A stretch of DNA of 64,000 nt from Obrimoposthia wandeli (taxonomy: Eukaryota): positions 186,001 to 250,000 of the forward strand of contig CDROCS010001737.1 in NCBI GenBank assembly GCA_977020255.1, written 5' to 3'. This document shows, piece by piece, positions 1 to 64,000 of this stretch (its first letter is position 1; the number at the start of each line of letters is the position of its first letter). The position numbers were made by a program, and so were the translations under genes. The notes beneath the pieces are model-generated. The model did no database searches, was not told the DNA's origin, and was given only the letters and a program-made list of their open reading frames with translations.

Positions 1-197
1 GCTTCGACTGTAAAATAAGAAGACAGAATAGTCGAAGTTTAGAGAGCGTATTTAGATAGCAAATTGCACTTATGTATTATAAATGTTACAATATATACCT
101 CTGATACCAAACATTTGGTGAGCATAATTATCCTGCTTATTATATAAACTGGAGTAATATCGGCATTGGTGTTAGTGTCTGATTCGTGATGATGCAG

Positions 198-521
198 GTG
201 ACAATGAAAATCGCAGCGGGCCATATGGATGCACAGCGGCTAATGTACATTGTGCGGGAGCACTGCAACTCACGAGTGCCCAACATGGTGCCAAGTGAAC
301 CGCTGCCTGCTCGTCACAAGCATCACCAGCTGGCTCAGATGCCCATCCGAAGACGCAGCTCTCGGGCCAATCTCGCTGCCACTTCCGGTGCTCCCCACAC
401 CCGACACACCACCTATTCCGGCTCAGACTCATCTCAGACATTCCTCTCTCGTGTGTCAGATGTGCTGCAACATGGGCATGAGCTCGTCGAATACGTCTGC
501 ACCATCTACTGCGTCGCCAAT
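198..521 (+). CDS. SPG11: Spatacsin exon (first in window; gene starts upstream of window)
   Basis: tgcag|GTG...AAT|gttagt, 108 codons, phase 0/0. HGHELVEYVCTIYCVAN resembles human SPG11 HGKNYCRQVLCLYDLAK (recalled). Confidence 0.8.
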
Positions 522-1439
522 GTTAGTTACTGAAAAATATTATCTCTTATATCTCTTCTTTTAATCAATACAATTTCTATCTTAAAACGAAACATTTTCG
601 CAACTTATGATTTTCATCATGTCTATCTCAGAGATGAAACTGTCCGAAAATATTTCGCATAAACAGTAAATTAAAAAATATATTAATTTTAAAATATTTA
701 TAATATACTACTTTGGTGTATACGTAGTATATATTTGTATAACTTAAGTTTACATTTTCTATATTTAGTTTAAATTATAAAATCGGCTGTAGAAAATTAA
801 AAAAAAATTAATTAAAATCTGAAATTGACAAACGCTTCTTTTAACTAATAAACAACTAAAAAATTAAAATTTGTGAAAAATGCAATTTTTTCCATTTATT
901 TAAAAAAATCATTTCTTTTTCATTATTTACCAGCCTGAAAAATGGATTCCAACTCTGATCTGACTATTATTTAACCGAGACATACACACTAGAACATACA
1001 CCAAACTCATTGGTAATTTTATTAATATTTGCTTTTTATTTAAAATTGTTTTCTTTAATATTCAGTGAAGCTTAGATGCGATTATTTCCTTTTAAATAGA
1101 CAATAAAATAATGATAAATTATAATTATTTTGATTTTAAAATTTTGAATACAAAAAGAATTTCTAAAGAGAGTTGATAATGATTAGAATAAATTTTTATA
1201 TCTTGTAAATTATCTTATTTCCCTTTTTATCTATTATAAACCACTAAACTTTATGAATCTTGAGATTCAATGAATTTTTTTATTAGATTCATGCAGATGT
1301 GTTGTTAATTTGTATTATATTAAGATACCTTCTTCATTTATTGTCCTTGACCTTATTTTCAAGTACAATAAAAACGTATTATTCGGTATGCATAATTATT
1401 TTATGTAATTCAATTCTTATTATTTTAATACAAATATTG

Positions 1440-2060
1440 ATTTTATTTTAGACAACTAAAATGGAGAGACATGTCAACGCTTAAGAGTCGATACGATAAA
1501 ATTCTGGATTCACATTAATATTTTTTCGAACGAATGACGCATTTCTTTGGATGGGTCAGATTATTTTAAAATCTGTTAGTTATAATTGATGTTTAGCCAA
1601 CAATCCGCCGAAAAGGTTATTTCGGGGGCGGTTCTGTGATGATATCTGGATATATTACGTACAAATAGTATTCTTAAAATAAATATTTAGAACGGTACAC
1701 TACATTCAACCATTTATTTATAGGATCTTAGATTTAAATTATTCTTGAAATTATTAGTAATTTTGGAGATTACTTTATATTGCAAAATATATAGCAACCG
1801 GGTTAAAAAAATATTATTTTAACAACTTCAATATAAACGTATTACCATGGCCCGTATAGTACAGATTTATCAATAATAGAAAATATCTTAAAGTTTATTA
1901 TGAACCTGATATTGCAAATAAATCCAAGGCAATCGACTGGATCTGAGAAAATAACGTTAAGATCAATGCAGAGCCTGAGAGGATAAAGTCGCTTTTTGAC
2001 AATGTAATCTACAGACATTTAAATGTTTTAAGGCAATAAGGAAGCAATATAAAGTAACAA
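1440..2060 (+). mobile_element. Decayed Tc1-type transposase remnant (intronic)
   Basis: FGGGSVMISG at 1621 and WP/YSTDLSIIENI near 1848 match the Tc1 motifs GGGSVMVWG and WPxxSPDLNPIEN. Broken frames, ends not defined. Confidence 0.6.
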
Positions 2061-2504
2061 TGTTTGTTTTGTTTCATTTCCAGGCGTAGTGTTATTAAAC
2101 AAAGGTTTTATTGTTGTACATTCACTATTTCGTGTGTTTTTATAATAATAATAATAGTATACGTTTAATGAAAGAAACCATAAATTTGAAAATAAAGTAA
2201 ATTGTAAATAAAAGTTTTATCGATTTGATATCTGTCTTTAATATTTTTTCTCAGAAACTGTTAGAATAAGTATGCAATTAGAACGAATTTCTTACACTCT
2301 TAGTAATCGGTATATTATATTACCATAGCTTCTGGATTGAGTAAATTTTAAATGAAACTTCGAAAAATAAGAACTAACTTGATGAAAGAAAACAGAAGGG
2401 ACATACTTGTCTATTGTTAGAGTTAGGTTAGTGTATTTAAACGTAGACTATTTTACTATTTATGTAATTTTGTACGCGAGTTTTTTTATTTGAATCTTTT
2501 TTAG

Positions 2505-2642
2505 AGAATGAACGAACCTTTCCTTTCTGTGGCTAATGGAGAGGAATTCGATGTACTAACAAAGATCCTCATCAGTACATGTCGAGAGAAAATTGACACC
2601 GCCGATATGTATCTTGGAGTTGTGGACATTGATGTTGTTCAG
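2505..2642 (+). CDS. SPG11: Spatacsin exon
   Basis: ttttag|AGA...CAG|gtgagt, 46 codons, RMNEPFLSVANGEEFDVLTKILISTCREK. Confidence 0.85.
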
Positions 2643-3009
2643 GTGAGTGTTTCTATGTTCGTGGCATTTTCAGATGTTCAGAGGTTAAGGGTATTGAAAG
2701 GAAAATTGGATATGTCATTTTTATTGAGTATTTGAATTTTCATTGCTCTCAGACCGAGAAATAATGTAACAATATAAGAATATTTTACTGCTAAATTGAC
2801 TGAAATTAGGCTAATAATTTTAGTGTATTATAACAACAATTTGTATATTTTTTGTAAATTTTTTTTTAAACATTTATAAATACTTTATTGTTCTTAAAAA
2901 ACAAAAATATTATAAAATAGTTTTTATTGTATAAAATGACTAGTGGCTCATTTAATTGGTACGAATGGGTTAAAAGTGTTTCAATCTGTAAAAGTCTTAT
3001 TTATTTTGA

Positions 3010-4300
3010 TTTGTTTATTTATGCAGTGATTTTCGGTAAGAATCAATGCAACACTTCAGAGACAAATTCTTGAATGTGTTTATTGCTATACACGGTGCAG
3101 TCTTATTACATCGAAAATCATAACATCAAAATTCTTTTAGTTTTCCGTTTTTCTAAATTTCAAAAATTTAATTTTACATTTTAGTATCATATTTATCAGA
3201 ATTATAAAATCCTTAATATAAAACCATATTTATATAGTTCTCTGTTATGCATTTGAGCTGAAACGTAAATTTCAGTTTTAAAAATATCAAATAAAATGAA
3301 ACAGATTGTAAAATAAATTTCTGAATATTTTCACTAAAAATGTAAATGAATTTCTCAGCTAATACCTCTGAGATTTTACATATAATTGTAGAAAATGGTA
3401 CAATTTAAGAACATAAGTCGCGTTATTTGAAATATTTCCTATATACATTGCTATTCAGTGTCAAATTCCTATTTCAGTATTTTTTATGTTTTTTAGATTT
3501 GTATCGTAACGTTAGTACATTTTATATGTACTTCATATAATTGTATCACTCCTATGTTCGTGCTACTTCCTGTAGAATTAGTTCTACAGGGAAAACGTCG
3601 GGAGAATAGGCTTCGCTTGATATTTTGAAATACTTTGGTGAAAACTTGGACAAAGTTATTTCTTTAAGTGCCTGTGATTTCGCTCTGCTAAATTGGATCC
3701 ATCCTTTTTGCTGCTAGTAATAACTTGACTTCGATACAAGCTGTAAATCTGAAAAATTTAACAGCTTATGCATGGATGTTTTAGTTGCCATTTTGTTACC
3801 ATACGATTTTGATACAAATATTTTTTTGACACCAATACAAACTCACTCCATATATGGCATTCATATGACTCATTATTTATCTTATCTTATCTTATCTTAT
3901 GTCATACCTCTGCTTCATCGCCACCATCTTTATTCTATTGTTTCCGTAGTTGTCAAATGTGAATATGTTAGTCGCGCAAAATCAGCATAAAATTATCAAA
4001 TCTACATTCACTATTACATATCTGACATTCTTCTGTATATTTATAAAATGCACTTTATTTATATATCGCCACGTCCATGTTTATTGAATTGATACGCCCT
4101 GTTGTCAATAATGCCTTTGTAAACTGGTATTTAGATCAATAGATGACGAATTCGATGCAATGTCTGCGTTCTTCACATTTGGTCAAATTTAAATATTCTG
4201 AAACGTCATTATTGTGGTTAATTGTATCACATTGCATTTTATCTTTGCATGAGCGATTAAAAAAGTGAGTGTAACGGAGATTGGGCCAATACATTTATAT
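3010..4300 (-). mobile_element. Probable decayed hAT (SPIN/GTF2IRD2-like) remnant
   Basis: Fragmentary HCI..., IRW and C-terminal FSM..(K)HI motifs in broken frames. Confidence 0.35.
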
Positions 4301-4703
4301 GATATGCATGCAGAACTATACCTAACAATTACCCTGTATTAAAACAGATTCATATGCTCAACTCCGCTTAGAGGTAGTATTCTTCGCATTTCTGTTATAT
4401 CTAGTATTGCCGAAATATTTATTTAGCGATCGTGAGATTTTTTTTGCATTTCAATTTTCTTGAAACATGAAATTAAGTTAAACTATATATTTATTTCTAA
4501 TTGTTGGATAGATAACTCAAAACTAAGTATATACATCGCGAGACCGATGAGTACAAAGTATAAGAGATACTCTTATTGTTTTTTATATTTATAATAATCA
4601 AAATATGTTACAATCCAACATATGGGGGATGGAGGATTGAGTAAAAATTTTGTTGTACACCAAAATATCTGCACATTAATCAATCAAAATTGTTGTTGTG
4701 CAG

Positions 4704-5020
4704 ATGTGTCAGTTCCTGGCTGACATCACGGTGGAGGTGCTGCGCACGGAGCTGCATAGTCACCATTTGAGTCTGGCGGTCGCCCCTGTCGGGAGAGGAG
4801 TTGGTGGCACCACAGGCAGCAGCAGCTCCATTGCCAGTGGTGGTGGTGGCATCATGTACGAGACAGCATCGGGAAGATCCCGACCCAGTCCACATCAACT
4901 GCATCCGAGTCGCCAACACTCGCCATTTGTGCGAGGACTAGTTTCTCCGCTGTCACTGGCACCCTCCTCTGGTGCTGTGGCTTCCGGTAGTCGTGGACCT
5001 ATTGCAGTCAACTTCTCCAG
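4704..5020 (+). CDS. SPG11: Spatacsin exon with G/S/H-rich insert
   Basis: gtgcag|ATG...AG|gtgagc, phase 0/2, GC-rich island, MCQFLADITVEVLR. Confidence 0.85.
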
Positions 5021-7340
5021 GTGAGCAACTAATAATCGGCCAGCTCACTCAGTTTATTAAAATTACTATAAACCTTTCATTGATTATAGATCCTTTTTTT
5101 CGTCGATTTATTATTTCAAACGTTTGACCATGTATACCGACCACATGTGTATTAGATCCTTTGATGTTTAAAAGAGTTGACTGAGCTATCTAAGCTTTTC
5201 ATATTTAAATTTATGATTTTGTGTTTTTTTTAAATATTATCGGTAGCACTGTGTCATTTGCTTTTAGGAATATGTTACTTACTTTGTCGAATGTGTCGGT
5301 TCTCTATTTGTCAAGAGTTGGCTTCGCATCTGGACCTGGAAAGATATCATCAGCACTTTGTGCTGGATCAACTAACCTTAGTAACAAAATGTTTCATGGA
5401 AAAGAAACACTATTTGTCGTGTTTTTTGTAGTCAATTTTCCCAATTCGGCACAAAGTTCCGAATGGAATCTGTACTCTATAGCTTCTGTAATTACTGTAA
5501 GTTTAGATCATTCAAGGCTTCTCGGTTCTCCTTGTCTGGGATAATTTAGTTCTAACCAGTATTTCAGTAGGATTTCAGACAAAATAGAAACAACCATCAC
5601 TGTGGAAATCCTAAATTAGTGAGAGAAAAAATTACTAAATTTTAGTTAAAATATTTTGCTGTCAATAACTTCAGTATTTATTAACTTAAGCTTGTATAAA
5701 TTTAAAACATTTATGATAAAATTATTTTCTGACATTTTTCCATTAGATTTATTTTGATAATATTTTTCTCGAACAATCTAAATTAAATTACTAACCTCTA
5801 TTATTTATAATTATATTGATTTTCAGATTAATATCTTGTGGCTACCTTCACTGTTAACAAAGGAATGCATTATTCTAATGAGAACATTTCCTTTTTATTT
5901 CAGGATTCAATTTCGTTGTGGAATGTGTAAATCGTAAACAATCTCGTTCCATTAATAATAATAAGTTATAGGTAGAATAAACTTAAACTAATATGTCATC
6001 ATCTCCTTCTTCATCGCGTTCATTTCCGTATAGTATTTTGAAATAAATAAATATAAATACATAGTTTTTAATAAATCTATATCACACAATCATGCAGTTT
6101 GTAATGTTTTTTTATAAAACAAAATTCCTTTCACGTAATTCGTATAAATAAATAAATTCACCTTGATCTGCTAATTAAGAAAGCAGCCACACTATTTTTA
6201 AGTATTCACCTCTTGTTGTTTCAATAACATCCCATCCCTCAAACGATGATTTCTAATAAAATATTATTATCCAAATTATAGATGATGCTTCCTCTAAGCT
6301 AACAAATGGCAAACTGAGATTATTTAATCTGTGCCTCAATTCTCATATAATCCATAATATTTGAATATTAGGCGGGGTATAAAAATCAAAACGTGAAATT
6401 GTTATTTGAAATAGAAAAGAGTTTGTAAAAAAATCTTTTATAATAATTTTATTAGTGATAAAGGAATTAGAAACTTTTTATTTTGAAAGAACTCATTTTT
6501 ATATTGTTACGAGAGAAGAGGGATTTCAGTAGTTAGGGAAACGCGTTTTTCTCTTAGAAAGTTCTATTCTTTTTTAAAATTGTACTGATGAATATGTATA
6601 CTGGGGCAAATGATTAAACTTTTATTTGTTTCCAATTACTTTACTTTCAGTGCCTTTTCAAGTATTTATTCAGCTGTCCTACATTTTGGAGATTCACCAT
6701 TTTAGCTTAACAATGAGGATTTATCAAGAAAAAGACTTAGTTACTTATAAATGCAGAAAACCTCAAACGGAAGACAAAACAGAAACTATTGATGGAAATC
6801 AAATAAGTCCATCATATCTTCTTAATTCTTTACTTCGCCACAGAACGCGAAACTCATCATTACCATACTAATCAACAGCAAACCCTCTTGTAACCATCTA
6901 CTGTAACACCGCTATTTATAGCGTACTTATATGTCGAACACAAAAAATGACCAATTGGTCACGCAGCATTACACATTCGCAGTATGTGATTGCAAACAAA
7001 CCAGTGTAACGTGCAGAAGATAAAACGGTCTCTAATTTGAATAATTATGAGTCACTTTAAAGTACAATTCATAATTAGGGAATTTAAACATATCAACATA
7101 TATTTTAAATGTTATTCAAACTTTTTGAATAATATTAAGTTTTAAACTGTACAACTTAATGTAACCACTTCCATTTACACAGTAAATTTCAAACAACATT
7201 TTAGAAACTTCAAAAACTCTAAGCATATTGCATTACTCTACAAATCTCGTCACAAGAACAACTAATTAAATTATTGATTTGGGGAATTATTACATTAAGT
7301 CATTTACCTCTCAATCTAACTATTATGTGTTTGTATGCAG

Positions 7341-7705
7341 TAGTGCTCGTCGATCCATTGGAATGTCGCCGATTCACCAGGGCACCGCTGGGTTGGTGTG
7401 GCTCGATAATGTTGCCCGAATCGTGCAACGCTGTCAGCTGCGACCAGAGTGGCGCACCATGCCCTTACTGCAGCAATCAACCACGTCCAGCGCTGCCTCC
7501 ACGATGCCCAGGCCACACCTCGTCTCCCCAGCACTTCTCACTCCACCCGGCTCTTCCGCTGTTTCTACATCAGAGACGCGTCTCATGAAGGCCTTCTTCT
7601 TACATGACCTGCTCTCCCTCTGCCCCTCCCAACTCACGCTGGCGCGCATCCTTTACGAGCAGTACTTTCGCCGCTACAGCCAGGAGCCACTCACATGTGC
7701 CGAGG
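7341..7705 (+). CDS. SPG11: Spatacsin exon
   Basis: atgcag|T...G|gtatgt, phase 2/1, FLHDLLSLCPSQLTLARILYEQYF. A NAGNAG alternative acceptor lies 3 nt downstream. Confidence 0.8.
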
Positions 7706-8837
7706 GTATGTACGAGCATGTGGATAATAGTGCATTGTCATAGTGCCAATAGTAAGTATCAATAGCACTCAGAGAACGAGGATCATCAAACATGACAAGG
7801 TTAGGGTAAATTACATTAAAGTGGAGTGAAACCGGGCCACGAGAACAACGTGTCTGTTAGTTTGCAGAGATTCCGCGTGAGACACTTGTTACAGTTATTG
7901 GAATAGGGCTTCAGAAAGAAAAAGTATGTAAAATGTAGCTAGAGAGTGAATACACTGCATACGTTTTTCTCAGAGGTATAGCAAACTGAATTAAAAGGTT
8001 AGAACACGATTTGTGGCCTCTGGCTGACCTTTGTCTTAAATTGGTAAAAGCAATCTCCTGAAAATGGTTCACACCGGGCGAAGTTCAATTCTGACCTGAA
8101 CCTAAGTGCTTACCCTTATAACTCTTGAAATCTTATGGTGCTGAAATGTTTACTGTTACTATAGTAGACCATTTATTTAGAACAACGTTATATTGTTATG
8201 CATTTTTATTGAAATGTTAAATTATTTTATCTTTTTATGAAGCTAAGTCACATTCAAATTAATATTAACATATTATATTTTAAAATTTATTTTATTACAA
8301 AAAATAGTTCTGTGTATAAATTAATTCACGTAATTTAATTTATACTTAAAATGAACATTTTCATAAATATTTTCATAAAAAATAAAGAATGTTGGTTTAT
8401 TTTAGTTATATTTGTAATTTAAATTTGTTTTGTTTTAATTAAATAATGTTTTTTATGTTTTAATTACAATAAATTTCTTATATCTTCAAACTACTTATAA
8501 ACACTAGTTAATTTTATCATTTGCATTTCATAACAAGTTATAAACATAAAGTCAGTCAAATGTTATAATTTATGGAATAATTCACATATGAACGGAAGAA
8601 GTTTCAAAACTTTTTATTAATCATCAATAGTTGTGTAAATTACTTGGCGCCCAACAACGGATAAATTTTATTGTTTTAATTAATGTTTCCATATGCAGTT
8701 TTATGAGCAAGCAGTCCATATTATCGCAGACCATGCAAAATTTCCGCCTGTTTGAGTCCACTAATTTATAGCACTTTTGTGACAGTTAGATTCAAGTAGC
8801 TTTTTATTGCGTTTTTAACACTACCTGTAAATAACAG

Positions 8838-9007
8838 ACGCCGCCGGTTTGATACTTTGTGCAGACGCAGAGTTCATCGTACATCTGCTCATTCTATGTC
8901 ACACCAGTTTCACGGAAAGCGGCGACACTGTCGGCATCTCCCACTGTCTCAAATCTGCAAAAGAGCTTTCCAAATTGCTGACCAGCAATTCCTATTTCGT
9001 TCTCATG
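8838..9007 (+). CDS. SPG11: Spatacsin exon
   Basis: aacag|AC...ATG|gtacgt, phase 1/0. EFIVHLLILCHTSFTESGDTVGISHCL matches the SPG11 ELLILAHHCF...EGI motif. Confidence 0.9.
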
Positions 9008-9873
9008 GTACGTATGTCACAAAATATTGATAAAAATACATTTTTTGCCGGCATATAATTATACTGCTTAACAAATAATAACATGTATTTATCTCCTTAA
9101 TATATTTTTCATTCTTTTGCTTTAAAAAAGTGCATCATTCTGAGCAAGTTGAAAAGGTTTTTTTTAATAAAATTTTATTTTGCTGTTTAGATGCGTCTTA
9201 AAGTAAGCTGAATATTATTGCAGTAATATTTGAAAATGTCTAAAAAATTAAAATTTAATTTGTATGTATTTTAATAATAAATTTAAATGTTATGCATTTG
9301 TTGATTATCAGCATATATGTCAGTGAAAAATTAATAAATTAAGGCAACTAAATGGAAAAATTTCTAATTAATAATAATAATTTATTCAACATTTCTAAAT
9401 AAATTTATTTTAGAACACTAGTGGCCAACCTTTTCCGTATATAGTTGGAGATATTATGCTTTTCTTTAAAATATGTACCCATTAATTTCTAAATACAAAT
9501 ATTAATTACTCATGAATTTGGAGAACCGTTTTAGTGACTTGTTTGGCACTGGTGATTTAGTGAGAACCCATCAAGGTTTGATGATTTAATTATTGTTCTC
9601 CGGGTTCTTGTCCGTATTTCTCGTTCGTTGACTAGATTTCACAGTTTTCATTCGAGATAAAAGTTTCCTAAGTATGTAGGTATTGCCGACAAGTGAACAC
9701 TACTTAGGAACCGTTCTCGGGTGGATGCGTTTTGAAGAAATCGAGAATATCTAATTCACTGAACATTTGCTTTAACGAGTCATAGAGACTAGTACATATG
9801 ACGTCATTGATTAATGATTATTCTATCAATGTAAATTATATAGCTTAACTGATGTATATTTAATGTATAAATC

Positions 9874-10743
9874 ATGTCTTCAAATAATCCGCAAAGTTTT
9901 AACAATTTCGACGACTTATTAAAATTGAAATCACCCTTTGAATTTTCTCAGAATTCTGGAATAATTTGTGTTAACTTTTAAAAATAAATTCTAGATGTAA
10001 CACTTAAAATCACAAGAAACATTTTCTTAACAACCTGATTCAAGTTTCATTCATTTATAAAAGGCATTTCATATTTCAATAGCGCAATGTACCTCAAAGT
10101 CCCAGCCTTCTCGACCGTTTTAAAGATTTCGTTTTTGCATCTGTTTCATGAATATAATATTGGTAGGTCATTCCGTCTAAACAAAAATACATAATTGGAT
10201 TTGTCTTTTATGCAACTAGTGCATAATTTGAAACCTTCTTGCACGGTTGAAATAAAAATGTTTAGGCAGAGCCTGTTAACAAATCCATCACTTCTATTCG
10301 AGTGCGATCTCCCCGAGGCAGTAATCACAAAGTCATTCGCAACATGAGAGACAATGTGTGCATCTGTTTGCCACAAATATCAAGCAAGATTTCCGGATTA
10401 TTTGCTGAAGATTACCCTGCAAATTCGGAAGGCGTAAAGACAACAATTCACAAAATATCTGAAAATGATGCTCTAACAGCAATGTGCCAATCTTACAGTT
10501 GCTTGAAAAGGACTTGACGACCTAATATATGGAAATCTTTCAAAAAAACTCTTCTCCTGAACAACTATATCAAATATTCTATTGATATTTCTATGAACCA
10601 AACTTAATTCCACACTGATAGTGCAAGAATGTTGGCCAAGTAGTGCTGGAATAAATCTTGGATGGTGCATAGTGTATAGAATTGCGATTTCAGAACAGGT
10701 AATAATTCAAGCATCATGTGATAACTGTTCCATAAAAATATAA
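9874..10743 (+). pseudogene. Intronless 290-codon protein-like frame with 10 internal stops, family unknown
   Basis: ATG at 9874 to TAA at 10743 in one frame (MSSNNPQSFNNFDDLLKLKSPFEF...FRQSLLTNPSLLFECDLPEAVI), with 5 TAA and 5 TGA inside. Confidence 0.4.
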
Positions 10744-13064
10744 TAACATTATGGTTTCATTAATAGCCACTTGACAGCTAAAAGACGTAATACAATATCA
10801 AACTGTTTTCCTAGCCTATTTTAGTCACCTTTTATGTCAGTCACGAAAACCTAGTTTTTTTAACAAAAGTCAAATTTTATAATGCTAATAATCATCATAT
10901 GCTAGAAAATAACAGCCATTGCAGTATCCGAATTTGTAGGGGAAAAATGTTTTTAATGTATTAAAGTTATTTATGGGAATTATTTTTGATTAAGGATTTT
11001 AGAGTTATTTTTAATATTTTCTCTTAATAAAAGAATAAAAAAATACGATATTTTACTTGGACATTTTCAAATATATATTGCAGTAGTGTGGTAAGTTCTT
11101 TCTTTATCAACGAATTATGCTTAAATCTGATTCAATTTTGCCAAACAAACAGTTCGTATATCTCAAACTATGCAAACCAAAAGTAAATATTACAATTGAT
11201 GAATTGTTTGGATTTTGTTCCAAAACTCTTTGTTTTCTCTCACTATTTTTATTATGCGCCACAGTGATAAACAGGTAGAGTTTTATTACATTTGAAAATC
11301 ATTGGATCGAAATTCTGTTCTATAACTTCAACACTTTGATTCCGAATTTTCTTGAGACAGAAAGTTCATTTTCACTTTTCCATAATCTCGTAAAATTTAA
11401 ATAATTTTTGTGGTAAAAAATAGAAAAGTTAAAAACTGTTTTTGAAATAAGCAAACCAAACTATATTTTCTATTTTTCGAGTTTCATTAACTCTTTCATT
11501 TTCTTAACAGAAAAATTATTACCATTTTGGAAATTTAATATTTTATAATTTTATAAATTATAGCATATCAAAATATACACAACACACAATAAACATCATT
11601 GGTGATGACATGTACATTGAAACGGGAAAGCTTCTACCCCAATTTATTGCATTATATTATAATCAATTACATTGCTATGTATGATATTTGCATTAACACC
11701 CGATAAGTTGCTTTTGGTCAAAGAAATCCTTATGGCCCTACATATCTTATCTCACTTTTAAAACAACGGCTTTTGTCGACACTTATATCATTTTTGCCGT
11801 ACCCATCAACTGCAAACGAAATGGAGAATATAAACGTAAAAGAAATACACGACTTAGAACTGCTGGCGAAGAAAATGTCGGATATAATAAGGATACAATT
11901 ACAAACATTATAACTCATGCAACAACATGACTGAGAAGAAAAGTTGATGAAAGATGTCAGCATGGTAATTTAACATTTGCCATTGGAGAAAACCAACTTA
12001 GAGACAGGATGTCATCGATGGCAACAGACAACAATACGCCTACTTCAATTACGATGACTAATATTTACCGTATTTACCCACAAATAAGATAACATCTTTT
12101 TATCAAATCCAAAATTCCGGGTGCGTATTATACGCGGGTATTTCATAAACATATTCAGAAAATATATTTTGCTGAATACATAATATGTTAAGTTTGGTTC
12201 ACGATCTGCATAGTTTTCTGGAGTTAAATTGATTTTTCTTTGTTAAAGTGTTACTTATGTTTCTTTGTTATAATTATTGTACAATATATATTAATGACTG
12301 TTATCTTACTGTTGTTCATAATGGTTTTTTGAAAAAGTCCCTAAATCTAAAGTCTTATCTGTCTCAAAAATTATTCCTTGAAATATTTTCTAAAGTATGA
12401 GGTACGTACTATGCACAAAGGAGTTATATTTGTGGGTCTTCAGAGAAGTAGAAAATATCACAGCGGGGTAAATATATCACAAGGGACAGAATTAATCGGT
12501 CTTCACATTTTCGACTAATAGGCAATATATTGACCCAATGTACAAATGTTTCAGTCATTTACACAGCATATACAGTGAATGGTGTCCAGGAAACGAATTC
12601 TCTCCCATATCACGTCAATTTTCGTAGGGTGCCTGAAAAATAAATTATTTTTAAATAGTAACAAATTTAATTTGTTCTTCTTTTTTAGATATATTGCAAA
12701 GGTTTTCAGAAATTGTATATGATTGAGCTTTTTGATAAAACAATTCCATTATGCATATTTTTTAGAAATTTGACTGACACAATATGTTTCGTTATCTTGA
12801 ATAAAGGCATAAATCTGGTTAAACATAAAATAATAATAGTTTGGTTGCAGAAACTTTGTATTACTGCCTGTTTTCATTCTTGATCTTTATGCTTGAAATA
12901 ATCCATAACAGATTGTTGAGTCGGCCAAATTTTTGTTGTTGGAATTTCAAGTGATATTGTATATTACATATTTATCTTTAGTATTAAATCGACAGTGGCA
13001 CTGCGTGGAACTCTAGTCGTAACGACAACAGTGGTGTAAGTATTAATGTACATTGTTTGCGCAG

Positions 13065-13172
13065 GCCCAAATGCTCTGTCGCATTGGCCGATACGGAGAA
13101 ATGCCCTACGTGATTACAACTCTCATCGAGAAGGACCAATTCGAGCTTCTGCTTAGAAAGGATATGGACAAG
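13065..13172 (+). CDS. SPG11: Spatacsin exon
   Basis: gcgcag|GCC...AAG|gttaat. CRIGRYGEMPYVITTLIEKDQFELLLRKDMDK matches SPG11 GIGRYNEMTYIFDLL...FEVLMRK. Confidence 0.92.
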
Positions 13173-13789
13173 GTTAATCTTGACTTACGTTTATCGTCTA
13201 TAACACGGATGTTCAACCCGTCCATCGCGAAACAGATTTTGGTCGATCGCGAGACATTTGTTCCTCTTAAGTTATATTAATAATTTTTTTTAAAAACATG
13301 TACTTTTTTTAATTATAAAATAAAATTATTCTTTTTAAAATTGTTTTTAAATTTAAATTGTCTGAATATTTTAAAAAAAATCTAGTTTGTAAATTTTGAT
13401 AAAATTAAATAGACTATAATATACATCGGGTACGGTAGGGGAAATATTTTTAAGGTAAAATAATTATCCCATTCAATTTTATTTAAGTATAAAGGGGAAA
13501 GAAACTAAACAAATTAATAATAAAAAATGATCGATCGTTGTTGGTACAGTCAGAACTGTACATACTGAACATTAGGTTGTGGAACATCGAGTATGTACAT
13601 TTTGAAAATATAGGTAATACAGTATTATGTAATCAAAATTTAAGGAAAAATATTCAAAAAAATAATAACAGTAATATATTAAATTGATAGATTAATTATT
13701 TTGTCTTTGTTAAAAAACCAACATAGTTAAATCTATTGATTGTTTTTCTTTTATCTTTGACGTTATAAACTAAATTTATATTTTCTGAG

Positions 13790-14579
13790 CTATTTGTCAA
13801 AAAAAACTTTTCCCATTATAAATGTATAAATACGCTTCATATGGAATATTCTGATTTTCTTCTTCAATATCTTTACTATAATCTTCTCTATTTTCATGTA
13901 ATTCAAAAGTTCGTGTAAACATTCAAAATCTATTTCAAAGCGATAATATTGAGAAAGATCATTTGGTTCTTGTTTGAATTCTTGCACGAATTATTTTAAG
14001 TTTCTTAAGTCAACTTTAGATATTTTAATTTCTCTTTCAAAACAGTTTTTAACTGTTTTATTTGCTACTTTATACTAAATACTTCAGAACTGAATCTAAT
14101 TGTTTTATCGACTTGATTAAAACTGTATTTTTCTCAGATTCACCAAATATTTTTTTATTAATAATATATTTGAACTGCTGTTTCAAAGATCAAATTATGC
14201 CCTGATCTGGACTTTAGAAACGATATTTTATGAGAAAAATTCAACTTCTACTGGGTTTTTCTCAGTGTTATCTAAAATTAAAAGGTTTTTTTGGTGCTCG
14301 CTTGATGAAGCTCTTGGTTTTTTTCATTAAAGTATTAATAGTACTAAGAGCCATATTATGCTTATGTAACTGTTTCTGGGTACAATTTGGATTATTTTTT
14401 CGACAATTACGAAATTTCGGCTTCTGTTCCATAATAAAAGCCTTTATTTTTTGCACTTTTCTTTCATTTATATTCTTTTTTGACTTAAAATAATCAAGCA
14501 GCAATTGAGTGATTTGAGAATTGAGGTGATATTGGTACCTGTTTTCACCTGGAATTTCTTTCAAATGATTCTTAAACAT
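13790..14579 (-). pseudogene. Unassigned decayed basic-protein ORF (possibly viral or transposon derived)
   Basis: Two ORF pieces (14268-14579 and 13790-13987) on the same strand, separated by frame-disrupted coding-like sequence. Confidence 0.3.
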
Positions 14580-14872
14580 GTCCTATTCAAGAAGGAAACA
14601 TCAGTTTGTAGCCAATAAAATTTGATCGAAATTGAAATTGATTTTTTTAATTATGTTACAAATCAGATTAATACGGTAATTTTAATTATAAATATTTTTC
14701 TTTCTAAATATTCATGATAATTCTGTGGTTCCATGTTGAAAATTTAGATTAGGTTAATAAGTTCAAAATTTTTAAACTAAGGAAATATGGACATAGCATT
14801 AAAATGTCTTCAGTTTTTCATATTTGTACAAAAATGATTTTCCTTTAATTGGATAATTCTATATTAGCTAGA

Positions 14873-15560
14873 GCAGTAATTTCCAAACATGGATGTGCGT
14901 ACTAGTGCAAAATGAGGCGCGAGAAGTTTAACAAAAATATAATTTCCATAACCTATGTAAATAAAATTATATCGTTTTTTTGCCTAATTTTTGTATTAAT
15001 AAATATTTTACCATTTAAAAATGTGCATTTGATACTTGATTAAATATAGGGGAGGCGGCAATATTAGATCTTTCTCAAATGAAGGCGTAGTAACGTAAAT
15101 ATTGGAAAGTACTGAGCTTGAGTATTGTTGACGATGTTAAGCAACACTTCGATCGCGGAAGGTTTTCTAGATAATAACGTTCACAATACGAAGTTAATCA
15201 AAAAATTTTACATACTTACAAATTAGTTGTTTTTGTTAATTTAGGTATATTTTTAATTTTTTTTACTGAGCTACTTATTAAGTTTTTCCTTATTTTTAAC
15301 ACTTGAGCATAACTATTTCTAGCAATGGTTTTAGCGCTCTAAAGCAATCAAAAATGTCATTGAAATTGTTTATGAGATTTGGATTTTAGGTATATTTTAC
15401 TTGCAAATTAAGCGCTTTGAATCTAAAATCACAGAAAAATAGAATCAACAGTGCAATGATGAGTACTCTTGCTGTTTTAAAGAATCAAATCCCAGTATTA
15501 ATTTTTGATCTTAAACAACGAAATTTCCACCATTTCGTAAATGCAAAATATCATATACAA
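14873..15560 (+). mobile_element. hAT remnant (TIR-like start and dimerisation-domain tail)
   Basis: CAGTAATTTCCAAAC resembles a hAT terminus. SALNLKSQKNRIN...KQRNFHH resembles the hAT C-terminus. Confidence 0.35.
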
Positions 15561-16053
15561 AAGCACCCTGGCTTCATTTGGAACTATGAAAAATATTTAT
15601 TGCAATTATAATATAATTCAATGATAAATACTTGAATCATTTTGAATACAAATAAACTTCACATTTTGTATGAAATATATTTGGAATCTAAAAGCAATTA
15701 TAAAGAAGCAATCTATATCATAAAATTATCAACGAATTCGCTAAATTAGTTCAACTTAATTTTTTGTAGTTTTCGGTTGTAGCTGACATGTGTAATTATG
15801 GGTTAATTATATTATGGAAGATTTTGATATTATATTTAATGATTTCAAGAAGATTGTGAAAGTAGTAGTGTTTATCATTTCTGTTTAAAATAAATTTAGA
15901 TGCATGTTTTATTGCTGGTAAAATATCCAAAGTATCTAAGATGGAAAAAAATGGGACTTTTCATTTTTGATATTATTTACATGAATATTTGAATATTATC
16001 ATTGCATATGCATGTTCTCATTTGCATATAATGCTTATATCACATATTATCAG

Positions 16054-16228
16054 GAGGGTCGAATAGTGCCTTACATCCTGGACTATCTGAATCGGTACTG
16101 TCCTAGCGACTACGAGAAGATAGAGATGGTCTGTCACAAGTACCACTGCAACTACGAGTTGGCAGATACCCAGACCAAGCGCAGCAAGACCAAGATCCGC
16201 CGACTCCACAGCATGTTCGGTGCCAACT
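16054..16228 (+). CDS. SPG11: Spatacsin exon
   Basis: atcag|GAG...T|gtgagt, phase 0/1. ILDYLNRYCPSDYEKIEMV matches SPG11 LLDYIKRCRPGDSEKHNMI. Confidence 0.92.
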
Positions 16229-16326
16229 GTGAGTTCCTGTGATCTCAACAAGTCACCTGAATATATTCTTCACTGAGTCTTTCCTAGAAACTAGTATTCA
16301 CAGTTATACCTTTTCTCACATTTCAG

Positions 16327-16464
16327 GTAACAAGGAGTACATAAAAGTGACACTATCTTCTATCGTGACGGACCTTCTTGAATCCTGCAAGAACTACATC
16401 AAAGTCTCCTGCTACAAGAAGGCAAATGAAAATTTGAAAAGAGCTCAGTTCTATCAATTGCAAA
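16327..16464 (+). CDS. SPG11: Spatacsin exon
   Basis: tttcag|GT...A|gttagt, phase 1/1, LLESCKNYIKVSCYKKA...QLQ. Confidence 0.88.
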
Positions 16465-16656
16465 GTTAGTTTATTTTTATCCTTGACTTTATATTTGTCA
16501 GTACGTGAAATTAATTGACATATTCATAAAAAAAAATATTTTAATAAGTATGTTAGTTTGATATTCCATGGTGTACAATAGTGGTTCTCAACATTTTTAG
16601 GTGACAGCTATCTAATTTAAAATATGATAAATTCAAAGCCAACTGCCATTATTTTA

Positions 16657-18506
16657 CACTAGAAGGACCAAAATTTATACTATCCAAACAGGACTAATAT
16701 GGGTCGATTCGACCCATACGTAATAATTACATAATATTAAGGAAACTAAAAACTATATGTATATTAAATCATAAACAGTTGAAACATTTAACATATTTAT
16801 GCTTATTACATAGACTTTTTTCGCAAATATAACATATTTAAACAGGTTTTAGGTCGCATTTCGTGTAGGTGCAACGTTTACTCTTAAAGTACTGATGTTG
16901 ACATTATTTTTTGTTTCTCAATGGAATTCTTTCCCATACCGCTTATTTCTAGTATACCTCACATATTCTTCATGAAAAAATGTATTCTAGTAATTTTGTG
17001 TCAAGTCACTATACACTAAAAGAATTGAATAGTGCAATATATAATAAATTAAAACTTGTTGAAACTTTAGTACTGTAAAGTCTTAACATATTATCCATTA
17101 TGTCTACAACTGATTTTGTTTCATTGTAAAGCAATATAGTTTCAGTTATTTGTATAAACACAGGGCCATCATTAAGCATTGTTATTAATACATTGACTTG
17201 CTTTTTTGGTTTACTTTTTATAAATAGTTAGACTCAATAATCTGAATCGTAAAATTATAAATTTATATTTTGTATTAGGAGTTTGAATTCGAGGAATTTC
17301 TTTTCGATTTTCTCGTATGATACATATTATAGTTGTATTTTTATTCAAAAGGTTTCGAGCTAAATTACAAGTTGCGAAATAATTATCCATTGTAACATTA
17401 TTTTTTTTTCACTGAGTCTTTCTGTAATGTATTCGCCATATAAGATATGTTTCAGTCAATCTTTATCTTTACATAGATATAGTATAATGTTGCATATTTA
17501 TTTTTTACTATTATCTATCAAACAAAAAAAACTTGTCAGGTTTTGTCGGTATATATTGTTTGAAGGGGCATCTGGTTTTACATGGATATAATTGTTCGTT
17601 GATTGTAAGATATTTGATTGGCATTTAATTTGTTATACATGCAGTTTGTAGCCGTTTATATATTTCTAAAATTATATTTCATTTATCCTGTTTAGTTTTG
17701 AAATCCCGAGAACATCTTTTATCAAATCTAATATTGCGGTGAATTTCTAAAAAAATATTTTTAGACATTAGTCTCATCACGATTTTACATCCATAAATTT
17801 CATTCCATAAAGATTTTACAGGTACCATTTGATACATAACACCTTTGAGGATCAATACACCTAAATATTTTAGACTATCAATATAAGAAACTAAAATTTT
17901 CTCAGCATATTCATTTGTATGTGCCACAAGTAACACTATACATTTTTATTCAAAAAATTGTCAAAATGATTCCAGCGGAGTGGTAAGTCTAGATTTTAAA
18001 AAAATGGCAAACCAGATTTTACTCGCAATCTGTTATATGTAATCCTTTGGCTAAACTTTCATTTTTAATCTTCTGTCCAAACAGTGCCATTTCTTCCATA
18101 GGTAAGATCCATCGAATCAGATTCAACATCATCTTCCGTTTCTTATATACTATAAATAGATTCTTCATCTTCACCACAAATACTTTCATAATTTGCTGCA
18201 TCACAATTGTCTGTTGTATAATTTTCACTTGAATCACTATCATATTCTTCTTTAATTATATTCATTTAAAATTGCTTAATTATATACTAATATATAGATT
18301 ATAATATATCAGAAATTACCATGTGGATCTCGTGGGTTTCATTGTAAAAAGTAACTTATGGAATGAAGTGAAATTATACTATTATAATTTATATTATTTT
18401 CTAAAATATGTCATAGATTTTTAGCCTCATACATATATTTTTAAAACAACTACATGACTAAAAAGAGTACAGATGGGTCGATTCAACCCAGATGGTCCTT
18501 CTAGTG
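16657..18506 (-). mobile_element. piggyBac transposon, decayed transposase
   Basis: TIRs CACTAGAAGGACCA / TGGTCCTTCTAGTG, flanks TTTA / TTAA, subterminal GGGTCGATTC(G/A)ACCCA. Motifs CPFKQYIPTKPDK, LWNEIYG...RNIRFD and a Cys-rich tail (C..C..ICYIC...C..H). Confidence 0.9.
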
Positions 18507-19497
18507 TTAATAATGTTTATTAAATTTTTCTGACATAAACCCTAGTTTGATACAGAACTAGCGCTTTTTGCTGTTGTTAAATATTTGATTGTAAAACTAT
18601 GAAAAGTAAACCAAGTTTTGAAAGTTTAATACTGATTTGTAATAAAAAAAAGTTTTTTCAATAAATAAACCTATAAAATATCATTTTTATTGAAAAATTT
18701 GTGATTGATGGTTTTTGTATATTTCTTTAATATTATGTTGAGTATTTGAGAAACATACTCTCAACTTATTGTCAATCGACTTAAATTTTTCTCTTATTTT
18801 TGTTTGAATATTAGCAAGCGCGGAAAATTATGTCTCACAAATAATATGTAGAGAACAGCAATAAAATGTTAATTGCATTCTCATTTATTGGCACATATTT
18901 TGTAATTAGTATCTAAAAAGAATTGAGCGGAATTTCTGAATATTTTAATTTCAATGTACGTTCATTACGTATATCAATTATTTCTTCTTTAAAACTTTAA
19001 TGCGTTTGGAGTTTCAACAAAATAATTTTGTATCCAGTCAGAAATTGCTCGAAATTTCTAGGAAACAATGATTCATTCTTTCTTCTACATAAATCAAGGT
19101 TGTCAAATCCTTACATTTTTTCCCGTAGCTTTTGGAAATATTCAAATTATCTTCTTGTACTTTTGCTTTTCACAAATTTACTGTAACATGGAAATTTTCA
19201 CTTTATCTGTTCTAGACAGAATGTTTTCATTTCTACCTGGCATGATTGAATTAAGCTTATTCAAATGCTTAAATTTACCAGCTATTATTATGCATATATT
19301 TCACAAAATTCTTTAGTTTCTTGGTGAAAAAATGGTTATAAGTTTTTGTTTCAGTTTCACAACAAAAAATGATACAAAAAGAGACGTTTGGATAGCCATT
19401 TGTTTTCCTTGCCTTTGAGGTGACATATATAACCGTAAGGAATAATGAACTTCACATTAGGTAATGGTAAGTCGATTATCAGCTGTTTCTTTTGCAG

Positions 19498-19676
19498 GTC
19501 GCTGGTTGGAGGATCCCGAGAAGCACTTCTCGAACAGTGTGCTAAACAAGTCCATGAAGCTGTCGATTCCGCGCATGACCTTGCCCGAAACTGGACTGCC
19601 TTATGGGGTCCGGATAGTTGACTTCAGTACTGATCAGGCACTATTTTTCCTGAAGTGTGTTCCAGACTTCTACACG
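19498..19676 (+). CDS. SPG11: Spatacsin exon
   Basis: ttgcag|GT...ACG|gtaggt, phase 1/0. IVDFSTDQALFFLKCVPDFYT resembles LINLGRHKLMDCILALPRFYQ. Confidence 0.85.
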
Positions 19677-21063
19677 GTAGGTTTTTGACTTATCTATAAT
19701 TTTGGCTGATAGTAGGATGTGATAACACAAATCGGGAATGTGTTGAATATGTTGGTAAAACATTCAGCTTTAGCAGAGCACAGATCCGTACTTGTAGGAC
19801 TGAGCCTTGTAAATAACAAGAAGTTCATGAATTCCGGAAGAGACTGTATTTTATCCCCAAAATAAATAATGTATATTAGTTGCCATAATGCGAGCCATGT
19901 AGAGGGCATATTACCGAAGTGAATGAAGAGTGACAGAAAATACATATGTAAACCTCGACTTGGTCAGCGTACGTTTATTCGCTAGTTGACTTATCATCTA
20001 GCGTTTGAGAGGAAGTCTGGAGATATGATCAAATAGTTGTAATAATCCTGGGTATCAGCTTCAGAAGAACTCAGACGAACTGTAGTTAATGTATAATTTT
20101 GATTTCCGTTACTGGCTTTAATTTTAAATTTTCTATGATAATTATAATTCTGCGTCTTTCATTGTATGGTACTTTTTTTACTTATTGTATTTATCGTTAT
20201 TTTCAATTATTTTTAGTGACTTAAATAAATCTCATACAAATCTCGAGGTTAAATGGTTTCTTTTTCCAAATATACGAAGACTATAAGTTGACATATAGCG
20301 ACGAATTAAGATATTAAAAAACTGGTTCTTCCACTAATTGTAGATATTATTGTCCAATACGAAGAAGCAAAATTAACGTTCTTTTTGTCTTCAGTAAAAT
20401 CAGACTAACAGAACGGTTAAGAAAATTATTTTTAGGATGATTAATTTCTTATTTAGATTTTTTATGTATCTTTTCTATAAAAATTAAATAAAAAGTTATA
20501 AATTAAATATTCTAAAATTTTCTAATGAAAGATGATTAATTCAAATACTAAACATTCAGTTAATAAAAAAATATCAGTGGCTTATTTTTCATTTGTGAAG
20601 AGCGCCGGCGACATAATCAGCCAGCTGCTCAGTTTACAAAAATTATTCCTCCGAAATGTCTGGATAACCATTCCGCATCAATACGCAAAATATGCACCTT
20701 GATGTGCCATGCACGACAGAGGCCCTTTTATTAAATCATTTTAAGGAAAGTTAATATAGTCAAATCTTCTCAGCATATGAAATTTTCAAGTTTCATAACA
20801 TTTTAATATAAATAATATTTTATTTTTAATTTAACATACTTTGTTATAGTTCGTTTTTAAAGGAACATAATGTTTTAGGCTTGTAGCACTGAAACTTTTA
20901 TGATTTATTTACTTTAATGGTAAAATAATTAAAACATTATGTTAGTCTACTGATAATATACTAAGTAGCTAAATTATGACTTTTTTATTTCCTTTTTAGG
21001 TAAATAAATTTTACACTTCTGTAAATTTCAAATAACTGACATGGGTTAAAAATGCATTGACAG

Positions 21064-21224
21064 GCTTACATAATCATCGATCAAATGAAGTTACCACTTG
21101 ACATATGGGTACAGTTGGTCGTTATACATGTGATTGTCAACGGTGATGATGTTTATCTCGATGATTATCTCTACTACTTCAACAACTTCATCCAATCTTC
21201 ATTCATGCAACTGTGCATTAATCG
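21064..21224 (+). CDS. SPG11: Spatacsin exon
   Basis: gacag|GCT...CG|gtgagt, phase 0/2. WVQLVVIHVIVNGDDVYLDDY resembles WAEILYQQVILKGDFNYLEEF. Confidence 0.9.
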
Positions 21225-21301
21225 GTGAGTTTCTTACTATTTTTATACGATAATAGAATATAAAAGTATGTTGAATTGATTTGTTGAGTTGTGTATTGCA
21301 G

Positions 21302-21428
21302 TGTTGAGTCGCTAGGCGTGAAGACACTCACAAAGACGAGTTTGGGTAATTTGCGCACAATGGTTCAGTACACCAACGACGTTTTCCTGCAGAAACAAAT
21401 CTCTGACAAGTACCAGCTCTCCAAGTAA
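21302..21428 (+). CDS. SPG11: Spatacsin terminal coding exon (TAA at 21426-21428)
   Basis: ttgcag|T..., phase 2. LGNLRTMVQYTNDVFLQKQISDKY* resembles MENLKKLLTYCEDVYLYYKLAYEH. Confidence 0.88.
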
Positions 21429-21849
21429 CAATCTACTCCCTACATGTCCCCCTCAATATCGCAACTCAGATACATCTCTATTTTTATATTTTTGATTTTC
21501 ATTACTGGCATTAATTTTCAAATTTTCTATGATAATTATATTTCTGCGTCTTTCATTGTATGGTGCTTCTTTTACTTATCATTATTTTCAATTACATTTA
21601 GTGACTAAAATAAGTTTCATACAAATCTCGAAGTCAAATGTTTTAATTTTCGAATTATTTTAAAGATTTTCTGATAACTGGTTTTCTCAAATAATTTTCG
21701 AATATATTCGAATTATGTAGTGGGGTTTATTGGACATGTACTACTTTGTATCTATGCATCTCAAATAACTCGATAAAATTTTCAATTATCAATGTATTTA
21801 TAATTTTGAACCTTAATAACATCGATTTACTCGATATCTGATATGGAAT

Positions 21850-24800
21850 TTACATTTTTATTTTAACAAAGATACAAAACATTAATATCCTAATATTTAT
21901 AACTGGTCCTTGACTTTTATTAGAAGAAATATGATAGCCAATTTTCATTGTGCGTAAAGTTAACTAGTTAATTTAAATTATTTTGCCATATATGATTTCA
22001 TTGTGATTAACAATATATTAGTCACATTAATTAAATTCACATGTTTCTTTCTAATACGAATTATAATGGAAAAATATGTATTAGCAGAACCCATATGTTG
22101 AGACTAGAGTTGAAGTACTTCTCAGGGAAGCCTCTGAACAAGAGTGATAGGTCTTGTATGGACGGCCTATCCTTTTATATCACCTAAAACTATCTGAAGG
22201 TTTGTGTTTCGGTTTCGTTGGTTAGCCTCGGTTATGTGTTGAATATTCTATGTAAATTATGTAGTCAAGTCTTTACTTATCAATTATTAATTTCAAATGG
22301 ATTCCTATTTGAATTAATATATTTAAGATATAGATTTATTTTTATGTTGAATCTTCGTTAAGAAATTAGTTGATTTAAGTCAACAAACAGGTCAAATTAT
22401 TAAAAGTTTACATATTTTATTTTTCAATATCAAACCGAAAAATTACTAATTACGCTGTTCACAAAATACCAATTACAGAATAAAACAATATAAAATTCGC
22501 AGAATAATGTTCACAACTCCAGGGTGTCTGGGCCAAATGTGTTTGGTGCCGCTTACAGGTTAATATGATTTTATCAAAACAAAAGAGTAGAGGTTTAAAA
22601 AGGCTGGAGCCTGTTTCAGGCTTTCCTTTGAAGTTACACTGATTTTACAAAACATACTATCAAACGACAATGGGACAGTTAAAAGGTCAAAACTAGTAAT
22701 ATTTTATAGATTTTTTACGTTAATAAATCAATGACTCACCGTAATTATGTTGATTCACTGTCTCTGTGTTTCTTGTGATTGTTTTTCTCCGTTAGATTCC
22801 GGTTGATTATCCTTGATTTCGAGGGATCCTTGGTCCGTGCAGATTCTCTTTTAGCTGATTGACTCCCGTCCTTTCAATCTGATACGTTTGATCGTCCTTT
22901 TTCCGTCTTCTTCAATCGTCCTTTTCAGTCGTATTTCTTCTCAAATCGTCTTCTTCTAGTTTGAGAACTGATCGGCTGCTCGTTTCCTTATTTAATCTTC
23001 GCTGTCGAATCAGCGACGAGTATCTGTGATACTGCTACTTCCTCTCGGTTGTTGTAATATATTCACAGAAAATGCCACACTGTGGTTTCCAATTTGTTGC
23101 CTCTAAATCCACTGAAATTGTTTTGGTGTCTCAGGTGACTTATATTGACTCAGAGATCACCTGAGATTAATTAAACCTCCACTTTGTGTATGGAGTTTAA
23201 TTAACTCCTTAAATAGTTCACATTAATTTATTTTTATTTAATTTTTTAAATTTCAGAGTCGTAAAATGTCATTGGCCAGGACTATAAATATACCCAATTA
23301 TTTAAATTCTTTTTAATAAATTCGTCCGATTTTGGACCTCAACACATACATCGATGTCATCTGAATGTGGCTCATATATCTATGAGATGTTGCTGGAGCA
23401 GCGTTTAATCCAAACGGTAGGACATTGAATTTGTACAGTCCTTCTCCTGTTGAGAAAACTGTTTTTTCTTTATAAAATTCTGCGATGTCGATTTGCCAGT
23501 AATTACTCCACAGATTTAAGGTCGTAAATACTTTTGCATATTTGAATTTATACAGGATAAGATAAGATTAAAATACTATATTTATAGTAAACTCATGCAG
23601 GTAGTAAAATTCCCTATAGCAATACACCTTTGCTAGGTGCCTTCTACTTCCCGTAAGACCGATAAATCTACAGAGGATATTGTTTGTGCAACACTGCTTT
23701 GTGGTTTCCAAGGTTGTGACTGCATTTCTGAGTATTTTCACAGTATTGGAAAGGTAAATATTATATACACAGAATTTTAAAGAACCATTTCTTTTTTACT
23801 AAAATAGCAAGATATGTTCATACTGAAAAACATCTTCTAATAATTTTATTTTCTAACATTCTTTTTACTTGTTTTTGAGCCTCATATCTGTAGGCATATG
23901 GAATACGATAAGGTCATTGCTTAATTGATGTGTTTGTTGCTAATGGAAGATTATATTTTAATAAATCTGATCATTTTAAGTCGGATTCGTTTTTTTTGCA
24001 AATATTACGTCATATTTTTCATTTAAAGATTTCAGTTTCGATTTTTCATAATCATTTAGTTTAATATCGTCAAAATATATCGTGGACTTGTGTTATAATT
24101 TTTTATAATTGATTAACTCTTTATTGTCGAAAACCCTTTTTTAAAGCGGGCTCTCACTTTCAGATGGATTTCGTTTATATCTGCATTTACTATTCTGACC
24201 TGTATTTTTTGTTTTTAATTTTGCAAATTATAATAGGTAGGCCGTAGTTTCGAAGTTCCAATTGGTATTTTTAGGACTCAAATAATATGTCTTTAACTGT
24301 GATTATGTTAGTTCTAGTTGTAGCATTGCTTCTGTTCTATATTGAAGAATAATGTTTCCTTTATTTCTAATTTATATTCGTTTTTAGCAAAATGTCTGTT
24401 TGATTTGATTTTTTTAAGTCGAAGTGAAAATGGTTTCCAAATTTATTTAGTGTATCTGTACCAATAATAATTTGGTAAGGACAGTTTTTCATAATTCCAT
24501 TTGGTATTTTTATGAATTTATCTCCTATTTTGAAAAGACAGTCTAATTTCTCAATTATAATTAAGGGTTGACCGTTGGTTTCTGGGACAACTACTGTCAC
24601 TAAGGTGGATAAATTTTGATATGTTTTTTAAGAAGGATTCGTCGAAAAATGTTATACTTGATCCTGCATTTATTAAATCTTAAGTTGAATTCATTTATTT
24701 CAACTTTTACATATCATTGTCTGCCATTATCTGTTTGATTTATTGTATATATTGTTGGCGCAGTTGGTTTTGAAATTTTAGTTTTATTTTTCTATTTTTC

Positions 24801-26050
24801 TAAATCAGGATATTGTGGAGATTCAGTAATTATTTCTAAATTTCGATGTCTGTTATTTTTTATTTATTTGTTTCTCACTTTAACAAAAATAAAAAATTGT
24901 TCTAAAAATGAAAATATCTTAAAATTAGCTTCCATGTAAATCCACCAACTTTGTAAATATATGATGTAGATACAATTTGACGTAGTAGAATTTTAAATCA
25001 TATAAAAAAAGAATATATTCCAACCAATCCCGAAAATGCTTGACCAAAAATTTTACAAAAACTTCGCCGTATTTTTGACATAGTGTTTGGAGTGGCTTTT
25101 AAAAAATGATTTGTTGAAAGTAGTAGGTCATAATCGAGATGGTTAACTCCGTTTAACAACCCGATTTTTCTATGATTTGGGTTAAAATTACTAGTCTTAT
25201 TTGTGGAAATAAAATTTATTTTCTTAATTTATCTGTCTTTTTGTATGTAAATTCTTTTTGTGTTTAAGTTATTTTCAGGTTTTAGGTTAACTTCGTTATT
25301 GATGGTGGTTAAATGCAATTTTAGAAGTTGAGCAATTATGTTTCTTCTTGGAAGTGAGATGCAAAGTTATTTTAAAAATTAATAATGAGGTAAATTATTT
25401 TTTATGCTAAATGTGTTAAAGAGTATAATTCTGGTGATTGGTTCGACAGATACTGAAGGATTTTTGAAATAAATTAATAATTATTTAATACATTTTTTAT
25501 TTCTTATGTTAACTATTGGTTTTAAACATTGAGAAGTGTACAACTCTTTTTCTAATTACTCTCCCAAAAGTACAATCAGCCAAAGGCAATAGTGGTGTTA
25601 ATTATTCCGGATAAGAGGCAATAATTGCCAACTTTTTTCTAAAATTTCTTGTTTTAATTTGCAATCATTCATTATTGTGTTTCGATATATTGCTTTTAAA
25701 ATTCATTAGTCCTTTATAATTTATAATAATTTATTGTTGAAATAGTATGTTTATTTTTAGATTTTTAATTTGTGATTTTAGAGCGTGTTGAATTTGTATT
25801 GCGCATTATTTTGTTACTTAGATAAGTTCCATTTTAATTTATTGTATACACATAGTGCCCACAACTGGATTCATCTTTCTCTTTTTAAAAATCTCTTTAA
25901 AATAGTTGGATTTGACGTTTTGTTGTTGTATTTTTCGAGTTTTACATTTATAGGGTATTTCGTTTTTTGGATTCATTGGTCTAGTTCCGGGTTGTCTTTA
26001 AATCGTATACCTTGAATTATTTGAATTTAATTTACATTAATCAATTTCAA
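21850..26050 (-). mobile_element. Decayed Ty3/gypsy gag-protease-RT, interrupted by a TG...CA element
   Basis: RT AKVFTTLNLWSNYWQI...KTVFSTGEGLYKFNVLPFGL..APAT at 23350-23560, SDDI directly at the insertion, protease-like LINAGSSITF near 24660, KIGYHISS near 21930. Confidence 0.8.
22096..23344 (-). mobile_element. Solo-LTR-like element, group A
   Basis: cata|TGTTGAG...CTCAACA|cata gives a 7-bp inverted end and 4-bp TSD. Shares CCTCTGAA and TATCTGAAGG blocks with 45904 and 54584. Splits the gypsy RT at its DD motif. Confidence 0.85.
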
Positions 26051-26074
26051 CTTTATAGTATGGTATAGAAGAAC

Positions 26075-26776
26075 TTGTTATTCAATTACCTATATGGACT
26101 TCGCAGAATTGCATTGTTACGATGGTATTTGTAGAAGAGTCAAATGCTGCTTTAAAAGTCCTTAGCTCAACTTTAAAGTTTTTTGAAAACTAATCGACCG
26201 CTTTAATTGACTCCATTACGATGTATGATCCTGAAGTAAAGAATCGGCAGCAAAATCTTTTCAAATTGTAGAGTTGCTGGAGAGATGGAGATTTTTTCTA
26301 ATTGATTTAATTTTCTCCTTGTTTTCAGCCGACTGATAATATTCTTTAATTTCTTATCTTTAGTTTTGCAGGCGGCGTTCACACATTGCGAAGTAAGAGA
26401 TAAGACCTGGTCGAACCCCTGACATTTGTTGTTGCTGTAAGAGAGCCATCCTGATTTGCAACTTCTGAGTTGGGTCAACTGCGGTTTGGCATGTCCACCT
26501 TGCTTCGACCATAGATTGAATCGGCATACAGTTGACCAATCAATCGGTTATCGAATTCATTCTGTCTGATTTCCCCATTTGTTTATTTGACATAATTATC
26601 TCTGGCTTCGCCAGTGTTTGCCCGCTGAAAAGTCAGATATAATTTCAAGAGTCGATTACCTTAAGAGCCCATGGCAGGACAAAACGTTTTTTTATCGTCT
26701 GATTATGAACACTTCGGACCAATTCAACATTTTCTAAATTTTCATTTAATTTTACTAATTAATATAGAACCCAACA
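26075..26776 (+). mobile_element. LTR-like element with two hairpin modules and a decayed hammerhead
   Basis: Ends ATAGAACCCAACA. Hairpins near 26351-26404 and 26596-26642. CTTAAGA-GCCC..GGAC-AAAAC at 26660-26685. Left end and TSD uncertain (aact/aaca). Confidence 0.5.
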
Positions 26777-26899
26777 AACAGAAGACGTTTCTTTTTAAGT
26801 AGATTTTAATAATTGTGCAATACTTCACTTTGTTATCTAAAGCGTTATTTCATTATGAAGGAATCACCTGCACATTCACTGTTTCCTTGCTTCACATAC

Positions 26900-29165
26900 T
26901 AAGGAAACTAGTTTGTATATTTTGGGGCTGATTTCGATAAAGATTTATTTCATAACTTTACAATTTTATTGATAAATAATCTAGACACTAATTAAAACAT
27001 TTTATGAAACTCATTTATCTATACATATAAATCAATAGCATATATTTCAATATTTTAAAATATCAAGATGCTGTAATAGTAGTATAAAAGCCGTCACTCG
27101 GACATAAACAATTATTGTCCTCAAATAAAAATTATTAATGTTGACAGAATCTCGATTTTATTTCATTTTTGACAACATGATGTTTGCTGACAAAAGTCAT
27201 TTCACAAAGAATACGACAGTCATACATTTGATATATCGCAAGATCTTGCAGTAACTGAACATTAATCTTAAGAGTTTAAATTGCTGTTTCTCATGAAAGA
27301 CAAAATAAACTAAGGAAATGAATAGGATCTAGCCCATCTTCTGCTAAAGTTTTTACACGAAAGAACTCTAACAGATCAGGTAAAAGTTAAATGTCTAACT
27401 TCATATAATAAAGCCTATACTTTAGGAGATTTCGATAATTACTCTCCCAAAATGTACGAGCCTCATTATAGTTTGGAAGACTTACACCTTCGAATTCAGT
27501 TATGGGCGGTATTTCTGTTGTATTTTGTAAATCTGCAAAGGTTTTCGCAAATTTATAAGGAAAAGTCCCTTATAATTAATCGAAGCTGGAAACACTGACT
27601 GTAATTGGCCATAAATGTAAAGAAGCCGTTAAATTAATTTAAATACCCGCTTATAAACTTCAGAGAATCTATAAATCTTAAACTGCAGAATTCAATATAT
27701 GCAGTTATAGGTAAATATTTCTCTGAAATTCAAGGTAAACAAGATAATTTCCATGAAGTTAATGTTCTCAACGCGTATTTAATTATGCAAATCATATTCT
27801 TTGATTTTATGAAATACAATGGGAATGCGTGCTTTTTGAGGGAGTCATCGGCCAAGGTTACAATGGTTGCATGCTGCTCTCAGGTTTCACCCCACATCGT
27901 GATCTCTGACTAACTTAGACCGGCTACTACACAAATAGCAAGTTATATTACAATTAAAATCAACCCAGTCTATGCCAGTCATAATCATTGGTTGGTGAGC
28001 ATTAAGATCATACCATGGTTTTATAATTGTAGTTCCTAATTCCTCTAAACTGCATAACATAAAATCTAAAATACAATTTGAACCGGAAAATTCATGATAC
28101 ATGGTTATATTGAAGCCTAAGAATAATAGTCATGTCGAAGCCGGTAGGCAAACACTCATACTGTTCATGCAAAGCTAAAATTGTTTTAAATTCATCATAC
28201 ACGCTGAATTCGAAGTGTATTCATTTTGCCCAATCCCTGAAATTGATATCTTTACACTTAGGCATGCTATAGAGCGTATTGTCATCAAGATGCAGTGTGT
28301 ATATTGTTAAGTGTTTTTATAAGAGAGTTTGCATCTAAATCCATGCAAACATCTATGACAGCACTTACACCTTGTCCTAACTGGTAAGTGTCAATTATCT
28401 AAATGTAAAAGACTATATAAATTGGGAATTGCAGCACAGTTAAATTTATTATTGTGTTTTAGTAAAATCAAGTTGACCAGAGTTCTTTCAATTTTTTCTC
28501 CTATAAATTACTTCTACAAAAGGATTTTAAAAAATTTATTCTTCTGTTACATTAATTGTGATATAAGTATTATATTTGTATACATTAATAGTCAAGTTAT
28601 TAATGTGTTAAATTCTTGATATCGTAGTTAATTTAACATGGAAATATATTCCATGAAACTGCAATTCATTTAAGAAATTTATATATTTACTGGCACGCTA
28701 TCTATCTGTCCTCAGTAATTACATCCCTTTTGAAGAAGGCTAACACGTTATACAGAAAGCAAAGTCTAACACTGTTTTTACGTTAACAATGGAACGTGAG
28801 AGTTGAAGATATCTAGCTTAAGGAACATATGAAATCCCCGAAAGATAAATCATATCAATGAACTTTGTTAAAACAAAGTTAACATCGTTAATTCTGACTA
28901 GAGTCCATCCACTACTTAACTCGCTATAATTATCAGTTTTTTTATCTAAATTTCTTCCAATCTCAGTTACAAAATTATCATAGAAAACAATAGCTTTATG
29001 TGAATTACTCAAATTTTAAGTTTCTCATTGACATTCTTAAACTACACCGTTGCACAAAACTGAACTTTAGACTGCCCTAATTTTGTCACTTCTGACTTTA
29101 AAAGATTATTGATATTTGAATCTACATCTACGTTTAATAAAATTTTATTTATCATTGGCACTTTA
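26900..29165 (-). mobile_element. Decayed Polinton/adintovirus-type protein-primed DNA polymerase B with endonuclease VII-like motif
   Basis: SGWTLVRI...SGISYVP..IVNVK, CYLC...VRDH..G..RAAC..CNL, IPIVFHKIKEYD and LDPIHF match pPolB family motifs. Many stops and frameshifts. Confidence 0.75.
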
Positions 29166-29166
29166 A

Positions 29167-32100
29167 CTATAACATATTTGTTATTAGGTGATACTCTATA
29201 GTAGTACCGTTTCCCCTACGTTTTTTTAGTGAGGCCTTATTTATAAATTGGCTTCGCTTTTTTCTACCTACCATCGCCGATATACCTCCTCCTAATTGAA
29301 CAAGTCCATTATTTATATTCAAGAGTTCTGTTGAAGTTGTCGGCGGTGCTGCTGATGTAGATGATGTGTCTGACGTGAAAGATGTTGCAGTTGACGCTGT
29401 AGCTGATGTAGATGCTGCAGCTGACGAAGTGGTCGGGGTCACTCTAAGAGCAGATCCGGAAGATGATGATGCTGCCGTTGAAGACACAGCTGTTGAAAGA
29501 AAAAAACAATAATTATATTATATAATTTAAAATAAATTACTTATTAAGCCTGTAAACCTTGATCCTATCGCCACCATCGTTGTGTGGCTGCTCTGGGAGC
29601 CGATTATGCAGCTTCTGAATAATATATATATATGCATTAATTTATATTTATTTTAGAAATTACCTCTAAACTCTGCAAGCATCGACGTAGGTACTCACAC
29701 TGGAGAGAGAATTACAGCTGTAGTAGGGACGTCGTCGAAGAAGTTCCTGATTAAAAAATAAAATAATGAATAATTTATATGAGCAATTCCAATAATTTTT
29801 TAAAATCATAACAAGAATTAACTGTGAAACTTGATGAAACTAAACCAACTGCAGCAAGTGGGGAAGAAAGTCTTCTTCGTCGATTTCATCTAATCACTCT
29901 TTGTCCTCCATCGTTCTGCAGAATGAGCAGACGTAATATTCCTGCCCATAATACATTGTCCGATAGGTTACAAGAAATCTAGAAAATATGAAAATTAATA
30001 AAGTTAACAAATTAAAAGGTTCCTGCCATATTCATATTTTTTAAATCTGGGATTGAAATGAAAAAAAGGGCGAGCTTATATACACTAGAGCTATTATTTA
30101 GGCACACACACTTTTATCTTATTAGCCAAAATTATTAAAAATTTATTTTATTCCTCCAATTATAAGGATTGTTTATATACATGTCAGGTAATAGTAAGAT
30201 AGACTTATACACTTTTTATCTGTGTAATTTTCACCATGATCATGATATGAACAGAAAATATTTCTTGAAATTTTTAATAAATAATCATGTGAAATATTAA
30301 AATTGTTTATTCTCAATTTTGGAAAATAGATTTTTAATATCCTGTACATTTTGCCATTCATTTTATATAAAACATTAAAAAACTCATTTTTCAATATCAA
30401 GATTAGAATTAATTTTATTAATTTCCTTCTTTCCATTTTAACAATAAAACTATTTAGTGAGATATAATTTAATAAATTTATTCTTGTAATCTACAAACTT
30501 AAACGGGATATATACATGAAATATAAAATGTAAAGGATGAAAAACATCACATACATCCATAATATATAATTCTTTTATAATATAATCTCCATCTTTATTA
30601 ATGAAAGCCTCAAAATCAATGAAATATTCTTGCTAAATTATCCAAATATATGGCTTTGTTTATAACGAAAAATATAGTAAAAAAATTTATTAAAAGGTCA
30701 AAATAATTTGCCGTATTCATTTTTTCTCGTTAATCCTATGAATATTAAATTAAAGTATATGAAATGTAATCCTACCTAAATATTTTCAAAGTAAATTGCA
30801 TTTTTTTATCTCCAATCATTTCTGGAGTATCGTTTATTGAAGAAATTAATCTTTTTATTCTTCCATTAAATCTGGAGAAGTTACTATTTCATTTATTCCA
30901 ATTTATTTTATAACCCATCTTATAGAAACTTGCAAATATAAAATTGTTTATACCTAGTAATGTTAAATCAAATATTTAGACAATAACTGAATTTTTTATA
31001 ATAATGTTAACGATAAATAATATTTACAAATATATAATCTTAAAAGAAACATATTTTGAAACGTTCATTTTTAGGAATAGGGCCTTCTTCCAGTTGATGC
31101 TGCAGGACCTTTTTATTTTGACTTGATGTTTATCCTCCATATCCACCTTTTTCGTTCTGCTAATGGCTATTATCCATCTCAAACTTCTTATTCCAATCCA
31201 GGACCCTTCTTTTTCCTGCTAGTCGCCTATATTGTATATCCACTTTCTTGTTCCATTCAGCGGAAACAGTGTCATATAAATTCTGGTTTAAAATTATCTT
31301 TCATAGGTTACCTTTCTTGAAATTTTTCGCGATATTTTTGGCTGTCCGTGCCAAGTGATCCTTCTTTTGTGAGAATTCCCTTTTATAAATAATGAAATGA
31401 TAAATAAAGTTGAACCTATTTATATAAATTTGAATAATTTTAATCCAACTATATCTAAAAAAGGAATTTTTTACTATTTAATTTACAACTAAAGAACACT
31501 TTAATAAGTAAAAAATTACTAAAAAGATATAAAAATACTATATTTTATGAGAAATATATATAAAAGTTATTTTATTAATAACAAGTATTTCTAAGTATTT
31601 AACTTTATAACTTTAGCGAAATATATATAGGCAAAAATGGAAATGCTTTATTTAAAATAAATTGAACTTTAAAAAATCCTTATAATAAAAATTCTAATAT
31701 GAAAAGAAGAATAGATGTTACTTCTTAAAAATTATATGTTTTGAAAACATTTAACGAAGTTATCATCAGGATCATCCTTATCGATATCTCTCTGACTTAG
31801 TAGGCGAGGTTCAAAAGGTACTGGCTGGTTCTTCTTCGGTCCCCGGATTCTTCTTCGGCTACACAACTACTTGATGCTGTGCAGCAAATACTGTCCCAGA
31901 CCGTTTTGGCTGGATTAGCTGCGAATTTTTGAGAGGTGCTGCAACAGATGTATATGTCCTGACAGATGAAGTTAACGTCTGAGATAATGAAGGCATCTTC
32001 TTTTACTGGTCCTTTTCGCGCCCCATCTGCCGTGCCACTGCATCCTGTTGGCAGTTGAAAACAGGATACAAGGCCAGTTGTGGGCGCGAAGTCTCCAGTT

Positions 32101-34846
32101 CTGCTATGAACTCGTCCAACCCAGCATCGAGCCAAGCCCTCTGTAAATTTTGGCTTGTAAATGCTACAGAAAGATGAGATATTTCAACATTCTCCCAAGC
32201 TCACGCCAAGTTTTGTTTTAGACTGAATCGCTGTTGAATAACCGGTGGTGATAGACTAGAGTTTACCAGCAATGTATCCTGTAAACGATGCTGGCTGGGA
32301 GGAGGAGTTACCCTGATCCGAGCGACGAGGATATTTTTGTACAATATCAACCCCTCATACGCCGGTGAAGGAAGATTCTCATGTTTAACTATCTTCACGT
32401 GTGCAGTCACGAGCATACTGGTGGTCACCTTTCTTCTTTTCTTCTTGTGCACCCCCGCCCGCTGCTAGTTCTCTGGTATGATAGAAATAGCCTATCCCAG
32501 CAACTCATCCAGTTGCTGCATCTGATGGGTTTCATGCATTAAAAAATATAACTGTTCTTAAAAAATTATAATATGAAATCACCTCTATAACTGGCAAGTT
32601 TGCCTGTTTCACCAAATTTGTCTTCTTGCTACGGACTGTCGACCCCTTTTGCCATCATAGACTTTCACATCACTGCTTGTTTCCGTCAGAAAGTATGATT
32701 GCAGAATCCTCTTCTAGCACGTCCTACACCTGGTCAGCTTCTTAAATTAATAATTATTTATATTTTTCTAAATTAAATTATTTACCTGAGTATTATTGAA
32801 TTGATGCAATAATTTCCGGTTCCAGTAAACTCTCCATCGAAGTCACCATCGGTGCCATATTCAGTTGAAGTTTCTGAAAAATAAATGTGAAACTTATGAA
32901 TTAAATAAATAATGCAACCTCATTTGTTACCTTTATTATCCGGCCTCGTCTCACAGGAGCCTGTGGGCCTAGGAATACTTCTGCCACCGTATCATCTGCA
33001 GTATGAGTCAGAGTAGAAGCCGGGATAAGACCGTCACATTCATCCGGAAAGAGACACCACTCATCATCGTCCTACTCAGCAATGGTCCAGTCGTTTGTGG
33101 ATGGAGCACTGATACGTTTCGGGAGAGTTGAGGTGAGACCGTCCCACTCGTTAAGGAAAGGAGTGAGATCCTTGTTCTCGTCAAATTCTAACATGATACT
33201 GTCTTTGATTTCTCGGGTTACATTATCAGATGAGAGAGTCACTCGACGATGAAAGGAGTCAGATTCTCCTCATGAGTCGGCATTTCAAAACTCGTTTCAT
33301 TCACTGCCGGTTCTTCGAAGAGGTACTCGTCGGAGTATGAAGTGATAACGGTCTCCGACTGAAACAACGATACTATCTTCCACGGGCGTTTGATGGCCAC
33401 CTCGAAGTTATCAAAGAGATTGCTCCTATTTCTTGTCAGTGTCTCAAACGGCATTATTGCTGCTTCTGCAAAGTTTATGGACGAGCTACTGCATTTCGCC
33501 GAGAAACACAGTTTTTAATCGACTACTGATATCATGTCGATATATTGGGTTCTTGCTGCTGTTTTTCTTGAAATCAAAGTGTGAGATGTTCACTCATGTC
33601 CATCGGCTCTTAACTTGGTGTTGATCCTTGGTTCACCACGTCGAGTCTTGACTAAGTAAGTCAATGTACTGCGACGATGTTGGCGTTCAGAGCTGTTCTG
33701 GTGAGAAGTCTCCATACAGCTCCAGATCCAAATCATCTTCTAAATCGACATTATTCTAGAAGGACATTCTATTGATTTTTGTTTTATGGAAAAGTAATGT
33801 AAAAACTCTTCTTATATACACAAACATCAGACTAACCGTCTTTTATCGTGCAATGAGAGCATGTTATTCAAATAGTTTATTTGAAAATCGATAGTAATTT
33901 CTTATGTTTTTGACTAAATAAGTAGAAATCTTTTTAGTAAATATGGACATAAAGGAGATACTCACCTTCGCAGCCGAAAATATGGCTTTTTTGGACCACC
34001 CTCCATAAGAGGTGGGTGGGTGGATTAGACCTGACACATCCACCTAATTTCTTATATTTTATCGATTCGCCACTGAAACTGATATTTCTCTTGTATGTAT
34101 CCATGTGTATCCATAGAATATGGATCACTTGTATTAATTTGTATTAAATTCAAAGGTTAACTTGGCGAAGAAACATTTTTCAAATTGTTGATTGTTGAAT
34201 CACTGAATCTTCAAAGTAATTTCACAAAATTTATGGATTTTGTTGACACAAACACATGCACTAGAAAAAAACACGATGAAAATCCACACTATTATTGATT
34301 CTCATCATAAAATCATATATATTTATAGATCTATTAATGGAACTAATGTTGCAAAAGGCCATGTTCTGTATGTCAGTCTGAGGAGATAATTTTTCAGCCA
34401 GGAAGTAGCAGTAACGATTGTTGCAGTAATAAAGATTGCCGAATAGAGGGACAGACGAGTGGATGCTTAAACTGTAACCTAGTCCCGCTACGATTGCGTC
34501 AGTCTCAATGTACTGATGTCGATCAGTAGACAAGCGATGTGATTGCCACCAGATGGACTGCGACCGGGTAGTACAAACTGGAAAAATTCTAAGAGAAGTC
34601 AGAAGAGAAGTAAGAGAAGTCATATATAATAAGCAATTACTCTGAAGACCCCTCCAGGAAAAATCATTGAAAAACTATTGGGTTTGAAACATCTAAAAAT
34701 GATAAAGTGCAGTCATTTAAAAATTTATTAGCGAACTTCAAAAATGCATTCCAATTAATGGAATAATTAATATTCCCAACAGCTGCGTTTGTATAATCTT
34801 GCACACAGACTTTTTTCTTATAAAATAGGCCTCTCGTCTGCATCAC
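29167..34846 (-). pseudogene. Multi-exon pseudogene, possibly the spliced 5' part of the pPolB gene
   Basis: Phase-compatible GT-AG exons 32931-33755, 32786-32873, 32583-32740 and 32521 to about 31770, plus smaller ones to 29167. HKKKRRKV NLS-like motif and YVCSFC...PHL..FH. Internal stops and frameshifts. Confidence 0.6.
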
Positions 34847-35989
34847 TCACAATTTTAAAAAAAATTGTTGAAAAATTTCTAGAATAAAAAACAAGTCAAA
34901 ATTTAATTGTCATAAGGATTTTGGTTAAAATTTGTTAAACTTTACTTATTATATTGTTACCAATTATCCAATTCATTTTTGTTGATTTAACCAATTTATT
35001 GTTGCTTCAAACTCAATCTATAGTTATTTCAAAGTTTTATAATATTTCCTGAACCATTACATGAATGTCTTTGTTGTTAATGCCAATCTGTTCTCCATAT
35101 CTTCTGCCAAATGGACTAATTTAGTATGGTTGTTCAATAAAAGCTTGTAAACGTATTGTGACATTCTGAATGTAAAAATTGCTGTTAAAATGAAAATTTA
35201 AACCTACAAAACTTTTTCACGAATCCTTTCATTATTTGTAAAAACGAATCTGTGTTAAAAATTATGTTGAGAAACCGAAAAAGAAAGAGTAAAAAATAAT
35301 AAACAGTCTCTCATCGGTATGATATACACTGTTTCATGAAAATGCAGTCACAAAAACATATTCTTGTATATATAAAGATTTTGAGTTTGATGTTTTATGA
35401 AGATATAAAATAATTTATAGTATCCTTTTAGCGCAGCATGACTTTAAGATTTTATTTTAAAATATTTTTAAAACAGAATTTACTCAAAAATTGATTGTAT
35501 TTAAAAATTTTCGAATTTTTAATTTATGAAATTTCTTTAAATGGTTTTAGATTTGTTTTATCATGCAGTTTCAATATATAATAATTAAAAATAAAATTGG
35601 TGTTTTACTTTTAAATTATTTAAATTAACTTTAAATTAGCACAAAAACAACTAATTAGAAAATTTATCCAAATTTTAATTTTAATTATATTTAAAAGTTA
35701 TTAAATCATATGACTGTAAAGTTTATTTATTTTGTTTTCTTCGATATTTTGACAGTCTACCAATAGATCAACAACAAATTACTATAAATTATTGGAACAT
35801 TTGAATTTATGATTTTTAAATTTGGATCTACTGAAACTTGAGACAAATTGTAATTTTTTTATGAAATCTTTTCATTTATATTTTTATTTTAATGTATTTT
35901 ATAAGAAAATGTTATTCGAAACTTATGATATAAAAGATTGAAGAAAGTGAAATAGAAGAAAAAACTAAACGAATTGTAACTCCTGTCAT

Positions 35990-37450
35990 CAGTTCACTTA
36001 ATGTTTTATTATTATGTAGGACTATAATGATTTGTGTAATAAAATAAAGATTTCAAAAATATTACATTTCAAAATTTCTTATTTAAAATTTAAGAATAAA
36101 CATATTTTCCCTATAAAATTTGTAAACACTATCTAAATAGTTAAGGTAGGTAAATTGAAATTAATTGCAATCTTATATAATCTTTAGTTTACTTTATATG
36201 AAAAAAATAGAACAATCAATGTTGAAGAGTTGTTTATTATTGGCAGAAACAAATCAAGTACAGTAAAAGTTTATTAATAAATTAAATAGGGGGCAATGAG
36301 ATGACGATGATGGGTGGGTAGTGAAAGTGGTGAAAGTAGAAGGACCTAAAAGTGTATATTGTTTTACTAAGGTGGACGAAAACCACAGAAAAAAGTTAAT
36401 GTTTCCAAATATTTTTTTTTTAAAATTGTAAATCGATTTTTTGATGTTTTGGCATGATGTTTTTAATAAAAAAGATTTTTAAGTATTTATGAATTTATGC
36501 TCTACCCCAAACAGTCAATTATATACATAACTTACATAGATAATTATTTAAAATAATTATGTTTAGTCCAGTTTTGTTTCAAATGTTAACAATGTAAGAG
36601 CAATAAACATCTTTCCATTTCAGAAATATCTTAATTAAACTTTCAACATGTTTTTAATCAAATTCTCTGGACAACACATTTTTACTTTTATTGTCAGTTA
36701 ATGATAAAATCATTTTTGTAAATATTTTTGTACTGATTTCAAATATACCATACAAATTCTTATATCGTTTATAAATTTTGGATTAAATGATTTTATATAG
36801 CATTTTTTGATTTTCTGAAAATCTTTTAATTTACATTCTATAGTATTTATAATAATTTTTTTCATCGATTTTATATTTAATTATAATAATAAATCAAATA
36901 TTTCTAGTATCATCAAACTGTAGTTGCAACAATGATTTTCGACATTTTTGTTACGTTTTTTCAGTAAAGTCTAAATTTTCAGAAGCAAATTTAAAATTTT
37001 GTGGATGTGCGAGTGAATATCATGATAAAGCATGGGGTCTTCATGTTTCTGGTCGTAATTGTCCCACAAATTTATTTAGCTGGTCAAATGAAAATATATA
37101 ATTGTATCGCCTCTATACATAAATTTAGACGATGAAACGATTATAAAAGGTACTCGCGAATTTGGAATGTCATTAAAACTACATTTTTCTTATTATTAAT
37201 TTTTTTCAGAAAATTTAGGTGATTTAAGTGATGAGTGTGGTGAATGGCTTCATCAGCAAATGTCATTTATGGAGAAGCGATATTCAGGAAAATCAGTATC
37301 AAAAATCGTATGTGAGTTTTGTGAGTTTTTTTAAAGATAATATTCAGAAAATTGAGAAAATTATCCTCAAAAAGAAAAATCAGCAATTCAATGAATTATT
37401 GTTACTATAATTTGAAGAAAAAAATCAAATTTTGTTTTTATAAAAGCCTT
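35990..37450 (+). mobile_element. Decayed Chapaev3-like (CMC) transposase
   Basis: DLSDECGEWLHQQMSFMEKRYSGK near 37220 matches the SDE(H/Q)GERFHQD..MEKRYQG motif. Family name is from recall. Confidence 0.5.
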
Positions 37451-39179
37451 AACTTGACTTAATTGACTACAGCTACAAATTCTGAGCTTAGAGGTATTCT
37501 AAAAATTAAAATTTTTAATCTTGAAGATGGAATAAAATTTTGTGGTGTTTAAAGATATTTTGAAAAATATTCATTTTATTATATTATAATATGTAATTAA
37601 ATTTAAAAATAAATTACCTTTCTTCTCTTGTTTAAATATCCTTCAATTACTTGTCTGGAATAGTATCTCTGAACCATTGACATGTATGGTGATACATTTT
37701 AGACTGTGACTATGAATTTGATTCTGATAAACTGTATATCTCTTTGAACTTATTTTCACTGAATAGATTTTATGTATCATTAACCAAAATATATTGAATT
37801 TTCTTTGACTACTGCAAGTAGAGTTTTCTTTTCATCAAATTACAAAGAGAAAGTAAATGTATTTTCTTCTTTACAATGTGCAAATGACTAAGAGTGTAGT
37901 TTTACTTCCAAACCCAATATAGAACACTGAGTTTATAGACTTTCTTACAATAATTGTTTTCCTTATTGTTTATCACGTATTGGAATATTCACTCTATCGC
38001 CTAATTCTGCATGGATTAGTCAATTTATACACATTATTAATTTTAGTTGATGAATTTTCTTTAGATTTTCCATTATTATTAGGCATCTTGCATTGAAAAA
38101 TACACATTGAATAAATAGGATATTTCAAATGATTCCTGACGTAAAGCAGCCTCCAACTTTTCCTGAATATTAACTGCTATTGATGGGCTCCTAATATCAA
38201 AAAAATATTTATGTGAATAAATTTCTTTATTAATTAAATTATAATAACAACCAATTATTAAGGGACCTCATAGTTCTTTAAAACACAAAGTTGAACCACG
38301 ATGATGATGATGATGTAAGTGACTAAAATTACCCCCCACACCACTGAAACTTACCTTAAAAAGAGCCAGAACTGCTGTTAGGAAGATTTTTCGATCATAT
38401 ATTATCTCTAAAGATTTGATCTTATATAGTTTAATAAGATACCCCGATCTACCTATTTGTAAATTTGTGTGCCAGTTAGTATTGCAAAGTTTCATGTTCT
38501 TATTATACTATAGGACCTTTTGAATCAAAGGTGTAATTTTGACAAAATGTATTCATTTTTCGATTGAAATTAATTTATGCTTTAAAAGTGTTTGATTCAT
38601 TAATGTATGACTTCTTATTGCATTGAGATTCATATATAAAATTTAATTAATTAACGTTTTAATTAGCAAAAATGACGTTTTAGGAATTATTTCGTATACA
38701 AACTTTAATTAACTTTAAATTAACGATGCTATCAGTTAGTATTTTATTATGCATCTTAGCATATGTGTTCAAATGTAAAGATTGAGCTTATAAACTAAAA
38801 CTTATTGTACAGTTTTATTTTCTCCCATCAGATTGGTGAAAAAAATTGTTTAAGTTGAAATTGACAAAAAATGTTGAAATATTGTTTACAAAAAATTGTT
38901 GGTTTCAGAAAATACAGGATAATATTCAATTGTTAACTTTGCACTTTGAGATGATGTAATTTTTTTGTGTGGTGATAATCAAATTACGTATTTCATGAAA
39001 TTGTGACTTTCTAATTTGTTGGCAGAATTTGTTATAGCCAGCAAAAATCTAAAATTGAAACAATACCAACGTAACCCGTATTGGATGTATTTGTATGCAC
39101 ATGTGTTAGCTTTTGTTATATTAGTGGGAAACAACAAGATTGAACACAGTAATGGACAACAAAAATGTATATATATATT

Positions 39180-39922
39180 TGTTATATTTGATTATTATTT
39201 CCAACTAATTCATTAGCAATAATTTCTGTTTTCAGTAATAACAGCAACAAAAAATGATCAGCAAAATTATATTTTCAGGAATAACAATAAAATAATGATC
39301 AGTTAAAATTCTGTTTTAATCAGTAAATGCAATAACAATGGTCAGCAATAATTTTGATTTTCTGTAATAGCCGTAATAATTATTGTTAGCAATAATGTAT
39401 GTATTCTGTAATAATTAGGATCAGCAATAATTCCTGTATTCTGTAATAACAGTAATTATTATAAACATCAATAATTTCTGTATCGTTTTCTGTAATAACA
39501 GCAATGATTTCTGTATTCTGTAATAACAGTAATAAATATGATCAGCAATAATTCTTCTTTTCTGTAGCAATTTAAAAAAGTAGTTTTAGAAATTATATCA
39601 AATCTTTCTATGACAAACAATTTTATATTAATTTTTCTATCATAAGTGACATTACATAAATTAGTAGACACACACATAAATCGGCACCACTACACAGATA
39701 GAAGCAGTAAAATAACATGTGTGTATGTAGTAAAATTGGATAGGCAGAAAAATAGATTGAGGATGCAGTCATTTCTTCTGTGTTATCTCCTACTTTGCGG
39801 ACAATTTTCCTACCGCGAAGCACAAGATAAAACCTGAACATCACTGACAAAAATTGCTGTTTGACTGTGGGCACTTCGATAAATTGATTTAAATTTAAGT
39901 TGTAATATTTTAATTCCCAACA
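39180..39922 (+). mobile_element. Nested LTR-like element with degenerate internal tandem repeats
   Basis: tatt|TGTTATA...CCCAACA|tatt. Loose TCTGTAATAACAGCAATAAT repeats at 39220-39560. Confidence 0.75.
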
Positions 39923-40917
39923 TATTCAATTTTTCCAATAAACAGTTCGGAGAAAATATTTTCCAATTTAGATTCAAACTGTCTTTAGGATTCGCATTTT
40001 CCTTTCTAAACTGTTAAATTTAATTTGTCTTTTGGATTTAAATTGTCCTGTCTAAAATATTAAATTCAACTTGTTTGTCCTTACTAAAAAATATCAGATT
40101 CAAATTGTAATTACAAATAAGTCTTCTGGCGATTTTAGTTTTTATGTCAATTGAATTACTGGGGTATTTTATTGTTTTTGGCAGTATATACTGCCGTTTT
40201 ATAAATGGCAGCTGCACTGATAATTCTGCTGAAATTCTGCCCACACCGCGTATCCTTTCCCCAGACTTACACCAGGGACAAAACCACACACAGACAGGGA
40301 AGAACTGTGTATGCTCGCGACAAGAGAGATCGTCGTAAAAAATGTTTGATAATAAACAAATACACACAGACATGCATAAAAACACAAGTGAGTAAGTGAA
40401 TAGTGAGTGTGTGAGTGAATATATGCGTTAGTGTGTGCCATAATTGCTGTGTGTGTGGTGCATGTTCGTGCATTTGAGCACATTTTTGATGATCCTTTGG
40501 ATTGTCGGGGACTGACAACAAAAAAGGAAGTAACAAATGCCAAAGTGCATTTACTAATTTATTTTAATGAATATGTAATTAGGGGTAACTATAGAGACTT
40601 TGTACGTAATTAATAGCGTATTTTGAAATCCAATTTCCATAAAAAATAAAACGACAATATACATCAATTCAAATAGTGTTTTTGTATTAAAGTACAAATA
40701 TATACAAAAGTGTTATTCCTCTATACAAACATTTATTTATGATAAAAATCGGTAGCTTATTTCTATTTATTGATACATTTTGGAATTTCCAACAGATATT
40801 TGAATGTTAGTAATGTCTTCAAATAACAAATTAATGAGCAATCAATGAATCTTTTCCAATTGACAAATTTAATAAACAGTTGGATTAACAATTGTGTCTG
40901 ATGAAAAATAAATTATG

Positions 40918-41930
40918 TGTAGTTTATTCTGCAATGGGGATTATAAGTAAAGCAGAAACACACACAAAAATCAATATCAGGAGACAGCTAGTGAAATCAG
41001 TCACTCGAAGCCAAGTCGACAATCAGGCAGCCAATCCACGCAGGTAGTTCTCGAGACAGGGAAAACGAGAGACTGATGTTGATGTTGTCGCCACGGCCGT
41101 TCCAACAGAGGGATATGGCTGATTGAAAAAGATCCAGTAGTGGACACAGAGGGAGAGAGAGAGATTGTCACTGGCCAAAGATTGGTGGCAGTGGTTGTCC
41201 ATCCCTCTGCCCAAACAGTGCCACACACTGCGCACATAAACACGCAGAAGACTGCCGCCGCCGAGAGAAGAGAGGAAGGCAAGACAGGAAGGTGTGGAAG
41301 GTGTGGAAGGAGGTCTGGAGCTCTGCTTTATGCGTCAAGGCAGATCGGGGTAGGGCGTGGCTCTGTGCTACCTGGACGACTTTGTGCAGGTAAGTGTTTT
41401 TCTTCTTATCTATTTGTCTTTTTAATCTCTGACTTCGCGGGCAAAGCCAGAGATATATCTGCCATCCCCCTGACGAGCCCGGTAGGGCGAAACCGGTTAA
41501 GCCGGTCGGGGACTGACAAAAAGAGATAACCAAAAATGCCAAAGTGCATTTCTTATTAACCCGAATAAACATTTCCCTAATTAAGGAAATTTTTTCCAGT
41601 TATTTCTTAATTAAAGAAATAATTAAAATTTTAAAAATTAATTTTTCTTTTACAAACATGTCCACAACAAAATTATAAAAATTTCACTGAATTAATCCAA
41701 TTAAATCGAATATAAAAAACACATATTTTCAAAATTTTTATATTAAACAATTAAATGAGTCTTGATTAAAGTTTCTTTCTTTCAAATTTTACATCATTGT
41801 AAACATAATCAGATTTAATTTTCGATTTATATTCAAAAAAATTTCAAGTCTAAACTTTGAACAGGCCATATTGATTCAACAATTTTTTATGAAATTGTGT
41901 TTCGTGCTAAGTGTTATAACAATCCCAACA
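40918..41930 (+). mobile_element. Nested LTR-like element carrying an intact hammerhead ribozyme
   Basis: tatg|TGTAG...CCCAACA|tatg. CAG|GTAAGT at 41390, hairpin 41425-41454, hammerhead, AATAAA at 41564. Confidence 0.85.
41465..41512 (+). ncRNA. Type I hammerhead ribozyme, canonical core, predicted cleavage after C41507
   Basis: TCCCC | CTGACGA | GCCC GGTA GGGC | GAAA | CCGG TTAAG CCGG | TC | GGGGA: all core nucleotides and stems I-III present. Confidence 0.93.
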
Positions 41931-42175
41931 TATGTATTTTACCTCCCAAAATATTAAATATGTACTAAAATAATTAAAATAATTCTTGAAATGTTTTGTG
42001 CTGAAAATTAATTTCTAGTATAATCTATGAATGTAATAAATTCGTTATTAATATTATTTATCTAGAGAAAAGTTGACTGAATAATGAGCCCCACAAAATA
42101 TATGGAATCAACTATTTATGTCAGCTCAGAGCCCCTCTTATATTATTCCCAACACATGCAGAATCAAGAAAAATA

Positions 42176-43148
42176 TGTTGCATAAAGTAATATCATACAT
42201 ACATATTCTAGAAACTGGTTCAAAAATAGAGAATTCATCAGTAAATTTCATCTAAATCAAGCGTATTAGATTACAAGCAGAATAAATAATAAATGGTGAG
42301 GTAAACCAGGAATCTGTTTGATATATTCTGGCGGAAAGATAAATGGTTTATGAGGATATCTTTACACATATCATACATTTTTGTTGTTCAGTTGGAAATA
42401 TAAATGCGTGCAGACAAACACAGAAAAACAAGAACAATATACGAAAAAAGAAACTAGACAACACTACACACAAGCAAAGAATTTTATAGTTTTCAGCAAG
42501 AAAAAGTTCAGTACAGCAGGGAGACAGAGGCGGCGATGTGGATACAGAAATTACAGGGAGATTTACAGAGGGGCCAGTATGTAACTGGTCAATGTAGTTG
42601 CTTCTGAAAAACAATGTTGAACCAAGATGTCACTATAAGAAACTCCATGGAAGGGGAGACTGGAGGCAAGGAAACAGAGGCAGATCTGATCAATAGTTAC
42701 CAAAACAGATACGTTGGTTGCCACTGTCGATGCTGTTAGGAGTAAGATAGCTGGTGTTGTCGCCGAACATTCAATTTATCTGCCTTTCACACATTGGAAC
42801 GGGGACCGATACGGCCAGGACGCCACCGGTATCCCAGAAGGAAAAAATTTACTAGGTGGCTTTTGTGGGAGAAATACTACCATGTTATTCTTTCTGTTTT
42901 TATCTCCGACTTCGTGATTGACAAGTACTTATGAGGTCGGGGAAAAAAATGTGCCGTCTCCTTGAAGATTCCAGCAGAACAAAACTATGTTTTTTTCCTG
43001 TTGGAGACTGATAATGCTTCATTTTCCTGTTGGAGACTGATAATGCTTCATTTTCCTGTTGGAGACTGATAATGCTTCATTTTCCAGACTGTGGAAATTT
43101 CTGTATTTTTAAATTAATTATTTAATTATTAATTGTTAAAACCCAACA
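42176..43148 (+). mobile_element. LTR-like element with decayed hammerhead module
   Basis: Ends CCCAACA. Hairpin 42902-42942, GTCTCC/GGAGAC stem around CTTGAAGA..AAAAC. Left end tentative and TSD unresolved. Confidence 0.5.
42993..43086. repeat. 3 x 31-bp tandem repeat
   Basis: TTTTCCTGTTGGAGACTGATAATGCTTCATT-type unit repeated. It duplicates the 3' arm of the decayed hammerhead stem I. Confidence 0.9.
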
Positions 43149-43711
43149 TATGTCCTGATTCTTAAATAAATTCATGATAGAAAACGTTTTTCACCAAATA
43201 AAAAATAGAACACAAAATTAATTATTTTTTTTAATATTGATGGTTGTTGTAGATCAATAGATAAATTTTTTATGATAATTTTTGTAAATAATTAATCGAT
43301 TATTTAGTCCGATTTTAGTTTTCTAACTCAGTTTTTATTTTGTAAATTATTTTATTTTTCCTATATTTTCTATATTCTTTTATAACACTATGATATGTGG
43401 ACAGTTTAAATTCAACAACTCTGAGTGCCCACTTTGTGCCATAAGGGCCTCTTAAATATATTAAAATATTCATAAATGAAAGCAGGCTTTCCCTTGTTAC
43501 TGGATTAACCACTTTGTAAACATGCAAAAATACAATAGCGTTCAATTGATCGTTGTGATAGTGATTTAATCATTTTCTCCTGAAGTCACAGTCATCATTA
43601 TCTTGTAATATTTATGAATCGCCATTATCACAATAGATATCAACAAGTAAATTACATACATAAAAAGCCTCTTCCAATATTTATTTATTGCCATAGATAT
43701 ATAAATTCACT

Positions 43712-43750
43712 TATTATATATATATATATAATTATATATATATATATTTA
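43712..43750. repeat. Interrupted (TA)n microsatellite
   Basis: Direct reading. Confidence 0.85.
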
Positions 43751-44561
43751 TATGTTATAATATATTTTAATATTTACATATTAATTATAACTTTAATAAA
43801 GTTTCAAGCATTTTTGTAAAAAAGATTTGACTAAATTCATTTTAAAAATTTTATGAAAATTTCAGATTTCTCTATAAATGTTTGATATCCCATATTTCGG
43901 CAAAAGCATTTTATAAGAATCCGATAGTTTAATTTAAATCGTTAAAATAATTCAAAAAATTAATTTGATTAATTTTCGAGTTCGAAAAGGATTAAATGAG
44001 TTTTAACTATAACATTTATTCATTAGTAATAAAATGTATTATACACTTGTATAAGATGCACTGTTTTAAAACATTTTCATTTTACTATTTTTTTAATTAA
44101 TGCACTTTTGAGTTCTTTTTGCACATGAAATTTTACTTTTCAGTGAAAAGCTTTCACATGAGATTAATTTTAAATATTTATTTTATTCTTTTAAAATTTT
44201 GGGACATTTTTTTTAAGAAGTACAACTTCTTTTTCGGACGGGACGTTTATTTCCTAATCAGATTTAGTTTAAAATTGGCATAGAGATGGCAAAAAAAATT
44301 TGGTACGTTTTGAATTTGACAATTTCAGTTGCGGGCTTTTATTTTTAAATTGCGATAATAAAGTGTATTTTATTTAACAAATTGACAAAATCAAAGTCTA
44401 ATGATTGTTTTTTAGTACTAATTTGAATAAAACCTTGAAACAGATAAAATAGCGGATCTATGGCTAAATATCTAATGAAAAGGTTTCAACTATAACTATG
44501 TAAAAATTATGCAATAAAATAAATATCCGAAGGGTTTTCATAAGGATAACTGGGATCATCA

Positions 44562-44992
44562 CTAGCGTAAGTAGCGCATATGTGAACCTATATTAGCTGC
44601 TACCGTGTGATGTGCGGACAAGAACAAGGAGGAATGGGATGGCCAGAAGTCAGCCCAGGCACTGTGCTTACTGATCGGCTGTAATGTGACCAAATTTCGG
44701 GTCAGTGTGAGATCGGGTGGCCAACTGATGTGTCCCGCATGCAGCAGACGTGAAGTTGCGATGTGGCTGCTGGCAGACAATTGGGGCCTTGCCTGCGCAT
44801 TCACTCGACTCGTGCCACTTCCAGTGTCCTTGACGTAACCTGGTGACCCGGACACAAATACAACACTTGAAGTGGTGGCCTCACATGACACTCTGGATGA
44901 GGTTAATGCTTCTTCATCCAACATCAAGACGGCAGCAGTATCTTGGCCGGCTATGGAAGCCAGCTTCCGTCCGTGGGAAGTAGCTTCATTAT
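44562..44992 (-). CDS. Probable terminal exon of an unidentified host gene
   Basis: Isolated GC-rich island, polypyrimidine acceptor TTCTTCCCATTATCCAG|, 143 open codons after phase 1, ending TAG. Confidence 0.5.
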
Positions 44993-46439
44993 CTGGATAA
45001 TGGGAAGAAATTATAAGAGAAAAATGCATAGCATTTAATTAAAATATGTAAGTCATTATTTAAAGCTGGAGTTACATTTAAAATAAAAATCTATGTGAAA
45101 ATTTTGAAGATAAAACTGATTATAAATAATTAATTGTATTTCAATAGTTTTGTCAATGTGATGGATTATTTGTTTTATTGTCAGACATTGGTAACAACAT
45201 ATTATTAAATGAAATATAATTGTTCAGAGATGTGAACATGTATATTCGATTGTTCACGTCTTGTAATCATAATACGAGCTTCTGATTAAATGCTTGCCTC
45301 TTATTATTTATTAATAAAATATTGGTAGCTTTTTGAAGTTATAAATTTAACTTTTTCAAAGAATTTAACTATAAATGAAGCACCACATATCCATTTTATC
45401 ATTAAATTTGGCAGGTGCTTCCGGTTTTCTTTCGTACGGAAATTTACTAAGTTTATTATAAAATGTTCCATTGCTCTTCAAAACTTTCTCACGATATAGC
45501 CAAGCTTTGATGTAAAACGATTTCTTGTTTTTTTTGCAATTAGTAAAGCGATTTTAAATGATGAATTCAATAATTTGACATGAAATTGGAAGTGAATTGA
45601 AATTAGCTTCTTTCTTGCTCTTGCTGTTCGTTGAAAAAACTCAAAGTTTATTTTGATATATTGAATGTTTTGTTTTAAAATTTCATAACATTTTACCTGA
45701 ACTCATGGAGTTGTTTGCAAAGACTATCTTGCAAAATGAAAAAGTGGTATTTCCTGGTTATCTATTATTCTTGAAATGAAATCATGTTGCAAGTAGTCAG
45801 AATTATAGTTGTGGGTTTTTTCATTTATGTTTTTTTTCAATTTGCATCAGCATTGATTGAATGTGATATTTTTATTTGCCTTTCCAAGAAATATTAACTC
45901 ATGTGTTGGGGTTTCTATATGAAACTGTGTTCTAATATAGATCCTCTGAATGAAGGGCCCCAACGTGAGTTCTATAGAAGCAGGACTTGTAGATGTTTGT
46001 GGCCTACTTAATGTTATGCTTGCCTGTCTCAATTTTTATCTAAAGGTTTGTTGTCTCTAAATTTGAAGGGTCTATAACAACGCTTTCTAGTTGTAGGAAA
46101 TCGTTTTTTACTAAGCACACTAAATTAACACGTCTAAATACGTTCTAAAAACTACAATACAATTCCTAAAACTTTTACAAAGTCTCTGCACAAGTGGGGA
46201 TGAACCACGTATCGATTTTATTTTAGGGTTGATTTGTCACTAGAGTCTTTACTCTAGTAAATGGGGACTGATTTTAGAGAGCTGGTTGCTCTGAACTTAT
46301 GGTAGGTTAAGTTGATGAAAGTATAGCAATACAAGTGGGATAATCTATCAAAATCTCTTTAACAATTGTTACAACTTGTATCTTAAAAACTTCGTTCAAA
46401 CTTTTCCAAACTTATTTCAAAAACTTCTTTAACGCTTAC

Positions 46440-46880
46440 TTTAATAACAAAATTCAAGTTTCTCAATGCAAAATTTTAACTATAACAAAATTCAAGTTTA
46501 TCAACACAAAACTTTCAATAACAAAATTTACGTTTATCAATATAAAACTTTCAATAACAAAATTCACGTTTATCAATACACAATTTTAACTTATAACAAA
46601 ATTCAAGTTTATCAATACAAAACTTTCAATAACAAATTTTAAGGTTATCAATACAAAATTTTAACTTATAACAATTCAAGTTTATCAATGCAAAACTTTC
46701 AATAACAAAATTCAAGTTTATTAATACAAAACTTTCAATAACAAAATTCAAGTTTATCAATACACAATTTTAACTTATAACAAATTCAAGTTTATCAATG
46801 CAAAACTTTCAATAACAAAATTCAAGTTTATCAATACAAAACTTTCAATAACAAAATTCAACTTTATCAATGCAAAATTT
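46440..46880. repeat. Minisatellite, 36-40-bp units
   Basis: AATAACAAAATTCAAGTTTATCAATACAAAACTTTC repeated about 11-12 times with variants. Confidence 0.9.
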
Positions 46881-48149
46881 TCACTTTTATACCTTTGTTT
46901 CAGTCCTTTCGCAAGTTGGTTGCCGTGCTCTACGGTCGTTCGGTTCCGGTATCGCAATCCTAGACTTGATCCGCAAATATGTTGGTTGCCGTGTCCAACG
47001 GTTCCTCGTTTTCAGTTCTGAAATTGTCTTGAGATATAATAATTCAATTATTATTCTCACTTTTCCGTCTCGTTTGCGAAATCCCAGTAAAATCCTTGGC
47101 CACAGAATATATTCTCTGAATCTGTTGAGATCGAATCGGTTTCCGTCTTTTTATGTTTTTGGTTCCGTAATCCACAATTTGCTGTCCTTTTATATGGCTG
47201 TATGTTTTCTGTATCTGGAATTTCAGCTGCTAAATTCCGACTGCGGATTCGATTGTCTTTGTTGCGATTAACGAGTTGCGATTAATGACTCGGAATTGAT
47301 CAGCTGCTAACTTGTCTGCTGTTTGGCTCCCACCTACGAATTGGTCTGATAGCGCTAATTCTATAATGGAGAAAAATCAATTTAGCTAAATGCTAATATT
47401 TCTTACCTTGGCTCTTTTCAATTAGTCTTCTTTCCTTAAGTTCTTGATTTGTTCGTATTTTCTTTTTTGGGGCCTTTTGCTTTAATTTTAACCTCTATAT
47501 ATATCGCACTCTAAACATGACCTTTCAAAGTCCTAATATTTTCTACAAAACTATATTTAATTTCAACTTTTATTTATTTAAATTTAATTTAATCTATATT
47601 TAACCTTGCTTTCAAGGATTTTTATTTCGGTATAAATTCAATTAATTATTTAATATTGTTGGGGTTTCTATATGAAACTTATATAGATCCTCTTGAATGT
47701 GGAGGGCCCCAACGTGAGTTCTGTAGAAGCAGGTCTTAAAGTTGGTCGTGGCCTACTTAATGTTATGGTTGCCTGTCTCAAATACTTATCTGAAGGTGTT
47801 TGTTTTGATGTCTCTTAATCTGAAGGGTTTAAAACAATGCTTTCTAATGTAGGAAATCGTTTATTGTTAACACACTAAACTAAAACACCAATACGTTTAC
47901 GTACGTATTTCTAAAATATTACAGTAAAAATTCCTAAGACTTCTGTAAGTCTCTACACAAGTGGGGATGAACCACGTATCGATTTTACGTTAAGGTCGGT
48001 TAGTTTATTGGAGTCTTTACTCTAACTTGTGGATAAACTCAGTGTACAGATTTTGAAGAGCTGGTTGCTCTAATATAAGGAATGCGTTTAGAGCTGGATG
48101 TCTCAAGTGGTTTAATTTTAAGGGTTTATTTCTCAATGATGATTTTAGA

Positions 48150-48730
48150 TAATTTTCACAAAAAACTAGACTTTCTCTTTCTCAATTTACGATTCAAATA
48201 ATTTCGCAAAAATTTACGATTCAAATAATTTCACAAAAATTTACGATTCAATTAATTTCACAAACTTTACGACTCAATTAATTTCACAAAATTTACGGTT
48301 CAAATAATTTTCACAAAACTAGTTTTCTTTTTCTCAATTTACGATTCTATAATTTCACAAAAATTTACGATTCAAATAATTTCACAAAAATTTACGATTC
48401 AATTAATTTCACAAACTTTACGATTCAATTAATTTCACAAAATGTACGACTCAATAATTTCACAAAATTTATGGTTCAATTAATTTTCACAAAACTAATT
48501 TTCTTTTTCTCAAATTACGATTCTATAATTTCACAAAAATTTACAATTCAAATAATTTCACAAAAATTGACGATTCAATTAATTTCACAAACTTTACGAT
48601 TCAATTAATTTCACAAAATGTACGACTCAATAATTTCACCAAAATTTACGACTCAAATAATTTCACACAATTTACGACTCAATTAATTTCACAAAATTTA
48701 CGATTCAATTAATTTTCACAAAACTAAATT
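48150..48730. repeat. Minisatellite, about 26-27-bp units with a higher-order period
   Basis: AATTTCACAAAAATTTACGATTCAAAT repeats, punctuated by AAAACTA..TTTCT every 150-230 bp. Confidence 0.9.
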
Positions 48731-48749
48731 TCTTACACTAGCTTTGGAT

Positions 48750-48965
48750 CCGTCCGTTGTCTGATTAGAGATGCTGCTCACGCTGTATCCTAGTTCGAGC
48801 TATCTGATTAGAGAATTGTTCGCGCTTTGTGCTGATTCTTCTCCGAGTATAAACTAGCTTGATATCCGTCCGTTGGCTGATTAGAGATGCTGCTCACGCT
48901 GTATACTAGTTTGAGCTATCTGATTAGAGACTGTTCGCGCTTTGTGCTGATTCTTCTCCGAGTAT
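48750..48965. repeat. 2 x about 115-bp tandem duplication
   Basis: ATCCGTCCGTTG..TGATTAGAGATGCTGCTCACGCTG...TTCTCCGAGTAT occurs twice. Confidence 0.85.
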
Positions 48966-49924
48966 TCTTCTCTTTTTGGGGATTGATTTTAATCTAGACT
49001 TATATAGTCTTCCTTCTTGCCAATCACTTTGTTAGTGGTGTGGCTAATTAATATTCCTGGCGGTCCTACACAGTAATTAGTTAATCGACTTAATTACTTC
49101 GTCGCTTACCTCACAAAAGACAGCTGTTGGGACTCGAGACGTGGGAATCGATTTTTCCTTTCGCGTTTGTTCAGTCCTACAAGTAAATAATTAATTTACT
49201 TATTTAATTTGTTGTCGCTCACCTCCGGGAAAACAGCACGTGGAATTGGTGACGTGTTTTGTTCTTCTAATTTTCCTTTTTCAACAAACTATTTTTTCTT
49301 TGGTAATCTATTAACTTTTGCACTTTTGTTTTTTTAAATTAACATTATATATACTCACGCATTTCACACGACCTTCGTGGTCTTCTAATATTTATTTACC
49401 TATTTAACTAACAATTTTAATTCTGATATTAATTTATTTAATTCTAACCTTGTTCTCAAGGATTTTCATTTTAGTATAAATTCAACTTAATTATTTAATT
49501 TTAACAAAACCTAATCCTAACAATATTATTCAAAACACATGAAACACAGTTATACTTGGTATATTTAATTCGTTCGATTGTATTGTAATGGCGTTAGTAT
49601 TGACATTACTTGTACCTATTTTTGTTGTCTTTCACGCTGGTGTACCATCATGAAACTTTCCGAACTAAGTTTGTACCACATTTGGATTGACAATGAATTA
49701 CCCTTCTCCATTTGATATAATTTCTAAGTTTCCCTGACGTTCATACCTTTATTCCAATAATGACAAATAATTACTTTGATAACTGCTTCCACTCAAGACC
49801 AAAAACTATTACAATGCATACAAAATAACATATTTGGTGTTAGTTACAAATTTGATACTTATTTTCTATTTGTGTTTTCATTAACTCAAAAAAAATAACT
49901 CCTTTATTATTTGTTTGATACCTA

Positions 49925-51710
49925 CACATGCAATTATAAACATTCTAAACGCGGATTTTTTATGCTGTTCATTAAGAAACCGATTTGAAAAACTACTAAT
50001 TCCATAGTAAAACTTTGGATACGTTCCATATCTGCTAAAAACGCATGAATCGGAAAAAATCGAAAAAACATTTTCTATTTGTACATGTAATTTTTATTTA
50101 ATGATACATATTAAGTTACATTGTCAGAATTGGATTCGTTTGGACTCGTCTAGGATTTGGTGAGAAATTACCTGAGGAAATGTATACGTACGATTTAGGT
50201 GATCAAGTAGAAGGTTCCATACATGTAGTCTTAACATTGTTGATGTAGTCCCTAATTAGTGTTTGCTTAACCGATGTATACTGTTGTTTATAAAGTTCTT
50301 GATATCTCGACATGCATGATTTAAGTACACGTTGGAATTTCATAAATCGCTCAGAATCTGGATATTGATGCATATTTGGAGGCCTTTTCGAATCACATTT
50401 GATTTGAATGGTGCAACTTCTTCCGATTTATTGTTTTTTACAGGGTCATCTGGAATGTTTAATAGAAGTTCCATAAGTTATTTGTCACTTAGCGCTGGGT
50501 CAAAAAGTAGCTAATCTATATCTTCGCATAATGCTTGGAAATCCTCTACCGATTTCATGGTTTAAAGCTATAATTTCTGAAGTAGATGTTTCAACTGGTT
50601 AAATTTCTCTTTGATAGGATGCAGGCCAAACCTTATTCCAACAAGTATTTACAGTTGTGATTTAATTGCTGCAATTGTTAAACCAGCGTGATTTATGCAG
50701 TCTAAAATGTAATTTTTCTCTCCAAACATCCTTAACTGTTGTCTCTATATTCTCTTTTCCAAAATAAACTGAAATGTCAACTTCACGTAATGTTTTTTAA
50801 ATGCAGATACTGCTCTGATTCAATGCATGTAGAAGGCTGGTTGTATTTGACCTTTATCCAGCATGTATTTTTTAAACTTCCGGCACAAAATATTCATTAA
50901 ACCATTCTTAGAAAACCAAAATAGTTAATCTTTGCATTTGAGCAACCGAGGCTTTAGTGATCGATTAACAACAAATTTTCTTAATATCCGATCCCCGTGT
51001 GCATTGCTGCGAAATAAGGTCACTCTATCTTTCGCGGCTTTAAAGCTGTTTGCAAATGTTCAGACTTAACAATATAGGTTATACTAAAGCCCAGTTTCGT
51101 CGACATTGAAACATAGTTCGGACAATATTCTCTATCTTGAATAATTTTTGGAAAACATTTATCACCCTCTTCATCTGCTGATGCGATTTCACTGATTGCT
51201 TTTTACACCATAAAATGCATTCCGCTTTCAAAACCGGGTTAATCATACTGAACTGACTATTAACTCTGCGTTATTGCTCTCGCTGGATGAAATAGTAAAC
51301 TCTGAATTTTTCCTCTCATAAAAGCGAATTGCTCGTTTTTTAATTAGTTGGCCATTTGTGGGGATTATCTTAACTTAATCTTCCATTTAAATTAATTACA
51401 TTTTTTAATTACATATTTCCTTATTGCGGACTGATTATTTTTAATAGCTTTGATTGTGGATTCGTTTAAATGTTTAAATGTTTAAGAACATATGTAGAAC
51501 CTTCACTTGCTTTTAAACGATCCAAAATGATAATTTTGGTTTCTAGGGAAATCACACTTCTGTTCCCTTTTTCATGTTTGTTAAAAATTTTGAGCACCGT
51601 CTTTAAAATTTTAAATTAAATTGTAGAGTTTATCAAACACAAAAGACTTTTACATGAAAACTATCCAATAAAGCACACACAAAGATATATCTAGGAGGAA
51701 TTTTACTGTC
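49925..51710 (-). mobile_element. Decayed Tigger/pogo-type transposon
   Basis: RSVISLETKIIILDRLKASE (psq-type HTH), FNVDETGL at 51088-51111, KDRVTL-like motif. Confidence 0.8.
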
Positions 51711-53779
51711 GAGAATATCTAATGAAATGAAAAAAATTAAAAATTTGTAACCAAATGAATATTATTTTGCTCGGTTTTGCAATAACAAGGCGCGTATATT
51801 ACATGTGCAATGTTGCTTCCAACTCCTGTTATATATTTTGATTAGTAACTTATTGAATGTACCAACAAAAATTTTATTTTTCTAATACTATTTTAAAATC
51901 CCTTTATAAAAAAACACTAATGTACAATAATTTTTTAAACTTTGAAATAATTGTTATAAAGAAAAGCAATCACATGTTAAATATGTTTTCAATTTTTAAA
52001 ACCTGAAAAAGTAAGAGAAAGTGTATTTCAGTTTGTTCATATTTTGATCCGAAGCTTATAAAAGTGAGAAAGCTTATCTTTTTGACCACTGCTCATTTTC
52101 TTTGTATTTTTATAAATCTTGTAGTTTTTTATTAATTTTACCTATTGTTCTCTTATTAACATAATATTTCAATTATTTTGAAAGGTGTAAATTGTGATTT
52201 ACCATCTTATTTTTTTGTTATTAGATACATTTGTCCGATTGTTTACTTTGTAACTCACGAATTAAATCTAAAAATAAAATAGTAGAAATTAAAAAGTTAC
52301 GTTTTCTCTGCACATTTTTAAACGAATGATTTACAATCGAATCGCTTTAATTTAATAATATTTATTAAAATGTTTCAGAATAATTAGACATTTTTGTATC
52401 TATAATTAATAGTGTAACTTTTAAAATATATTTTTAGAACAAAAAGATTAAAAAATACATTTTTTGTCAAGATTTTCAAAAATCATCATTTTTATCTTGT
52501 CCTTTTTGTAAGTAAGTTATTTAATAAGTTAAATTTATTATCATTAAAAATATTAAATTATCTGTAATTACATACGAGTACACTAAATAATTACAAAATA
52601 TAAATTGCTGATATTTTTTTGAAAGTGAAAATGAAAAAAAGTAATAATACACCAAAACTCCAATTTGTGTCGTTAATTGAAACCGCAAAAACAACGAAAA
52701 TCAAAACGACACAAAAGGAAATAATGTTTTCTATATATCTTTATAGTTTTTGTTAAATTAGTTCTATCCATATAAATAAGTATATGAAAACTGTGCCATA
52801 AAGAAAACATACTTTTAAAAACTCAACCAAAATTTATTCTCATTCTATATTAAACTTTAATTAATTTAAGAAATTGGTGTACATTTAAATAATTTATAAA
52901 AATATTTATTCTCCTTGACTTTACGATTCTGAATAGGTTGACTTTGCTGATTTTATTTAAAAAAAACTTTCCTTGAAGGGAAACTGCTTTCGTTTCTAAA
53001 TAATTTTTTAAAATCAATTGATCGTGCCTGTCACAGTACGTTCATTTTTGAGCTTCGGTTGTCATCAGTAGAAAAAATTACATTGCTTCTTTTATGAATT
53101 GCATTACCCTTGAAATACGACCAGCCACTAATTTTATTTTCAGGATTTTCAACCACTGCCTCATCCATCGTACTCATCCAAATACTCGAAATCGATATCC
53201 AGTAAATCTTATTTTGTATCTCTTTGACCTGGTATACCAATACCAGTGTCGATATAATTTTCCATACCTTCAAAATTGGCCTCTCTATCCAAATGAGCTA
53301 GTTACGAATACAGGTTTGTAATATTCTTTTATAAGTATCTGCCCTTACATCTTGACATCTTCTCGTGATTTTTACAAAAAAATAACCAGATCGATAAATT
53401 TTACGAAATGATTGAAGTCAATAAATATATAAATTAATGTGAATTTTAATAAAATGTAATAATTTGCATATTAAAATATAGAAATGATAAAAGACAGGGG
53501 ATGGATATTTCATTTTCAATCACTAATTAATATTTGAATTTTTACAAATCTGCAAAACTAGGTTGACTGTGTAATGCAACCCTAAGATGCACTATCCTTT
53601 TGAGATTTTTTCTTTAAATAGTTTCTACAGACCTGATAGAGATTGGACACTTTTCTTAATTTTTCAATATGAAATTAAATAAATTCACTTACAGTGTCAT
53701 TTACATTATCTCCAAGACAAAAAAAACTTTTTTTTTGAAAGTCAGTTAAAATACAATTGTTAATTTTTTTATTATAATA

Positions 53780-54540
53780 AATGATATCAATAAGATAAAA
53801 TACAAATATTTTAAACAATTAATAATATGTAATGATTTCAATGAGATATTTGTTGTTTTTTAGAAGCTAGTTTTTCTATTCCAGGCTTGTAATTAGTAAC
53901 CTTTAATCGTACAAAAGCTGCTGATTCAATCAATGAGAAGTGCGTTTGCTAATAATTTCATTGAATTTAATGTGTTCGGTAAGGATATCCCTTTTCGTAA
54001 TAAGATGCTTTCAATTTTATCGTCGATTGATTCGCCATCGCTGTTATTTACGGAAACAATTTAATTAAATTTTATCATTAAATCTTCAAATTCTGCCTTC
54101 CAAATGTAATTATTTTTCAATTTAATCATTTCAATTTCTAAGTCACTCTAAAACATCTAAATTCAGCTCTTCAAAACTTATTTTATGTGGTGAAATAATA
54201 AACGGCAAAGTTGATTCCAATTTTTTAACTGATTAAATCGTTCTACAAATGCATCTTTGATATCACCAATAATTGATAAATACTTATTTAAAGCATTATT
54301 AACGGCATTTTCTTGTTAATTTAAAATATTGCAACGTATCATAGCTGGAAAATATTTTAATGATTTTTTATTTGTATAATTTGAAAAAACAATTAGTTTT
54401 AATATGAACGATTTTAAACTTACATACATTGTCAACAAAATTTGGCCAAGACCTTGAAGAATTTTGTTCATTTGATTGAAATGCTGAGTGATATTACATA
54501 AGAAAATCAAATTATTTAACCACTCCATATTTGTGAATTT
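53780..54540 (-). mobile_element. Decayed hAT (GTF2IRD2/SPIN-like) transposase 3' half
   Basis: EWLNNLIFLCNITQHFNQMNKILQG...SFILKL.VF...LKYFP matches WL.DLAFL.DIT.HLN.LN..LQG. Confidence 0.7.
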
Positions 54541-54583
54541 GGGATAGCATAATATAATATAGAGAATGAATTTTCGAAAATAT

Positions 54584-56532
54584 TGTTGGGGTTTCTATAT
54601 GAAACTGTCTCTAATATAGATCCTCTGAATGGAGGGCCTCAACGTGAGTTCTATAGAAGCAGGACTTGTAGATGTTTGTGGCCTACTTAATGTTATGCTT
54701 GCCTGTCTCAATTTTTATCTGAAGGTTTGTTGTCTCTAAATTTGAAGGGTCTATAACAACGCTTTCTAGTTGTAGGAAATCGTTTTTTACTAAGCACACT
54801 AAATTAACACGTCTAAATACGTTCTAAAAACTACAATACAATTCCTAAAACTTTTACAAAGTCTCTGCACAAGTGGGGATGAACCACGTATCGATTTTAT
54901 TTTAGGGTTGGTTGGTCACTAGAGTCTTTACTCTAAAATGTGGAAAGGTTAAAGTAGTAGGTTTTTGGAGCGCTGGTTGCTCTAAAATATGGGACGTGGG
55001 ACAATTATATGAAAAATATGGGCAAGTTAATTCAGAATGCGGTACAATTATAGGAAAATTATGTGGTAAATTAATTTAGAACGCGGGGCAATGATAGGAA
55101 AATGGGGCAATTATTAATTCAAAATGCTAGACAATTATAGGAAAATTATGTGGTAAATTAATTTGGGACGCGGGACAATGATAGGAAAATGGGGAAATTA
55201 TTAATTCAAAATGCTAGACAATTATAGGAAAATTATGTGGTAAATTAATTTGGAACGCGGGACAATGATAGGAAAATGGGGAAATTATTAATTCAAAATG
55301 CTAGACAATTATGTGGTAAATTATGTGGTAAATTAATTTAGAACGTGGGGCAATGATAGGAAAATGGGGAAATTATTAATTCAAAATGCTAGACAATTAT
55401 AGGAAAATTATGTGGTAAATTAATTTAGAATGCAAGGTAATGATAGGAAAAATGGGGAAATTATATATTCTCCTTTTCTGCTCACAATATTAGCAGTATC
55501 TTCACGAACGTTTTTACTTTTTACTCACAATACTTCAACGAACGTTTTTACTTTTTACTCACAATACTTCAACGAACGTTTCTACTTTTTACTCACAATA
55601 CTTTCACGTACTCACAATATTTTCGCGCTTGGCTCTTACCTCCTCCGAATAACCTGGCGTCCGGTATCGATTGGCCTCCTCAGATGTCGGTCGAATCTTC
55701 TGCTCGGTACTCTTTGATGTGCTGTGGTCGCACTGTTCGGTTCTCGTTCTAGATGACAATTCTGACGGTATCTCCTCGTTTTTAGTGGTGCTGTCTGGAA
55801 TAATCGAGTAAATTCGCTTTCAATTATTTAGTCTTACCTTCTTCTTTTTCGCTTTTATTTCCAATTGGCTTCGGTGCTCGGATTTTATCGACGAGTCTTA
55901 TTTCTAATTTCTGGCGTGAAAATGACTTCTTCGATAGGCACTGATTTCTTCTTGGCTTTGTCAACAAAGTGTCGCTCGGATTTTATAACGAGTCTTATTT
56001 CTAATTTCTGCCGTGAAAATGACTGCAAAACAAATCAAGTAGTATTTTGGTTTTATATAGTTTACCTTCTTCGATAGGTACTGATTGCTTCTCGGCTTTG
56101 TCAACAAAGTGTCGCTCCTCTTTCGGCTCTGTCAACAAAGTGTCGCTCTTTTTCGGCTCTGTCGACAAGCGTTATTTACTTACACTTAAATAAGTGTACT
56201 TACCCTGGTATCTGAGATCCGGCTGGCGATTCGTAGCGTCCTCTGGTGACGTCGTTGAGTGGCCTAATGGATTACTTCCGCTGCTATCTTGATTTATTCC
56301 TTGATTACTCTTCTTTCCTAATTTGATTTCTAGTTTTCGTAAATAACTTATTCTTTTTTGGGGCCTTTTGCTTTAATTTTAATATCTATATATACTGCAC
56401 ACGCTTACACATGACCTTCGTGGTCCTAATATTTTCCCACTAATTTTATCTTAATTACCTTGCTTTCAAGGATTTTTATTTTAGTATAAAATGATTAATT
56501 ATTTTAATTTTAGTCAAAACCTAATCCTAACA
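54584..56532 (-). mobile_element. LTR-like element, group A
   Basis: atat|TGTTGGGG...CCTAACA|atat. The first ~350 bp are nearly identical to the 45904 copy. Confidence 0.9.
55020..55460. repeat. Minisatellite, 87-bp unit, about 5 copies
   Basis: GAAAATTATGTGGTAAATTAATTT...ATGCTAGACAATTATAG, period measured 55141 to 55228. Confidence 0.92.
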
Positions 56533-56536
56533 ATAT

Positions 56537-57071
56537 GATAAATAAAGAAATGGTTCATAATTTTCAACAATACACTAACAAGGTTCTATGTTGGATCTTA
56601 TTACTTCCCCAATAAATTTTCAGCAATGATTCGAAATTATATCCATGTCTCTTTTTCAATTTTGCAATAATTTGGCTTGACATTTACAATCATTTAGAAT
56701 CTTCAGGATATCAGAGCCATTAAAAACTCCTTCTTTTACTTTGTCTAAAAAAGTTTAGAGAATTTGTATATTATGTAAGCAAATGCTTTTCCATTGGTGG
56801 TCAGTGTTTTTGCAAATTTCTTAATGAAATCTAATTTCCGTCAGGTTAGATCTTATGAGCTACAATTTTTGTTTGTAATAACTGCTTTGAAGGAATATCT
56901 AAAAAACACAAAAAGTCATGGTTACTTTGTGTAGCCTGATTGTTATCCAATACAATCCTGTATAAAGAAAAACTTTTAAAATTAGTACATATTGGTGCGA
57001 GATCTTCATAACTTCAATTGTCCTGATTGTATTTTATCAAACAACTTCTTCATGTTCTTTCATTATAACAT
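56537..57071 (-). mobile_element. Decayed Chapaev3-like transposase, cut by LTR-like insertions on both sides
   Basis: QSGYTK, KKFAKTL..NGKAFAY, DKVKEGVFNGSDILKILND, AENLLGK/NKDP. Confidence 0.6.
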
Positions 57072-58260
57072 TGTTGGGGTTTCTAATCGAAACTGCTATT
57101 AGATCCTCGTGTGGAGGCCCCCAACGCGAGTTATGTAGCGATAGGGCTTACAGTTGGATGTGGCATACCTATTATTATTCTTCTTTATTCGTGTCTCAAG
57201 TCTGAAGGTTCTATGTCTATTGTTTTGTGGTATTTTCAAGAAGTTGTGTTTAGGAAGGGACCCTAAAACTAGTGGTGTAATGTAAGCTTAGGGCCATTAG
57301 AGTTTATTTCGAAAAGTGGTCTGGTAAAACCGAGACCTAAATATATGAACAGAGTCGAAGCCAAACGACGCTAACGATGCTCCCCTGAATGTACCAGAGC
57401 TTGGAACACTGCTACGTGATTAACTCGCGGCTAGCCTATATGTTAGTTGGTCTGTCTAGTTGGAACAGCGCTTCTCACTAATCAAATTTCGTAGGGTTAT
57501 CTAAATTACTACTTATATTTTATCAAACGGAATTACACAGAGACCAAAATGGAGACTAGTAGAACGGCGAGTTAATTATTAACACCCCGAGTAAGTAGGT
57601 TGACACCCTAGTAGATGTGGTTAAATCACGAATATAACTTTATTTTACAAAATTTGTTTATTGTCTTTCTTCACAATACTAAAAACTAATTCGTTTACAA
57701 TTACTTTAATCCAAAATCGTTTACAATTATTATAATCCACAATGTTTATAATTACAACAATTCAAAATTCGTGGCCCAGTCAGAAACACACGAACAGTCG
57801 CATAGCACTTTCCGTGTGTGCATGCGCGATCCCAGTATTCTTCTCATCACTTTGTGCTGTGTTGAAAAATCAAATTGTCGCTACAGCTGTGGAAGGCAGG
57901 AAGATACCTCGGCCAGAGAAGCAAAAATATGCCATATTGATTCTGCATAATCTGTGTAGTCCATAAAGGGAGTTAAACAATTTCCTTCCTAAAATTTATT
58001 TGAATTAGGCACTTGATCTGTGATCGAAACTCCGTTTTTATCCGGTTGTTTTTAAATCACTTTATATCTGGCTTAGCGGACGACCACCCACTGTAAAGTC
58101 AGAGATAAGAACAGACTGTGTGCCTGATGATACTGTCAGGGCTACACGTTCAAACGATCGTCGCAGTCTGAACAATTCCACCCGACTGAGAACACTTCGA
58201 TTTTAATAATTATTACTTAATTAATTTTTCCAAAAATTCTTAATTAATAATTCCCAACCC
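57072..58260. mobile_element. LTR-like or composite element with a group A terminus and a plus-strand hammerhead-like module
   Basis: TGTTGGGGTTTC start. Hairpin 58063-58108 and CTGATGA...CAAACGATCGTC at 58124-58162. Right end not resolved. Confidence 0.55.
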
Positions 58261-58959
58261 TAAACTTGTATCAATAATTGAAAATAATTTGGCGGAAATA
58301 TATTGCAACTAATAAAAATATAATCGAAAATTGTTAGAAGGAGAACACAATTCCAAACATTGCGAAGTTGTCCACCTTAGTTTTGTCAATATCTCAGGGG
58401 GTGTTATAAGGGAGAAAACAAAACTTCACTGCATCTCCAGCGATCAAGTTAGGAGCAGGACGAAAGAGAGTAGAGAAAAGAAAAACGGCAGGTAGTAAAC
58501 CGTTGTTGTCGCTGCCAAATCCTCTATTCAGGAATATTAGTGGTCTGAGAGGCAGCGACAGTCAAGAGAGAACGACCGGCATAAACCTCGGGGATCTGCA
58601 ACAGACAGTAAGTAATTTCACAGGAAGAGAGGGAGGAAGAAAATGGTGACCGTTTGTAGAGTACAGTAGTTTCTGTTGCTGCAGTAAGGTCGAAGGCAAT
58701 CCCAGTTCAGTGGTAGAAGAGTCGCCATCACAGCCGAGGGAGACAGTTTGTGAGAATAGAAGGAACTAACCAGTACACCAAATCAAATTTAATATCACAG
58801 CTGTAAAAATGAATTTCAACAAATGTGCATAAATCTGTTACAAAATGGCTGCAAATAAATACATACGATTATGTTTATGATTTTAAGAATATTTTGGAAT
58901 AATTTTATGAAAATTTTCAAGTCAAATCAAAAACAAAATTAACGAAGTATTTTATTAAT

Positions 58960-59890
58960 TAATCGCCAAGCACACCTATTTCTCTGGAATGTTTTTCAAT
59001 AAACTTTCTTATATGCTTGTAGAAAGCTTGAAGATCTTTGTAATCTTCTGGCTTCAGCTCTTCTTCCACAATCTGAGCCATGTTATTCATTCGATCTTCT
59101 GTTTTTTTCTTCCATTATAACACGTTCATTCATTTTCTTTCTTACTTGTCCTTTTAATTTTGAAAACACTGACTCAACCGGGTTCAGAAAAGGTCTATAA
59201 GGCGTAAGTGTTTAACCTTATGATTATCATTCATGACAACGACCCATTGTGTGTGGAGGTATTATCATGCATTAAAATGCGCTTCTGTTCGGCATTTAGT
59301 TTTGAGCACAAAACCGCGATGAACTCCTGATATATATCCTTATTAAATGAGCCTTTTATGATTTTGAAGGCCACTGGTTCAATTCTTTTTATAGCCAACT
59401 GATGTTGGGCCTCCGCAATTGAAGAGATCAGTGTAGAAACGCTCCCCTCTTCTAGACCATACTATTAGGCTCTTCATCCACATGTTGTAGGAACATTAGT
59501 ATATGTAGACGCAGTCCTTAGTAGACTATTCTTCGGACAAATATTTAGAAACATAGATCCTTTGCAAACCTCTTGTGCTCTCAAAGCATTTATGCTAACT
59601 AACCATTTTTTCCGAGCAGAAAATGGGACACAGTCATTGGCGTACAGCGGATTGATTGCGTCTCAGGGAAAAATCGCCATATCTCAAAAGGACATGAACG
59701 AATTTTTATCTAAATCAATCATTGAAAAGTTTCTGCTGCCTCTGGGATTTTGGCTTTGAGCCGCCTCTTGGACCTTTTGTAATCTTATTTGTTTGTCTAT
59801 ATTTGAATATGATAAATCTTGCGCCGTGTTTATTCATTTTTAATTGTCTTGATAAAAAGAAAATGATACTCTCCATATATGCGTTATGCT
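58960..59890 (-). mobile_element. Decayed IS630/Tc1 (DDE_3-like) transposase
   Basis: TPYRPFLNPVESVFSK near 59200 matches (L)PPYSPFLNPIE.VFSK. Multiple stops and frameshifts. Confidence 0.7.
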
Positions 59891-59896
59891 GGCATT

Positions 59897-60520
59897 TGTT
59901 TCCTTAATTATAAATTTTCCTAATTGATTTATTAATTAAACCATGCACTTGGGCATTTTCTGTTTTGGTCAATCTTCGACCGGTTTAGCCGGTTGTGCCT
60001 TATCAGGCTCTTCATGGAGATGGCTTATCTCTAACTTTGCGTTTTGAAAACGCCTGCAAAGCCAGATATAAGAAAGTAGGGTTTTCTCCCTCAACCATGG
60101 GCTGACAATCTACGCCGGCACATGGCATTAAGGCACACATACAGGCTGCAAAATGTCACACACAGCAATCATTTACACACTCTCACTACTTACTTAAATA
60201 TTCACTCACTAATCACCTCTACTCACGCATTGTTTTCGTGTGTAAGAATGTGGTGGTTACAATTTTCCCATCTGCCCAGAGTGCAAGCAGGCGGCGAGAA
60301 TTCTCGGCTGCACATGTGTGTGCAGAGTCAAGAATTGCAATCGGCAACATCATCATCTTGCAATTTCCCACCTGTCCAAATTCTCTTATTCTCTCAGGCT
60401 TGACAGTTGATAGTCACATCGGTCACACTGCCTTCTTCGGCAGCAACAACGACAAATGTCAACCATCTGATCGGTTGCTATAAATAGTAACACACTTTTG
60501 AGATTTCCCTACAACAAAAA
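59897..60520 (-). mobile_element. Inverted copy of the hammerhead-bearing family (decayed core)
   Basis: Minus strand reads hairpin, TCTCC-ATGAAGA-GCCT GATA AGGC-ACAA-CCGG CTAAA CCGG-TC-GAAGA, then AAAATGCCCAAGTGCAT. Shares a CTGCAC..GTGCAG hairpin with 61884-61915. Confidence 0.75.
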
Positions 60521-60976
60521 CGAATTACTGTCTATAAAAATCTGGTCGTCAATATTTAAAATACAGTTGATATTTTTTCTGTTTTGAATCCAAATAAAAC
60601 AGTGACAAAAAATGGATTGTTTTTCTTTTAATAAATATTTTACGAAATAAAAATTTCATCCATTTTACGAAATACAAATATTATCAATTCTTTGAGATAA
60701 TTTGCAAATAAACATATATATGAAAAACATTGAATTACGCAATAAATACCCTAAAACATACGTTTTTCGTTTTCTGTTCTATTTATGCATATAATATTAT
60801 ATGAAAATATATTACCTTAATTACTTTTCCATGTTCATAGATTCATCCGAAACGTCAAATAACGCGTAAATAAGTGCATTTTCTTTGTTTATATTCATTC
60901 TGTTTCTATCTTATATATTAAAATCACACACAAAAAGTGTTCTTCCCATGCATGTTAGTGTGTGTATTTGTCCATA

Positions 60977-62688
60977 TATTTATGGAATTGATTTTTATTT
61001 ATGGTATTCATTTATGTTGAATTGTAAAGTTTTATTAGTGTGTGTTTATCGTTAATTTTATTATAGGTTATGGAATTCATTCTGCCTATTGTATTTGACC
61101 GAGTGTAGCAGCACTGGTTGTCGCCAGAGCATGGACGCGGGTAGAGAGAGTAGGAGAGTGCGTCTGCAGATTGGACTGCACCGAGATGAACCGACAGGGA
61201 GAGATTATCGCTGTATTGTCGAGGGACAGAACGAGGGCGGTAGTAGATAGTGATAGAAAAAGATGGTCGCTGTCTGGTTTTGTCGCGGCCGCCACAGAGA
61301 AGTAGCGGTCCACTAGATTTGGTTATCCTGGGCGCAACTTGCTAAGGATAAAATATAATTTGGTCCTCAGTGGTCCACTCGATCTGCAATCGACTCTCAC
61401 TCGCCATCCTTCAATCCCGCCACTTGTTATATCTGGCTTCGCGGGTGTTCGATCACCGCGAAGACAAATAACATTCGCCAACCGCAGGAAAAAATAGCCT
61501 AAATAACTGGAGGTCGCGGTTAAACTATCTTATCCACCTGATTGTGGGAATTTGTTATTGTAATAATTAATAATCAATTTCTTCAATAGGAAAATATTTT
61601 ATTTCAGAGATTTAATAATCACAAATTTGGATACAACGATAATTGTAATTCAATCAATAATCGTCTGATTCTGGGCAATTGAGAATAATTTTATAATTCA
61701 ATCAATAATTGTCTGATTCTGGGCAATTGAGAATAATTCTGCAAGCAAAAATTTCAGATCGTTTATGAAAAAATAATAATTTTATTTTTCTGGAACCGCA
61801 ATCCAAAAACACGCCCTAAATGTTGCTTTTCTACAGACAGCGGGGAAAATCCATAATTGGGCAGAGAGGAAACTGGTATTTCCCGGCTCTGCACACACGC
61901 ACATGTGCAGCCGGGAAATTTCACCGTCTGTATATATTCTGGGCAAGCGGAAAATGCCAAATTAAATATACACATATATTAGTAATTTTTGATTCGCGAA
62001 TTTTTACTTTCCCAAATAAATGTATAACAAAACTGCAATAATTCACTCTTGATTTATTGTCGAAAACAAATTGTGGATAAATTGTAAGATTGTTTTTGTG
62101 TGCTTATTTTCAAAATCCACTTGTATATATTTCCACGGAGAGTGTGACTGGACAACTCCGCTGCATCAATCGAGCGGATAGAAAGGCAGGCCCACATCAG
62201 TCGGCCTCGTCCATGACTGGCGAATTCCGCAGTTATCACGATGGCGACACTGCGGCACACCGCCGTTGCCACCGGTAGGAGAAACGGTCAGAGAGACAAG
62301 AGCTGGGGATTAGTCTGCAAACCACCGAAATGTCAAACTGTCAGGAACAATCTGCTGCAGAAGTTGGTCCGGCATAGACTGGTTGAGAGTGGGTGGTGGT
62401 TCTGTATATCCTGGGCATCTTCCTCCATGTAAGTGTTTTTATTTTCATATCTCTGACTTCGCGGGAATTTCATCCACTGCGAAACCAGAGATAAGTTTGC
62501 CGTCCCCCTGACGAGCCTGGCAGGGCGAAGCCGGTCGGGACTGAACTAATAAAACTGATTATAAAATGCCAAAGTGCATTTCACTTACCCTAAAACATTT
62601 CCCTAATTAAGGAAATTTTCTCTCGTTTTTTCTTAATTAAGAAATATTTTAAATTGTATTTTTATTTTTTTTAATTGTAATCCTAACA
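60977..62688 (+). mobile_element. LTR-like (possibly composite) element with two hairpin/hammerhead modules
   Basis: Ends AATCCTAACA|cata. Tentative start cata|TATT (TG decayed). Modules at 61427-61521 and 62429-62582. Confidence 0.55.
62502..62541 (+). ncRNA. Minimal type I hammerhead ribozyme (GAAG instead of GAAA, palindromic CCGG stem III)
   Basis: GTCCCC | CTGACGA | GCCT GGCA GGGC | GAAG | CCGG | TC | GGGAC. Confidence 0.75.
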
Positions 62689-62810
62689 CATATACTCATA
62701 CATACATTTACATAGGGGTAGAGTGAGTGTGTGAGTGAGCAGTTAGAATGTGTGAGAATGAGTAGTGAGTGAGTAAGTAAATGTAAGTGTGTGTATATGT
62801 GCAGTTTATG

Positions 62811-64000
62811 CAGTGGTGGGATTCAAACTGTTTAGCAACCGGTTCGCTCATTTACCGGTTGATGTGGAATTAAATCAATTTTTCCGTGTGTGGTTAATAA
62901 TAAACAAGTCCAATTAATCATTTTATTTACCATCATATTCCAAATATTTCCAGATTGATAATTCATTAGAATTATAAGAACTATTAGATGAATGCTTCAC
63001 TCTTTTATCATCAGCTGTGTGGTGTTTTCTTAGCCACGTTTTAACAGAATCCATAGAATCCCATAAATTAAGAGGAAGACCAATTAACTTTATTACCATA
63101 AGATTTGCGACATTTTGAACTTCAAGACGATTCCTTTTATCGCTATATATCACATTCATAACTGAAAATCCGCGTTCCGCTTCAGCAGAACTCAAAGCAA
63201 TTGTATTAATAATATTTTTTGCTTTTTGTATTGTAGAAGGAACATCTTCATTGGGACGGTTTTCTATAACATTTTCTACATAGTCACGGAAATCGTTAAC
63301 GCATATTTTATGGTGAAACTGCTTATAGAATCCGGGTAATTTTTCTTCAGCTTGTTTCCACGGTACAACAACTTCATCAATATCCCATGATTCAGGGCTA
63401 ACGATGTTTACTAAACAGTGAATTTTGTTATCAATTTCTTTGGAGTTTTTGCTTGCTTTTATTTCATCAGAATCCATCAATCTTAGTTTCATATTTTTTA
63501 TAATAGAATCTAACAGGCTTTGGCGAGGAAGGTTAATATATTTCTTATTTTGAACAAACTTAATATGAAGAAATGCATCAGAAGCAACAGTCTCGTCAAT
63601 TTTTGTTTCATAAGAACCTTTCATTTCTTTCATAATTTCTAGCGCCTTGATTGACCTTTTTATTAACTTTTCGGCTCGTGGCAAATTTAAATTTCTACAT
63701 TGTAGAGCATTTGAAAGTAATGATATTTCCTTTAATATATATATCATTAAAGCTAAATCCTCAAGGAAATATCTGTTTGCAAAACGCTTGGCCATTCCTG
63801 TGAACTTTTCTTTGCTACTAAAATAATCAAATAATGCAGGGTAAGCACGCCATACTGCAACTGTTGATCTAAGACTGCAAGCAGCCCATCTCGGTCCTAA
63901 AACTCTACCAATTTTTAGAATTTCTATTCCAAGTTGTTCGGAAATTTTGAAAAGTTCCATTTGGTTCTTATTTGACTGGTGAAATATCTTGTAAATTTCA
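62811..64000 (-). mobile_element. Young hAT transposon, 3' part
   Basis: CAGTGGTGGGATTCAAA terminus at 62811 and an uninterrupted transposase ORF. Confidence 0.85.
62923..63999 (-). CDS. hAT transposase, KIAA1586/ZNF862-like, 5'-truncated by the window edge
   Basis: Open frame continues to the edge (IYKIFHQSNKNQMEL). RWAACSLR..AVW..YPAL and SSAEAERGFSVMN..SDKRNRL are hAT dimerisation motifs. Confidence 0.9.
   Translation of the reverse strand, partial: EIYKIFHQSNKNQMELFKISEQLGIEILKIGRVLGPRWAACSLRSTVAVWRAYPALFDYFSSKEKFTGMAKRFANRYFLEDLALMIYILKEISLLSNALQCRNLNLPRAEKLIKRSIKALEIMKEMKGSYETKIDETVASDAFLHIKFVQNKKYINLPRQSLLDSIIKNMKLRLMDSDEIKASKNSKEIDNKIHCLVNIVSPESWDIDEVVVPWKQAEEKLPGFYKQFHHKICVNDFRDYVENVIENRPNEDVPSTIQKAKNIINTIALSSAEAERGFSVMNVIYSDKRNRLEVQNVANLMVIKLIGLPLNLWDSMDSVKTWLRKHHTADDKRVKHSSNSSYNSNELSIWKYLEYDGK

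Follow-up and report, generated by a model that had tools for sequence, protein, structure and literature searches.

The window, a 64,000-nt stretch of an Obrimoposthia wandeli contig, contains a series of modules that are long terminal repeats (LTRs) of an env-bearing clade of Ty3/gypsy retrotransposons, and in which what is conserved is an extended type I hammerhead, predicted to be self-cleaving. The only copy to pass a strict descriptor scan, at 41460..41516 (plus strand), is intact, with a predicted three-way junction fold and a covariance-model score of 72 bits. By coordinates taken from the sequence, stem I is formed by 41464-41469 and 41508-41513, the CUGACGA box lies at 41470-41476, followed by stem II (41477-41488) and GAAA, and stem III spans 41492-41506, with the predicted cut between 41507 and 41508. 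This ribozyme sits in a solo LTR (40918..41930) whose element sense is the minus strand, beginning with TG at 41930 and bearing a TATG duplication on both sides. On the plus strand, the stretch 41387..41455 holds a splice-donor-like CAG/GTAAGT (41387-41395) and a 5' palindromic hairpin (41424-41455), and a small palindrome, assigned to neither strand, follows the ribozyme at 41534..41551. A second solo LTR (61977..62688, minus strand, 712 bp, CATA target duplication) carries on its plus strand a hairpin (62447-62493) and a hammerhead (62498-62544) from which part of stem III is deleted.

The remaining copies have broken cores. On the plus strand, a hairpin with a decayed hammerhead occurs at 42901..43148 (core 42962), where a 29-nt unit is triplicated and the only LTR edge placed is the start at 43148 (TG on the minus strand), and at 58063..58259 (core 58124), with a probable LTR start near 58259. 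Hammerhead ruins accompany the plus-strand hairpins at 26596..26776 (core 26660; LTR start 26776, TG on the minus strand) and at 61427..61523, where the stem I arms 61480-61485 and 61516-61521 are left and the core is lost. The sole minus-strand copy, 59943..60070, combines a hairpin, a decayed hammerhead (core 60015-60009) and the small palindrome, while 40504..40552 (plus) is a 3' remnant with the cleavage site, the stem I 3' arm and the small palindrome. Related sequence is present at all eight places named in a preliminary description of this DNA, as are the stems that it quoted. A covariance model of 28 copies outside the window finds six of them: 41458-41533, 62496-62561, 59952-60027 (minus), 42950-43028, 58112-58188 and, only at E 0.068, 26648-26725; the copies at 61427 and 40504 are missed by the model and are tied to the rest by sequence similarity. 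Two plus-strand remnants had been overlooked: a hairpin at 26355..26403, and a module at 39784..39922 with hairpin, deleted ribozyme and LTR start at 39922. A broken env-protease-RT remnant on the minus strand (23340..26237), a diverged member of the clade with ~72% nucleotide identity to young copies, lies beside the modules at 26355 and 26596, on the strand opposite to both. Placement of the modules inside a host intron was rejected: the apparent end of a spatacsin-like gene, near 21427, comes ahead of every module, although no homologs were found to confirm that end.

The flanking parts are less constant than the fixed module first proposed. In the window, the GTAAGT donor precedes two of the eight copies, and four are followed by the small 3' hairpin; among 32 young LTRs with a ribozyme, one has a clear donor, four more a weak GGTAAT, and two the 5' hairpin. 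Donor and 5' hairpin, missing in most young copies, are subfamily-specific, and a single RNA module that includes them was rejected. On its 5' side the ribozyme is bordered by a strongly variable mosaic. The 5' hairpin exists in two variants, reverse complements of each other, and in its commonest forms the sense strand is the one that pairs better. A downstream segment in two lineages is able to pair, and covaries, with the stem I 3' arm (58/60 and 10/13 copies).

The host retrotransposon

The host family is very abundant, recently mobile and retrovirus-like. Its elements are 12-14 kb long, with a coding interior in the order gag-env-pol: a gB/chuvirus-type env lies in a single frame between gag and protease (PF24664, E 6e-92), Pfam matches give the order protease-RT-RNase H-integrase, an extra domain follows integrase, and a DEDDh exonuclease is also encoded. 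The nearest database relatives are 56-58% identical at best. The LTRs start with TG, with an end in TA instead of CA in one subfamily; pairs are 98.6-99.7% identical in seven elements, and target duplications of 4 bp flank the copies. Past the far LTR end lies the primer site, complementary to the host tRNA-Trp over ~12-17 nt with 0-2 mismatches; copies of the tRNA 3' half with CCA were also found integrated, joined to that LTR end. The polypurine tract before the 3' LTR (CCCCATAGG or CCGGAGG ahead of AT/TG) is conserved, not purine-only, and weak, and plus-strand priming therefore appears atypical.

Copy number reaches thousands, and among the fetched loci solo LTRs look far commoner than full elements. 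Empty-site joints occur around the L033 element in contigs of four runs from one sample, with strand and ends not resolvable. In old subfamilies a paired LTR was absent from the 12 single-stretch flanks examined and full elements were not found, and viral contigs searched with two of the element's proteins gave no match. The discovery of gag-env-pol, together with LTR ends and target duplications, led to rejection of a Penelope or retrozyme origin for the copies; one subfamily whose stem II resembles that of retrozymes likewise consists of LTRs, sharing the interior junction in 6/30 copies. One tandem array derives from the module, with its core broken.

Conservation and orientation of the ribozyme

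The core pattern has 7,309 matches genome-wide (3608+3701), and its reversed control none (0+0). A strict search returned 90 hammerheads in 1.03 Mb of loci, enriched for the motif by the manner of fetching, versus 0 in 3.1 Mb of shuffles, and Rfam Hammerhead_1 scored 33.9 and 30.1 bits, slightly below its cut-off of 34, in two of eight loci scanned. Young copies keep an intact core, with exact CUGANGA, GAAA and NUH site in 29 of 32. Across the 28 copies aligned (9 of 37 representatives, chance matches or truncated copies, were left out beforehand), 10 of 15 pairs show compensatory changes, 85.7% of cells are paired against 28-45% in slid controls, and the covariation score was reached by 0/500 shuffles. 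The unpaired core (CUGA-GA, GAAA, UH) is invariant, yet position 7 varies among C, U and A. The preliminary description is accordingly supported in its view that selection has acted on hammerhead structure across divergent subfamilies, and the ribozyme is kept across lineages whose exonucleases share 36% identity. Conservation drops just 5' of the ribozyme, from 0.94 to 0.72 to 0.28 (30 young LTRs), whereas within the young family the LTR's first 90 nt, which are AT-rich, reach a level similar to the ribozyme's (0.90-0.97). Covariation between loops I and II is weak (64% paired vs 57% in shuffles, 29/500 of which reach the score). Stem I contains family-wide G-U pairs (55 and 9 copies) that are valid on the ribozyme strand only, although a count over distinct stem types gives similar numbers for G-U and A-C (46 vs 39). 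Because the sense strand has the more stable fold (-30.0 vs -24.4 kcal/mol for the ribozyme strand; z -2.5 vs -1.2), the stems could in part be conserved for the sense RNA; Rfam scans of the window and eight loci gave no sense-strand ribozyme of another kind.

The preliminary description recognised neither the Ty3/gypsy LTR host nor the orientation of the ribozyme, and the orientation is the unusual part. In all seven full-length elements the hammerhead, ~140-225 nt inside the LTR start and close to the upstream limit of U3, is antisense to the genes and the primer site: in six of six its strand is opposite to that of the gag, env, pol and exonuclease frames, and the seventh, whose ribozyme is of the type found in the window, has the same opposite polarity. 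Both LTRs of these elements carry it, in one direction, and no conserved long antisense frame is present. The arrangement recurs in an unbiased sample of 40 elements selected only on their reverse transcriptase. An LTR is visible in 35, of which 33 have the ribozyme: it is antisense in the 3' LTR of 32, at 138-223 nt from the start (31 measured), and intact in the 5' LTR of the 33rd. The other two lack it in either LTR and were nevertheless copied and integrated; hence it is unneeded for both steps. Since it lies on the strand opposite the genomic RNA, the ribozyme cannot cut that RNA. In 14 of 32 LTRs (an uncontrolled count) there is a sense TATA-like motif 380-860 nt downstream, which would place the ribozyme on the divergent strand.

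In young copies, partner-LTR checks (partner missing in 1/9) found five of six lesions not in the partner and therefore arising after insertion. The G-to-A excess previously suggested is not seen: C>T changes were at least as many as G>A in four of four families (44/22, 59/51, 13/8 and 104/76), and no strong CpG decay was observed in the four families compared.

Antisense RNA as the probable target

From its position opposite the genes, the LTR hammerhead is likely a one-way cutter of antisense RNA, and it is somewhat probable that its targets are antisense transcripts, divergent or read-through, whose cleavage at the edge of the LTR would limit silencing. RNA polymerase would run backwards through the LTR, from the LTR's own promoter or in a host transcript around the insertion, and the resulting antisense RNA would fold as a hammerhead and cut itself ~100-190 nt before leaving the LTR. 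In the 3' LTR, the cut would part the capped front from RNA complementary to exonuclease, pol, env and gag, favouring decay or termination and leaving less double-stranded RNA or piRNA precursor; in a 5' or solo LTR, it would keep divergent transcripts out of host DNA. The benefit would fall to the lineage over many rounds, rather than to a step of reverse transcription. Against this, hammerhead products carry a 5'-OH end, which 5'-3' exonucleases take only after phosphorylation, and the cut RNA could still feed small-RNA pathways. In its favour, piRNA silencing of Drosophila Tirant is described as being started by antisense insertions in host transcripts (PMC13226689). More tentatively, and with somewhat less than even confidence, the antisense ribozyme may be a counter-defence of an animal retrovirus-like element, by which backward transcripts, including host transcripts that would become piRNA or siRNA precursors, are cut before the coding region.

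A different benefit, rather unlikely in our judgement, would come from the product: the ribozyme could define the 3' end of a short antisense LTR RNA, from promoter to cut site, or release a unit-length RNA by cuts at both LTRs, perhaps circularised, that regulates the element. For plant retrozymes, ribozymes in one direction in both LTRs are the arrangement described as giving circles (PMC4918200). In some of the present subfamilies a donor-like site precedes the ribozyme, and the segment pairing with the stem I 3' arm could shape the product end. Against this, donor and hairpin are missing from most young copies, the 5' region is a mosaic, and no long antisense frame is conserved. The presence of the ribozyme in 33 of 35 elements and the weak polypurine tract could instead suggest a required replication step, such as supplying reverse transcription with a primer or donor, as the preliminary description had held in placing self-cleavage within the replication cycle. 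This part of its interpretation is not supported and the fixed module is not confirmed, while structural selection is supported: the strand is wrong for cutting genomic RNA or priming the plus strand, ordinary tRNA-Trp priming is documented in DNA, and the two integrated elements devoid of ribozyme largely refute a requirement, which we regard as very improbable. Stem I arms of different families are also unmixed in the 40 commonest stem types (166 copies); the cut site is therefore not a swap point, and its role in recombination was rejected.

The hammerhead might also be a passenger, a retrozyme or Penelope end inserted backwards in an ancestral LTR and now conserved for sense-strand RNA or DNA structure. 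Animal type I hammerheads are described mostly in retrozymes or Penelope-like elements (PMC7229834), and capture is plausible as an origin. Both the more stable sense fold and the better sense-strand pairing of the commonest 5' hairpins, with their two reverse-complement variants, agree with a passenger. Yet a sense structure leaves the invariant CUGA-GA, GAAA and UH and the free position 7 unexplained, the family-wide G-U pairs are valid on the antisense strand only, and the pattern spans the lineages with 36% identical exonucleases; passenger status thus seems improbable. That the ribozyme mainly protects the host, by limiting LTR-driven transcripts into neighbouring DNA so that insertions are tolerated, with element silencing not the target, would fit solo LTRs, in which it would work equally, and a family grown to thousands of copies. 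An intact ribozyme in an antisense intronic element would, however, cut host pre-mRNA at a cost, and we give this reading, not separable from the antisense cutter with present methods, a very small chance.

Comparison with known retroelement ribozymes

The literature searched contained no description of a hammerhead on the antisense strand of a coding element's LTR. The closest coding relatives are the GAG-ENV-POL errantivirus-like Ty3/gypsy elements with HSV/gB-type env described in PMC13524379, which share the gene order, the chuvirus-like fusion glycoprotein (PF24664), LTRs, a tRNA primer site and many near-identical copies; the present element adds the post-integrase domain, the DEDDh exonuclease and the antisense hammerhead, and in the main text of that article the words ribozyme, hammerhead, antisense and exonuclease occur 0 times. 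Bdelloid Vesta and Juno are described with an extra 3' exonuclease frame (DEDDy, ORF3) in an LTR retrotransposon, in place of env and, in the available text, with 0 mentions of a ribozyme (PMC5408684); the present element has both exonuclease and env. Plant LTR retrozymes likewise have one hammerhead per LTR, a 4-bp duplication and Ty3/gypsy-type ends, but are portrayed as non-coding, non-autonomous and type III, with the ribozyme on the primer-site RNA (PMC4918200, PMC7761336), so that a coding element of 12-14 kb with a type I ribozyme opposite the primer site falls outside their class. Animal non-LTR retrozymes and Penelope-like pseudo-LTRs share type I hammerheads, loop-loop motifs and thousands of copies, as 150-450-bp tandem repeats reported without LTR, primer site or 4-bp duplication (PMC7229834; bioRxiv 10.64898/2026.07.22.740005); the present copies are dispersed LTRs that have both a primer site and the 4-bp duplication, and were excluded from that class too. 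Retrozymes and Penelope-like elements accordingly cannot account for every hammerhead counted in animals. Ribozymes, HDV-like and hammerhead, also lie inside the retroelements R2, L1Tc, RTE and SINEs; those listed in the available part of the review PMC6765202, where the word antisense is absent, free the element's own RNA from a co-transcript, and none is in an autonomous LTR element.

Described retroelement ribozymes process the element's own RNA, and one that many LTR subfamilies of a coding element conserve on the other strand calls for a different function. If antisense transcripts are cut, it would be a protein-free answer to the antisense trap that gives animals piRNA immunity, and sequencing alone could test it, since one genome holds natural copies by the thousand, some intact and others broken. 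The antisense LTR hammerhead was seen in a single genome; in metagenome and viral contigs the ribozyme pattern matched at 11 loci, GC-rich and phage-like, where all hammerheads were of type II. The loop motifs of the present ribozyme, UGA/UAA-GCC in loop I and GGCA in loop II, match those of unrelated phage type II hammerheads.

Host element and placement of the ribozyme

As the preliminary description had claimed, its eight named places in the window carry sequences related to one another; a complete type I hammerhead lies at 41460-41516, and the other named copies are decayed or partial. The copy at 62447 recurs at 88-92% identity in at least 40 other places (among 1,803 candidates) of the 1.35-Gb, AT-rich, eukaryotic source assembly. 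The unit shared by copies of this type measures about 715-760 bp, is sharply delimited and is flanked by 4-bp target duplications; in 6/30 loci a common interior is reached past one unit end, coding for gag, a Monjiviricetes-type fusion glycoprotein, protease, RT, RNase H and integrase. A second subfamily yielded six full-length elements of 12-14 kb (LTR pairs 98.6-99.7% identical), whose 3' end holds a frame for a DEDDh exonuclease; a seventh full-length element shares the ribozyme type of the intact window copy, whose core starts at 41470. An RT search of the genome yielded at least 150 scored copies at 97-100% identity, of 24,996 candidates. Given the sharp-ended units, target duplications, coding interior, paired LTRs and RT copies, the modules belong to solo LTRs, and these stem from a very large Ty3/gypsy clade of gag-env-pol order that has been mobile recently. 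The clade shares this arrangement with gB-type errantivirus-like elements, for which it is reported in PMC13524379. Env relatives at 41-42% identity exist outside this genome, and the env type makes an invertebrate animal the likely source of the window.

Long frames occupy the strand opposite to the hammerhead in all seven full-length elements, and the primer site, complementary to host tRNA-Trp, comes after the ribozyme-distal end of the LTR. Some integrated copies (loci L321-L325) carry the reverse-transcribed 3' half of tRNA-Trp, including CCA, joined to that distal end; at L324:1477-1700 this half has a U5 stub on one side and, on the other, the TG start of a ribozyme-bearing LTR, resembling a junction whose primer was not removed. 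The ribozyme is therefore located near the start of U3, antisense to the element. In agreement, a diverged env-protease-RT remnant in the window (23340-26237, minus strand) adjoins two plus-strand modules.

Both components are of known kinds, and their combination and orientation appear new: the full-text parts and abstracts covered, including PMC12440569 (with supplements, Repbase and most subscription papers outside this scope), mention neither a coding LTR retrotransposon whose LTR holds a hammerhead nor an antisense retroelement ribozyme. The element table of PMC13524379, also outside that scope, could bear on this.

Some variation within the clade was also observed. At loci L263-L264, pol shares 89% identity with the other subfamily but the exonuclease just 36%; the 3' end is thus exchanged together with the LTR, as one block. 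A deleted element (L033:2764-9639) keeps gag and env without pol and sits in another high-copy repeat, public contigs showing its empty-site joints. In the most active subfamily, the polypurine tract ahead of the 3' LTR (L205-L244) is C-rich and weak.

Conservation of the hammerhead

The core and stem II pattern has 7,309 genomic matches, a few hundred of which were inspected and some of which may come from other elements; the reversed control pattern has none. When 28 diverse copies, chosen with the core required, were aligned without structure, 85.7% of cells were paired, with both-sided changes in 10/15 pairs. Their pairing score was reached by 0/500 shuffles; yet kinship can outscore shuffles even without structure, so slid structures, only 28-45% paired, are the better guide.

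Independently of this choice of rows, 40 of the 150 RT hits were taken in list order and the stretch expected to hold the 3' LTR was inspected; five entries were skipped (three already sampled wholly or partly, one with too little contig, and the last entry). An antisense ribozyme was found in 32, with the core exact in 29 (position 7 being free) and altered in three. The remaining eight comprised four without an LTR and four with an apparent LTR start lacking the ribozyme; among the latter, one was a false start and one a decayed copy with an intact ribozyme in its 5' LTR. Thus, 33/35 elements having an LTR carry the ribozyme, and the other two have it in neither LTR. Point or small lesions with a partner LTR found (n=6) were absent from the partner in five cases and common to both in one, which is ambiguous because interior sequence precedes that element's upstream LTR. 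In one of the 40 elements a core lies on the sense strand, about 2 kb beyond the LTR start; it is probably part of a nested insertion.

The earlier claim of selection on hammerhead RNA structure is thus supported, and young copies do keep the core. Counting against it, the putative contact between the loops covaries weakly, although phage hammerheads have the same motifs in their loops. A segment 10-15 nt past the ribozyme (L032:8865-8890, L281, window 58160-58190) can pair with the stem I 3' arm and covaries with it in two lineages; it is missing from the lineage of the 41470 copy.

The idea of a fixed module did not hold: among 32 young LTRs, one has a clear donor and two have the 5' hairpin. 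Inner pairs of this hairpin are GAC/ACC (24), GAC/GCC (17), GGC/GTC (5) and GAC/ATC (2); two variants are mutual reverse complements, and pairing in the commonest ones is better on the sense strand. The hairpin therefore behaves like a strand-neutral palindrome. Decay, described earlier as G-to-A or similar, is ordinary GC-to-AT drift.

Proposed role in backward transcription

A conserved hammerhead occupies the upstream edge of U3 in both LTRs, pointing away from the region of the sense promoter, and is dispensable for a single round of copying. From this placement we lean towards a role in co-transcriptional cutting of backward transcripts near the LTR edge: the putative ribozyme would cut them during synthesis, just short of their exit from the LTR. 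Backward RNA starting in the 3' LTR would have complementarity to the full element; in Drosophila, such antisense RNA triggers piRNA silencing, according to PMC13226689.

A product-making role for the ribozyme is rather unlikely. More doubtful still is that the hammerhead is a passenger: the more stable predicted fold of the sense strand favors this and speaks against selection on the ribozyme strand, yet the G-U pairs found family-wide in stem I are functional on the ribozyme strand only, and the core is exact in nearly all young LTRs. Least probable of these is self-cleavage as a replication step, as originally proposed, given an orientation opposite to the element frames throughout the full-length elements and the two integrated elements devoid of ribozyme.

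Other contents of the window and U3 patchwork

The last exons of a spatacsin-like gene (16052-21427, plus strand) enclose, in its apparent last intron and on the opposite strand, a U11 snRNA gene (20598-20730, minus). Transposase sequences include a fragment (PF13843, 17682-17945, minus) and a hAT frame (PF05699, 62923-64000, minus). Nine of ten modules within 26355-62688 share one strand (binomial p 0.02), a bias matched by the orientation of the env-pol remnant and the hAT frame. A second TG...CA repeat family with inner tandem arrays and without hammerhead (45904-49523, 54584-56531 and 57072-57450) has numerous further copies across the genome. A 15-kb satellite with 156- and 174-bp units (L161-L162, G000:C1019:40800-56200) derives from a decayed module copy. 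In L193-L244, the U3 from the ribozyme to a TATA-like motif is a patchwork varying among elements with 97-100% identical RT, and LTR length ranges from about 400 to more than 1,400 bp; a GC-rich palindrome seen at window 60262-60327 and 61887-61955 is a recurring module of this patchwork in many LTRs.

What the first reader, a model, noticed from the sequence alone, without database searches (positions are those of the whole stretch)
40918..41930. Intact type I hammerhead ribozyme inside an LTR-like TG...CA element with a 4-bp TSD
Seen: a perfect hammerhead (41465-41512: TCCCC/GGGGA stem I, CUGACGA, GCCC/GGGC stem II, GAAA, CCGG/CCGG stem III, GUC site) inside a 1013-bp non-coding unit bounded by TATG|TG...CA|TATG. 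Established: animal type I hammerheads are known mainly from Penelope-like elements and non-LTR retrozymes, which lack TG...CA ends with 4-bp TSDs; LTR retrozymes with 4-bp TSDs are known from plants, where Ty3/gypsy is the proposed mobiliser. Inference: this is an integrase-inserted, LTR-type ribozyme element in an animal-like genome, which I do not know to be described.
Basis: partly seen in the sequence, partly recalled or inferred. Interest (0 to 1): 0.92.

Follow-up and report, generated by a model that had tools for sequence, protein, structure and literature searches.

The report
Backward hammerhead ribozyme in a solo LTR
The stretch is a lone terminal repeat left by a very abundant virus-like jumping gene of this animal, and it carries an intact self-cutting RNA motif on the strand opposite the element's genes, an arrangement I found in no paper searched.

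Summary
The hammerhead at 41465-41512 is real and canonical: intact core, three helices, cleavage predicted after C41507. The right end of the unit (…CAACA, 41930) is a true terminus.

The left boundary and the "TATG" duplication are wrong. Homology among copies runs about 109 bp further left, the left TATG is conserved inside the repeat, and the true start is near 40809.

- Related copies occur as 99.5 % identical pairs about 13 kb apart.
- They have TG…CA ends, perfect 4-bp target duplications, a TGG-type primer site, a purine tract, a gag ORF and a 3'-terminal DEDDh exonuclease ORF.
- The window copy is an old solo LTR.

It is not a retrozyme. The elements appear to be autonomous, and the ribozyme lies antisense to gag and the exonuclease in every intact-ended locus checked.

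The motif occurs 389 times (one variant) and 1160 times (a second variant) in the genome. Compensatory stem changes indicate selection.

Its most likely role, which is inferred, is to cut RNA transcribed backwards through the LTR. No RNA data exist.

Earlier notes of this scan on other DNA of this genome reached the same antisense reading.

The parts
40809..41930 (-). Solo LTR, about 1122 bp. The sense orientation of the retrotransposon is the window's minus strand. The left boundary is good to about 5 bp.
   Evidence: The right end CAACA is shared by the copies. The left end follows from L036/L038/L033, which start TGTAATGTCTTC or TGTTATGTCTTC, and L036 has the TSD CATT/CATT. There is no gag or exonuclease similarity anywhere in the window. 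The flanks are neither the primer-site side nor the purine-tract side of an internal region.
41465..41512 (+). Type I hammerhead ribozyme motif. Predicted cleavage is between C41507 and G41508.
   Evidence: Covariation among 32 copies: 7 pairs changed on both sides against 2.7 in shuffles.
41425..41454 (+). Hairpin just upstream of the ribozyme (ATCTCTG…CAGAGAT). It is longer in most other copies.
   Evidence: Read. This block is among the better conserved ones (0.84-0.92 column identity). Its function was not tested.
41387..41396 (+). Splice-donor-like CAG|GTAAGT, 75 nt upstream of the ribozyme.
   Evidence: It is present as GTAAGT, GTACGT or GTATGT in several subfamilies. It is absent from the second hammerhead variant's LTR. 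Whether it works as a donor was not tested.
41520..41930 (+). AT-rich, most conserved part of the LTR. In the element's own orientation it is the 5' part of the LTR, next to the purine tract.
   Evidence: Column identity is 0.9-0.98 over 29 copies. In copies that keep internal DNA it directly abuts the …GGAGGAT purine-tract side.
40809..40917 (+). It holds one copy of a 39-bp repeat, which occurs 7 or more times in L036.

Best explanation
Window 40809-41930 is an old solo LTR of a very abundant family of roughly 13-14 kb LTR retrotransposons. These elements are integrase-inserted, with TG…CA ends and 4-bp target duplications.

In their own orientation the full-length elements read:
- LTR;
- a primer-binding site starting TGG;
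- gag with three CCHC knuckles;
- a long pol-containing frame;
- a DEDDh (RNase_T) exonuclease ORF;
- a purine tract;
- LTR.

Each LTR carries one type I hammerhead on the opposite strand. The element's own genomic RNA therefore holds only the inert complement.

The ribozyme can act only on RNA transcribed backwards through the LTR. That RNA could be read-in from the flank or an LTR-born antisense transcript.

Most likely it cuts such RNA in cis. The products would carry a 2',3'-cyclic phosphate end and a 5'-OH end. The cut would separate the capped 5' part from whatever follows: the element's interior for a 3' LTR, or host DNA for a 5' LTR or a solo LTR. This would limit antisense RNA of the element.

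Shown: the identity of the unit, the family architecture, the strand relation, the copy numbers and the covariation.
Inferred: that the motif cleaves, and what the cleavage is for.
For: LTR nature:
- Two 1320-bp copies on one contig lie 12.76 kb apart and are 99.5 % identical. Their flanks are unrelated, their ends are TGTTA…CAACA, and the TSD is TATG/TATG.
- Further perfect 4-bp TSDs flank solo copies, and one copy has a 5-bp TSD.
- Same-strand hammerhead pairs 11.7-15.6 kb apart occur about 5 times among the first 100 hits of variant 1 and about 25 times among the first 100 hits of variant 2.

Orientation:
- TT+TGGTAAGCCCGAC… follows one LTR, and …GAGAACCGGAGGAT precedes the other.
- A gag ORF (Retrotrans_gag, three CCHC knuckles) starts 1.2 kb after the primer site.
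- An RNase_T ORF ends about 180 bp before the purine tract.
- gag and the exonuclease lie on the same strand, about 8.3-9.7 kb apart, in 7 elements.
- The hammerhead is on the opposite strand in 10 of 10 loci where both were listed. The same holds in 4 window-family loci.

Selection on the RNA structure:
- Covariation exceeds the shuffles and the slid controls.
- The second variant keeps all three helices through double changes. It has a U·G pair that would be a mismatch on the other strand.

Abundance: 2539, 4489 and 15522 first-look candidates for the LTR, the exonuclease and gag respectively.
Against: - No RNA data exist for this organism in the run index, so neither antisense transcription nor cleavage is shown.
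- Rfam's hammerhead models do not reach their gathering scores.
- Within decaying copies the ribozyme block is less conserved than the AT-rich tail.
- The primer tRNA could not be found with a T-loop-anchored pattern.
- The superfamily was not established here. The integrase hits listed did not fall inside known pairs.
- The window copy itself has no recognisable TSD.
- One locus (L021) has the exonuclease on the same strand as the unit, but that LTR is truncated at its end.
Confidence: 0.55

Rival explanations
1. One reading: a non-autonomous LTR retrozyme. Its sense transcript would be cut by the LTR hammerheads, circularised and mobilised by a Gypsy integrase, as in plants.
For: The family has TG…CA ends, 4-bp TSDs and a hammerhead in each LTR. 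Some same-strand pairs are only 6.7 kb apart and could be shortened derivatives. Other first-stage notes mention tandem ribozyme arrays.
Against: The same LTRs flank gag and exonuclease ORFs and frames up to 2911 aa. The ribozyme is antisense to the primer site and the purine tract, so a cut RNA would lack a usable primer site. The hammerhead is type I, not type III. The window copy is unpaired.
Confidence: 0.07
2. The hammerhead is a passenger. A piece of a Penelope-like element or of a non-LTR retrozyme was captured in an ancestral LTR and is now carried along without function.
For: [quoted passage not shown] The genome has GIY-YIG ORFs with 600-aa frames that may be PLEs.
Against: The motif is an integral part of both LTRs of intact elements. 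It is kept in at least three diverged LTR lineages whose exonucleases are only 35-40 % identical. Compensatory changes are present. More than 1500 near-perfect copies exist. Twelve GIY-YIG loci show no similarity to the unit and no hammerhead. An ancient capture followed by retention is not excluded.
Confidence: 0.12
3. The hammerhead is an intronic part of an LTR-born antisense transcription unit. The GC-rich middle of the LTR would supply a promoter and a first exon ending at CAG|GTAAGT, and the ribozyme 75 nt into the intron would compete with splicing to set the level of a spliced antisense RNA.
For: The donor-like site is conserved as GTAAGT, GTACGT or GTATGT across subfamilies. A pyrimidine tract plus CAG lies at 41590-41599. 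The best Rfam resemblance is to the intronic HH9.
Against: The LTR carrying the second hammerhead variant lacks the donor. No transcript data exist. The acceptor and the promoter are only read from the sequence.
Confidence: 0.15
4. Chance resemblance to a hammerhead in a GC-rich patch of a repeat.
For: The Rfam score is below threshold and the fold energy is not exceptional.
Against: All core positions and all three helices are present. Genome counts are 389 and 1160 copies against 0 for the reversed controls. Covariation is present.
Confidence: 0.02

Closest known systems
Plant LTR retrozymes (Cervera, Urbina and de la Peña 2016, PMC4918200)
   Same: There is a hammerhead in each LTR, TG…CA ends, 4-bp target duplications, and the primer site and purine tract logic of Ty3/gypsy-type elements.
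   Different: Those are non-coding, 600-1000 nt between short LTRs, with type III hammerheads in sense to the primer site, and they give circular RNAs. Here the LTRs are 1.1-1.4 kb, the elements are protein-coding and 13-14 kb long, the hammerhead is type I, and it is antisense.
Metazoan non-LTR retrozymes and Penelope-like element pLTR hammerheads (PMC7229834, PMC4209133, bioRxiv 10.64898/2026.07.22.740005)
   Same: Both are type I hammerheads in an animal retroelement repeat. The window also holds a shortened-stem-III variant, as in PLEs.
   Different: Those are tandem 150-450 bp repeats or pLTRs without a primer site, purine tract or TG…CA ends, and with longer or variable TSDs. Here the features are classical LTR ones, and there is no similarity to the GIY-YIG loci sampled.
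Ty3/gypsy-type LTR retrotransposons and their solo LTRs
   Same: The architecture is LTR, TGG primer site, gag with CCHC knuckles, long pol frame, purine tract, LTR. TSDs are 4 bp, and solo LTRs are abundant.
   Different: These elements carry a conserved antisense self-cleaving ribozyme in the LTR and a 3'-terminal DEDDh exonuclease ORF. The superfamily assignment itself was not tested here; it rests on a weak Retrotrans_gag hit and on earlier unchecked notes of this scan.
Intronic amniote hammerheads HH9/HH10 (Rfam RF02275)
   Same: Both are type I with a stable stem III. HH9 is the best Rfam resemblance, and a donor-like site lies upstream.
   Different: The score of 22 bits is far below the gathering score of 52. 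This motif is not a conserved single-copy intronic element but part of a repeat with thousands of copies.

Membership tests
Hammerhead ribozyme, type I | Conserved core: C3-U4-G5-A6-N7-G8-A9, G12-A13-A14, the A15.1-U16.1 pair, and H17 at the cleavage site. | tested here: met
   41470-41476 reads CUGACGA, 41489-41491 reads GAA, A41492 pairs with U41506, and position 17 is C41507.
Hammerhead ribozyme, type I | Three helices, with stem I open and stems II and III closed by loops. | tested here: met
   The minimum-energy fold gives exactly this. 90 % of cells are paired over 32 copies, against 24-49 % when the partners are slid.
Hammerhead ribozyme, type I | Helices supported by compensatory changes. 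| tested here: met
   7 of 16 pairs have changes on both sides, against 2.7 ± 1.3 in shuffles (1 of 500 shuffles reach it). The second variant swaps C-G to G-C in stem III, and C-G to U-A and U-A to C-G in stem I.
Hammerhead ribozyme, type I | Reaches the gathering score of a curated Rfam hammerhead model. | tested here: not met
   No hit at gathering score. HH9 scores 22 bits against 52. The models are family-specific, so this lowers the match to those curated families, not the motif call.
Hammerhead ribozyme, type I | Self-cleavage. | not testable with these tools
   This needs in vitro transcription or RNA end mapping. No RNA runs are available.
LTR of an integrase-type LTR retrotransposon | TG…CA termini. 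| tested here: met
   The family ends are TGTAA/TGTTA…CAACA. The window copy has CA at 41929-41930 but AG instead of TG at 40809-40810.
LTR of an integrase-type LTR retrotransposon | Short target-site duplication flanking the insertion. | tested here: met
   For the family: 7 perfect 4-bp TSDs and one 5-bp TSD among 11 insertions examined. For the window copy itself the feature is not met (TGTT against TATG).
LTR of an integrase-type LTR retrotransposon | Occurs as near-identical direct pairs around an internal region with a primer site, a purine tract and gag-pol. | tested here: met
   One pair is 99.5 % identical and has all of these features. Many pairs are spaced about 13 kb apart. RT and integrase inside these pairs were not seen directly.
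LTR retrozyme (plant type) | Non-autonomous: no coding capacity between the LTRs. | tested here: not met
   gag, the exonuclease and frames up to 2911 aa lie between the LTRs.
LTR retrozyme (plant type) | Hammerhead in sense to the primer site and purine tract, so that the element's RNA is cut at both LTRs. | tested here: not met
   The ribozyme strand is opposite to the primer site, gag and the exonuclease.
Non-LTR retrozyme / Penelope-like element | Tandem short repeats or pLTRs, no primer site or purine tract, RT plus GIY-YIG partner. | tested here: not met
   The copies are dispersed 1.1-1.4 kb units with LTR features. There is no similarity to 12 GIY-YIG loci. The 600-aa GIY-YIG frames could not be fetched.

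The most novel reading that the evidence does not exclude
A large, apparently autonomous family of animal LTR retrotransposons keeps a self-cleaving ribozyme on its antisense strand as a working device. It destroys or processes antisense transcripts. That could blunt antisense-RNA-based silencing of the element, or it could shape an antisense regulatory RNA. Either would be a new biological role for hammerheads and a new kind of retroelement-ribozyme association.
Probability: 0.3. Interest if true: 0.85.

Novelty: new variant of a known kind. Interest (0 to 1): 0.68.

Why it matters
Reviews and surveys up to 2026 tie animal type I hammerheads to Penelope-like elements, non-LTR retrozymes, SINE-like repeats, satellites and a few introns. 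They reserve LTR-borne hammerheads for non-coding plant retrozymes.

Here a hammerhead is a conserved module of the LTRs of a protein-coding animal LTR retrotransposon family with thousands of copies. It sits on the strand that the element does not use for its genome.

If it cleaves, two things follow. Ribozymes would have been recruited by LTR elements in animals too. They would serve a purpose other than releasing the element's own RNA, possibly the control of antisense RNA.

The many near-identical copies make this easy to test by RNA end mapping.

Tried and rejected
- My first working idea was a 5'-truncated non-LTR or Penelope-type repeat, because copies share a fixed 3' end and have variable starts. 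I rejected it. The "truncations" are different 5' modules of LTR subfamilies, and TSDs and LTR pairs were then found.
- I first read the 600-bp sequence that follows CAACA in 5 of 30 copies as a separate repeat, or as 3' transduction. It is the purine-tract end of the internal region, carrying the exonuclease ORF on the other strand.
- Fetching the 600-aa GIY-YIG loci and more full-length elements failed.
- The rve family search gave 33056 candidates, and none of the 150 listed fell within known pairs. The superfamily is therefore not settled here.
- The gag homology search in the protein database found nothing.
- The RNA run search found DNA holders only.
- The primer tRNA pattern gave no match.
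- A column-conservation profile of a 640-bp non-coding stretch was computed only to score conservation. No consensus is reported.

Full report
**Observation**

The sequence at 41465-41512 is a textbook type I hammerhead:
- stem I is UCCCC/GGGGA;
- the core CUGACGA lies at 41470-41476;
- stem II is GCCC-GGUA-GGGC;
- GAA follows;
- stem III is ACCGG(U)…(G)CCGGU;
- the cleavage-site base is C41507.

ViennaRNA returns exactly this fold as the minimum-energy structure of 41455-41520. The energy itself is unremarkable (z = -1.22). A loose hammerhead pattern hits once in the 64-kb window, against 0.11 expected. Rfam reports no hammerhead at gathering score. A local search gives only a weak hit to the intronic HH9 model (22 bits).

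**The unit is a repeat with a true right end and a wrong left end**

A genome search with 40918-41930 found 2539 first-look candidates. In 30 fetched copies the right end …CCCAACA is fixed and the DNA after it is unrelated.

The left part (unit 1-373) is much rarer, with 43 candidates. Copies that seemed 5'-truncated turned out to carry other 5' modules, shared within subfamilies.

In 10 copies that do share the window's left part, homology continues 30-100 bp beyond 40918. Members of the same subfamily start TGTAATGTCTTC (L036, L038) or TGTTATGTCTTC (L033). L036 has a perfect CATT/CATT duplication. This places the window start at about 40809, where A replaces the first T. The flanks there are TGTT and TATG and do not match. 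The TATG|TG…CA|TATG observation is therefore not confirmed for this copy.

**The family is a true LTR family**

On one contig two 1320-bp copies of a related unit lie 12.76 kb apart in the same orientation. They are 99.5 % identical and their flanks are unrelated. They begin TGTTATATT, end CTCAACA, and are flanked by TATG/TATG.

Solo copies show further perfect 4-bp duplications:
- TATA, CTAT and TAAG;
- ACAT and AAAA;
- CATT;
- one 5-bp case, AAAAC.

In three insertions, the window's among them, only 2 of 4 flank bases match.

Exact-pattern searches show how common full-length elements are. The 38-nt core of variant 1 occurs 389 times. A second variant occurs 1160 times at up to two mismatches. 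The reversed controls give zero. Among the first 100 places listed, about 5 same-strand pairs (variant 1) and about 25 (variant 2) are spaced 11.7-15.6 kb apart. This contradicts an earlier first-stage note that such units never have a partner.

**Orientation**

Read on the strand opposite to the hammerhead, the paired element has these features in order:
- directly after one LTR, TT followed by TGGTAAGCCCGACAAGGAC, a classical primer-binding-site form;
- 1.2 kb further on, a 425-aa ORF with a Retrotrans_gag match and three CCHC knuckles;
- near the other end, an ORF with a full-length RNase_T (DEDDh exonuclease) match (E = 3e-8);
- about 180 bp after that ORF, a purine-rich …GAGAACCGGAGGAT immediately before the second LTR.

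On the hammerhead strand neither junction looks like a primer site or a purine tract.

The genome holds more than 4489 exonuclease candidates and 15522 gag candidates. Many are 94-99 % identical, and open frames around gag reach 2911 aa. gag and the exonuclease lie on one strand, about 8.3-9.7 kb apart, in seven elements.

Wherever a listed hammerhead and a listed exonuclease fall in the same element (10 loci), they are on opposite strands at a constant distance. Four loci of the window's own subfamily show the same (L018, L011, L028, L014). Their exonucleases are only 35-77 % identical to the first one, so the association is old. One exception, L021, has an LTR that is truncated at that end.

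The sequence that follows CAACA in 5 of 30 copies is this internal end, not a second repeat.

The window has no gag or exonuclease similarity. Its copy is therefore a solo LTR, and an old one, 81-93 % identical to its relatives.

**Is the ribozyme kept by selection?**

Over 32 distinct copies:
- 90 % of pair cells are standard pairs, against 24-49 % when the partners are slid;
- 7 of 16 pairs show changes on both sides, against 2.7 ± 1.3 in shuffles;
- 11 cells show double changes, against 3.1 in shuffles.

The second variant belongs to a different LTR with a much shorter tail. It keeps the whole core and changes stem III C-G to G-C, and stem I C-G to U-A and U-A to C-G. It also has a U·G pair, which only makes sense on this strand. 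Between diverged LTR lineages the ribozyme block is one of the few shared stretches.

Within decaying copies the block is less conserved than the AT-rich tail, as expected for a CpG-rich patch.

**Mechanism**

Because the motif is antisense, the element's genomic RNA carries only its complement. The ribozyme can act only on RNA made backwards through the LTR.

I think the most likely role is cis-cleavage of such RNA. The source could be read-in from flanking DNA or transcripts that start in the GC-rich middle of the LTR. Cleavage would detach the 5' part from what follows and limit antisense RNA over the element.

A related rival is an LTR-born spliced antisense RNA. A donor-like CAG|GTAAGT 75 nt upstream is conserved in several subfamilies, but the second variant's LTR lacks it.

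A neutral passenger captured from a Penelope-like element cannot be excluded as an origin. It does not fit the covariation and retention.

None of this can be checked against RNA: no RNA run of this organism is indexed.

**Comparison with what is known**

The papers searched place animal type I hammerheads in:
- Penelope-like elements;
- non-LTR retrozymes;
- schistosome SINE-like repeats;
- satellites;
- a few introns.

They describe LTR-borne hammerheads only in plant retrozymes, which are non-coding, type III and sense-oriented. The present arrangement shares the LTR location and the 4-bp TSD with plant retrozymes. It fails two of their defining features, non-autonomy and sense orientation. 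It is best called a new variant: a type I hammerhead as an antisense module of the LTRs of a protein-coding animal LTR retrotransposon.

**Earlier notes of this scan**

I saw these only after I had derived the orientation. Other windows of this genome were read in the same way: an antisense hammerhead in the LTRs of Gypsy-type elements, with a DEDDh exonuclease among the cargo. I count these as agreement, not as evidence. The Gypsy assignment itself I could not test.

**Verdict**

The hammerhead observation is right and the boundary and TSD observation is wrong for this copy. The LTR and integrase inference is right for the family. The retrozyme-like reading is wrong in two respects: the elements are protein-coding, and the ribozyme is antisense. 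The phenomenon is real, abundant, and undescribed in the library searched.

Noticed in passing
window 20598-20730 (-): U11 minor-spliceosome snRNA gene, 108.5 bits, full length. It shows that the host has a minor spliceosome.
   Followed up: no
window 62436-62658 (+) and 59943-60040 (-): Two further pieces of the same LTR module. The one near 62479 has a hammerhead with an 8-nt deletion that shortens stem III. The one near 60000 is decayed.
   Followed up: partly
window 40504-40552: A 49-bp fragment 84 % identical to unit positions 588-634, just upstream of the solo LTR. It is probably the remnant of another copy.
   Followed up: no
window 62923-63960 (-): A 345-aa ORF with a hAT dimerisation domain (E 3.6e-5). 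It is a DNA-transposon remnant.
   Followed up: no
L045:93-833 (+), and over 4489 candidates genome-wide: The last ORF of the retrotransposon, just before the purine tract, is a DEDDh (RNase_T) exonuclease. I know of no other LTR retrotransposon with this cargo. Lineages differ by up to 60-65 % at the protein level.
   Followed up: partly
L036, reverse strand, about 1125-1385 in that orientation; window 40813-40880: A 39-bp tandem repeat at the primer-site end of the LTR. Its copy number varies from one in the window to seven or more in L036. A 62-bp tandem repeat lies between the primer site and gag in other copies.
   Followed up: no
genome places listed (contigs C423, C46): Three same-strand hammerheads are spaced 13.5 and 13.4 kb apart, which suggests an LTR-internal-LTR-internal-LTR array. 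Two pairs are only 6.7 kb apart and may be shortened derivatives.
   Followed up: no
L065 (C5434:12656-15877): This locus has 46 % G+C and bacterial-looking tRNA-Glu and tRNA-Ala genes next to a GIY-YIG hit. It may be bacterial or organellar DNA in the assembly.
   Followed up: no
genome places listed: About 20 GIY-YIG matches lie inside open frames of about 600 aa. They are candidate Penelope-like elements. They could not be fetched to compare their hammerheads.
   Followed up: no
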